NCBI GenBank assembly: GCA_024137785.1
Contig: JAHRHZ010000267.1
Coordinates: forward strand, 6,986,512-7,050,511
Direction: 5' to 3'
Source: Ginglymostoma cirratum
Lineage: Eukaryota
DNA: 64,000 nt
Positions 1-64,000 of the stretch are shown piece after piece. A program made the position numbers and the translations under genes. Below the pieces are notes generated by a model. That model was not told where the DNA came from. It ran no database searches and saw only the letters and a list, made by a program, of their open reading frames with translations. Within the stretch, counting starts at the first letter, position 1; each line of letters starts with the position of its first letter.

Positions 1-495
1 GGGTACAGAGAAGGTTTACGAGGATGTTGCCTGGTATGGAAGGTGCTAGCTATGAAGAGAGGTTGAGTAGGTTAGGATTGTTTTCATTAAAAAAAAGGAG
101 ATTGAGGGGGGACCTGATTGAGGTCTTCAAAATCATAAAGGGTATAGACAGGGTTGATAGAGATAAGCTTTTTCCCAGGGTGAGGGATTCGATAACGAGG
201 GGTCACGCATTCAAGGTGAGAGGAGAAAAGTTTAAGGGGGATACACACGGAAAGTACTTTACACAGAGGGTGGTAGGTGCCTGGAACGCGTTGCCGGCAG
301 AGGTAGTAGAGGCAGGCACGGTAGATTCATTTAAGGCGCGTCTGGACAGATGCATGAATAGGTGGGGAGCAGAGGGATACAGATCCTTAGGAATTGGGCG
401 ATAGGTTTAGACAGTGGATTTGGATCGGCACAGGCTTGGAGGGCCAAAGGGCCTGTTCCTGGGCTGTAAGTTTTCTTTGTACTTCTTTGTTCTTT
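1..495 (+). mobile_element. CR1/HER1-type LINE 3' end (ORF2 C-terminus and tail)
   Basis: ORF 24-404 reads MLPGMEG..YEERL..RRLRGDLIEVFKI..TRGH..FTQRVVGAWNALP, a typical CR1 ORF2 C-terminus, followed by a ttctttg-type tail. Confidence 0.9.
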
Positions 496-504
496 GAGTC
501 AGAG

Positions 505-815
505 ATGAGGTCCTCGTCAAAATATTCCTATCCTCTGACTTGCTCTTGTAGCCACTGTGTTTATGTGGTGAATCCAGTTGAGTTTCTGGTTAATGACGAC
601 CCCCAGGAAAATGATAGTGGGGGATTCAGTGATGGTAATACCAATGAATGTCAAGGGGCAGTGGTTAGATTGTCTCTTATGGGTTACGGTCAAGCCTAGT
701 ATTTGTGTGGCACGAATGTTACTTGGCACTTGACAGCTCAAGAATGGATATTCTCTGGACCTTGTTGCATTTGATCGTGGACTGCTTCAGTACCCAAGGA
801 GTCGTGAATGGTGCT
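505..815 (-). mobile_element. CR1/L2-group LINE RT fragment
   Basis: ORF 517-741 reads ITESPTIIFLGVVINQKLNWIHHINTVATRASQRIGIF (RT thumb 'LGV.ID..L.W..HI' motif). Confidence 0.75.
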
Positions 816-830
816 GAAAAAAGCAAACAT

Positions 831-903
831 CGCCTGAGCAGATATTCGAACCCTGGACACTCAGATTGAAAGCCTGATGCACTACCCACTGAGCTTCTGA
901 GGC
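831..903 (-). pseudogene. tRNA-Lys(TTT)-derived pseudogene, anticodon now TTC
   Basis: Reverse complement GCCTCAGAAGCTCAGTGGGTAGTGCATCAGGCTTTCAATCTGAGTGTCCAGGGTTCGAATATCTGCTCAGGCG (73 nt) is colinear with vertebrate tRNA-Lys(UUU); T6 run downstream; acceptor and T stems are damaged. Confidence 0.8.
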
Positions 904-2169
904 TAATTTTGATGGATCAGAATCCTGAAAATTCCTTCCCAAGCACTATGGATGTACCAGCAGTGATTCAAGGAGTAGGCTCACCATCACTTTCTCCAGG
1001 GAAATTAAAGATGGGCATTAAATTATGATCTTAACTGTGACACCAGCATCCCAGAGTGTCTGTGGGGAGCTGGAAGAGGGGAGGGGAGGGCAGTACCATA
1101 ACGCTGCACCCTCTGGAAAATAACAGCATAATTGGCAGCAACTTCTGAATTCCCACATTCTTCTACACGAGTTCCAGAGATGCTGTCAGTTTCCCAGTTC
1201 ACACCATCATTACTGTTGAAAATCAATGTCATGATAAATCACAAGCAGATGAAGAAGAGCACAAACCATTCTCAAAACAGTACTCCAGCAGTTCATTCCA
1301 AAGCATAACAGTGGGTGCAATCAAATTGAAATACCCTTACATTTCTCATAACTACACTAATTTCATCCTTTAAGGAAGGCATGATATTTTCAAAGTGCAC
1401 ACCAAAAGATCACAGCCTTGCTATAAAACAGCAGGAGCAGATCAGACACTTGAAATCAGCACCCCAGTAGCCAAATCAAACACAAGAATAATCAAGAATG
1501 ATGACCAAGCAACATTAATAGAACTGTGAGCAGAGAATCAGAAAGCAGGTCAGAATGACTATACTGCGAATATCTTAATTCAAATTGATCATTTAGAAAG
1601 CAACAACTGATTGATTCATCAGTTTAAAAACTAAAACTGAAGGAGGAAATGGCACAGCGGTATTGTTGCTCAACTAATAATCCAGAGACCTAGACAAAAG
1701 AGGACTTTGTGGCACAGTGGCAGAGCTTTAGGCAAAAAGTCTGGTTCAGTTCACACCTGCTCTGGAGGCATATAACATCACTGAACAGGTTGATTAAAAG
1801 TATTTAAAAATGAAAACAGATTTGACAGTCTATTATTTCATTAAAACCAATGCTCAATTAATCAGCTATAGGGCATAAAGTTAAAATTAAATAATATGGG
1901 TTGGCGAAACAAGTCGAAATTTTCCAATAAATTACAATGCAAGGTAAAGTTGCCATAGTCTTACAGAAGATTGGGTCATGGTCTCATTACAGAAAGATGA
2001 CTGGTGATTGTTTAACCCGAGAGTCACATCTCAGGCAAGGGGAGAGGTCGAGCATGAGAATTCTTCATGGTAACCTCATTATAACATGAGGTTTTTAGAC
2101 AATGAATTAAGTAACAAAATTTCAGTTAACTCCCATATATAATAAAGCAACATTAACACAGCAGAAGCA

Positions 2170-3200
2170 ACTCAATGGTGAGTGACTGGTAACTCTGTTT
2201 AAGTAATAAATTTAAGAGTCCAATTAATAGAGGCATGGAAGCACAACTTGGAATCATGGAATGTTCATATCATGTTCCATTTGGGAACTGCATAATGTAT
2301 AATTTACATTCTCATAATGTACATAACCATATATGCATAAAGTGTCATCAATTTCAGCAGTTTACACTCTGGTTTTTGAAACACGAGCTGCTGCTGCCAG
2401 AACTGTTACATCGTCAAGTAGAGAGAGCTTCATGGACAGCATATCCAAAAGGCTAAAGTGTATGCAGGCAGAAAGGAAATAGGATATTCCTACGCAAAAG
2501 TGACGGCTCATCTAAGGACTGGTGTGAGTTTGCCCCAACACGGTGTTATATCATATGTTGCAATGCTTACATTACATCAAGTAACAAAAGGAATTAGGTG
2601 TAAATATCATGGTACTGAAGAATCCAACAGTCATTTATTACAACTAACAATTACATACAATACATTCTTCAGTCACGACATCAGGGCTCTTAGTAAGCTA
2701 TCACGTTTAATGGAAGAGAATGCTTCCAGTCGAGTCATGCTTCTTGTCATCCAGGTCAAGACTAAATACAAGATTTTTATACCTTCAGGTTACATGCTAT
2801 GAAGTGATGATACCATGAGCTTTACTCTGTAAAGTGTACTGACTGGAAGACATGACAGCAGAAAGGTGTAGTTTGAGCCACGTTCACAGCACGGCTACTT
2901 CCAGCTGCATAACGAAGATTATGAAAATTGCAGATGCAATAGTGAGAATCATGTCAATAGAAGAAATTGGTGTTTTGGCAGTCGTTGACAAGAAATTGAG
3001 ATAGTATATTGCCTTTCCGGTGCAGGAACCAAGGGGATCACTGCAGAGCATATCGAGTGGTGGATGAACAGAAATCAGTTGTGGTCCACATTTGTACCAG
3101 AAGTCATAGAGGGAAGTAGTCCTGCAGCTAGAATTGAGATATTAGAAACAATGCTAATAAGCAAGATTTCAAAAGGTTATGATCTTGGCAGTGGGGTGGG
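2170..3200 (+). mobile_element. Ancient CR1 ORF1 relic (zinc finger/leucine zipper and SGNH esterase)
   Basis: ORF 2235-2456 reads IMECS..CIM..HICIKCHQFQQF..ELLL, resembling the CR1 ORF1 zf/LZ; ~2935-3040 has degenerate D-A-I-V-R and C-L-S-G-A motifs (GDSIVR, CLPGA). Confidence 0.55.
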
Positions 3201-3336
3201 TGGTGCCAGAGCAGCAGGGTATGTGCAGACAAGGCACATTAATCAATAAGACTGCACATTCACTCTGGCTCTGGAGTTCAGGTCTTGTTGAGCACATGCA
3301 TCTTTGACAGAACAAACTTAATTCACTCATTTCATC

Positions 3337-3475
3337 GTTCTGAGGAAAGGTCACCGGACCCGAAACGTTAACTATATTTTCCTTCACAGTTGCTGCCAGA
3401 CCTGTTGAGCGTTTCCAGCAACTTTGTTCTTAGTTCCTGATTTACAGCATCTGCAATTCTTTCGGCTTTTATTTA
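3337..3475 (+). mobile_element. Penelope-derived terminal fragment with minimal hammerhead motif
   Basis: gttCTGAGGA-aaGGTCaccgGACCc-GAAA-CGTT-aac followed by the cacag.tgctgccagacctg.tgagc..ttccagcaa tail shared with 25899 and 51480. Confidence 0.75.
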
Positions 3476-6400
3476 TTATTTCACTCATTGTTTAAAACAC
3501 ATCTTTAACTGGTTACAAGGAAGAGAAGACTTGAAAAGGAATTAAGATGCCCAGAGCGATTCATTCACATCCATCGCAAATTTGGCTAAGCTCCCTGAGT
3601 TTCTTACCTGCAAGGAGAAACTCACTAAAGGAAGAAATCAAATCTTGAGAGGCCAAGGATTTAGCTAAAAGTTACTCAGCTGCAGAAGCTGAAAAGAAAG
3701 CAGTATAGGATCTGAAGATCAAGGCAGAAAAATCTCGGACCATGCTTGCTCAGGAAACACAACTGTTTGAGGCAACTCAAGAGTATGTGAAACTAGGAAA
3801 TTCTTTCACAAATGGTGAACATTCATAAGAGTGCTTTGTACAAGTTTCAGAGTAGCTGTGCCGTGTTTTACAAAATATTCAGGAAATTAAAGACATTCCT
3901 TTACCTGTAAAGACCATGAGGGACAAAACAGTAAAGCTCATTGCAGATATCACCAGTTCGCAATTGAGAATTATAAATTCAGCTCCATTGTGAGCAAGAG
4001 AGAAGCCAACTGAAAACAAAAAAAAATGCTGGAGATTCCAGCATCTGCAGTAATTTTTGCCCCTACATTAAGTTTCTAGGCTTACCTGAAAACATGTAGC
4101 ACACTATCAAACAACTCCCCAAAGAAATCCAGCAGTCATAACTGCATTTAAGTAAGAGGCTTTTGATTTAAGGAAGGATTTGGTTTCATTTAAATGGCGT
4201 GTTTTGTTTTAAACATATTACTGTATTAATATTGGCCTTCTGAGAAAACATGGCAATTTGTCAAAATTTGGTTGTTAACTGTCCTTTTTCACTGATATTA
4301 ACAGATGTACATTTCTGTGACTGTAACATAGTCAATATTGCATAGAGATCCATAAATGCATATGCCCTGTGTATCAACATCACTGGTGCTTAAGTAACAG
4401 CTTTGTCATTCTTCAAATATAGAAATTTGACTAAATGTTTAAAATATGGCTCCTCACATCCTGCAGACTGAAAGCTCCTGGCATGTGAAGAAATCTGGAA
4501 TATTAACAAAGAACCGTTATGGTATTTCTGTAAGAGTAAAAACCTGATCGGAGGATATCAGACACCGAGTTCCAGCAAAGATGGGCATTGATTTGGGACA
4601 AACAACATGTTTAAAGGTTTAGTAGAGGAAAAGAAAGTTGGAGATAAAGTTGTAGCTTGCAAAAGGTTGTATGATCAAGGCTTGACTTTGAAGAATAGGA
4701 GCACTACTAGCAGATTCTTAGGAGAGAGGGACACGACATGAATAGAAAGCTAACAATATCAGCTAACAAGAAAATTGGTTATCTGCGCTACATCAAAGAG
4801 GCTATTATTTCAGACACATTTTAACGTCTATTTCAACTCTCAACTAAAGGAAGACATGGCACTAGCCATGCACTTTGTAAGTTCAGTCAGTAATGTGTTT
4901 GTCTGGGAGTGGGTAGCTACAACGAAGTTCATATATCTATTTAAAATGGTGGTCTCTAGTGCTTTCAATGGATTGTTCCAAGAATCTGTAGACCATATGG
5001 TCAAGACCGACTTTCAGTTTACACTGAGACTCTGCTAAATTAGCATTTGGGAACAGCAACAATAATTTGAAGAGCAAGGTCATAAACCAAGGATATTCCA
5101 CAATCAGATTATATTCACCAAATACAGCTATTACAGCTAATTTTGAATTTTCTGATGATGTGAATGTATAGTCAGACATAAACTGGGTATGTCAACCTTC
5201 ACTGAAACGTGTAAACTACTGGGTACGTAGACTGACAAATCAGAGTTGGATTTCAATGTGTATAAATATTGAGCAATTCATAACGAAGCATGCACCAGTA
5301 AGCACGTACATGTAGGATTCTATTTTGTTTGTGCCTCTACTGTCAGAGTTCAAAAACATAACACTGTGGGACTAGTATTCTGCGTTTGGTTTCTGTGAGG
5401 CAATTATCAATAAAGCAAATTACTGGGATGCACTGGAACTTCAAGTCAGAACAAATTGTAATTATACATTGTAGTGATCAATAATAGGGCCAATTTTGCA
5501 GCAAGACAGCAGTTTTAATCATCAGCTCCAGATGCTAACAGGATTGTAAAAGTGGGATCAGGGCAGCTGCAGGTTTTTTAGAAAGTCACGCTGAAAATCT
5601 CAAATGAATAAAACATATTTTCACTGGAAAAAATGGGAAGAAAGAATAAAGCAGGTCTTCAAAATAATTTAAAAAAGATTCAATAGAACAATCTTTCCAA
5701 AGTAGGATAACAGGGAAAGCAGCACAGAAAACAAATAGATTATTCAACAAAAGCTGCATTAACATCAGAAGTTAGAAAAATATTTTCTCATATTGCACAG
5801 ATGTGTATCAGATAAGCAGAGAGCATAAAAACACAAAATGGTGCAAATTACCAGCATCGGAAAAGACCGATTAACATTTCACTCTTCATGTTAACGCACA
5901 TGTGTAACATTTAGTGTGTATCCATCATCACAGGACTGAACGTTCTATTAAGATTCTTAGAAATGATGATGTAAGTGAGGAAAGAGAGAAAAACAACTGA
6001 TTTTCCAGTTGAAAATGTTGGGTGATGTAAATCAGTTGGGTAGGGAAATAGAAGAGAAATAGAAAGATTCATAAAAACAAAAGGTGGTTCATTCAGAAAA
6101 CCCTCCTATCCAGCAAAAAAATAGAAGACTTGTATTTGTATAGTGTTTTACATGATGATCTCAAAGCAATTTATACCAATCAAGTACTTTTAAAGTGTAG
6201 ACATTATTGCAATGTAGGAAGCCTGTTCCGTGAAAGGATAAAAGAATATGAAAATCACCAGTTAGAAATACTCAAACAGAAATGAAACAACATTAAAAGG
6301 GGACTAGAAATATAATATATCACATTGCATTCTCTCAAATTCCCCCATTGATGCCATTCTCAGATGAAGAATTTCCCTCTTTTCTGGATGTTAACAGATC

Positions 6401-6992
6401 TGCCTAATAACATTAATGTCCATGTCTGTTAAGAAAATGGAAGATACCTTTTTGTTCTTGCACACTGGAATATCTTTTGTAACAAACAGGGACAATTATT
6501 TTCCATCCTCAACAAGCCTGACTGTGCACAGGCCTCAGGTGAAGCAGCTCTTTGAAAATAAATAGCAGAAAAGACTATGTACATAATACTTCTTTTTCTA
6601 CCCTGAAGTACCCATTGGGAAATCATCATTTAATCCATGGACAGTAGCTAAGTATGGGAAGGAATAGCAATTCACAAGAAGTGTTTTTTTTTTGGTAAGT
6701 CACCACCAGTTTTTTGCCAGGCAGTCTAAAATTAGTTTTGGTCTCAAATCTAATATGGGCTGGTTTTAGAGTTCAGTTTAAAACACATAGGCATCCAGTT
6801 GGAATATTATTCTACTCATTTCTTCTATAATTAGCATTATTTAGACTCTTAGTATCTAAAATTAAGTTGCAAGGTACATAATAAAATGAGGTAAGCCATC
6901 ATGAAAATCGAGGACAAAATTTTGCAAACATTGGTAATATTCAGCAGGTTAAACAGAATCTGTGGAGAGACAATCAGGGCTGAGAGGTTATT

Positions 6993-7646
6993 GAGATAAC
7001 ATGGTGTAGAGCTGGATGAACACAGCAGGCCAAGCAGCATCAGAGGAGCAGGAAAGCCGACGTTTCAGGTTGAGACCCTTCTTCAGAAATGGGGGAGGGG
7101 AAGGGGATTCTGAAATAAATAGGGAGAGAAGGGGAGGCGGATAGAAGATGGATAAAAGAGAAGATAGGTGGAGAGGAGACAGACAGGTCAAAGAGGCGGG
7201 GTGGGAGCCAGTAAAGGTGAATGTAGGTGGGGAGCTAGGGAGGGGCTAGGTTGGTTCAGGGAGGACGGGGAGGACGGACAGGTCAAGGAGGAGGGATGAC
7301 GTTTGTGGGTAGATCCTACCCACTAACCTCATCCCGTCTCCTTGACCTGTCCATCGTCCCTGGACTGACCTAGCCCCTCCCTAGCTCCCCACCTACATTC
7401 ACCTTTACTGGCTCCAACCCCGCCCCTTCGACCTGTCTGTCTCCTCTCCACCTATCTTCTCCTTTATCCATCTTCTATCCGCCTCCCCTTCTCTCCCTAT
7501 TTATTTCAGAATCCCCTTCCCCTCCCCCTCTTCTGAAGAAGGGTCTCGAACTGAAACGTCAGCTTTCCTGCTCGGCCTGCTGTGCTCATCCAGCTCTACA
7601 TCGTGTTATCTCAGATTCTCCAGCATCGGCAGTTCCTACTATCTCT
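6993..7646. mobile_element. Penelope-derived foldback element (two inverted terminal arms, ~310 bp each)
   Basis: 6993-7310 is the reverse complement of ~7313-7612 (centre gtgggtagatcctacccac); the arms match the PLE end at 57125-57440; flanked by gagaggttatt / gaaaggttatt. Confidence 0.85.
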
Positions 7647-8363
7647 GAAAGGTTATTAACCTGAAACATTAACTCCATTTTATTGTCCACAGAAACTACC
7701 TGATTTAATGGGTATTTCCAACATTCTCTGTTTTTCGAGCTTAAATTTTGGCTTTTCCAACTGATCAGGTAGCACTGTCGACCAATCTTAATAGTCTCTC
7801 CAAGCAGAGAACTGAAAGAGGCCAACCAGTTTATTCTACCAATCAAACAGATCATGGCTGCCTGTACCTCAACTCCATTTATCAGTCTTTGATAGTAAAA
7901 CAGTTATTGTCACTTAACGAAAGAACAAAATTATTTTTGTTCCCATACACTGTTTTTGTAAACTGTGTACACAGACAAAATCTCTTTGCTCCTCTATATT
8001 GCCTGCTTTATCACTATTAACAAGCAAACTGATTTTTCATTCTTGGATCCAAAATGAATGACATCATTGCTTCCCCCACACTGCACTCCATCTGCCAGGT
8101 GTGCCCACTCACTTAATCTGTCTCTATCCCTTTGCAACTTCCTACTCCTACCCATATCATTTTAAAAGAAAACCATGGGAAACTAAGAGGTTGAAATACA
8201 TGCAAAGGCCATTATCTATTTCCCACAATGTCATTAATTTGAGAAAATCATCATTTTGGGCAGTTTCTTCTATTCAGTAATATTTTCCTTCTGAAATCTT
8301 GAGATGTGTTATTTATACAAAGTTATGGCTGGATAATATATCAGAAGTGTCAGAAAGCTATGG

Positions 8364-8585
8364 TTGTGAAGTAACTTCACAGAGGCTGGTATTCTGTCAC
8401 CAAGTCACCCTTTATTTACACATGGAGAGTCCTTGACACTGATCCAGCTTCCTCAGAGTGAACAGGATGTCTGACAAACCTGTTTATATCTGTCAGCCAG
8501 AGCTCCCTGATTCGGCGAGATTAATAGCCCCAAGCAGGGAACTCATATTCTGAGGTCCACCTGGTTGATCTCATTACAATCACAA
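8364..8585 (-). repeat. 3' LTR of the Gypsy element
   Basis: Inverted termini ttgtgaagtaa...ttacaatcacaa, AATAAA on the minus strand, and an adjacent polypurine tract (minus cagagagagggata, ~8586-8600) directly after the integrase tail. Confidence 0.7.
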
Positions 8586-11209
8586 TATCCCTCTCTCTGA
8601 GTCCAAGGACACAGGTCGGTGCTTTTTATTGTAGCTCCTACTGGGACATTTTAACGCCAGGTCAGGTTCCTCCAACTCTGCCTCTGATAAAGACAGGGTG
8701 TAATGCACAGTAGCTGGCTTCTTGTACCTGGAGCGTCTTGGAAGAAATTTGTGCTCTTTTTCAGGCAGCAAAGGCATCAAGGCTGCATTCACTGTGTCCA
8801 TCTCAGATTCAGAGGTATCTTCAACACGTGGACAGGAAGAACCCATGGGTTCCGGAACAGTCAGAAAGGCAGCAGAGGATCTGCGCACGTTTTGCTCCCG
8901 CACTGTTTGCAAGTTTGCAGCTTTCATACTGTTCACATGCTTGTTCAGGTCCGTCACACCTACCTGGACTTTATGTCACAGGACCTGATGTCGACCATGC
9001 CTCTTATGCATGCAGCGCCATTCCAGTGGTTCCTACACTAAACTTCGGCCCCTGACGTAAACTGTCTCTCATGCTTACAGGAGTCCTGTGTCCAGCATTG
9101 ACATTTCTGCAGCTGTTCCACCCTCCCTGCAACCCCAGGTCTGGGAAGATCAGATTTAACCTGGTGCAGAGACTTCTCCCAATTAGCAACTCTGCTGGTT
9201 CTATCAATCAAATAGGAACCGGGACAATTTGGTATTTAGTGCAGTGTAGGTTGTTTCTTTAAGCTTGCCTTCAAAGTTTGGAGTGCTCTTTCTGCCAGAC
9301 CATTGGATGATGGATGATATAGAGGTGCTCTTATATTATGAATACTATTCGACTTTAGAAAAAAGTCAAATTTCCTACTGATAAACGATGGCCTGTTATC
9401 TGTGACCAACACTTCCAGCAGTCTCTGCATCGCAAAATATGCACGTAGTTTTTCTATCACTATCCTGGTGTTTGACGAATGAACTTCATACATGTTCAGC
9501 CATTTTGAGTGGGCCTCCACCATGACTAAGAACATTAAGCCCATAAAAAGACCTGCATTGTCAATGTATAACTGAGTCCAGGGCTTACTCGGTCATTCCC
9601 ACAGATGTGAGAGAGCTGCTGGCAGTAATTTTTATCCTTATTGGTAATCTGGGCACTGACCCACCAACACGGCTATGTCCTGGCCATTCGACATAACTTC
9701 TCACCAACATCTTTATTTTAGAAAACCCTGGATGACCTTGGTGGAAATTCAGCCATACCCGCGGCAACCTTTGCTCGGTACAATCACTCCTGCTCCCCAA
9801 AATAATATGCCATCCTCTACAGTGACCTGGTCTCACAGGTCCAAAAAAGTTTCAATTCTGGTGATCTCCCCACCACCAGCAGTTGTTTCAATTTTGTCAG
9901 GTCCAAATCTTTCTGCATCCAAAGTCTGATATTGTCAGCTGTGACTGGAAGGGTTTCCAGAAAATTTAAAACCATTATAGATTCCTCCAGTAGCGATATC
10001 ACAGGTGGTGTATCTGCCGGTGGGAGGCAGCTGAATGCATCCGCATTTGCTATTTGACTTCATGGATGGTATTCCAACTTGTAAACATATGCACTAATTA
10101 GAGCCCACCATTGAATTTGGTCTAAAGCTCTGGGCAGCACTGCCTTGTCTTTGTTAAGTAGACCTAGTAGGGTTTATGGTCCGTTATCATTACAAATTTA
10201 TATCTGTAAAGGTATTGGTAGAACTTCCTAACTCCGAATATGACTGCCAAACCTTTCTTCTCTATCTGGGCATATTTACGCTCTGCATTAGCCAAAGTCC
10301 TGGATGTATACGCTATTGGGCGTTACCCTCTATTGGGCCATCAATGAGCTAATACTACCCTGATGCTGTAAGGAAAGGCATCGCACATCAATCGCAGATC
10401 TCATTTGGGATCATAGCGTGCCAACACTTGAGAGGATGATAGCTGTTTCTTCACTTCCCTGCAAGCTGTAGCTCGGCTACGTGACCGTTTCCAAGGCTGA
10501 CCCATTTTTTTTAAACGAGTTGATGCAAAGGTGCCAGGATGGAGGCCAGGTTGTGTATAAACATTCCATAAGAGCTCACCAGTCCAAAGACAGACATAAG
10601 CTCTGGTATAGACATGGGAGCCAGGGCACTTTTAATCACCCTCACTTTGATCTTCCAACAAATGCAACCCGGTCTTGTCAACAATATAAGCCAAGTAGGT
10701 CACTTGGGGTGCCGAGAACACACATTTTTCTCTTCTTAGGCATATGGCCACCTGGGAGAAAAATCTAAGGACTATGTCCAAGTTCTCTAAGTGCTCCTTA
10801 TTGGTCTTCCCTGTTATTAGCACATTATCTAGATAAATGGCAACCTGGGGTAGACCTTGTAATAGGTTCTCCACCGTCCGCTGAAAAATTGCACAGGCTG
10901 ATGGTTGTCCATATGGCAGTCTCACATATTGGTACAAACCTTTATGGGTATTACTTGTCACACGCTTCTAGAAATCCTCATCTAACCACAATTGCAAGTT
11001 TGCATGGTTCATGTCCAGCTTTGTGAAGGACAGTCCCCCTGCCAGCTTTACGTATAAATCCTCTACGCGAGGGACTGGGTATTTGTCCAGCTGTGAAAAG
11101 CAGTTTAACATTTGTTTAAAATTTCCACAAAGGTGAATCGACCCGTCAGGTTTCACATTCAACACAGCTGGTGCTGTCTATTCCACAAACTGGACAGATT
11201 TGATGATTC

Positions 11210-11412
11210 AGAAAGAAAAGGTACTGAAGATGCTGGAGAATCCGAGATAACAAGCGTGGGGCTGGATGAACACAGCAGGCCAAGCAGCATCATAGGAGCA
11301 GGAAAGCTTGACGTTTCAGGCCTAGACCCTTCATCAGAAATGGGAGAGGGGAAGAGGGTTCTGAAATAAATAGGGAGAGAGAGGGGGAGGCGGATCCGCT
11401 TGTTATCTCGGA
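11210..11412 (-). mobile_element. Penelope-derived short insertion inside Gypsy pol, with hammerhead motif
   Basis: PLE terminus with a short inverted end (cgcttgttatctcggatt); imperfect TSD gatttgatgattc 11197-11209 / gatttgctgattc 11411-11423. Confidence 0.8.
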
Positions 11413-13954
11413 TTTGCTGATTCCTTCACTTTCCAGACTTCTGATTTCTGCCTCTACTTTTGCCTTGCAGGATCATGGAATTGCCTCCTGGTCAACTTAC
11501 AAGATGGCCTTGGCTCCTTTCAGAGTTCCTAACCTTCCTGAGAAACTGTTGGGTATTTAATTCGGGCTTCACACAGGCAGCCATATTCTAATCGAAAAAT
11601 GTTGAGCCAATCAAGGTGAATCTTTCTCCGCCAATTTCGCCCATCAGGCTTGGGCTGACACTTTTAAATACAATCAGTGCTTACCCAACCAGCTTTTTTT
11701 GACATCACCTTCCAAAACCATGACATCCACCGCCCAGAAGGACAGGGCAGCAGATGCACAGGAACACCACTTACAGTTCCTCCCAAAACGACACACCATA
11801 CTGACCTGAAATAAACTGCTGTCCCCTCTGTTGCTGGATTAAAATCATGGCATTTCCCTTGAACACCATCATAGGTTTCGGGTGTACGTAACCATCAGGG
11901 ACTGCCAGCAGTTCAAGAAGGCAGCTTACCTCACCTGCTCAAGATCAATTAGGGATGGACCATTAAAATGTTTACTTCACTGGGGATAGTTGTCTGGGCC
12001 ACTTCAGAACCCAATCAGGAGTCAATCATATCGGTATAGCCACAAAAAGTATCCTTCTTTTAAAAAAAATCCTTCCTTAAAAAGGATATTAGAGAACTAA
12101 TTGAGTTTTTACAGTAATCCAAAACGATCATTTTTACTGACAATTGCTTTTTATTAACAAAAATCTAAGTTCAAATTCTCAAACTATGAAGTGGGATATG
12201 AACTCTCATTCTCTAGATTATTAGTTCAGACCTTCTGTACACTTGTTCTGTTATATCACTACATTTGATTAAATCAAATGTTGGTGTTACTGAGTTAAGT
12301 TCACTAAGCTTTTCATCTCTCGATGCTGTACTTCCCTTAATACACCTTCAGCTCTTCCATCACAGGCCAGATTCTCATTCTCATTCTCATTCTCCTTCAG
12401 TATCACCTGCAGCTGCTGCTCCCTTACCCACCATATCCCCAACCTCTGGAAGACCCTATCTCAGCTCCTCCACATCACCTCCCAACCTACTTCAGAAGCT
12501 CCCTAAAGATTTCTCCTCAATCATAACTCTCTTCCATTCAATCTGTTGATGGGATCAATGTGCAACACGTAGCTGCAGTCATATTAATAAGTGCATTCAA
12601 AATTATCAATAAAATTTATTATGTCGTAAACAGCTAAACTTTTCTTTCTGAAAAGCTGTTAGCTTAAGGTGAAGTCAAATACCTGAATGTATGGCCTGTG
12701 AAAGGAAATGGCAGTGTTTAGTTCATTTCCCAAAGCCAAATATCCTGAGCATTGCTGAACTTACATGGTATAATCTGGTCTGAGCATGCAATACACAGCT
12801 CACTGATCATTGAGATAGACTGCAAGGTCATTATTCTTCAATGCATGTGTTAGAATCCTTGTACATTTGTTATCATTATGTGAAATCACAAAAATGCATT
12901 TCATGGTTACAACATTTCCAGGTTTTCACAATTACATGAATAAAACATGGCATCGAATGTAATGCAAACCTGTGGTTCAAATGCAAGTCAGGATATGGAA
13001 GACTCTCACTTTGCCTTGCTGAGCGCAGTGCTAACATAAGTTTATCACCAAGAATAGAACAGCCTGTTGAAATAGAAATCCATCCTCCATCAGCCAAAAT
13101 GGCAGCAGTGTACACCCTCAACAAGATGTAACTCAAACAATGGCCTCTGTCACTGCATCTCTGATTCATTACCCCTTCCCCCTTGAACAGTACAGCCCAA
13201 ACCTTTTCCCACAGTTACGTCATTTTGAAACTTGAAAACTACCATAGCCTCCCTTTGAGAAGGGAGGGATAATAGTCAATCTTTAGGGATTTTAAGTTAT
13301 TTTTCTTACTATTGGCGATTTTTTTTTGAAACAGCAGTCAGTCCTTGAAGATCAATCAGTTAGGCTGCATGCAACATTAAAAAGACAACACAATGACTTA
13401 AGAGAGGCTCAGAGTGGTTAACACTCAAAGCTCCATGGCAGCCACTGCTAGCTTAGAATCCATGATCCCAGGATCTAATCCCACAGTTTTGCAAGCTCTA
13501 CCATAAAAGGACATAGGCAGCACATATACAAATACCACAATCTCTAAATTTCATTCCAAGTCAGATATCAACCTGACTCAGAAAAACCACCATCCCTCAA
13601 TTAGCACCAAGTCAAAATTCCTGAACCTGTGTAGCGGGACACAATTCCAAAACTTGCAAGAGACACCACATTTGAAGGTATTGTACATTGCAAGGAGGAT
13701 AGTGATAGACCTCAAGAGGACAGAGGTCAGCTGGTGAAATGCTCAGCCACAAGACGGATGAAATTTCATGCAGGAAAGTGCTAAGTGGTACATCTGGGTG
13801 GAAGTATTTGGAGAGGCAATTTAAAATAAAAAGGCACAATTCGATTGCAGGAATCTGAGCAGAGGCATCCAGAAGTGCTTGCCCATAAATCATCAGGTTG
13901 AGAAACTGTTAAGTAAGACGTATGGACATTGGACTTTATAAATTGAGACATAAG

Positions 13955-14900
13955 GTTGAATTCTCCCATTTTTTAACAAGGTGTTTTCTTAAGTAAGATT
14001 CAGGGCAGCCAGTTGACCGTGCCCATGTTGACTTTTCTCATGAAGTTCCTGCTCTTCATCTCACTAATTAAGGCACTGGAGAGGTCAGAGGAATTGTGTG
14101 ACAGGAGAGATGAAAGTGCTCGCTATTGCCAGGACTTTGTGATAGTCACTCATCAGCATCGTTTTTAAACCCCAGCTCTACAGCAGTTCAGGTGCTGCAA
14201 GTCAGGAACTGCCTCTCTCACTATGGTGCTCCAGCAGTATCCTCAAGGAATGGCCTCCAGAAAGGCAAGTTACCTCCTTGACTGGCTGACAAGACAGTGG
14301 ATGTGGTTGTGGAAAAGAAAGCAGTGAATTTTCCTGCTGACCAGCAAAAGGAGGCTCCAAAACGCTCAGCCAGCCTGGACCCAGGAGGTAGCCTTAATCA
14401 GTGCAGTGTGCCAGGTGGAATACAGCACAGCAGATTATAAGAAGGCTAATGACCTTTGGTGCTCTACAAGGAGAGGTGGCACCATCTTTTCTCTGCTAAT
14501 TCACATTCAAAAGGCCATTGCTCAAACATTGCAATGGCACAAACTCTCATCAAAGCTCATGGAATACAAATATCATTATTGCTTCCATCAAGTCCACTTA
14601 ACAGCTCTCACCCATCTAATTCTCCCAAACTACATACGCTTCCGGCCCTCTGCGCTTTCTACTCCGTCACTGGAGACACCTTATTGCCTCTCCTGTCCAT
14701 GCATCATCACCAAATGCTCTTCCATCCACTGTTATCATACTTAACCTCCCCATTTGTCTAAATGCAGGAAAAATTGGCTCAACCCTCAGACTGACCTCTC
14801 CACAGCAACGCTGACTCACATACAGTACCTGCAATCCCCAGACTGATTGCATCAGACCTATAGACTGACTGAGACCATTTAACTGGTCCCATTTAATTTT
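13955..14900 (+). mobile_element. Harbinger-like DNA transposon relic with decayed Myb/SANT ORF
   Basis: 14250-14470 translates across frameshifts to VDVVVEKKAV.FPAD..QPAWTQEVALISAV..YKKANDLW, resembling the Harbinger Myb/SANT-like ORF. Confidence 0.45.
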
Positions 14901-17249
14901 CAGACATGGCTTTTGGCTGGAGTACCTATATGCAAATGTGTTTGTCGTCTAAGCTGCTGGCACATACTGTAGTTGTGACATTACGTAGCACGGTGCAGCA
15001 CCACAACATGTTGGCTGGAGGTGGTGCTACATCACTGCAGTTTTCTGGTTTCAACAACTGTAATCTTTTAACATTTTTAAAATGCTATCCATTTCATGAC
15101 AAAATGTCAGGGGTGAGGGTGGGAGTGCCCATCACAGAACTACCGCTGTAGCCCCCATTTGTAGATCATATTCCTGTCAAACAAAATACCACTTAGAGTA
15201 AAGCCTGATTAAATTATGCTTTTTCTATCCGTTTTGCCAGAAGACTAGCCTGGGAGGCATTTTCAGTAGCAATATTAAACAGCTCCATGATGCTTCACTT
15301 TAGAATAAGAACTTGCAGCGATAAAATACACTACTTACTGTAAACGGTAACCATCCAGCTGCAAGATACAGCATTTACTGTTTCTGCAAACAGACACATG
15401 CAACAAATGCAAGTGATTAATACAGTCAATAAATAATATTTCAGAACTCCAACAGTATTCGTAATTTACAGCAGTGATCATTGACCTCATCAGCAATGAA
15501 AGAAAAGGCTCAAAAATATCAAGGGTGAGACAAAAAACAAATCGGATTCAAAAACAACAGACCTGAGGTTTGACATAGTCCCATGTTAACCATTTCTCTT
15601 CACGAAAAAGGAGACTTCTTTTAAATTATTTTTACCATTAATCATTCAATATCCTGCAATCCCTAAACAATTATTCGTATAATAATCAGTGGAGTCACAG
15701 CCAAATGAAATGCAAATTTAATCAAATATAGGTCTTCTCGTTTTATAATTTATTTCTTGCAGTTAGCATAGTATGCAAAAATTGTAAAGCACCACGGAAC
15801 AAAAATAAAGAAAATGGAACAGAACAATAAAAAAATCAATTCACAGAAAATTATGGCAATTTTAAAAAGTCTCTGGGATGAAAAAAGGGTCAGATATTAA
15901 TTATAGCATATTCAACAAAACGGAAATGTCCTCGTTCTTTGGGAAGATGTGGACATGCTCTGATAATTAAAAATGTGGAGCATAAATACCTTCCACTTTC
16001 GTTGTTGGAAATCACGTACCTATTAGTAAAGGAAAGGCAGAATTGTGTCCCTGCTTCTCTGCTGACACCTACCACTTCCTTTAACTCTCTCAACATTGCT
16101 TAACTTCATTCCTACCATCCCAACCACTGAAAAATCTCAAGTCCAAATCTTCACCTCAAAGCATGACTTCTCAGAACAATCACCTGACCCGCACTGTACC
16201 AGTTTTCCTGAAGTTAAAATTGACTAAAATGCTACAGTCCACCACAACTCTTGCACAAGACTTAGGCTGCTACCCATATACTAGCCAAGTAACTCCAAAA
16301 TTCTATTCACCAATTTCAAATGATGTGCATGGTGACACTGGGTGTAACCTCAGTGACCTCTTATAGTTATGCATCCAATTAACCAGGGGAAAACCAAATT
16401 CAATGGGATATGGATGGAAATCAGTTGAACCTGGAGTTAGAGATTAGCAAGAAGAATCAGTAAGTGAACGATGGATTACCTTCTGAAAGGTGCTATTTTG
16501 GGCACAGGCAAGGTAGATCCCCTTTAAATGGAAAGGTAGGGCAAACAAAGCAAGAGGTCTCTGGATGGCAAAATAGATAGAAATTAAGATAAAGTGTGCT
16601 TGTGACTGATGTCAGCTAGAAAACAACGAGAACCAGGCTGAATAAATGTGGTTCAGAGAGATGACAAAGTGAATAAGAGAAGCAAAGAGAGAACCCAAAA
16701 TCTTCTGCAGGGAAGTAAATAGCAAAACACTATATAGATAAACCAGTCATGAACACTGGAAGTGACCCAGGCAAGATATTGGCCTGACAGGAAATGGCAA
16801 ATCAGATGAGTCAGCAGAGCTAGAAATGAGCAAACAAAAAGGGAAACATTAAGGGAATTATCCTTTCACTAACCCATGGAGCAATTCCATGACTTAAATA
16901 TTGCATAAGCATTGGCAATAGCATAGGTGGTTTGCTCGTTTAATACATAGCCCCTGTACAGTTTTCTGGTAATTTTGCAAAGCGCTGCTCATTATACTAC
17001 AATTATTTCAGATTAGCGCACAAATCCTACAACATGAACATCAACAGTACACAAAAAAATCAAATTAATATCCTAAATACAATGCTAGCAGCATCAATGG
17101 CCTGTTTTCAATTTAGTTTGAATTCAAATTTAATTTCAAATTAGGTACTTTGTATTAAAAGTAGATGCATAATAGAGAACAGACACTGGAATATTTCAAG
17201 GTCATAGTCAAATCCCTAGGTTCAGATACTGATTCACCAATCAAGCAGC

Positions 17250-17445
17250 ACCAGAAAACACTCAACAAATCAGGAAGGATCTGTCAAGAGAGAAACAGTT
17301 AATTGTTTCAGGTAGTTCACTTTTTAAAATTAGAAGTTAATGAAAGGTTATCAATCTGAAATGTTAACCGTTTCTCGCTCCACAGATGCTGCCTGACCCT
17401 ATGAGTATTTCCAATATCTTCTTTTATTTCAGATTTTCAGCATTT
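17250..17445. mobile_element. Old Penelope-derived palindromic remnant
   Basis: Inverted arms gaaaacactcaac..gagagaaacagttaa..tttcagg and ctgaaatgttaac..ctccacagatgctgcctgacc; decayed hammerhead-like core. Confidence 0.55.
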
Positions 17446-19219
17446 ACTTTGCATCCAAGGGATGACTAGATTAGCACTTAACAGTTCAAGTTTCATCAAA
17501 CGAAGCCATTTAGCAAGCAGGAATTTACCAGCAAAGGCGAATAGCAAAACGGTGATCTCTAAATGAATAAGTGAAACCACAGCATACATGAATGATTAGA
17601 AGAATCCAACTCATCAGATCTTATTTTAGCTACATTTACACCTCAGAGGAACAGAAGTAGTTTCTTGTTAAGACACTGAATGAGACGAAGAGGAGTGATA
17701 AGTGGACTTCAGACTTTAATTTTGTTTCTTTGTCCACAGATACTGCCAGACCTGCTTAGTTGTCTCCATCACCTGAATACTTTACTTGTATTTTTAGCCA
17801 TCTGACTGCACATTTCTTTATTTTAAATTATAACTAACATTTAAAAAAAAGGGAAAGAATATATATATTTCACAAAATAAGGCAAAAAAATCAACCCCAT
17901 AATTAACAATGTAGAGTCCACATTAGAAAAGACAAAATCTGACTTATCTGGTGATCATGAAGCAGTAGTCCCGATGATTTGTTAAGTTGCACCAAAATGA
18001 ACTAAATCAGTAGAAAACTTTACGGAAGAGGAATTAAAGTCTTATTCAGTCAAATTCAGATGCATTCTTCTCTTCAGTACCATGTTGCAAATTTAGAAAA
18101 GAGCTTTAATAATTGCAAAGCTTAAAACGTTGTACATCCACGTGGTTCTGCTAATTAAATACATCCTAAATATATTTGTAGTTGCAATGTAAGTAGATGT
18201 GAATCCACCGCATGGCTCAGTCCCATTCTCGGCAAAGCAAGTGAGCAGACAATTCGTCTTGGTGGTGTCAAATGAGAGATACACGTTAACCAGGACAGTG
18301 AGAGAACTCAGTCCTTCCTTGTTGAGCAGAACCACAAATCTTTGACATCAACCTTCATGGACAAATGTCTCAACAGAAGGACAGCAAATGTTACAATGTT
18401 ATACAGTTTCATTATCAGCATCAAGTCTCTACAGTGAGGTTTGAACCCATAAAACATCCAACTCCAAAGCAGTGGCCATGGATAACATAAATATCCTCAA
18501 TGATATTCACTTGAAATTGATTTTTAAAACATAATTAGAAATACAGCTAGGACCAGGATTAGGCTAGAATTACATCAAAATTAATCAACTCAACTAAATA
18601 TAAGATTCAATTTCTAAGTATTGCAATGATTCTGATTGGGCATCAATTTACTTAGTGAGGGAGTAAATGGGTTGGCTAGAATCATACAAGAACAAATCCA
18701 AAGATAGGCTTCCAGAACTACTTCTATGATTCCTCCCTTCATTTCTTTCCCTTCAACCCCACTTGCACAAGACGAGTAGAGATGGTACCTCTATACCAGT
18801 ACTGAAGAGCTGGTTGCGTGTGGATCATTCCTTTTGAGAGTATCATTGCAAAGAATTGCTGATATTTAAATAGATCAAAAACTGATTCGGTATAATAATT
18901 GGCTTAAAAAGTGGCATTAGGACTTCAGGAATGGATAAGGCACAGATCTTTGGAACTTGGCTTATGTATTTGTTTGCACTCTGTTATAATAAGGATCACA
19001 CAAATCATAGAATTGTTGTGGTGCAGAATGACGCCATTTTCCCATTGTGCCTGCAATGGTTCTTCAAGCAAGTATCATTATTTAGTGTGAATCTCCTGCA
19101 TTCTTCCATAGCCTTGCACAATACTTCTATCCAAATAATCATCCAATGTCCTCTTGAATGCATCAATTGAATGTATTTCCACAATCTTTCCAAGCAGCGC
19201 ACTCTATACCCTAACTACT

Positions 19220-19690
19220 TGTTGTACAATCACAAGACGGAAGAGCAGATGTGCAGTTCAGCCTGTCAGGTCTGCACTGCCATTCAATCAGACCACGGCT
19301 GGTCTGATCATCAATTCCTTTCCTATCCTTCCTCCCCAGTCCCAACCCGAAAACCCTTGAATTCCTTGTTGAATAAAAATCTGTCTGTCTCAGCCTTGAA
19401 CTTAATGAGCCAGTCTCAACAATCCTCTGTCGTTGTCATCTGTATGTTCAACATGTGACAGCATATTCTGAGAAAGTGCCCTCCGGTCCTAGACGCTCCC
19501 ACAAGAGGAAACAACTCTTCAACATCCACCATATGAAGTCCTCTAAGAATCCTGTTTGTTTCAATAAGGTCATTTCTCATTCTTCTAAATTCCAATGAGT
19601 ACAGGCTCAACATACTCAAACTCTCTTCATAAGGCAGCCCCTCTATACGTGGAATCAGCCTTGTGAACCTTCCCTGGACTGCCTCCAATG
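19220..19690 (-). mobile_element. CR1 LINE 3' fragment
   Basis: ORF 19416-19694 reads LEAVQGRFTRLIP..YEESL..LYSLEFRRMRNDLIE. Confidence 0.85.
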
Positions 19691-19799
19691 TCACTTTACT
19701 TTTCCTTTGATAATGGGCCCAAAACTACTTACAGAATTGAAAAAGATTTTTCTCATGACACCCTCACTTCTTATGTGCATCACTCTGAATCTATGCAAA

Positions 19800-21070
19800 G
19801 AACAAAGAATAAAAACAAAGAAAATTACAGCACAGGGACAGGCCCTTCAGCCCTCCAAGCCTGCACCAACATGCTGCCCATCACAACTATAACCCCCTAC
19901 CCTTCCAGGGACTGTATCCCACTATTCCCATCCTATTCATGTATTTATCAAGACACCCTTTAAAAGTCACTATCATATCTGCTTCCACCACCTCCCCGAG
20001 CAGCGAGTTCCAGGCACCCACGACCCTCTGTGTAAAAAACTTGCCTCATACATCACCTTTAAACCTTGCCCCTCACACCTTAAATCTGTGCCCCCTAGTA
20101 ACTGACTCTTCCACCCTGGGAAAAAGCTTCTGACTGTCCACTGTGTCCATGCCCTTCATAATCTTGTAGACCTCTATCAGGTCAACCATCAACCTCCGTC
20201 ATTCCAATGGGAACAACCCAAGTTTCTCCAACCTCTCTTCATAGCTAATGCCCTCTATACCAGGCAACATCCAGGTAAATCTTTTCTGTACCCTCTGCAA
20301 AGCCACCACATCCTTCTGGTAGTGTGGCGACCAGAATTGAACACAATATTCCAAATGCGGCCTAACTAAGGTTCCATAAATCTGCAACATTACCTGCCAA
20401 TTTTTAAACTCAATGCCCCGGCTGATGAAAGCAAGCATGCTCTATGCCTTGTTGATGACCTTCTCCACCTGTGTTGCAACTTTCACTGACCTGTGTACCT
20501 GTACACCCAGATCTATCTGCTATTAGTACTCTTAAGGGGTCTGCCACTTACTGTATATTTTCTATCTGGATTAGACCTTCTGAAATACATTATCTCACAT
20601 TTTTCCAGATTAAACTCCATCTGCCATCTCTCTGCCCAAGTCAGCTACCGATCTATATCCTGCTGTATCCTCTGATGGTCCTCATCACTATCTGCAATTC
20701 CACTAACCTTTGTGTCATCAGCAAACTTATTAATCAAACCAGTTACATTTTCCTCCAAGTCATTTATATATATTACAGACAGCTAGGGTCCCAACACTGA
20801 TCCCTGAGGAATGCCACTAGTCACAGCCCTCCATTCAGAAACGCACCCTTCCACTGCTACCTTCTGTCTTCTATGACCAAGCCAGTGTTTTATCCATCTT
20901 GCAAGCTCACCTCTGACCCCATGCGACTTTACCTACTGTATCAGTCTGCCATGAAGGACCTTGTCAAAGGCCTTACTGAAGTTCGTGTAGACAACATCCT
21001 CTGCCCTACCCTCATCGATCATCTTTGTCACTCAAAAAACTCAATCAAGTTAATGAGACACGACCTCCCC
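19800..21070 (-). mobile_element. CR1/HER1 LINE RT-to-3' fragment
   Basis: ORF 20199-20438 reads LVRPHLEYCVQFWSPHYQKDV..LQRVQKRFT; FADD region near 20720; aacaaag-type tail at ~19800. Confidence 0.9.
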
Positions 21071-21720
21071 AAACTGATCATCACCTTGCGCTCTTGCTCA
21101 CGTCCATTTCATGAATCAGCTTCTCCTATCTACTCTATCAAGCCCACTAATGATTCTGAAACCATCTATCAAATCTCCTTCATCGTTCTTCTCTGCAAGG
21201 AGAATATCCGCAACTTCTTCAATCTATCCTCATAACTAAAGTTTCTCCTTCCTGGCACTATTCTTGCAAATCGCTTCTACATGCTCTCCAATGCATTCAC
21301 ATCTTTCATATAATGTGACATCCAGAACAATAAATAATACTCCAACTGAGGTGTAACAGTGTGTTATACAAGTTCAATATCACCTCCTTGCTCTTGTCCT
21401 GTATGCCGCTATTCATAAAGCTAAGAACACACTATGCTTTATCAACTGCTTGCTGCACTTCTCCTGACAACTTCAAATGTTCTGTGCACATATGCACCCA
21501 GGTTTGTCTGCTCCTGTACCCTCTTTAGAATTGTGTCCTCTATTTTATATTGTCTTTCAATGTTCTTCCCACCAAAGTGCATCACGTCACATTTCTCTGC
21601 ATTGAACCTTACATGCCACCTTTGTACCCAGTCCAATCTGTCAACGTCCTTTTCAAGCTCAACACGGTTCCTCTTTCAGTCTACAATTCTTCCAAGTTTC
21701 ATGTCATCTGGAAACACTGA
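21070..21720 (-). mobile_element. Older CR1 LINE fragment
   Basis: ORF 21442-21636 reads DWVQRWHVRFNAEKCDVMHFG. Confidence 0.75.
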
Positions 21721-23819
21721 ATTTTGTATCCACAGAGTTACTGACCTGCTTACACAATATCCTACAACCTTCTTCACAAGTCTGTTATAAGATGCTGTCT
21801 AGTTTGAATATTTGCAAGGAAACTCCAAAATTATACCAGAAACCACTCTACAGAAAGGAGATGTCCCAAAGTCATTTCAAGTGCTATTCAAAGTTATAAA
21901 CATTGCACATTGCATCTTCAAGATTGAGGGAAAAAAAGAGTTCCCATATTCTGCAAATCTGCATGTTTTATAACTGAAATTAATAAACCTCCTTTTAGAG
22001 AAAAACCACACAAGCTACTGAACAGTGAAGGAATGGTAAAAGGGATCCAGAGAGCTCAGAAATATCCAAGTGAAATATAATTTATTATTGCAAAAGTCCA
22101 CCACTACGTGTTCCATCTTCTGATAAAAATGAAGGAAACTGTGGTACAGATTTTTTAGCTGTAAATACTGATTCAAAACTCTGGAACATTGGATCTGTCT
22201 ACGACATTGTCGGATTAGCATGTACTTATTCAGTTATTCTTTCCTCAAAGGAAACATTTTGTTTTCCCAGTATCAATATTAGCCTAGTATTCCAGATCTC
22301 AGTTATCTACTTTGCAATGAGAAAGCAGCAAATTTAGAACAAGCAGATTTACAGTAGGATGAGGAAACCTTTTGCCTCTGGAACATTGAGATCTTTGGTG
22401 TGTACTGTCAGATAATCAAGAGGGAAAAAAAGCTAGTTCGGTCTGCATTTTTTTAGCAATTGGTATGTACATTTATGTTTACTTCAAAGACTACTTCAGT
22501 AGGGCAAGAGAAAAGGGAATTGACAATGTCCTGTCAACAAGATGAACAATACTTTATTTGCATACCTCAGAAACTTCCCGAAGCCCTTAACATTTCATTG
22601 TAACCAGTCAATTAAGTAGATAAATGCAATAACCATCTTTTCACACAATTCTAAGAGGAACAGCTAAATTCATATGTAAAATATATTATTTGGGAGAAGA
22701 AGGTTGTTAAGAACTCTCAAAGAACTCCTTACTTAACTTCTATTTTTCTTTTAATGAAAACTTGAGCCACCTCAGAAAGTGAGTATTTCATCGAAAGAGT
22801 GGCACTTCAAACAATGGCGTTCTTGTTCTGTAATAAGTTGAAATGCCAGCGAAACTGTTAGAGACTTGGAGCATGGCTTAAACCAACCAATTTCTGCCTC
22901 AGAAATAAAACTATCACCAACTGAGTCAAAATGACATCTGTTTGGCACCTGATAGTGTTTGTTTAAGCTGATTTTCTCCTCAGACTGTTATTTCTAACGC
23001 TGTATTAAAAATAACAAAAATGCAAAAGACTGTTTTCCTTGCCAACTACTCAACATATGACTGATACCTCATGATTCAGTTCCTTTCATTACATATGAAT
23101 CAGAGGACTGCTGTGATATCTCCGGTCCCCAATTTATCAGAAAAATCAGCACACCTTATCCATTAGATCACAGATGACACAGAACACCCTAGAGTCTTCC
23201 GTCAAACTTAGAATCTGTGGGACCACAATTCTTACTAGAGAATATTCCTTGGAGACTGGCGTGGCTAAGTCAACAGAGAAACCTCTAACAAGCTCAACTA
23301 CACCCTAATATCCAGCTAAGCATAATGTTTTATTACAAATCATGTAAAATTCCAGCAGCCGGCTACCAAAACCTGTTTGTTGAAATAAACCCATATTATC
23401 AAAATTCACAGATTGTCACTTAATCTGATTCTGGATGAGCTGGGCCAGAAGTGTCTAAAACATAAATTAAAAATTTGCTTTCTCACTTATTTCTGTGCTT
23501 TACATTATTTAAAAATTGTAGCCTTCATGTTCAGTACAGAACAGGTAAGAGCCCAAACCATAAATCCCAACCCACTTCACAAAGGTGAAAACTAGACCGT
23601 AACTTTGGGGAGGTATTGGTGTAGTCTGGACGATCGATCTTAGGCTAATCTTCCGACAACCTGAGGTCAAATCCCATAATGGCAAATGGTTACATGTGAA
23701 TGCATTAAAACTGGAATAAGTGCAAACATGTAACCAGTTGGTTGTTCTCAAAACACACCTGAAATCTGTCATTCTTACTTCAGTTTGCCTATACGTACAC
23801 CTAGATCTAAAGAAATGTG

Positions 23820-25135
23820 GTCGGAGGGGATTTTCAGGGACAGGATTGATATGGATTTAGAAAGGCAAGGACTGATTAGGGATGGTCAACATGGCTTTGT
23901 GCATGGGAAATCACGTCTCACTAACTTGACTGAGTTTTTTGAAGTGATGAAGAGGATTGACAAAGGCAGAGCGGTGGACATTGTCTATACAGACTTCAGT
24001 AAGGCATTCGACAAGATTCCACGTGGTTGACTGATTATTAAGGTTAGATCATATGGAATACAGGAAGAACTAGCCATTTGGATACAAAATTGACTTGAAG
24101 GTAGGAGACAGAGGGTGGTGGAAGGTTGCTTTTCAGACTGGAGACCTGTGACCATCGGTGTGACACAAGAGTAGTTGCTGGGTACACTGCTTTTTGTCAT
24201 TTACGTAAATGATCTGGATGTGAACATAGGAGGCATGGTTAGTAAATTTTCTGATGACACCAAAATTGGTGGTGCAGTGGACAGCGAAGGTTACCTCAAA
24301 GTACAACAGGACTTCAATCAGACGGGCTGCTGGGCCAAGGGATGACAGATGGAGTTTAATCTAGATAAATTTGAGGTTCTACATTTTGGAAGGGCACATC
24401 AGGGCAGCACTCAACGATAAGGACCTCGGGAGTTACCGTACAAAGAGACTTTGGAGTGCAGGTTCATTGTACCTTAAAAGTGGAGTCGCAGGTAGACAGA
24501 GTAGCGAAGAAGTTATTTGGTATGCTTGCCTTTCTTGCTCAGTGCAGTGCGTATAGGAGTTGGGAGGTCATGTTGCAGCTGTACAGCACATTGGTTTGAT
24601 CACTTTTGGAATACAGTGTTCAGTTCTGCTCTCCAAGCTACAGGAAAGATGTTGTTAAACTTGAAAGGGTACAGAAAAGATTTCCAAGGATGCTGCCAGG
24701 ATTGGAAGGTTTGAGCTATTCGGAGAGGCTGAGGCTATTTTCCCTAGGGTGGAGGCTGTGGGGTGACCTTACAGAAGTTTACAAAATCACGACGGGCATA
24801 GATAGGGTGAATAGTCAAGGTCTTTTTCCCAGGGTAGAGGAATCCAAACCTAGCGGGCATATGTTTAAAGTGAGAGGGGAAAGAATTAAAATGACCTAAG
24901 GGGCAACTTTTTCACACGGAGGGTGGTGTGTGTATGGGATGAATTGCTAGAGGAAGTGGAGGAGGCTGATACAAATACAACATTTAAAAGGCATCCAGGT
25001 GGGTATATGAATAGGAAGGGCTTCGAGGGATACAGGCCAAATGCTGGCAAATAGGACTAGATTAATTTAGGATATCTGGTCAACATGGACAAGTTGGAGT
25101 GCAGGGTCTGTTTCCGTGCTGTACATCTCAATGAC
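23820..25135 (+). mobile_element. CR1/HER1 LINE RT-to-3' fragment
   Basis: QHGFVHGKSRLTNL..VDIVYTDFSKAFDKIP and EYSVQFCSP..LERVQKRF; HER1-like tail. Confidence 0.9.
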
Positions 25136-25898
25136 TAATACCCCAGAGACAGAAGTTCAAAACCAACCATAACAGCTGATGGAATTTAAATTTGATTAAT
25201 AAGTCTGAATTCAAGAACCTTTTCTTTATTTGCTTAAGTGTGGTGGTCGGAACTGGAAGTGATGCTGTAGTTACGGCCTAACCAGAGCCTGATAAAAGTT
25301 GACCATTGTGACCCAGTGCCTCTATTTACAAAATCCAAAATTCTACATACTTTGCTAACTACTCTTTCAATCCGTCTGCTACCTTCAGTAACCTAGACAT
25401 ATGCACCCCAAATCCCTCTATTCCTGCATATGTTTTGGATCTGAGCCACTAACTTTATTGGCTTTTCCTATCCCTTCTCACGAAATGCATCAGTACACAC
25501 CAGTCTATTAATTTTCAACTGACATTTGGCTGCCCATTCTGCTAGCCTGCGTTGTCCTTTTTGCAGTTAATAACTGTCATTCTCCTTGTCTGCCACTCTT
25601 CTAAGTTTGGCTTCATAGGTTGATTTTGAAATTTGACTATGCATTTGCCAGCTAGTACAGAATCTATTACCCTTCCCAATTTGCCTTGGGTGGGGATGAC
25701 GGCAAGTTGCCTTCTTCAGCCCACTGCTATCCAAGAGGGTAGATGCAATCATAATGCTGTTAGGGAGCAAGGTCCATGATTTGGTAGAGAAGGAATGGTG
25801 ATTTAATTCCATACATCATCTGCCCTCAGTGATGGATGTTGCAGTGAAGGAGCCATGGTACGTTGTTGTACTACATCTTGTAAACTGTGCCTCTGAAC

Positions 25899-26005
25899 GT
25901 TCTGAGGAAGGGTCACTGGACCAGAAACGTTAACTCTGGTTTTTTCTTCACAGATGCTGCCAGACCTGTTGAGCTTTTCCAGCAACTTCTGCTTTTGTTG
26001 CCTTT
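25899..26005 (+). mobile_element. Penelope-derived terminus with hammerhead motif, inserted in a LINE relic
   Basis: gttCTGAGGA-agGGTCactgGACCa-GAAA-CGTT-aac plus the shared tail. Confidence 0.75.
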
Positions 26006-26199
26006 TTTGCAGTCTGTTGATGTTGGTACTCCCACAAATGGCAGGTTTTAGACTGTGGTTGTATATAATCCTGCTGCTGCTGCATACATAGAACTCTGCA
26101 TGTATGGCCATCCTAGACCTGTTTGAAATCTATCATGTTTCGCAGGGAGTGTCAACCAAACATGACAGCGGGCATCCTTAATGCGAAATCCCCATTCAG

Positions 26200-26416
26200 T
26201 GTAAAAAAAATTGCCACCACGTTTTCTAGATTTTTAGCAGGTGCACAGAGGGTAAATATTATCTTCATCAAACAAATTTAAATAACATATAGTGGATGAA
26301 GATTTTAGCAGTGCTTTGGAAAAATGTTTTTATCATATTCTAATTACAAAACCAAGACACGTAGCCTGGAACTGCATCTGTTGCAAGATTACTAAAAGAT
26401 TTAAAACTTGATGTTC
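26200..26416. repeat. Local duplication copy A (paralog of 29485-29694)
   Basis: Colinear with copy B: tttaaataacatat, gctttggaaaa, gtagcctgg, ctaaaag..ttaaaacttgatgttc. Confidence 0.85.
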
Positions 26417-26423
26417 TTTAGAA

Positions 26424-26558
26424 AATTTCTGAAGAAGGGTCCAGACCCGAAACGTCAGCTTTCCTGCTCCTCTGATGCTGCCTGGCCTGGTGTGTTCATC
26501 CAGCTCTACACCTTGTTATCTCAGATTCTCCAGTATCGGTAGTTCCTACTACCTCTCA
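26424..26558 (+). mobile_element. Penelope-derived terminus with hammerhead motif
   Basis: tttCTGAAGA-aGGGTCcaGACCC-GAAA-CGTC-agc, then ttcctgctcctctgatgctg..ttgttatctcagattctccag. Confidence 0.8.
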
Positions 26559-26987
26559 GAAATTACAATGTCCTGTTTTAAGCAGAGAATAGATAATACA
26601 AGGAATTTCAAAGTTTTCCTGAAGCCCACTTGTTCACAGGATGGAATCAACTTGACGAATTGATTAAACTCAGGATCTAGGTTGGTCAACAATTGCAGAT
26701 GGCGTGAATATGAAGACTGTCTGGAACAGGCTGAGATGTTTTCATTTCTAGATGTTGCCCAGTGAAAACAAAAGGGCCAGCAAGTGAAGTGTCCATCACA
26801 ATCCAATAGAGGGTGACCTAACAGAAGTACATGCTGGCAATAACTACTGCCCCAGCATTGCTGGACTGCATTAGTGAAAACTATGTAGTCTTGAGGGCTG
26901 TAAATCAAATTTTAAACCACGTTACCATTAGTTTTCATATATCTGGAAATATATATTCTTGGGTAAGAACACCATTTTTTTTAAAAA

Positions 26988-27330
26988 TTCATTCACAGGA
27001 TGAGGACATCACTGGCTAGGCCAGGATTTAGTGCCCGTCCCTAACCAGCCAGAAGGCGGTTAGGAGTCAACCATATTGCTGTGGGTCTAGAGTCACACGT
27101 AGACCAGACCAGGTGAGGATGGTAAATTTACTTCCTTGAAGGATATTAATGAGCCAGATGGAATTTTTTTTTTTTGCCTGACTATCAACAATTCTTAATT
27201 CCGAACTTTTTTAAATTGAATTCAAATTCCACCATCTGTAGTGGTGGGATTTTTCAACCCAGGTCCCCAGAACATTGGCTCAGCTTCTGGATTAATCATC
27301 TAGTGATAACATCACTGGGCCATCACCTCT
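26988..27330 (-). mobile_element. tRNA-derived SINE (second family)
   Basis: Colinear with 28710-29050 and 44555-44870; minus-strand tRNA-like head (tggcc.agtg.t..ctgggtt..aatccc) and LINE-like tail. Confidence 0.75.
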
Positions 27331-28709
27331 TCTAAATGGCCCAATGACCTTTTACAAATCTGTATGACCACATAATCAAAACTTTGCTGCTGCAACAAAA
27401 GTCAGTGAATGTCAAGCATCAAATTTCTAGCTGCTCTTACTGGGATATCTCTGGCACTACAGACCACTATCCTCAGTTTGCTGCATCAATGCCTCAGTGA
27501 ACTAACCAGCATGTACACAAGTGGCAAATAGTCTACAGCCCTGAAGTAATCTTGAAATTCCATTTATTAAGGCACTAATTCATATAATGTCAGTTTCAGT
27601 CACTTTTACAGGTAAATGCATTTCACACATTCATAAGATAAACTGGGTATTCATGACTTATATTTATACTTTGCAATTCATATAAACTTTAGACAGAATG
27701 GTGAAACACTGCAGCATTTATGTGCCCTTAATTGTCCTCTTTTGTGCTCAATCCGAACATGAAGCCCAACATAAAACAAGTTCTTCCATCTAATAATGGC
27801 ACACAAAGCTCAACAAATCCTGTTGATACATGAAAGCAAAAAAAAAATGTATTCAGACCACATATTGTTTGGACTTAAATGTAAAATATGTGGAGCCATA
27901 ATTTTAAAACGCACTTCAAGACCTTAACAAATAACGCAGGCAGTCCTTTGTTACTTCACCCACACACTTCAGCGATCCTGCGTCAGACTTCCTCACTGCA
28001 CTCTGCAATGCCAACTGCCAGATCCTCCAATAGATCAGCCTTCACTCCTCCTCAAAAAAGTCAAACAATAGGACCATGTTTGGTTCCGGCATTAAACAAA
28101 ATTTAGCATATTCCAAAAAACATTTCACAAAGCACCAGCTGTAAAACAGTACATGCTGCAAACAAAAGGGAAAGGCATGCTGTTTATTATACTCGTGGAA
28201 GACAATTAACCTCAGTCACTTGAGTTAGTTGTGCTTCATTGAACTGAATTAAGCCATTACACCTGCCACGTTCTCCTCTTTTTCAAGAATTCAACTGATT
28301 TATTCTTCCTCTGTTTCAAATGTGCATTTATTTCTCCTTAAATATGCAAAGTCTCAGGCTCAGCCACTCCCGGTGGTAAACCATTTTGTGCTCTAATTCT
28401 GCATAAAGAATTGCCATCCACCTCTCTTCAACTTAATTTGTCCATCACCAATGCTTCAACCAAAAGGAATTAAAGACTCAGTTTCACTGGAGATCATCCC
28501 AATGTCCCCAGTTATTTTGTCTTGCCCCCGGCATAAGTGAATCTACATTATGTTGTCTCTGACTTAAAAGGGCTGTACATAACTCAATACAGAAAAGCTA
28601 CATCTCAAAATTCACATATGACAAACTTAACTGCAAAGAGCTTCCTCTCTAAAACCCCATGTTCCTGTGGCCAGTGCAAGAAATCTTGTATCTAAGTATT
28701 TCTTTCCTT

Positions 28710-29050
28710 ATTCATTAACAGGATGATGGCATCACTGGTTAGTGTGCCAGCATTTATTCCCATCCTTAGCTGCCCTCTGCACAGCATTGCAGTGGGTCTG
28801 GAGTCACATGTATGTCAGACCAGGTAAGGATGGCAGTTTCCTTCCCAAAAGGGCATTAGTGAACCAGATGGATTTTTCTGACAGCCAACAATGGATTCGT
28901 GGTCATCATTAGACTTTTAATTCCAGATGTTTTTGTTGAATTCAAATTCCACCATCTGCTGTGGTGAGATTTAAACCTGGGTCTCCAGAATATTATCTAG
29001 GTCTCTGAATTAACAGTCCAGCGATAATACCAATAGGCCACCGCCTCCCC
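28710..29050 (-). mobile_element. tRNA-derived SINE (same family as 26988)
   Basis: Minus head ggggaggcggtggcctattggtattatcgctggactgttaattcagagacc..ggtttaaatctcacc. Confidence 0.8.
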
Positions 29051-29484
29051 ATTGCCATGACAAAGATAAGAAATGTTAGTGCTGGATGATAGAGCATTTT
29101 CTGTCAAGTTTAGAACAGAATTCCAGCCACAAGTTGTCCAGATTTAGATGCAAACTGCATGTTCTCCACCTCTGCTTGAAAACAGGCTGCAAATTCTCAT
29201 ACCCACAACAGCAGACCTTATATCTTTGGATATCTGAGTCAGGCTACATAAATTTCATAGTCAGTTGGGTGCTAATGGGTTCATGGCCCCTCAAAAATAG
29301 CTGATTTTGCATCAATCCTTCTATGGCATTACCTTCTAATTAAGAAGCAATAATAACCTGTTTCTACACAGTCGGGACGAAACACTAAAAATACGGTCTT
29401 TTTTGCCTTAATGTGCAGAGCGCACACCTTTATGTTACAATACATTCATTGGTGCTGCTTCCAATCATTAAAGATCGTCCAGAG

Positions 29485-29694
29485 AGAAAGTGCATCACAA
29501 TTCTCTCTATAATTTCAGCAGTTGAACAGAAGGCAAATATCATTTTCAAATAGGTTTAAATAACATATCGCGGATAAAGATTGCAGCAGGGCTTTGGAAA
29601 ATTGTTTGTAACGTATTCTCATCACAAAGCCATGACATGTAGCCTGGTACCTCAACTGTTATAAGATGTACTAAAAGCTTAAAACTTGATGTTC
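29485..29694. repeat. Local duplication copy B (paralog of 26200-26416)
   Basis: Colinear with copy A over ~210 bp; not recognised as any of the TE families seen elsewhere in the window. Confidence 0.85.
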
Positions 29695-29879
29695 CTCATG
29701 TTACCTCAGCTTACGGCACTCGCTTCCCTTGTGAAAATCTAAAGCCAAAGTTTCATAAGTAAACACCAAGTACACAAGCCTCTGAATTGCAGCAAAGATC
29801 ACAACCCAGATCGTAAATCCTAGATCAGACATTACATTCTTTTCTTCAGTTGACCTTGAATTGCAGTATATCACTTTTT

Positions 29880-31660
29880 AGCCATACCAGAAAATTCTCC
29901 AACTCCCCAAAGATGAACTTGGACACCCACGTAATGTGGCAGAAGTTGAAGCCACCACTAGACACATGAAAAATGGAAAAGCTGCAGTAGTGGACGGATA
30001 CCAGAACAAATTTTCAAACTTCGAGGAGCAGAGTTTACACATCATCTCCAACAACTGGTCCCAAAAATCTGGGCCAAAGAAGAAACCCCTCATGATATTA
30101 GGGATGTTGCCATCGCCACTGTCTTCAAGAAAAGAGACAAAGTGGACTCCGGGAACTACCAAGGAATCTTCCTACTCTTCACAGCTGGGAAGATCATCAC
30201 TCGAATCCTCGCTGGTGGCTTCTCCCAGTTACTGAGAAAATCCTTCCTAAAAACCAGTATAGTTTCCAACTGAACCGTGGAACAATGGACACTGTTTTCA
30301 CTCCTCAGCAATTCCAAATGAACAACACCAACCACGCTACATGGCTTTCATTGGTCTGACCAAGGCCTTTGACTCATTCGAGAGGTGCTATGGAAGACCC
30401 TGTCATAGGCCAGTGTCCAATGAAATTTGTCAACACTCTCCATGTCCTCCAATACAAGATGTCGGTATGGTCCTCGCAGACAGTAATATAACAGAATCCT
30501 TTGATTCGCGCACACCTTTTTCTTCATCTTCACCTTGTCAAGAACAAACTGCCCAGTAATGTGGACACTACACTGGTCGGAAAACCTCTCAACCTCAACT
30601 AGTTGAAATCCAAGAAGAAAATGACAGTGACCTGCGGAACATCAGTACGTAGAAGATAATGTCATCTCTGCTCTCTCGGAACAGAATCTTCAAGCCTTGC
30701 TTAATGCCTTTGCGGAAGCACAGTGGAAGAATCAGTCTCAGCATTAAACTCAGGAAGACTCAAATCCTTTACCAACCAAACCCAGGTCAAGTTCCAGTTC
30801 CTCCATCCATTAAGATAAATGAAGATATCCTCCCAAATATGGAACATTTCCCTTATCCGGGATGCCACCTCTCATTTCTGATGCAGAGATTCAGCATTGC
30901 ATCCAGTCTGCGAGTGCCACCTCTGGACACCCAAGGATGAGAGTCTTCAATGACTGCGACATCTATGCTGATACCAAGATCCTTATGTATAAGGCTGCTA
31001 TCCTTCCAAATCTTCTACATTGCTCCAAAACCTGGACTATGTATAGATGCCACCTCAAGACTCTTGAGAAGAACCATCCACGCAGTTTGAGACGGATTCT
31101 CCGCATCAGCTGGGTTGACCAGCACACTAACGTCAGCATCCCTGAAGCAGCTAACAGCATCAGAATCGCGTCATAATCATCCAAAACCAACTCCATTGGG
31201 CAGGCCCAAGTTCCGACTGTCAAACGAAATTATCTTCACCCAGCTCAAGGAAGGCAGTCAAGTGAGAGCAGGACAAAAACGCATTTCAAAGACTGTCTAA
31301 AGGCTTCCCTCAAGAAATGCAATCTAGATTTCCACGCAACGGGAGACCACTGTTTGGAAGAAACTAAATTGGAGAAAACCCCTGTAAAAAAGGTTCACAA
31401 TGGATTGCAATTCTTTGACAACACCCATCAGCAGGAGGGTGTGCAGGAGAGAAACAGGACAGAGGAATGCCAATGATCTCAAGGCCAAAGATCACTTCCA
31501 CCTCCTGTAAACACCTACTAAATGTGGTCGGAGATGGGACTCCAGGATCAGGATCATTTGCCACACAAGGACCAACAGAACCAATGACCAGTGACACAGA
31601 ACTTCCGAGGTAGACGATCATACTCACTACTGAGCGATTGTCAATGATACCAGGAGAATG
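29880..31660 (+). mobile_element. Degenerate RTE/BovB-like LINE
   Basis: EVEATTRHMKNGKAAVVDG; MAFIGLTKAFDS; KTQILYQP..MEHFPYPG; TKILMYKAAILPNLLHCSKTWTMYRCHLKTLEK..LRRILRISW. Confidence 0.85.
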
Positions 31661-32677
31661 AGGGGTATTTTCCTGGCTTGTGCTAGTGGATAAAACTGTA
31701 ACTGAATTCACCATGACCTACTGTTCAAATATTTCAAAAGACTGGGTTACTCCTCCTTCTAGCCTGACTTTTTGTCATCATATGTTCTAAGAAATATAAA
31801 CATTTCTTGAGTCTCTGTTTCAGGTGAAAATCTAAACTAAAAAAATAGACTGTATCTACACATTAGTCTAGAGTTTCTTAACATGTTTGAATTTTTACAG
31901 GTTTGCAAAATTTGAATCATAACTGGCCTAATAAATGAGCATTCTGAAACAGAGAGAATTTCAGTACTATTGTTATTTGGGGATCAATGAAATTTAAACT
32001 AACGTAAAATTTTCCTCTTACTTTTCCCTTTCCTCCTCCTTTTGACTTTTTCTTTCATGATGTATTTTGTTTGAACACTGGTAGTCCCCTTACAGAGAAT
32101 CATGCAATTATCAAGACTTCAATAAAACAACTCTGTCAGTGACTTGCAGAACAAACAGCAACTTAGTCAGGAGTGTACTTGCCCAGCCACAGGGAGGCAG
32201 TTGTCTTCAATCGCCTTAGTACCACAGTCAGTGATTTTATAAGTCACATCAAACCTGTGTACTTGCAATGTCTCCTCACGTTTTCTACTATTATATTTCC
32301 ATCACCCCAACAAACAGTTAAGTAATTTCAGTTTGCAGATTTGGCTAGAGGGAAAGTGAGACTACGGGGTTAGAACCAGAAAGGAGGTAAAAGAAGAAAA
32401 AAAAAACAGGTGTTCAGAAAAATGGAAAACCACAATGCTTGCATTACCTACCCTGGCAGCTAAAGAAAATATTGGAAAACAAATTAAGTCAATATCCCAA
32501 TCCACTCCAAGTCCCAATCATCCTTCACTGTGTGCTCATTGCTCAACAGTGGTTCCTAGTCCAGTCCATTCTTGTCTTCAAATCTTCCATGACCTTGCCC
32601 TTTCTATTCCTGCAACCTCCTCCAGCATCAGAATGCTTGGGGGGAGGGGGTGTGAAGGGTGTGAGGGGGTGAGGGGG

Positions 32678-32992
32678 GGGCAGCAGGTTGGCTCAGTGGT
32701 TAGCACTGTTGTCTTAAAACGCCAGGGGCCCGGATTTGATTCCAGCCTTGGTCTGTATGGAGTTTGCACATTCTCCCCGTGTCTGCGTGGGTTTCTTCCG
32801 GGTGCTCCGGTTCCCTCCCACAGTCCAAAGATGTGCAGGTTAGGTCAATTAGCTATGCTAAATCGCCCAAAGTGTTTAGCGTGGGAAATGCAGAGATAGG
32901 GTCGGGCATGCGTCTGAGTGGGATGTTCTTTAGAGGGTCGGTGTGGACTCAAATGGGCCAAATGGCCTGCTTCCACACTGTAGGGATTCTAC
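32678..32992 (+). mobile_element. HE1-type tRNA-derived SINE
   Basis: tggctcagtggttagcactg head, ttgcacattctccccgtgtctgcgtgggtttc core, HER1-like tail acactgtagggattct. Confidence 0.85.
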
Positions 32993-33720
32993 AGATCTCT
33001 GTTACTTCAATTCAAGCGTCCTCTATTTCCCAATTTTCTTCACACCAGCATTGGCAGCCATGCCTTTGGCTGCCAAGGCCCCAACTTCTCCCATCCCTAA
33101 GTTTGTTTTCTTCCCTCTCCACGTTTATGAAGCATTATAAAATATACTTTCTGCCTGACCTCAAATCTCTATGTGGCTTTGTGTTGATTCGTTTGAAAAT
33201 GGTCCCTGTAAAGCGGATTGGAACATTTTACTAAATTAAAAGCCACAATATAAACACAGGCTGTTGTTAAAATCCAAATTGTAACCTTGTCCTCTCTCAA
33301 GAGAGATACCAATACCAGTCTCATATTGCCAATTATATATAGAATTACAGAAAAATCTATACTACAATGATCAAATAAAGCATGACACTGAGGATAACAG
33401 AACTTACAAACATTTGAATAGGATACTTAACTTGAACAATATGCAGCTGAATCCTTCACATACAAGTGGAGATGAGCTTGCAGTCTTTCTGTATATTAAT
33501 AGCTGAACCCTTGGAGGGAGTGGAGCGACAATATACCATTTCTAAATACTGAAATACAGCCACTAAATATCCCCAATACAAGACTGCACTGTTGCTTACC
33601 ACAGTTCTCTGTAGAATTTAATAAATAATACAAACCATGCAGGTTGCCAGTCAGTCCGTAGTTGCAAAGCACAATTTCTTCCCTGGTTGGAGGAATGGAA
33701 AGCATGTCGGAAGAACTTAC

Positions 33721-33802
33721 TTTTAAACACTCTTACAGACTTTGTTTCCATATATTCTTCTACAATCAGAAACTGTCTGCTTGTCAAGAATTTGACAGCT
33801 TT
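33721..33802 (-). CDS. Putative exon 2 of an unidentified minus-strand gene
   Basis: Acceptor ctcattgcag, donor AAAA|gtaagt; 82 nt, open in frame with exon 1 (KAVKFLTSRQFLIVEEYMETKSVRVFK); the other two frames contain stops. Confidence 0.5.
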
Positions 33803-35399
33803 CTGCAATGAGGTAGCACTAAGGTTTGCTTTATAGAAAAAATTTTTGCAGGATTCACACTCCCAGTTTATTTTCTTTAGGAAATAAACGCACACGAGAA
33901 TCCAAAAAAAATCAATCAAAAATCAATGCTACCAAATTTGAGGTGAGGCATCCGCTGCAATAACCATTTTATGAACATAAAACACTTCTCCCCATAATAC
34001 CCAAACATTGGCATCTTAATTTTTGATCACTCATCTTAATATCAAAACCTACTCATTATCCGAAATACTCAAGCAAAGTGGGATAAGGCGTGCTAGCAAG
34101 CAACAGGATGTGGGTTTGCCACATGATTCCCACCATACCAAGATCCTAATCTACCAAGGGAAGGAGAATTACACAAAATTGCATGGCTTCAAAACCGGAA
34201 CTATTCAGTACCAAGCAGGTGCCTCAGGAAAGTTTGCCATAGTACGACGCTCAACAGCAAACCTTTACTGTGAAATGTTGAATTAGCAAAGGGCAATGGT
34301 TCAGAGCTAATTCAGGACAGACATCAGGAAGTCTACGTACACAGTAATGAACTCCTGCAATGGGTTAGCAAGCGTTTGATTGAGACTTGTGTAACAAACA
34401 ACTCGACAGTACACTGATGGAAAGACAGTGGAAATATTTTTCAGGGCAAATTACAAGAAATCATAAGGGCACTTCTTCACCCAAAATTATTTAACAATAC
34501 AAAAAAATGCTGTTTGCCCATAAATCTACATACAGTCAGTTCAAAGACAGGAAAGGTTTAGGAAATGACTCTTTGTCCATCAGCTCAGCACAGAAATAGA
34601 ACTAGTCTTTAAACCAAATTAAACATATAAATCAGCCAGTTTATTAATACAAGCGGAATTCCCTGAATTACAAACTTTAAGTCGCTATCACCATCTGTTT
34701 TTTTTCACACACTGAACAATTCAACAAAATTCAGAAATACGTTTAAGCAGCAAATCCACAAATACAGCATTGATGTGAGTTGATTAAAAGGTAAATGACA
34801 TGGAACCTGAATCTCATGTTTGGAACTGAATGACGTATTATGCCTTTTCTCCTCTGGCAAGAGTGATGGGAAACAAAATGTTTAGGAAATCCCAACGCTC
34901 AACAGCAGGGTAGCTTGGTAATGCTATCGTGAGTGACAGGTCTCATAATTATAAGAGACCACCAGCACTGTGAATATGAGAAGTTTTCCAATTCCTCCTA
35001 TTTGTTCTAAGTCAAGACCATGGAGACACTGAATAGGCCATTAGTTGGAACAGACAACTGGGGCAAATACGACAAGCAATGTAAGATAGGGAATAGACAA
35101 AGTCCGGGAGGCAGAGATGTGAGCAGGGAGATGAGAATAGTTACATGCATGGTTGGAAGGAGGGCAGTGATTTTGTAGGGAAAGGAGAAAAACAAACTCA
35201 GGGCAAGGTCTGTGGAAGGGAAATAGGTACTGATGCTGGACATGGAGTCAGTGGGCACAGTCTCAGGACGTGTGCAACAAGTTGGACGAAGTGAACACAG
35301 ACGCTGGGGGTGGTGTGCAGGGTGTACAAGAGAGTAGCTGCATTCTGGGGGAGTGAGAGTGTTGTGAGGATGTGAGAGTGTTGCAGCGAAATGGGTGTG

Positions 35400-35735
35400 T
35401 TGCGGGGAGGAATACGTTTTGGAGAAGGAAGGGGTGTATGTTATGGGGAGGGGGTGCATTATGGGGAAGGGGGCATGTTATGGGGAGGGGCTGCATTATG
35501 GGGCTGGAGGCAGGGTGCACTATGGGGGAAGAGGATCGGGGTTATGTTATTGGGGAGTGGTTGTCTTATTGGGGAAGGCTGTGTGTTGTGGGGAGAGGGG
35601 TTGTGTTATGGGGAGGGGTGTATTAGGGGAGGTGGTGGGGTTATGTTTGATGGGGAGTGTGTTATGGCGAGGGGGTGTTATGGGGGGGTGGGGAGTCTGT
35701 TATAAGGGGAGGGGTTGTGTTATGGGAGGTGGGGC
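35400..35735 (+). repeat. Degenerate G-rich minisatellite (~TGTGTTATGGGGAGGGG)
   Basis: Many imperfect ~18-20 nt units of tg(t/c)(g/a)ttatgggga/ggggg. Confidence 0.8.
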
Positions 35736-35790
35736 AGTCTAAGCCTCGGGGCCTCCCTCACCCACTCCCCTTGCTTCCTACCTCACTCAC

Positions 35791-35841
35791 GCTCGACACT
35801 TCCATTTTTTGCCAGTGCTCCTCCAGCTGGACAAACGGCAT
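35791..35841 (-). CDS. Putative coding part of exon 1 (MPFVQLEEHWQKMEVSS), unidentified gene
   Basis: ATG at 35841 inside the CpG island; consensus donor |GTGAGT at 35790-35785 in phase 0; could instead be 5'UTR/uORF. Confidence 0.45.
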
Positions 35842-35843
35842 CC

Positions 35844-35876
35844 CTAGTCCCGCCGCCAGGCGCGGCCGTTGTTCAT
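35844..35876 (-). promoter_or_regulatory. Upstream ORF MNNGRAWRRD*
   Basis: caacATGAACAACGGCCGCGCCTGGCGGCGGGACTAG ends 2 nt before the next ATG. Confidence 0.45.
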
Positions 35877-36369
35877 GTTGCTGCTGCTGCGGCGGCGGGA
35901 GGGCACAGACTGGCAGCGGGCAGATTCTCAGCGTCAGCCACACAAACACCGCCAACGACTCGGACACAGACTGGGACAGCGCCCCTCCCCCATCGCCCAG
36001 CCGCCCACCCCCAACCTGACCCCACCCACTGCTACGTGGCTGACGTCAGCCCGCTAGTGACATCAGTGCGCCCCTCTCCTCCACCTGCCCCCTCAACCCC
36101 GCCCTTGCGCGCGGGAGAGCGCGCCCCCGCTACCGTCGTGCACACGCCCATTCAATTCCCAGGCACCAAGTTATCAATGCTAGCTGCGGATCAGTGGGTC
36201 TCTGAAATTAACCATGTGATCATCACTACATTTACCAACTTTAGGGATTAATACTCACTCCATTCATCACTGAAAAAATTAATACTTGTTCATTTTACCG
36301 CTTTTATGGATTAATACACCTCCGTTTATCAATTTCGGGGATAATACCCTGTGTCTCCAGTAGGATTGT

Positions 36370-37455
36370 GGAGAGTCACCGAGGTATACTGCATGGATAT
36401 ACACCCTTTGTTCCATTGTCGTCCATGCTGACAACATATCCGATATAAATCTAGTCCCATTTGCCAGGATTTGGCCCATATCCCTCTGAACCCATCCTAT
36501 TCATTTGCCCATCCAAATGTCTCTTAAATGTTGTAATTGTACCAGCCCCCACCACTTCTTCATGCACCACCCTCCATGTGAAAAAGCCGCCCCTTAGGTG
36601 CCTTTTAAATCTTTCCCCTCTTACCTTAAACCTATGCCCTCTAATTTTGGATTTCACCATTCTGGGGAAAAGACCTTGGCTATTTACCGTTTCCCTCATG
36701 ATTTTATAAACCTCTATAAGGTCACCCCATCAGTCTCCAACAGTCCAGGGAATAGAGCCCCAGCCTATTCAGCATATCACTATAGCTCAAACCCTCCAGT
36801 CTTGGCAACATCCCTGTAAATTTTTTTCTAGGCCCTTTCCAGTTTCACAATATCCTTCCCTTACCAGGGAGACCAGAATTGCATGCAGTATTCCAAAAGT
36901 GTCCAAATGTCCTGTGCAGCCTCACCATGATTTCCCAAATCCTACACTGAATGCACTGACTAACAAAGGCAAGCATACCAAATGCCTTCTTCACTGTCCT
37001 ATGTACCTATGACTCCACTTTCAAGGAACTATGAACATGTACTCCAAGGTCTCTATGTTTAGCAACACGCCCTGGACCTTGCCATTAAGTGTATAAGTCG
37101 TGCCCTGAATTGCCTTTCCAAAATGCAGCACCTCACATTTATCTAAATTAAATTCCCATCAGCAACTCCTCAGCACAGCAGCCCATCTCCCCAAGATCCC
37201 ATTGTACTCTGAGGTAACCTTCTTCACTGTCCACTGCACCTCCAAGTCCAGTATCATCTGCAAACTTACTAACCATACCTCCTATGTTCACATCCAAATC
37301 ATTTACATAAATGACAAAAAGCCGTGGACCCAGCACCAATCCTTGTGGCACACCGCTGGTCACAGGCCTCCAGTCTGAAAAGCAACCCTCGACCATCACC
37401 CTTTGTCTTCTACCTTTGAGCCCATTCCATATCCAAACTGCTAGTTCTCCCACTG
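36370..37455 (-). mobile_element. CR1/HER1 LINE RT-to-3' fragment
   Basis: RRQRVMVEGCFSDWRPVTSGVPQG..LGP.LF.IYVNDLD..SKFADDT and RGHRFKVRGERF. Confidence 0.9.
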
Positions 37456-38307
37456 TAATGCAACTTTCTGCAGTCTATCCATTTAAAATACATTCAGTTC
37501 TCCCATTCTTCCTACCAAAGTGCATAACTTACCTTCCTCCATGTTATATTCCACAAAGTTCTTCCCTATTCATTTAACCTGTCCACATCCTTCAATGGAC
37601 TTTTTGTGACATCCTATCCACTTGCTTTCCCATAGACTTTGGTGATCATCCACAAACTTTTTGACAGTACATTGACTTTTGTCATCAAAGTTGTTAATGT
37701 ACATTGTGAATAATTGTGGCCCCAGCACCAAAACCTGTGGCAATCCACAAGTTATAAGTTGTCATCCTGAAATTGCTCCTTTACTTCAACTTTCTAGGAC
37801 TTCTACTAGTTAGCCAATCCTCTGTCCATGCTAATACACTATCTCTAACACCATGGGCTCTTATCATATGTCCATTGATTCCATAAAGCCACCCACCTGC
37901 AATAAGATATAGGGAGGGATTGAGAATGATCAAAGTGGATGGGAGGGCCGTTAGTGGTGACGAAGGGGTAGGAAAGCCAGTGAAATGCCCCCAGTGAGTG
38001 AGCAGGAAGCATGGTCAACTATCCATGACACAAGCAAGAAATGTATATCCTCAGCAAAAGAGTTTAGAATGTACAGATCCTCGATAACCTCAAATGAAAG
38101 TCCATAGAGGTTCAGGGAGAATGGTGAAATTGCCTTCCGGACTTTCCTGGTAAAGAACAGAGATTTTGTGGGTGGAGAGCAGGAAGATGTGTAAATAGTA
38201 AATGGGGATAAAGACTTGACGGGGAAATGTAGGATTGAAAGGTTAACTGTACCTTCACTTGAAGAATAACTACTGAGGATGTGTATAAGAAGTTACATTA
38301 GCAGGAG

Positions 38308-39225
38308 AAGATTCAAGATGGCGACGGAGTAGCAGGGCTGCACGAAGATCTTGCCCGAGGTCATCCCTCCCACATGCTTTTTTTTAAACTTCTGCTCTTT
38401 TCCTTTCATTCTCTTTCCTTCGTTTATCTTTTCTTTGGAGCCTTTCGCAGTGGGTTAGTCAGCGAAATTGGTGCAGTCGCCAGAGCAGAACATGAATGGA
38501 AATGCGGCTCCTTCCAGCGGCAGTGGATGTGGCTCCTCACAGCAATTGGAGGCAATGGCAGCAGTGGCAGCAGGGATGTCCTCCTGGTGTTCAGGGCTGG
38601 CTACTGCAGCAGCGGCGCAGCTTCTGCGATTGGAGGTGGCTCCAGCAACAGCGGACATTTTGAGATGATGTTGCTGGCAACGCGATATCATGGAGGGGGA
38701 TGGTGGAGGGAGCAGCCAGAGTGGAACTCTTGGCGAGACAGCAGCAGAGCCAGAAGCTCCTGGTTTGAATTAGGCGCAGAGCGGTGTTTCTCTGCGTAAG
38801 TACGAAGCAACAGCAGTGGCGTTGGAGGCCTGGAGCCAGGATTCCGGGATGCAGCTGGTTGCGGGGCGAGCGCACGTTCAGCAAGGGACCCAGGATCAGC
38901 AACGGTGTCAGCTACTGTGGGCCCAGTGGCAAAGAAATGAGACCTAAAGAGTGGTGACCTCAACATGGAGGCACAAGCAGCGGCAAGGCAGCCGAGGAGT
39001 AGAGGCTATGCAGGACTCTCTTAGCTTTCCTGCTCCTCTGATGCTGCTTAGCCTGCTGTGTTCATCCAGCTCTATACCTTGTTATCTCTCTTTCAGTTAT
39101 ATCTTTTATCCTTTTCACCCCTAGTATTCAAAATGGTGCTGGATTGTGGTGACTGTTGAAGCTTTTTGCTGTAATTTACTGTATTATTCGCTGTACAATG
39201 CAACAGACAATAAATAAATCATTTA
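38308..39225 (+). mobile_element. GC-rich non-autonomous retroelement-like repeat (family unresolved), containing a PLE fragment at ~39023-39090
   Basis: Starts caagatggcgacg (YY1-like motif), has a gcagc-rich body, and ends ga.aataaataaatcattt like LINE 3' tails. Confidence 0.4.
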
Positions 39226-40254
39226 CTCATCGTCATGATGTCAGATCGCATGTACATGGGGATCTGAGGGTGTAAGGTTACAGAGAAGTCCTCTCTTACT
39301 CTCTCCTGTTACAGTGAGTTAACATGCAATGAATGTTGTTGGTGTTTACGGATGTGGTGGATGGGTCTACAATCCAGACCCGATCTGATAGCAGAATGAC
39401 ACCTTCCTATCTATTTATCTAGACACTTTAGTTAGTCTCCCTTCAGTTTCTTCGGTGTTAAAGTAAACAAGTCTAACCTAGTCAGTCTTTCTATAATAAA
39501 AACTTCTCTAGTCCAGGGAATAATCATTTACAATTCCTCTCCAGTGCAATCACATTTTTCCTGTAATGCAGTGACCAGAACTGCATGCAGCTCTTCACCT
39601 ATGGCCTAACTTTTTCTTTTGCCCAAGTTTGGAAAACTACACAGGAAAACACGTGACTAAGGAGAAAGATAAGGGACAGCTCGTGACAGGGCATGGCCTG
39701 ATTATCAACTGTTCCAATATAGCAGCAACTCATAAACACACCCTTGGCAAAGGCAAATTCAGCAAAACAGATTTTCATCACATGCTATCTCTCTAGTCCA
39801 AGAGAAAGGAACACCAAAAAAATCAATCTAGCAGCAGAGAGAGAACTCTAGTTCTTTGCAGTAGCAGAGAGAGAGCTGTATCAAGCTCCTTCAACAGCCA
39901 ACTCCAAACCCCAACTAAAAGCAAAACTAAAACCTGGGTCTGTGTGAGCCTGACTCCACCCACCCATGCTTCTTTTGTCTAATTTAAAAAGGTACAAGCA
40001 GGGAGCTCAAAGCTGTTTACCCACTGCTTCTGAAATAAACATTCCTTACTCACACTGGCAACACCTCTCTATAACAGAAATGGCACAGAACAGATCTCTG
40101 TTAAAGGCACAGTACCATCACAATTCCTGCTCTATTGTAGCTTTTCCAGACCATTACCTCACACTTCTCCTGTTTGAACTCCAGTTGATACCATGCTGCC
40201 ACCTGACTAGTCCATTAATATCTTGCTGCAGTTGGCAGCTTTCTTTCCCATTAT

Positions 40255-40553
40255 CATAGAATCTCGACAGTGTAGATTCAGCGCATCAACTCCATACTGA
40301 CCCACATCCACCCCGTTACCCTGTAACCTTACATTTCCCATGACTAACTCACCTAACTTGCACATCCTTGTACACTATGGACAATTTAGCATAGCCAATC
40401 CGCCTAATCTGCACAGTTTAGGACTGTGGGAGGAAACCCACACAGACATGGGGAGAATGTGTAAATTCCACACAGACAGTTGGCCAAGGGTGGGATCAAA
40501 CCCAGGACCCTGGCACTGTAAGGCAGCAGTGCTAACCACTGAGCCACCATGCC
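40255..40553 (-). mobile_element. HE1-type SINE
   Basis: Reverse complement of ggcatggtggctcagtggttagcactgctgcc, plus the HE1 core and tail. Confidence 0.85.
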
Positions 40554-43135
40554 TCCCTGTCAACCATAAAACCATTGAATGTCCAACCTCCTTATTCATA
40601 CACTGGTATTCAAATGCAATTCATTGATAAGCTAAGGGACGTTATAGTGAGTCTCCTGGAAACCCGCTGGAAATAGCCTTCTAGTCTCAAAAAATATCCA
40701 TTCACTTTTATTTCATGCCATTGAGCCCCAGTTTTGGATCCATATTGGATTTCTTGGGCATTTGTGGCCAGTTTAGATGTAGAACTTTATCATAAGCCTT
40801 TTTAAAATCCATATAACATATAGTGTGGTAACCTTATCTTTTTTTCCTAAAAATCTCAAGAATATTAGTCAGAATCAACCTTCCCTTTATACATTTATGC
40901 TGTCTTCTATTAATCCATGTCATTTGAAATGAAACTTCAAGCGATACTTCAGAATTGTTTCTATTTAATTTTCTCATCAGTGAGTGAAGTTAGGGTGATT
41001 GTCCTGTAATCATTTGGTCTATTCCTGTAATGGTACAATATGAACTGTTCTTCAGTTCTCTAGCACCATAAGTAGTGATGATTGCACAACGATGGTCAAA
41101 GCCTTCATTATTTTGTCTGTTTCTTCCTTTAACAATCTAGAATATATTTAATCTGGGTATGGAGACTTATCTGCTTGCAAAAATGTTAAACCCCTCTCAT
41201 TATGCTAATTGCATCCAGTATATCACAGTCCTCCACTCTGATCCTAACGTCTGTATTGGCCTTCTCCATTAACACATTGTTGTGAGGATACTGCACACCA
41301 GTATCTTCTGCTTCCAGCCTGTTAGTCTCAAATTGGCCCTACTCTTTATTTAGCTATCCTCCTGTATGTGGAAAAAAACTTTTCATTTTCCTTGATTTCA
41401 CTTGCCCAATACTTTTTTTCAGACCATCTGTTTTCCTAATTTCCTTTTTTCATTTCAGCCCTACATTTTTCATGCAATGCTTGGTTATCTGAAGTATTGA
41501 GTCTTTGGCATCTGTTGTAAGGTGCCCTATTTTTTTCTTTATCCTGTCCTTTAAGCCTTGGCATCGAGGGGAACTCATATTTGTTAGTTCCACACTTTAA
41601 GAAAAATACTTGCTCCAAACCCTCACTATCTCTTCCTTGATCTCACGCACTGATTTGCCTTTAAATGGCTGTCTTCAGTCCATTTTAATAAAATCATCTT
41701 AGTAAAATTAATCTTTCTACAATTGAGAATAATTGCATGGTGTATCAAAATTTGAAAATGATATTAAAACAGGAGGCACAGCAAATCTTTCTGAAAATCA
41801 CGGTAAATTACAAAATGATTTATTGGGAGAAGTGGTGGAATGATAGATTGAATTCAAAATTTGTAAAGGCCAGGCTGTACAAAAAATATAATAATTATCA
41901 TTTGGAAGAAAGCTGGTGTTGCGAAGAAGCAGGTTTTGGGTTTCAGCTTCAAGAGATACTGAAAACAACTACATCAAATGGATAAGATGCTCTTTCAAAA
42001 AAAAAGTAATGAAATGCTCGGTTTATTGCAATAGATGTGGAACACGAAAATCAATCAATGGTTGTTCAATGTGTGACCTCTGTAAGACCATAGTTGGAAT
42101 ACTGGCTACACCAATGCACCATACCATAGAAAGGATTATAAAGCTGTAGGGAGGGTAGGGCACACATTCATTAAAATGTACCCTTATACGAAAGGGATAA
42201 AGATGTAAAGAAAAGCTTTAAAAAGGGGACTGTACTTAAGAGAACTGAGGAGAAAATGGGATGTTTAGGTAGTGATTGATGAGTCAAAATCTAGAGGAAA
42301 AGATTATTTATGAGAGTGAGCACAGGAACCTTTTAACTGGGTATTGTGAGTTACCAGTCTATGCTACATGAGTTAGCATTTGAAGTAACAGTTAAGTAAA
42401 CTTTTAAATATAGGTTTGAATAATGGCAGAAAGAAAGGGACGTTAAAGGAATTATGGAAACCATAAGTTTGTGACTACTGCTTAAGGATAAAGATAAACA
42501 AGCTGGTTGTGCTAAATACCTGCTTCCATGTTGTAAATTATATATAATTTTATAGATTAGCCTTCGTGTGCCAAATAACAGTGTGTCCCAGCAATATAAT
42601 ATGATATTTAAATAAATCACAGATTCCACAGGGTATAAGTCATTTTTGGCTTTTTCATTTATTTGCTATACATTTAGGTCCAAGTGTTAATTAAATATCA
42701 TATCACTATAGGAACCATGCATTATTTCAACTTAAGGTCATCATGTTATTCTTCTGCATTTCCTCTGCCGTCAATTAAGATAATCATTTACACTAAGTAA
42801 AAATATTCTTTTCCTGAATCTCCCTTCAGCTACTTATGATGGATTGGCTGCTTTTCATGACTGAACACAACTAAAACATAATTCTGGATGTGATTGATGG
42901 AATTGCAAGTTATACATATTTAAGAGCACGTATGCTGCGCTAACAATACTTTCACAAAAATAAAGATCACCATGGAGACTAGCTGTGCAGCTTTACAGAT
43001 TATTCCATTATTGCTACAAATTTTTAAAGATCCAGTTTAGCTCTTGTTTCACTCCTGAGGTTACTGCATAGATTTGGTATTGCATGAAAAGTTTTGCTCA
43101 AACTCATGCGTTGGATGTACAATTTCACCAGCAGA

Positions 43136-43846
43136 TTGACCTACATTTTATCAGCTCCTTGGAGATAGGGAAGGAAGCAAGGAGGCTGCCAAAATGGTAT
43201 AGGGTGGCATCGGCAGGACAATGTTGTATTTTGTCAGCCACACCCCCTTTTGAGCAGCAGGGAAGGTGGTAGATTGGCTGCCTGCTAATTAAACATTTTA
43301 AGTGGTAAGTTACAGACCAATTCCTGCCTCTGCCATCATTGGGCCACACCAAGAGGACCTGCTGCCACTGCATGAGGAAGCTGCCCAGTGAAACCCATTG
43401 GCTACCCAGCAACCTCTGGGTGTGGGGACCTTTCTCTTCAGGCACTCCATGATCCAGATGGTATGTGCTCGTGACAATGGTGCTGCTGGTCCTTGATGAA
43501 TGCCTGCACCAATGACTGCCTACTGGCCCAGGCATTGAGTAACCCCTTTTGAAGGTGCCTGACCTCGGGACATCCTCCACCACAGTTGCAACATAAGCAT
43601 TGGCTACTGGTAACGGTGGTGCTGTTGAATCACCAGCTACCTGATATGTAAGGCAGATGTTGTGAGGGCAGGAAAGAAGAATGGGGTTGATGGGAGTGAT
43701 GTTGGGCATAACAACAGTCTCCACAAGGCTCACTCAATTAACCGCAGTGATATGTTAATACCAGTCCTGACAGTGGCCGAAGCAGGATCGTCTCCTGTTT
43801 TCTGCCTCAGCCATGGGATTTCTGCTGCTCCAGTTAAATTCAGCCA
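43136..43846. mobile_element. Putative non-autonomous DNA transposon (Harbinger-like)
   Basis: GC-richer block bounded by gacctacatttta...taaattcagcc degenerate termini; no credible ORF. Confidence 0.3.
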
Positions 43847-44554
43847 ATCCTTTTAGCAAACAGCCACACCACTACATTTTGCAAAGGTGTAACCTTCAAA
43901 GGAAATGTCACACCTCTAAGGACCAAAATATCATGATGATCTCAAATAACTAAGTATCCGCTAAAATGCCTCATTCAATGGAAACTCTTCAGAAATTAAC
44001 AAAAATTAACAATGAGGAATGAATGACCAGCCAAAATAAAATGGAGTAATTGGATCTCTTGACTTTTTTTCTCAATCACTATTTGAAAAGCAAAATCTAC
44101 AATGAAACTGAATGATCAAACTGTTTAAATAATTATTTTATATCTTAAGTCATGTGTCTTACTAAACATTGACACCAAAACTTCCAATAACGCAAATGGC
44201 TACTTCTGGAGCACAATGACAGAGGTAACAACATTGGGAGGAATTTGGAAAGTAAAGAACAGAGCCATGTAGGGTCTTTCACCAATAGATTAGAGAGTGA
44301 AGATTAGCTCAGAAGAGCAGTTGGTCTGGCTAGTATTGGTTGCAAGAGATGAATTCATTCAGCTAATTCATTCATAATTCATTAATTCATTCAGATTGTG
44401 GAAGCAGACCAGAGCAGAACAATGGTGGGACATGTAGTGTTACTCAAAGAGTTTGAAACCAACATTCTGGGCATTGAGAAGCCTATGGAGAATGGTAAGG
44501 TGTGTAGGATCTGGCATGCAATAGGGGATGTAGGTGATCAATCTTTATCTTTAT

Positions 44555-44870
44555 TTATTCATAAGGATGGGCAATAAATGCTGCCTACCTTCTAAGTGTC
44601 CAGGGGGCAGTTGAGAATCAAGCATATTGCTATGGGTCAGGAGTCACACGTAGGCCAGACTAGGTGAAGATGTTAGACTTCCTTCCCTGAAGGACATTAA
44701 TGAATTAGATCAGCTCTTTTCTGACAACCAACAATGGTTCCGTGGTTTTCATTGGGTTCTTAATTTATTTTTTTTTAACTGGATTCAAATTCCACTGTCG
44801 ACCATGGTGGGATTTGAACCCAGGTCTCCAGGATAATAGTCGAGTGATAATTCCGCTAGATCAACTCGTC
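44555..44870 (-). mobile_element. tRNA-derived SINE (same family as 26988/28710)
   Basis: Shared gagtcacacgtaggccagac..ttccttccctgaaggacatt..ggatttgaacccagg. Confidence 0.75.
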
Positions 44871-45194
44871 CACGGATGTTGAAGCTTGCATAGGAGAAAC
44901 ACAAACTGAGGGCATTGGAAGAATTGATAACTAAGGTAATAAAAGGTACAGGTGAGGGTTTCAACAGTGAGTTCTGAGGTCAAAATTAAGACAGGGAACA
45001 TTTTAACAGATCAAGCTAGTGATGTTGGTGCCGGAAAAGGTATTGGGTTCAGCTTCGGGATAAATAGGAGACTGAAGCTACACACTGAAGATTAGGAGGA
45101 CAATACAAGCAGTAATGTCAAGGTAGTACAGTGAAAAAGCCAATGTAAAGAACAATGGTGTGTTAATATGTTCTTGTATCTATAAACTGAGAAA

Positions 45195-45725
45195 AAATTG
45201 ACTATATTTAAGGTCCAACTTGTCTATGCCGATCAGAAATCCTAAATTAATTTAGTCCCATTTGCCAGCACTTGGCCCATATCCCGCTAAACCCTTCCTA
45301 TTCATATACCCATCAGATGCCTTTTAAATGTCGTAATTGTACCAGCTGCCACCACTTTCCCTGTCAGCTCATTCCATACACACACCACCCTCTGCGTGAA
45401 AAAGTTGCCCCTTAAGTGCGTTTTAAATCTTTCCATTCTCACCTTAAATCTATGCCGTCTAGCTTTGGACTCTGCTATCTTGGGGTAAGACCTTAGGTGT
45501 TTATCCTAGCTATGCTCCACATGATTTTATTAACTTCAATAAGGTCACCCCGCAGCGTCCGAAGCCCCAGGGAAAATAGCCCCAGCCTAGTCAGCCTTTC
45601 CCTATAGCTCAAATCCTCCAAACCTGGCAACATCCTTGTAAATCTTTTCTGAGCTCTTTCAAGTTTCACAGCATCCTTCCAATAGCAGGGAGACCAGAAT
45701 TGAATGCAGTATTCCAAAAATAGCC
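45195..45725 (-). mobile_element. CR1/HER1 LINE 3' fragment
   Basis: EYCIQFWSPCY..LERAQKRFTRMLPGLEDLSYRERL..LRGDLIEV. Confidence 0.9.
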
Positions 45726-45984
45726 TTGATTTAATTTAAATGTATTATTATCACAAGTATCAAGATAGAGTGAAAAGTATTGTTTTGTGTGCTCTCCAGA
45801 CAAATCATACATTACACAAGTACATCAGGGTAACAGAACAGAATGAAGAATGTTGTGTATTCTGGTCATTGACGTTCTCCCAAATGATGGCAATGGCTAG
45901 TTGTATTATCTTATACCTTTCATATACGCTTCCTTACACAATATACCATACTGTGGTTAAAATAGCAGTTCAGATGCTTCAAAT

Positions 45985-46392
45985 CCTGCAGTGAACAATT
46001 CACCTCCTGACTCCCCAAAGCCTGTCCACCATCTACAAGGTACAAGTAAGGTCTGTGATGGAATACTCCTCACTTGCCTGAATGGGTACAGCTTCAACAG
46101 TCAAGAAGCTCAACACAGTCCAGTTCAAAGCTGTTTGCTTGGCTGGACCCATCCACAAAGATTCACTTCTTTCTTCAGCAACACTCAGGAGCACCAGTGT
46201 GAGCTACTTACAAGATACACTGCAGAAATTCAGCAAGGCTACCTAGGTAGTACCTTTGAAACCCATGACCACTACCATGTGGAAGGGCAAGGTCAGATAT
46301 GGGAACACCACCATCTACAAGTTCCCCTTCAAGCTACTCAACATACTGACTTGGAAATATGTTGGCTTTCCTTCAGTGCTACTGGATCAAAT
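45985..46392 (+). mobile_element. CR1/L2-group LINE 3' fragment
   Basis: cctgactccccaaagcctgtccaccatctacaagg..gatggaatactc..tgggaacaccaccatctacaagttcccc; related tails at ~11720, 60060 and 61100. Confidence 0.65.
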
Positions 46393-47254
46393 TGAAATTT
46401 TTATCCTGTACACTCATATTTAGGTCAGTTATATATATCTAGAAAGCAGGGGTCCTAACATCAATCTCTGGGGAACTCCACAACAGTACATGTTGGTGTA
46501 CAAATTGACTTCTAAACCTTGAAAATCCCTCATTTATACACAGTATGAAAGTGAACTACTGGCATCAGTGTGAGTGTTCATCATCTCTGTCCTTCAAAAC
46601 ACCGAGTCTGCTCTGTGGGGGCGCGCCTTAAACGTGTTTGAATCTTCAATAAACAGCCCACTTCATCCCTTCAACCAGTGAACAAAACATCCATTTTGGT
46701 GGAAAAATGAAGCTGATGGCTTATGTGAGTATAGCATATTGTGGCTGAAAAGGTGGGGTGATCAACTTAAATACAGATGCAAGTACTTGAAAACATGATT
46801 TGTCGCTAAGAAAAAATGAAATTGTTTTCAAACAAATTGACATTTAGGTCGTGATTTATAGTATATATGTTCTTCCAGTGCAAAAAATGTTAATGCAGCC
46901 AATTTTGTACCCATGGTCCTATTGTCCCTTTATTCCATGAACTTTTAACTTTGCTGACAAGCCTGTTGTGCAGCATTTTATCAAATATCTTTTGGAAGTC
47001 TATATACACCACCTCACTCACACAACCCTCATGAACCCTCTTGATTACCTCATCAAAAAACTCAAGTAAGGTAGTATGGGAAAGTCATTCTCAACTGTAA
47101 TATTGGTTTTCCTCCTCATCTAGCAGGTACCATGATCAGTTTTTCTTCTTCCATCTTGGCAATGCACTTCCAAATTATATCAGCAATACCCTTTCTAATA
47201 TTCCCAGCTGGGTTTAAGTTAAATTGTAATGTTGTAGTCTTCAATGTAGGTGAA

Positions 47255-47520
47255 ACGGTGGCTCAGTGATTAGCACTGCTGCCTCACAGCACCAGGGACA
47301 CATGTGAAGGTTGCACATTCTCCATGTCTGCATGGGTTTCTGCCACACGCTCCAGTTTCCTCCCGCAGTCTAAAGATGTGCAGGTTAGGTGGATTAGCTG
47401 TGGGAAATGCAGGATTACAGGAATATGGAGGGGAGTGAGTCTGGGTGGGATGGTCTTTGGAGGATTGGTGTGGATGGAAGCTTGGTGGGCCGAAAGGTCT
47501 GCTTCCAAACTGTAGGGATT
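47255..47520 (+). mobile_element. HE1-type SINE
   Basis: cggtggctcagtgattagcactgctgcctcacagcaccaggga head and HE1 core. Confidence 0.85.
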
Positions 47521-47524
47521 TTAT

Positions 47525-48600
47525 TCAAAGATTTGGCAAAGATCTGTAGCTTGGGTTGTGGGTGAGATTGTTGACTTGCTCGCCAAGCTGACTTGTTCTC
47601 GTTCAGACATTTTATCACCATGCTGGGTGACAACATCAGTGGAGCCTCCAATGAAGCGATGTTATTCTATTCCGCTTGGAATTTATACTCTTTGGACTGT
47701 TATGGCGAATACTGTCATTTCCTGTTTTGATCTGTATGGGTTTGCATACGAGGTCCAATTCTATGTGTTTGTTGATTGCATTATGGGTGGAGAACCATGC
47801 CTCTAGGAATTCCCACGTGTATCTATGTTTGGCTTGGGCTACTATGGTTACCTTGTCCCAGTTGAACTGATGGCCTTCATTGTCTGAGTGTACTGATGTT
47901 AAGGAGAGTTCGTCGTGCCGTTTTGCTGTGAGCTGAAATTTGTGTATTCTGATGGCTAGTTTCCTTCATATCTGTCCGATGTAATGTTTGTGGCAGCTGT
48001 TGCATGGTATTTTGTAAACCATGTTTGTTCTGCATATTGTGAGAATAGGGTCTTTAATCCTTGAAAGTGTTTGTTGTAGAGTGGCTGTGGGCTTGTGGGC
48101 CACCATGATTCCTAGTGGTCTTAGAAGTCCTGTTGTCAGTAGCCATATGTTCTTTAAGTATGGCAGTGTGGTCATTGTGTTAGGCCATACTGTCTCCTCC
48201 TGTTGTTTCTGCTTAGTAGGCATCTGCGGATGAAGTTGCAGCAATATCCGTTTATAGTGAAGATTTTGTATAGATGCTGTTCTTCTTTCCTGCATAGTTC
48301 TGGGGCGTTGCAGTGTGTCCTGGCCCATTTAGTGTCCTAATGGAGCTTTGTGGGTGTTGGGGTGGTTACTGTGGCAATCGAGGATTTGATCAGTATGGGT
48401 TGCTTTTCTGTATACTGATGTTTGGGACTCTCCCTTGGTCATATGCTCAACTTTAATAGCCAGAGAGGAAGTTGATTGTTGTTTGCTTCTTCCCTTACGA
48501 ATTTAATCCCTACGGCTACACTATTGATGAGATTTTGGGTCTCTTCTAATTTGTTGTGTTCTAATTTGTCGATTTTATGATTCTTCATGACCTTTGATGT
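47525..48600 (-). mobile_element. Penelope-like element (RT end and GIY-YIG endonuclease), second family
   Basis: ORF 47966-48328 reads TLPYLK..LLRPLGIMVAHKPT..KDP..NMVYKIPCNSCHKHYIGQ; decayed hammerhead-like motif at 47604-47641. Confidence 0.85.
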
Positions 48601-51469
48601 TACAAGGATGTTCTAAGGTGTCACAAGGAAAAATCTTTTGCGTTTAATCAGGTCACAGATGTCTTGCTTGCTAGAACAAGCCACATCATTCATTTCCTCG
48701 TCGACAGCTCGTAGGAGAGTTACAAAGTCTCATCAATTTATCTGTAACCTTCTGTACAACCTAGTTAACAAGTAATGTGGGCTGTAACAGAATAATGAAA
48801 GTGAGGCAGAACTGCAGCTGGCATCTCACAGACTCTGTGCTAGTTGCCTCTCAAGAATTTGGATGTTGCCTTTCTGTGTCAGATGAGAAGATAAGAGGTT
48901 GAGGCTGAAGGACCAAGAAGCAGTGATGGACATCATGGTGGCAAGAACAATTTGGCTGAAGGAAGAAGGCCCCTCCTCCTCTCTCAAGATCTGCTGGAGG
49001 AAGGGCAGTATGACAGATGATACCGCAGTAGCAAGGTTGAACGCTGAGAAGAAAATGCATACATTGTCACAGTTGTTTTGAGCTATGGGTGGAAGAGAAT
49101 TGTGGCTATGAAAAGTGCAAATATTTAATTAATTGAACTTACACTGGGAGTTCAGGACAAATAGCTATGGAGCTTTAAGCTAGTGACTTGTAAAGGAAGG
49201 TTAGTGACAAATCAGAGTTTGGATGACTGAGAAATGAACATTTGAGGACGTGAGTCATGATAGAAGCTTTGAAAGGAAAAGGGTTTGGTTAACTATTTTG
49301 GTAGGCATTGATGCCATGAAATTTGGGTTGATAAGGCACTGGTGAAATTAATAACCTTGTAGCACCAGGGAAGGGGAATGAGGGAAGGACAGAAACTGGG
49401 AGAGTTATTACAGAGTGAGAAATCAACAGAGGTTGGAAGTGAAGAGAACGGGGAGTTGGTCAGGTGTAGAGAAGAGAAGGAATGGTTTTAATGTTAAACA
49501 AATAAACATCACATTACCACCATCTGGTATTAGCGAAGGAAGTGGTGTATCATGGAGAAATGCAACGATGAGTTTGTTGTATTTACCTTTCTCAATGATC
49601 TTGGAATTAAGGAAGTATTTAGCTGAGGAAAGACGTATTATTACATCAGGGTTAATTTGTCAATGTGTAGCTGTATCAGTTACACACCCAAATGCACCAG
49701 AACAATTAGGTTGTCTTAAGTAGGTAGGAAGGCGGCAATTGAATGGTATTAAAAATATATCAGTTGAAATTTCCAGGATTTTGTCTCTGTGAAGAGGGAG
49801 CAACAGTGATACATATCTAAGGCTGGATGATGCATGGCTTGACAGGAATTTGGAGGTGATAGTGTTTCGTCCTTCTGGTACAAGGCATAATGTATGGCAT
49901 CCACATATTCTTGTGTATTACAGCAATAGATAAACAAACAGATCCCAGGTCAGTAATTTCACAGGAAACATCAGCACTGAACATCCATTCTCAAATATCT
50001 ACAGAACTAATACTTGCAAAACATAAAGTGTGCATTGAATGACGAGCTTAAAATAATTCTGTACCTGCTCATATGTAATTTTCATTGAGGTGTTTTCTTA
50101 AGTTAAAACCACATTGACTTCCTACCTAACTTCCTAACAAACAGTTGCCAACAAAATAACTTTTGCATAATCGTTTCTTATTTTGCCTACTTCTTTGAGA
50201 TAACAGAAAATAATAATAGATACAAATATACATATATATAGTGAAACAATAACAAACAATAGCTGTTTAAAAGATGTCGCAGATTAAAGTAGATACTGTA
50301 CAGCTCTTGCAAGATAGCATTAATGATAAACAACATGCAGATTTTGTCTGCTTAAGTGGTTTCTGACCAGACCTAACGTCTTCTACTTAACGGTGTGAAC
50401 AGGAACTCAATGTGGCTAAGTACCTTGTTCCAAAAAGCAACTCTAAAATCAACACTTTGATAAAGAGCATAGCTGTGCTATTTTTAGATTCTTTTTAAAC
50501 AGTGTTACCCTGTTGTGCAAGAACCTTTGCCCACGTAAAAGCAGTACAATTTAGAAAAAGAAATGTTGTTGAGTTTTAACAGTGAAGATTCAAAAGTTAA
50601 AATCCAATGTTGGAAACACTGAGATGAACACGAGGGATATTTTTGTCATGGTTTATGAACAAAAAGTATTGAAGTGGCACAAAGATTGGAGAGACAAGAA
50701 TGCTTACAATAAAAATATACCATCTAAAGCCAAAGCAATGAAGGGTGTAAAGAGTAACATCAATAAGAACAATTGTTGAGTGAGACAGTTATTAGGTTAG
50801 TTCAGAAACCAAATATCGGATAATACAATGAAACAAAAAAAAAGTACAAAACTAAGGGCTGTGTGGTTAAATACATGTCATATAGTGTGAAACTTCAGGC
50901 CATAACTTGGTAGGACCACACAGCTACTTAAGACTAAGATGCATATGTATTTGTTCAGTCAGGGGATGGTGAATCTTCAGAGTTCTATACCCGAGAGAGC
51001 TGTGTAAGTTCAATCATTGTGCTCAAGACAGAAACATATTAATTTCTAGATACAATTGGTATCAAAGAATATGAAGATAGTGGGCAAATTGTGTAGGATG
51101 AAATGATCATGATCTATTTGAATCGTGGAGCACAGGCTACTCCCACTCAGTTCCTACGTTCCTATGATGAAATCATCACATATGTTAGCATCTAAAATGG
51201 CATTGCTTGTGATACCTGGAAGCCAGATGATCTCCTGGGAGATGTGAGACAAAAAAAAAACAAGCTGATTTGGGGGGAAAAAAAAATTGAAACTTTTTTC
51301 TGATCTCACTGGATAATCAAAGCAAGTCAAGAAGACCACTCTTATGATAACTACCTTGCATATATTTCTATGCTAGTTAGAAACAAATTTTGGGTTGACT
51401 CAAATAATTTCGGTGTGTAAGTTTCATGTCACTACACCTATTATAAATTATCGTGAAGCATAACCAAAG

Positions 51470-51571
51470 ATAACAAAAACTGAAGTTGTTGGAAAAGCTC
51501 TGCAGGTCTGGCGCATCTGTGAAGAAAAAAACAGAGTTAACGTTTCAGGTCCGGTGACCCTTCCTCAGAAG
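51470..51571 (-). mobile_element. Penelope-derived terminus with hammerhead motif, next to a (GT)n/(AT)n microsatellite
   Basis: Minus ttCTGAGGA-agGGTCaccgGACCt-GAAA-CGTT-aac. Confidence 0.75.
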
Positions 51572-52657
51572 TGTGTGTGTGTGTGTGTATAAAATATATA
51601 TATAAAAGCCAAGCTAATATGGTTTTCACTGGAATGAGCCTCACTTAATCACCAGATTCAGAAGTAAAAGAGCAATCACTGAGCCTGAGCAGACAAGTAT
51701 GCATTTGTTAGTCATTTGCTCACGGGTATCATCAAACCCCAGGCTCAGACCAGCTCCAGTGAGAACTCCTTTAGAAAGCTCTGAAGCCAATGGCAGTATC
51801 CTATCACCTCCGCTGAGATCTGCGCACGAAGCACATAGACCCACAAAGCTTAGGGCAACAGTCTGTTGGCTAGTTGGGCTACCAAGAAAGTAAACGAATG
51901 GCTGAAAATGTCAATTGATGAGTCATTTTTCTCTTATGAAATGATAGAAATGCCTGGCGTATGGATAGCAGGCTGTTCATCAGTTTTATGGCCTTTGGTC
52001 TTTTCTGTCATCATTACTGAACTTATACAAGATGGTTATGTTCTGAAAGACCTTTGACTCAACATAAAACAGAAGATTCTTGAAAAACATCTCAGCTGTG
52101 ATTCAACTGCCACAGGGAAGAAAAACTCAAACAGAAAACCGTGGAAGTGTAATCTTGGGAGCAAAGAAGAAAATAGCTAAATATTTTAAGCATGTAGAGA
52201 ACTTGTATTTTTTTTAACAATGCTTGAAATGGACTTTTGGTGATATAACATCTAAAGGGGTAGCAAGAAATACTAGCCCACATGACCTAGCAATCTTGAA
52301 CCTAGAAGTACTAACAGATCCTGGTATATCTACACTATTATGACAACTGGTAGCTAAAGAAGACTACAGGATTTTCTGGAAAGAGATGTAACATGTTAGG
52401 AAGATTGTCCTGTCAGAAGGAAAATGCTGCCTTTACAAAATAACCAAACTCAAAAGGAAAGCACGTGGAATTGTCCTTGGAAGAACTGCATGATGCAAAC
52501 TGGGATCACAACAGTTGAATGGGACTGCCTACTTACCTCCATGAAATAGTCTTTATTATTTCTGCTATTCCACGTGTAATTCATAGTCATAACGACCACG
52601 GTTAGCCTGCTAATTCTGACTTGTGTTAAAGTAAAAATTACAAAAAGTAAAACTTTT

Positions 52658-52966
52658 AGCTCAGTGGTTAGCACTGCTGCCTCACAGCGCCAGGGACCTG
52701 CGTTCGATTCCACCCTTGGGTGACTATCTGTGTGGTGTTTGCACGCTCTCCCCGTGTCTGTGTGGGTTTCCTCCGGGTGCTCCAGTTTTCTCCCACTGTT
52801 CAAAGATGCGCAGGTTATGTGGCTTGGCCGTTCTAAATTGCCTGTAATGTTGAGGGATGTGGAGATGAGGTGGATTATCGGGGGATGGGCCTGGGTGGAA
52901 TGCTCTGAGGGTCGTTGTGGATTTGTTGGGCCGACGGGCCTGTTTCCACACTGTAAGGATTCTATG
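52658..52966 (+). mobile_element. HE1-type SINE
   Basis: gctcagtggttagcactgctgcctcacagcgccagggacctgcgttcgattcc..acactgtaaggattctatga. Confidence 0.9.
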
Positions 52967-54779
52967 ATGAATAACTTTCAGCCACTTAAGGTGTAATATT
53001 TTAAATTCAATGAAAGCAAAATATTGCAGATGCTAGAAACTGGAAATAAAATCTGAAACTGCCTGGATCTAATCATCAGGTCAAGTAGTACCTTGAGAAA
53101 AGAATGAAATAATTCAACAGCACAAAGTAGCACTTATAGCCAATTAATTGCAATCAAACAGAATGGTTGCTTGTGTTAGTTTTGTAGAACAAGTATTCAT
53201 CAAAGCTAAGTTAATCATGTTTGAATTTCTTGCACTGTCCCACCAATCTTTTTTTGAACACAAAGAGGCCTTTGAGTCTTTACACCTTTTGAAGCTTCAA
53301 TGGTCAGTCCCGGAATGCTTTGAATTATTAAATGTTCTTTCATGATCAACTCTTAAGATAACACCACAGTCTGTTTGTTCTGGCTGCAGTGAATCAATAA
53401 GAGCAAGCTCTGGGAGTCATCTTGTAAGGCTGTGGGTCCATTTTAGACACAGATAAAGACTTGCTTGCAAAATATTATAATTAGGCAGTTAAAGCAGGCT
53501 TAACATTAGAGTTATTTCAAATGGTTTTGCTGAACTAATTACAAAGTAAATTCTCTTGGAACATGAAGAGTATACAGTGAACATATTTTTACGAGGCTAA
53601 GTCTTGCCCTGGATTTACTGGGTATCTTGTTTCTTTGTACCATAATGTACTACTTTACCTTGTACCATTATTATAGTAATTTCCTTCACATCCCATTCGC
53701 TCTTGTACCTTGGCTCGTGATGCAATGTTCTACTTTAAGGTTCTCATTGTGCTTTCAAATGTATCCAAGGCCTTGCACTTCCTATCCCTAATCAACTCAA
53801 GTGCCACAGCCTGAAGATATTTACACTTGTCCTGTCATGGCCACTGGCAAATCTTCAATTTTTATTACTCTACTATTTATGTATGCGGTTTAGATTCCAA
53901 GACTAATTTCTGAAAATCCTTCATGAAATCGTCTCAGCTCTCCTTCCTCAAAGATGTTGAACCGTTTGCTTTGACTAGGTTTTCGGTCATCTGACTTAAT
54001 GGTATCTGGCTCAGACTAAATTGTGTTAGCTGACACTTCTTTAAAGTATCAGGTGACATTTTACTACATTAAAAACCATATATAAATACAAAGGTGCTGC
54101 TGTGGTAATGTAAATGTCAATATGCCATGAAGAATGAATAGACTTTTCACCCACTTTTCCAAGCCACCGGCTGAAATTCAATTTTTTTTAAACAAAAACT
54201 CAGTTCAGAACTTTCAAGTATTTTTTAATGAAGATCTAAGATGGTGAAAAGATCAATTTGGCTTTCACACAGAAGAACCTGCTATAATAGCAAACAAGCT
54301 GCTAAAACCTTTGCATTGAAAATTAACACACTAATTATGTGCTGTTCAGAATGCATTGCCAGTAATTTATTAAGACTAATTGAAAACACTTTGCAATCCC
54401 ATGAAATCTATAAGTGAGGAAGGCAAAAACAGGAAGGCCATGGCAATACCTCAAAGGGCAATACCTCAAAGTCCCGCACCGTCCTGAAGTGGACAAGTAC
54501 TATTCCCTCATAACTTTTGTATCAATACCCATGAATTTTGCAACAGCATTGTGGAAGTGGCAACATCACAAGGAATGGACTTAATGAACTTTACGAACTT
54601 TAAGAAGGCAGTACACCAATACATTTTCTTCACTCAGCTTGCAGCTAGTAACACCCAACCACGTCAGTGTTGGCCACAATTCTGAGAACAAAAAGAATAT
54701 AAATACTGAAGGCAGAAAATTACTGGAGCCTGAACATCATGGGCTTTGGCAATAAATGTGGCAGATATCGGGAGCAACT

Positions 54780-57517
54780 TGCTGCATCTTTTAACTAGGT
54801 TCCGGGTGCCGAGTTGAGTTTCGCACCAGGCATGGATATTCTGAAAGGGGAGGGTGAGCAGCCAGAGGTCATGGTACTAATGACAGACAGAAACAGAGAT
54901 GAGGTCCTGCGAACAGAATTTAGGAAGTTAGGTATGAACCCTGCAACCTCCAGGTTGTAATCTCAAGATTACTCCATGTACCATGTATTAAAGAGGCCAG
55001 AAATGAGAAAGTAATACAGTTGCATGCATGGCTATAGATGTGGTAAAAGATGGAGGTTTTCAGATGTCTGGATCATTGGGATCTCTTCCAGGGTAGGTGG
55101 GACCTGTACAAGCAGGACGGGTTACGCCTAAACTGGAGGAGAACCAATGTCCTGGCAGGCAGGTTTGCTTGTGTCACTGAAGAGGGTGGCCTGGGAGGGG
55201 AGCGCAGCCAGAGAAGTAGGTTAGTATATGGAGTGTTTGGAGAGATGAGAAGGGCTAAATCAAGTAAGTCTAGTAGGAGGGACAGGAGGCCAAGATTGAT
55301 GAACACAGTGGGACTGGTGGTCGATTTTAATGCAAAGACTATAACAGATTAAGTAAATAAGCTTAGAGCCGAGATCAGTATCTGGGTCTACTTTGTGGCA
55401 GCCATGACAGAAACGTGATTGAGAGAAAGGCAGGAGTGCGGCTCAATGTTCCAAGGTTGAGGTGTTTTTGGTGTTATAGAGGGGGATGTAAAACTGGAGT
55501 TGCATGACTAATTAAGTAGGAAGTCACAGCTGCACCAAAAAGGACATTTTGGAGGGCTCATTCACTGAGGCCATATGGGTAGAACACAGGATAAGAACGG
55601 TGCAGTCACTATGATGGGGTTATACGATAGGCCTCTCAATAGCCAGTGGGAATTAGAGGAACAGATAAGTAAGCAGATCATGGAAAGATGTAAAGATGGG
55701 GTTGTTGCACTGGGCTCAGTGATCGAAGTTTCAGTGGGGGAGCACTTTGGAACAGTGATAATAATTTTGTAAGATTTAAGATAGTTACAGAAAAGGATAA
55801 GTTTGGTCCTCAGGTAAAAGTGCTAAACTGGGGGAAGGCTTAATACAATGGTATGAGGCAGGAACTGGAGAAACTGGATTTGGGGCAAATCACATCTGAC
55901 ATGTGAGTCTTTCAAAAGCCAATTGACCAGAGTTTAAGACCAGCATGTTCCTGTAAGAAAGAAAGATAAAGATGGCAAAAGATGTTATAAGTTTAGTGAA
56001 AAAGAAAGTTTAGGAAACAGAAATCAAACAAGGCCTTTGAAAAGTATAAAGGAAGCACAAAAGAACTGAAGTAAAAAATTAGGAGGGCTAGAAGGGGCCA
56101 TGCAATGTCCTTGGCAAGTAGGATTAAAGAGAATCTCAAGGCATTTTGTATGTACGTTGGGGGTAACAGATTAACTAGAGAAAGGTTAGGTCCACTCAAG
56201 GACAGAGGAAGAAATTTGTGTGGAGCCAGATGAAGTTCGCGAGGTCCTCAACGAGTACTTCATATTGGTATTCATGAAGAAGAAAAACATGGATGCTGGT
56301 AGGGTTAAAAATGGGTGTGTTGATACTTTAAAGCATGTCAATATTAAGGAGGAGGGAGTATTAGTTTGTCTTGAAAAACATTAAAGTCCCTAGGGCCTGA
56401 GAGAATCTACCCCCGGATACTGAAGGAGGCAAGGGAGATTGCTAGGGCCTTGACAGAAATCTTTGTATCTTACTTAGCACGGGTGAGATCCAGGAAGACT
56501 AGAGAATAACCAATACTGTTCTCTTGTTCAAAAGGGCAACAGAAGTGGCAGGGAAATTATTAATGAAGATTTGTATGGTCAGGAATTACATGTATTTGAC
56601 AAAGACTGGACTTAAGGATGGTGAGCATGGCTTTATGCAGGGTGGTCTTGTTTCGCAAACTTGATTAAGTTTTTTGAGGAAATGACAAAGATGATTAATG
56701 AGGGTAAGGCAGTGCACATTGTCCTCACGGACTTTACTAAAGCATTTGCAAAGGTCCCTCATAGTAGGATGGTCCCAAAGGTTAAATCACATAGAAACCA
56801 TAGTGATTGGCAAATTTAATACAAAATTAGCTTAGCCATAGAGGATAGTGTTGTGGAAGGGTATTTTTCTGACTGGAGGTCTGTGACTAGTGATGTTCTG
56901 CAAGGATCACTGCTGGGCCATCTTTTGATTGTTATGTATGGATATGTAATATACAATTTGGATGAAACTATCAGCTGTCTGATTTAGAAGTTTGCAGATG
57001 ACTCAAAAATTGGAGGAGTTGTGGATAGTGAGGAACCAAGTCAAAGGATGCAGCAGGATATCGATCAGTTGGAAAGTTGGGCAGAGAAATGGCAGATGGA
57101 GTTTAATCCAAACAAGTGTGATTTGAGATAACAAGCATGGGGCTGGATGAACACAGCAGGTCAAGCAGCATCATAGGAGCAGGAAAACTTGACGTTTCGG
57201 GCCTAAACCCTTCATCAGAAATGGGGGAGGGGAAGAGGGTTCTGAAATAAATAGGGAGAGAGGGGGAGGCGGATAGAGGATGGATAGAGGAGAGGATAGG
57301 TGGAGAGGAGGCAGACAAGTCAAAGAGGCGGGGATGGAGCCAGTAAAGGTGAGTGTAGGTGGGGGGGTAGGGAGGAGATAGGTCAGTCCAGGGAGGACGG
57401 ACAGGTCAAGGGGGCGGGATGATGTTAGTAGGTAGGAGATGGGGGTGTGGCTTGGGGTGAGAGGAATAACAGGTTAGGGAGGTGGAGATGAGCTGGGCTG
57501 GTTTTGGGATGCGGTTG

Positions 57518-57549
<32 letters not shown>

Positions 57550-58745
57550 CACATTGATGCCATTGGGCTGCGGGTTTCCCGGGTGAATATGATTTGCTGT
57601 TCCTGCAGCCTTCGCGTGGCATCACTGTAGCATTGTAGGAGGCCAAGGATGGACATGTCATCTGAGGAATGGGAAGGGGAGTTGAAATGGTTCGCAACTG
57701 GGAGGTGCAGTTGTTTGTTGCGAACTGAGCGCAGGTGTTCTGCAAAGCGGTCCCCAAGCCTCCGCTTGGTTTCCCCGATGTAGAGGAATCCACAACGGGT
57801 ACAGCGGATGCAGTATACCACATTGGCAGATGTGCAGGTGAACCTCTGCCTGATGTGGAAAGTCTTCTTGGGGCCTGGGATTGGGGTGAGGGAGGAGGTG
57901 TGGGGGCAGGTGTAGCACTTCCTGCGGTTACAAGGAAAAGTGCCGGGTGTGGTGGGGCTGGAGGGGAGTGTGGAGCGGACAAGGGAGTGGTCCCTCCGGA
58001 AGGCAGATAAGGGTGGGGAGGGAAAGATGTCTTTGGTGGTGGGGTCTTTTTGGAGGTCAAATACGAGAGAAAATATATAGTAAATGGCCAAAACCTTTAG
58101 GAGCGCTAATATACAAAGGTATCTCAGGGTGCCTGTCCATAACTCCCTGAAAGTGGCAACACAAATGGATAAGGTGGGAAAGAAGACGAACAGCATGCTT
58201 ACTTTCTTCAGTTGGAGCAGTGACTATGGAAGTTGGCATTTGGAGTACTGTGTGCAGTTCTGGTCACCACACTATAGGAGGGATGTGGAGGCTTTAGAGA
58301 GGGTGCAGAAGAGGTTTACCAGGATGTTGCCTGGATTGGAGTGTATTATCGATAAGGAGAAGTTGGACAATCTTTGATTGTTTTCACTCGAGCATCGGAG
58401 GGTGAGGGCCGATCTGTTGGAGGTATGTAAAATCATGAGAGGCATGGATAGGTAGATACTTGGGAGTATTTTTCCCAGGGTGGAAATATCACATATTTTG
58501 GGGAAACAGGTTTAAGATGAAAGGGGGAAAAGATCAAAGGAGATGTGCCAGGAAAGATTTTATTACACAGAGGGTGGTAGGTGCTTCAAACACATTGCCG
58601 GGGAGGTGGTAGAAACAGAGGCAATAGCAATATTTGAGAGGCATTTAAACAAGCACAGGAACAGGCAGAGAATAGAAGGACGTGGACCATATGTAGGGAG
58701 CTGGGCTAATTTAGAATAGCATCATGGGTGGCAGATATGGTAGTA
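54780..58745 (+). mobile_element. Long degenerate CR1 LINE (ORF1 esterase, APE, RT, 3' end) split by a PLE at 57125-58046
   Basis: GEGEQPEVM and LDHWDLFQGRWDLYKQDGLRLNW (ORF1 SGNH), NAKTI, TET, GLYDRP (APE), FADDSK (RT), HLEYCVQFWSPHY. Confidence 0.85.
57125..58046 (-). mobile_element. Penelope-like element 3' part (GIY-YIG endonuclease plus terminus with hammerhead)
   Basis: PCNRRKCYTCPH..FTCTSANVVYCIRCTRCGFLYIGETKRRLGDRFAEH..PVANHF; hammerhead motif at 57188-57221. Confidence 0.92.
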
Positions 58746-60295
58746 CTGGTACAGTATATGGTACAATGCTATATACTACGTTCAGTGGGGAGTTGCATAT
58801 TAATGGGGTGCATTGCATGTTATCTATCTTATTAACTACAGATCTCACTTCATTAATATGTAGCTTCATATCCTACCACCTGCTGCTATAAAACTATACG
58901 CCGACAATTCTCAACGTGGAAGTCAGAGTGAGGACCTGGTAACTTCAGCTCACTGCTGGCTGTGATAAGCTTCCATGTTGCTCACCATACAACAGCATCA
59001 GGGCACAATCTACAGGCACCAGTCGCTTACGCCCTTCATCCACAGACATAGGCACCTGCTATTTGCCAAGCCCTCAGGTTTCTCATGGCTCCTCTCTGAT
59101 TCAATGGCAGGATAATCAGGAAAGACAGATTTTCATTGTAGAATACATCTACAACTAGCATTGAAAAGGTTGCTGCAAGGATCCTTTGCACACAGGGAAT
59201 GGCACTCATCTCACAGATTGGACCATGCTGTGTCTCAGGGCTGTTCACCTGCTCTGGGCTCCTTTGCTTCATGCCAACCTGCATGTTCACAACATCCACG
59301 TCTTGTCTTGCCATGCCTATTAGCATAGTCACACAGGTAGTCAGCTTACCTTGCTTCTCAGTCCTCAGACAAGAGAATGTCTGATGCTACATCATCTGTA
59401 CCCCGTGACAGCAGCTTTCCTGGCAAACACACATGTGCAGTATGAAAACAGCCATGTCTCAAAGTCTTCAGGGAGTAGCGCTCACCAAAGTCCTCCACTA
59501 AACGGTGTTCATCAGTCAGGGGCTCCTGGTGGAGTAAGTCAAGGGCACCCTCCTATACCAGTCCAAGGGACTGACCATGGTCAACTGTCCAATCGGGGGG
59601 GGTGTCAGTCAGGGCTCTGTGCCTCAGCAATCCAAGGAGTGGGTCACAGTCAGTCCTGTGACTCCAAAGTAGCTAATCCAACAGGCAGGATCAACGTCTT
59701 TGAGGATACATACAGGTATCAGTCAGGGGTCTCCGCCCTTCATGCCTGGAGCTGTGAGTTTGTTCGATGGGTAGGCCACAGTCAGGTTATCAAGTCCATC
59801 CGCAGAAGTTAAGGGGAAAGGAGGGTGGAGGACCAGGGGGCCGGAAGGAGACTTTGAGAAACTATTCACGGGGAATGAGAGCCAGAGGCTGAGAAGGGGA
59901 AAAACAGTTTAGAAGAGGACAACTGTATTTCATGCATACAGGAACAGGGTAATGTGGAATGAGGATTCACCCACAGTCAGGAGCACGTAGATGCAAAGGA
60001 TGGAAACGACTGTCCGAAGAGTATTCACTGTTGCTATCCATCATGCTGCAATGTTCTTTTTAATTCACTCATGGGACATGGGCATTGTTGGCTGGGTCAT
60101 ATTTATTGCTATCCCTAATTGCCCTTGAGAAAGTGGTAATGAGCTACAGTATACGTGCTGCAGATTGACCCACGCTGCCCTTACTGAAAGAATTCCAGGA
60201 TTTTGACGCAGCAACTATGAAAGAATGGCGATATATTTCCAAGTCAGGACAGTGAGTGGCTTGGAGGGGAACTTAAGGTGGTGGTCTTCCCATAA

Positions 60296-60922
60296 ATTTT
60301 ATCTCAAGAGGGTTGGAATATAAAAGCAGTGATGTGCTTCTGAGACTTTATAAAGCTCAGGTTAGGCCCCATTTAGAATACTGTGTCCAATTTTGGGCCC
60401 CACACCTCAGGAAGGACATACTGGCACTGGAGCGTGTCCAGCGGAGATTCACACGGATGATCCCTGGAATGGTAGGCCTAACATACGATGAGCAGCTGAG
60501 GATCCTGGGATTGTATTCATTAGAGTTTAGAAGGTTGAGGGGAGATCTAATAGAAACTTACAAGATAATGCATGGCTTAGAAAGGGTGGATGCTGGGAAG
60601 TTGTTTCCGTTAGGTGGGGAGACTAGGACCCGTGGGCACAGCCTTAGAATTAGAGGGGGTCAATTTAGAGCGGAAATGAGGAGACATTTCTTCAGCCAGA
60701 GAGTGGTGGGCCTGTGGAATTCATTGCCACGGAGCGCAGTGGAGGCCAGGACGTTGAATGTTTTCAAGGCGGAGATTGATAAATTCTTGATCTCGCAAGG
60801 AATTAAGGGCTACGGGGAGAGTGCGGGTAAGTGGAGTTGAAATGCCCATCAGCCATGATTAAATGGCGGAGTGGACTCGATGGGCCGAATGGCCTTACTT
60901 CCACTCCTATGTCTTATGGTCT
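60296..60922 (+). mobile_element. Well-preserved CR1 LINE 3' fragment
   Basis: Uninterrupted 175-aa ORF2 C-terminus (RPHLEYCVQFWAP..RRLRGDLIE..FFSQRVVGLWNSLP) and tail ctcctatgtcttatggtctt; nested in an older LINE. Confidence 0.92.
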
Positions 60923-61274
60923 TAAATCTGGAAGGACAAGGGCAGCAGATACAAGCGACACCTTCCATCCTTTACTGATGGTAGAGAATAGATGGATAGG
61001 ATGTAATGGGCCGGGTTGGATTTGTTCAGGAAGTACTGGGCGATTTTACATGTTGTCAGGCAGATACAAGTGTTGTAACTGTACTGGAACAGCTTAGCTG
61101 GGGGAGCAGCAAGTTCTGGAGCAAAAGTCTTCAGTAGTATTGACAGAGCCCATAACTATTACAGTATCCAGTGCCTCCAATTGTTTCTTCATATCACATG
61201 GAATGAATAGAAATGCCTGAAGACGGGTATGTGTGATGCTGGGCACCACTGGAGGAGGCTGAGATGGATCATCC

Positions 61275-62245
61275 ACACAGTCAGAGTCAAACAGCAGAGT
61301 CCAACCAGTTCATGCCAAGCATAACCCCAAACTAAACTAGTCCCGTCTGCCTGCTCATGTCCTATATCACTCTAAACCTTTTCTATTTATGTACTTATCC
61401 AAACGTCTATTGAACACTGTAATTGTATTCACATCCACAACTTCCTCAGGAAGTTCTTTCCGCACGCAAACCGCCCTGTGTAAAAAACTTGCCCCTCATG
61501 TCTTTTCTAAAATCTCTCTCCTCTCACCTTAAAAATGCACCCCCCGGTCTTGAAATCCCCCAGTCTATGGAAAAGGCAATTGCCATAAACTCTCTCCAGA
61601 CCCCTCATTATTTTATAAACTTCTAAGGTTGCCTCTTAACCTCCTACATTCCAGTGAGAAAAGTCCAATCCAGCTTTCTTGATAACTCAAATCTTCCATC
61701 ACAGCCACATCCTGGTAAATCTTTTCTGAACATCCTCCCTATAACTGCACCAGGGGCCCGGGTTCAACTCCACCCTCAAGCAACTGTCTCTTCATGTCTG
61801 CACGGGTTTCCACCAGGTGCTTCTGTTTCCTCCCGCAGTCCAAAGATCTACAGGTTAGATGGATTGGCCGTGCTAAATTGCCAATAGTGTTCAGGGTGTT
61901 AGGTTGGGTGAGTTAGCCATGGGGAAACGTACAGTTACAGGGGAAAGGGTAGGGAGATGGTCTGGGTGGGATGCTCTCTGGAGGGTCGGCGTGGGCATGT
62001 TAGGCCAAATGGCCTGTTTCCACACAGCAGAGATTCTGGGAACTAGGCGACCAGAACTGGACAGTATTCCAGAACAGGCCTCACCAATGTCCTATACAAC
62101 CTCAACATGACTTCCCAGCTCCTATACTACGCGCCTGAACCCCTCTGTCCCTCTATTCTACAACACCACCCAAGGCCCTACTATTAATTGTCTAAGCCCT
62201 ACCCTTGTTTGTTGTACCAAAATGCAATACCTTACATTTATCCAT
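61275..62245 (-). mobile_element. CR1/HER1 3' fragment interrupted by an HE1 SINE (61745-62035, +)
   Basis: aaaaacttgcccctcatgtc..cctctcaccttaaaa and accagaactggacagtattcc flank an HE1 core cacgggtttcc..cagtccaaagat. Confidence 0.75.
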
Positions 62246-62561
62246 TTGGCAATTCTTGCTGAACTGTTTCAGCCTTATCCTTTGCACAGGCAGGTTGGCT
62301 CTTCCTTCATTGAGGATGGGATATTTATGTAGGCTCCTCCTCCAGTGAGTTGTTTGTCATGTGGCAGGACTCCAGAGCTTAAATCTGATCTGTTGTTGTG
62401 AGATTGCTTAACTCTGTCTGCTGCTTATGCTGTTGACATGCAAGTAGTCCTGTTTGATCACCATCTTTACACCTCATTTTTGGGTATGCCTGCCTGCACT
62501 CTCCATTGAACCAAGGGTGATCCCCTAACTTAGGAGCAAATTACTGCAGCTGCTAAAATCT

Positions 62562-62768
62562 GAACTGAAAACACAAAATGCTGGAGATCACGGTGGGTCA
62601 GGCAGCATCCACGGAGAAGGTGCAAGCTAATGTTTCAAGTCGAGATGACTCTTCATCACTTCACTTCAGCTCTGAAAAAGAATCATTTAGATTTGGAATG
62701 TCAGCTTGCTTTCTCTCCACTTAAGCTGCCAGACCCGCTGTGATCTCCAGCATTTTGTGTTTTCAGTT
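62562..62768. mobile_element. Penelope-derived palindromic mini-element
   Basis: aactgaaaacacaaaatgctggagatcac ... gtgatctccagcattttgtgttttcagtt inverted arms around two decayed hammerhead-like cores. Confidence 0.7.
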
Positions 62769-63309
62769 GATCGCCTGGCTTGATGGTAATGATTGAGTTG
62801 GAGCTATGCCGGGTGACATGATTGCAGATTGTTGCTGGAGTACAATTCTCCCACTACTGGTGAGCCACAGCGTTTCATGGATGCCCAGTCTTGAGCTGCT
62901 ACATTCTAAATCTGTCCCATTTAGCACAGATTGTAGTGCACAACATGAAGGTTATTCTCAATGTGAAGCTGGGACTTTGCACAAGAAACGTGGTGGTCGC
63001 TCTTATCAATACTGTCATGGACAGATGCATCAATTTCCTCCACCAGTCTGAACATCCTGACAGGATGATTTTTGAGGAGTCTGTGTACCGTTCATGCTCT
63101 AGCTGGGTGGCTACTGCCACCCTCTGTCTCCTTGCGAGCAAGGAGCATCTGGAGTGTGGGCCAGATTCCCCATCATCCTGACAACCAATGGCTGGGGCGA
63201 TGGAGTGCAACTTTGTTGATCTCTCCGGCAGACTTCAAGGGTCCTGGACCTGAACATCCATGGCAGCCAGACAATCCAATGCATGAAGCAACTGGGTCCC
63301 CATTGTACA

Positions 63310-64000
63310 GAGATAAAAGGTACTGCAGATGCTGGAGAATCCGAGATAACAAGCATGGGGCTGGATGAACACAGCAGGTCAAGCAGCATCATAGGAGCAG
63401 GAAAACTNNNNNNNNNNNNNNNNNNNNNNNNNNNNNNNNNNNNNNNNNNNNNNNNNNNNNNNNNNNNNNNNNNNNNNNNNNNNNNNNNNNNNNNNNNNNN
63501 NNNNNNNNNNNNNNNNNNNNNNNNNNNNNNNNNNNNNNNNNNNNNNNNNNNNNNNNNNNNNNNNNNNNNNNNNNNNNNNNNNNNNNNNNNNNNNNNNNNN
63601 NNNNNNNNNNNNNNNNNNNNNNNNNNNNNNNNNNNNNNNNNNNNNNNNNNNNNNNNNNNNNNNNNNNNNNNNNNNNNNNNNNNNNNNNNNNNNNNNNNNN
63701 NNNNNNNNNNNNNNNNNNNNNNNNNNNNNNNNNNNNNNNNNNNNNNNNNNNNNNNNNNNNNNNNNNNNNNNNNNNNNNNNNNNNNNNNNNNNNNNNNNNN
63801 NNNNNNNCCTGAGGTGATGAGGTTGTGGATGGTTTGGGAGATGATGGTTTGGTGCTCGGGGGTGGGGTCATGATCCAGGGGGCGGTAGGAGGAGGTGTCA
63901 GAGAGTTGGCGCCTGGCCTCAGCATTGTAGAGGTCAGTGCGCCATACTACGACTGCCCCTCCCTTGTCCGCGGGTTTTATGGTGAGGTTGGGATTGGAGC
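63310..64000 (-). mobile_element. Penelope-like element spanning the assembly gap
   Basis: 63342-63407 matches the PLE terminus at 57125; 63808-64000 minus encodes TIKPADKGGAVVVWRTDLYNAEARRQLSD (PLE RT N-terminal motif). Confidence 0.85.
63408..63807. other. Assembly gap (400 N)
   Basis: Run of N. Confidence 1.

Follow-up and report, generated by a model that had tools for sequence, protein, structure and literature searches.

Genomic copy starts suggest that the RNA of two Penelope-like element families likely begins at a minimal hammerhead motif and is likely cut rarely, in one of the two

Minimal hammerhead ribozymes of metazoan Penelope-like elements (PLEs) are described in passages of Cervera and De la Pena 2014 (PMC4209133) as having a type I topology, no loop 3, a palindromic 15.2-16.2 segment, an extra nucleotide between A9 and 10.1, a G10.1-C11.1 pair, a location in pseudo-LTRs and mostly single dispersed copies, all of which are shared by the sequences analysed here. 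Stems I and II have 2-3 bp and 4-5 bp here, as compared with 4-5 and 7-8 bp in the S. mansoni motif of the same source. These passages do not place the motif at a transcript start and leave copy ends unmapped, whereas we propose such a placement and map these ends. They also locate the start site of the D. virilis PLE upstream of an intron whose end lies at helix I, so that a start-at-hammerhead layout is not universal. The EN+ PLEs of the Neptune/Nematis type, as depicted in passages of Craig 2021 (10.1101/2021.04.23.441226) and Arkhipova 2013 (PMC3846280), share with our elements a reverse transcriptase (RT) followed by a CX2-5CxxC linker and, at the C terminus, a GIY-YIG domain, as well as partial tandems, an inverted 5' copy, a one-sided tail and target-site duplications (TSDs). 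In an Adineta pseudo-LTR, motifs resembling TATA and Inr have been recorded, as here; the 5' truncation mentioned in these passages is generic, whereas a fixed 5' boundary at the hammerhead was observed here.

The Poseidon element of Anolis carolinensis, PAc, is presented in passages of Frangieh 2024 (PMC11167929) with two 3' ends that delimit a 30-40 nt tail after the hammerhead, and with the uncut RNA as the main template, points of likeness to our elements. PAc inserts on both strands, which fits the head-to-head pairs seen here, and its cleavage is dispensable in vitro. Its ORF begins in stem II, whereas the main ATG lies at +166 here; in addition, these passages report no RNA reads ending at the cut, whereas in one of our families genomic 5' junctions are enriched at that position. 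Finally, passages on the non-LTR retrozymes (PMC7229834; 10.64898/2026.07.22.740005) show that these too have a type I hammerhead, a connection to PLE pseudo-LTRs and short copies that are non-coding; however, retrozymes are tandem repeats with one, mostly canonical, hammerhead per unit, whereas the minimal copies studied here occur dispersed and align collinearly with the ends of coding PLEs.

In the window (the whole 64-kb stretch of Ginglymostoma cirratum DNA analysed), a motif scan confirmed all eight hammerhead motifs listed by the first-pass annotation, with their coordinates and strands. In every one of them the CTGA-N-GA core comes with an additional A, a hairpin and GAAA-CGT-(C/T), i.e. 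CUGANGA, GAAA and NUH in the type I order, which is invariant in the majority sequences of A1, A2 (both of family A) and B. A loose scan of the window returned 13 matches, the five beyond these eight being without ACGT, and the strict motif occurred 170 times in 1,445,920 bases versus twice in the shuffle. The extra nucleotide between A9 and 10.1, the G10.1-C11.1 pair and the palindromic 15.2-16.2 without loop 3 are present in all family majorities; the G10.1-C11.1 pair is intact in only two of the eight window copies (26426 and 57188). Stem I has three of three pairs in the copies at 3337, 11307, 25899 and 57188 and two of three in the other four; it reads UUU/AAG in A1 and GUU/AAC in B, a single U-G to G-C change, and has only two pairs in A2. 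Stem II does not fold in copy 7530. Family A has GUC as its cut triplet, family B GUU. In an Rfam scan none of the 20 matches at E<=10 was to a hammerhead, a negative that says nothing about minimal variants. The window motifs agree with the minimal type I hammerheads published for PLEs, and the first-pass annotation's reading that they are such hammerheads within PLE termini is supported. The motif itself is ordinary.

On sequence grounds, the window motifs are assigned to two coding PLE families, A and B, the latter from its GIY-YIG frame. The family A unit (about 3.5 kb) consists, in this order, of the hammerhead, tail, ORF, 3' UTR with a TATA-like box, hammerhead and tail. Its ORF, with an ATG at +166 from core base C3, comprises the RT, a Zn-knuckle linker and GIY-YIG, and RVT_1 and GIY-YIG lie within one 849-aa frame; the CX2-5CxxC linker between RT and endonuclease was read in the translations. 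A GIY-YIG frame that is 58-67% identical lies upstream of family B in 4 of the 30 loci. The genome holds 95,874 exact tail matches for family A and 20,996 for family B. The pseudo-LTR, partial tandems, inverted 5' copy, optional tail and TSD typical of PLEs were all found, and the linker and domain layout suggest a likeness to Neptune/Nematis.

The short family B copies of the window have their 5' end at stem I. They are located at 3333..3471 (+; hammerhead 3337-3372, long tail, 14-bp TSD with one mismatch), 25899..26012 (+; hammerhead 25899-25934, 3' end at about 26000-26012) and 51472..51573 (−; hammerhead 51536-51570, adjoining a (CA)n run). Two old decayed B-like tails of 70-79% identity, with an unrecognisable core, occur within 17358..17804 (+; 17358-17422 and 17690-17804). 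Subfamily A2 provides a head-to-head pair and a short copy. The left arm of the pair, at 6992..7312 (−), has a pseudo-LTR of about 217 nt, hammerhead 7056-7089 and a short tail; the right arm, at 7314..7643 (+), has hammerhead 7530-7563 with a decayed stem II and a long tail. The short copy at 26425..26551 (+; hammerhead 26426-26459) has the Inr-like A as its 5' end. Subfamily A1 is represented by a copy truncated 56 nt upstream of the core (11216..11395, −; hammerhead 11307-11340; a short inverted piece of tail precedes the copy), a tail without core whose 5' part is lost to an assembly gap (63310..63407, −), and a PLE at 57125..58047 (−), 5'-truncated at 58047. The latter retains a Zn-knuckle linker and GIY-YIG fragment (57552-58025), has no RT, and ends with a pseudo-LTR carrying TATA-like and Inr-like motifs, hammerhead 57188-57221 and a short tail. 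A family A tail-only copy without core (39023..39088, +) starts exactly where the predicted cleavage product does (nucleotide 1.1). The copies are not all orphans of 100-200 bp, as is shown by the 6992-7643 pair (arms of about 320 bp) and by 57125-58047 with its GIY-YIG fragment.

The copy starts were mapped in a tail-anchored sample of 230 family A and 190 family B copies. The 5' end falls within 8 nt upstream of the core (−8..0) in 77 of the 230 and 95 of the 190, so that the discrete 5' ends of short copies, the first-pass annotation's own test, were indeed observed. The termination rate per nucleotide at −8..0 is 7.6% for A and 13.9% for B, as compared with 0.2% and 0.09% in the upstream pseudo-LTR. 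The match to the pseudo-LTR drops to background beyond −5, with no other leader in common. In both families this point is an Inr-like motif, YYANWYY, whose A stands at −4, roughly 30 nt past a TATA-like box (−31 or −29); their remaining sequence differs. Near-full-length copies share this boundary, since 9 of 30 loci picked on the ORF start begin at −2..−5 (by eye; one lies beside a gap). Of the 20 loci mapped, 10 have a leader copy attached straight behind a body fragment, and an extra G occurs at 5 of 10 leader-body junctions (3 of 8 in the computed set, two more by eye); in the wider sample cap-G enrichment was absent, a G preceding A(−4) in 8 of 24 family A copies and standing at −5 in 7/40 and 8/50 solo copies. 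A run of at least four T marks the start of 22/81 short versus 0/69 long A copies. A candidate second 5'-end hot spot, at −421, was dropped, as it appeared in only 2 of 38 long junctions, the others being scattered.

We propose that Pol II would start at the Inr-like A at −4, and that the hammerhead would form the first ~35 nt of the element mRNA. If the hammerhead likely occupies this position, the short orphans are likely leader cDNAs rather than a separate family. We regard it as probable that the motifs lie in the terminal repeats of two coding PLE families, with the hammerhead as mRNA leader and the short orphans as leader cDNAs made by the element's own RT. In a literature search that did not extend to subscription journals or Repbase notes, no paper relating the starts of PLE copies to the hammerhead or its cut site came up. 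It is improbable, in our opinion, that the −5..−1 boundary is a splice acceptor, or a hot spot of RT drop-off or template jumping along a longer RNA, either read-through or circular, rather than the transcription start. The CAG immediately before stem I in family B and the D. virilis intron, which ends at the 5' side of helix I according to passages of PMC4209133, speak for splicing; however, family A has no AG at the boundary, and the splice-acceptor reading was rejected because past the boundary no upstream exon is common to the copies of either family. The poly(A) reads, in which no start was seen, also speak for this alternative; against it, a structural stall would be expected on the 3' side of the fold, the TATA/Inr spacing is equal in both families, and a non-templated G and extra T are found at the boundary.

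A further alternative, raised by the first-pass annotation, is that the short copies are a retrozyme/SINE-like non-autonomous family, transcribed, self-processed and mobilised in trans. This is largely refuted in our sample and we hold it to be very unlikely, even though the copies have discrete ends, TSDs and a very high copy number, their termini are abundant in poly(A) reads, and vertebrate retrozymes are said in passages of 10.64898/2026.07.22.740005 to derive from PLE pseudo-LTRs. The copy at 57125, its presumed driver, is 5'-truncated at 58047 and lacks RT, and family B has its own upstream GIY-YIG frame. No column separates short from long copies at p<0.01 (A1 17 vs 31, A2 60 vs 38, B 95 vs 17), the short copies have no private mutations or other diagnostic differences, and they are missing the upstream TATA-like box. 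There is no recurring tandem unit (long loci totalling about 1.3 Mb contain 232 motifs with 25 same-strand neighbours closer than 1 kb, at 24 different spacings), and near-full-length coding copies share the short-copy boundary. Nor did the expected conservation of the core above its flanks appear when checked, since the core of dispersed copies decays about as fast as the flank: non-CpG mismatches in core versus tail are 5/660 vs 40/3168 in A1, 23/1098 vs 171/5298 in A2 and 55/1327 vs 232/5812 in B, the small deficit in the family A core being possibly an alignment bias. Most copies of the older subfamilies have a damaged core, which is still intact in 38 of 111 for A2 and 32 of 134 for B. 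Finally, 86% of the placed poly(A) reads continue into unrelated sequence. Of the poly(A) reads, about 0.4% contain the terminus or body of family A, for the most part within other transcripts. As a point against the start site proposed above, these reads have no start or end peaks, and no RNA 5' end was seen in them; a second run provided only 15 reads. The location of family A termini mostly within other transcripts would favour a weak or protein-gated ribozyme.

Returning to leader cDNAs, the tail has two 3' end positions (100 and 102 of 230 copies in A; 73 and 82 of 190 in B), TSDs of at least 12 bp flank 7/40 A and 20/48 B copies (controls 0/195 and 0/235), and an inverted 5' partner accompanies 98/230 A and 100/190 B copies. 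By analogy with the anole element, the RT would prime internally in the RNA, at its tail. Synthesis primed at the 5' tail would run off the RNA after 95-140 nt, to generate short copies, and synthesis primed at the 3' tail would yield long, randomly truncated ones. The cDNAs reaching the RNA end would give tandems by jumping to another template, and head-to-head pairs by joining up with another cDNA, made from the other end of the DNA; once inserted, copies decay neutrally.

Concerning cleavage, family A junctions counted genome-wide at +25, +27, +28 (the predicted cut), +30 and +31 numbered 136, 148, 622, 191 and 218, respectively, and 23 of 30 inspected +28 matches were true junctions. This corresponds to 477 versus 187 expected, i.e. 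an approximately 2.5-fold excess of 5' ends exactly at the predicted cut. In the tail-anchored sample the A cut zone is only mildly raised (10/230 at +27..29; hazard 1.7% vs 0.9% inside the core). Family B has no genome-wide excess at its predicted cut (70 at +30, with indel copies making up 9 of the 20 inspected, vs 53 at +33). We are thus inclined to think that in family A the putative GUC ribozyme cleaves a minor part of the templates in vivo, which would be in the order of 1% of copies and would remove the cap, and that no comparable mark is left by family B with its GUU ribozyme. For this cleavage step only, it is conceivable, if somewhat doubtful, that the +28 excess reflects RT stalling at the foot of an alternative hairpin formed by the core UGAUG with CGUCA. 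In monomer folds of family A this foot is at +28/+29 (A1 pairs +1..+5 with +24..+28, A2 pairs 0..+3 with +26..+29) and a few A2 copies begin at +29; furthermore, the contrast between A and B fits stalling too, because in B the hairpin folds only weakly, if at all. However, counts inside the stem are at background (+25 and +27), the peak sits on nucleotide 1.1 itself, and most RT passes cross the hairpin to reach −4. Minimum-energy folds of monomers and dimers, and cofolding, did not recover the active hammerhead, so that energy models support neither form; dimer cleavage was reportedly described by Lunse et al.

The role of the hammerhead in endonuclease-bearing PLEs has been stated as unclear, and the one reconstituted element gave no RNA ends at the cut. 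From the copy ends presented here come a candidate start site, two candidate priming sites and an estimated frequency of template cutting, and the existence of two sister families differing in the cut triplet makes the question testable with defined constructs. We tentatively suggest that the genome may be a fossil read-out of PLE RNA ends, in which a capped hammerhead leader is copied into strong-stop-like short cDNAs that seed template jumps and rebuild terminal repeats, with GUC cutting in vivo as a rare decapping switch and GUU tuned off. If true, this would be in vivo evidence of cleavage by a minimal PLE hammerhead, and would argue against circular RNA as the main template.

The eight hammerhead motifs that the first-pass annotation had placed in the window (3337-3372 (+), 7056-7089 (-), 7530-7563 (+), 11307-11340 (-), 25899-25934 (+), 26426-26459 (+), 51536-51570 (-) and 57188-57221 (-)) were all present, and the 1.45 Mb of retrieved DNA contains 170 matches to a strict hammerhead motif, versus 2 in shuffled sequence. 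Their anatomy is that of the minimal hammerhead of Penelope-like elements (PLEs) as described in PMC4209133, i.e., type I order, an extra A following A9, G10.1-C11.1, and a palindromic ACGU replacing stem III. The element carrying the motifs belongs to an already known kind. Two such PLE families occur, with a predicted cut triplet of GUC (family A) or GUU (family B); counting from core base C3 as 0, the putative cleavage would precede +28 or +30, respectively. A third, older PLE-like terminus, a head-to-head pair with decayed hammerhead cores, lies at 62563-62768, and a decayed B-like tail (the terminal stretch 3' of the hammerhead) stands at 7659-7735 (+), immediately behind a family A pair.

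The exact tail patterns matched 95,874 (family A) and 20,996 (family B) times in the 4.36-Gb genome, and the 49 copies found in 264 kb around the window, DNA picked by place, extrapolate to roughly several hundred thousand copies. The repeat types suggest that the host is a shark-like fish. Young family A copies have open frames encoding RT, a CX4CxxC linker and GIY-YIG, in a unit of about 3.5 kb with the body directly 3' of the hammerhead and tail and the ATG at +166. In the family A ORF, the N-terminal domain and RT are separated by a low-complexity linker rich in Ala, Thr and Pro, whose repeat length varies (residues ~190-290; loci L252, L271, L278 and L280). Upstream of the hammerhead, 4 of 30 family B loci contain a GIY-YIG frame of the family's own, which shares 58-67% identity with the family A frame.

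The 5' ends of the copies suggest stem I as the start site. From the window and 180 loci we gathered 531 copies, recognised only by their tail, and kept 230/300 for family A and 190/231 for family B; the dropped copies fell into overlapping classes (anchor uncovered, 12; locus edge, 14; beside N, 51; <85% identity, 44), both arms of inverted pairs were counted, and a small number of duplicates may remain. In this sample, 77/230 family A and 95/190 family B copies had their 5' end at -8..0, with stop rates per base of 7.6% and 13.9%, versus 0.2% and 0.09% farther upstream, and the truncation points of longer copies were scattered. Pseudo-LTR similarity (that of the terminal repeat including the region upstream of the core) tailed off between -3 and -5, and no shared alternative leader was found beyond -5 in the same sample. 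Upstream of an Inr-like YYANWYY whose A lies at -4, each family has a TATA-like box, positioned at -31 or -29.

Read by eye, 9 of 30 loci chosen by ORF start had their 5' end at -2..-5. Of 20 mapped loci, 10 had a leader copy (the hammerhead and tail piece preceding the ORF) joined behind a body fragment, itself often starting at the same boundary, as would be expected if the RT had reached the RNA end and then jumped. An extra G occurred at 5/10 of these junctions, and an extra T at the start of 22/81 short versus 0/69 long copies of family A (short copies begin near the hammerhead, long ones extend upstream); a cap signature is only suggested, because the G excess was absent from the wider copy sample. 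Template-jump junctions recur at the same position in separate loci (body +397 in L258, L272 and L276; body +457/458 in L254 and L264; -421 in L260 and L261), possibly as extra RT entry sites or by shared descent.

The copy ends also point to rare, family-specific cleavage. Candidate junctions were counted genome-wide as exact matches in which 26 consensus bases come directly after 3 non-consensus ones; for family A this gave 136 matches at +25, 148 at +27, 622 at +28, 191 at +30 and 218 at +31. Inspection retained as true junctions 23/30 matches at +28 (3 of the 23 being ambiguous inverted seams), 9/10 at +27 and 17/20 at +31, giving 477 corrected junctions at +28 versus 187 expected under a uniform model, or 245 with strong A microhomology. 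By rough arithmetic, the excess is ~650 of ~81,000 copies, i.e., ~1%. Family B showed no peak at its predicted cut in these counts (70 at +30 versus 53 at +33; indels in 9/20 and 3/10 inspected matches, respectively), and its predicted cut product begins with AA, as in family A. The family A excess may instead reflect an RT stall, which is possible because family A is predicted to fold an alternative hairpin with its foot at +28/+29; the cleavage reading is further weakened in that the counted neighbours of +28 leave out +29. At L198 and L292, the body just upstream of the main ATG is joined to a copy beginning at the predicted cut.

The proposal that the short copies form a retrozyme- or SINE-like non-autonomous family, mobilised by the PLE at 57125, found no support: short and long copies differed at no alignment column, no recurring tandem unit was found, and the presumed mobiliser (57125-58047) holds the endonuclease part only and cannot be the helper. 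Nor is the core better conserved than its flanks in the copies, where core and tail change at about equal rates. Inserted copies decay neutrally: mutations have hit 11%, 22% and 30% of the stem III CpG positions in subfamilies A1 and A2 and in family B, and a complete core is retained in 45/66, 38/111 and 32/134 copies, respectively. Conservation operates on the source elements, in which the core is invariant and the differences fall in N7, H17, loop 2 and stem I. The 3' ends form two clusters separated by 30-40 nt in both families, a tail signature attributed in PMC11167929 to two internal priming sites. Target-site duplications (TSDs) of at least 12 bp flank 7/40 (family A) and 20/48 (family B) short solo copies, versus 0/195 and 0/235 in controls. 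On their 5' side, roughly half of the copies are accompanied by an inverted partner, a trait already known for PLEs.

Elsewhere in the window, a tRNA-derived SINE probably has its head at 831-903 (-), where there is a tRNA-like match (Rfam RF00005, 40.3 bits). LTR-type retroelement fragments with integrase core and RT frames (9236-10967 (-)) adjoin the family A copy at 11216-11395, a 131-aa open frame at 8580-8975 (-), without Pfam match, resembles a host exon, and 18-37-nt G-rich repeats followed by a GC-rich stretch (35350-36250) are possibly a host promoter.

A single poly(A) run of 12.9 million reads included 51,407 that matched a family A stretch, and 86% of these continue into unrelated sequence; the termini are transcribed as passengers. 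These reads had no start or end peak above the tool's threshold and are uninformative on start site and cleavage. A literature search confined to main texts found no paper placing the start at stem I with rare family-specific cleavage.

The A1 leader has two short upstream frames (+3 to +160 from C3) ahead of the main ATG, one starting within the ribozyme core, and a cut at +28 would take away the first upstream start codon. The family B tail, at ~+27 to +52 from C3, resembles a branch point with a pyrimidine tract and CAG, and intronic sense-strand copies might thus serve as cryptic splice acceptors; the family A tail is without this AG. The interest of the motifs lies in the copy ends.
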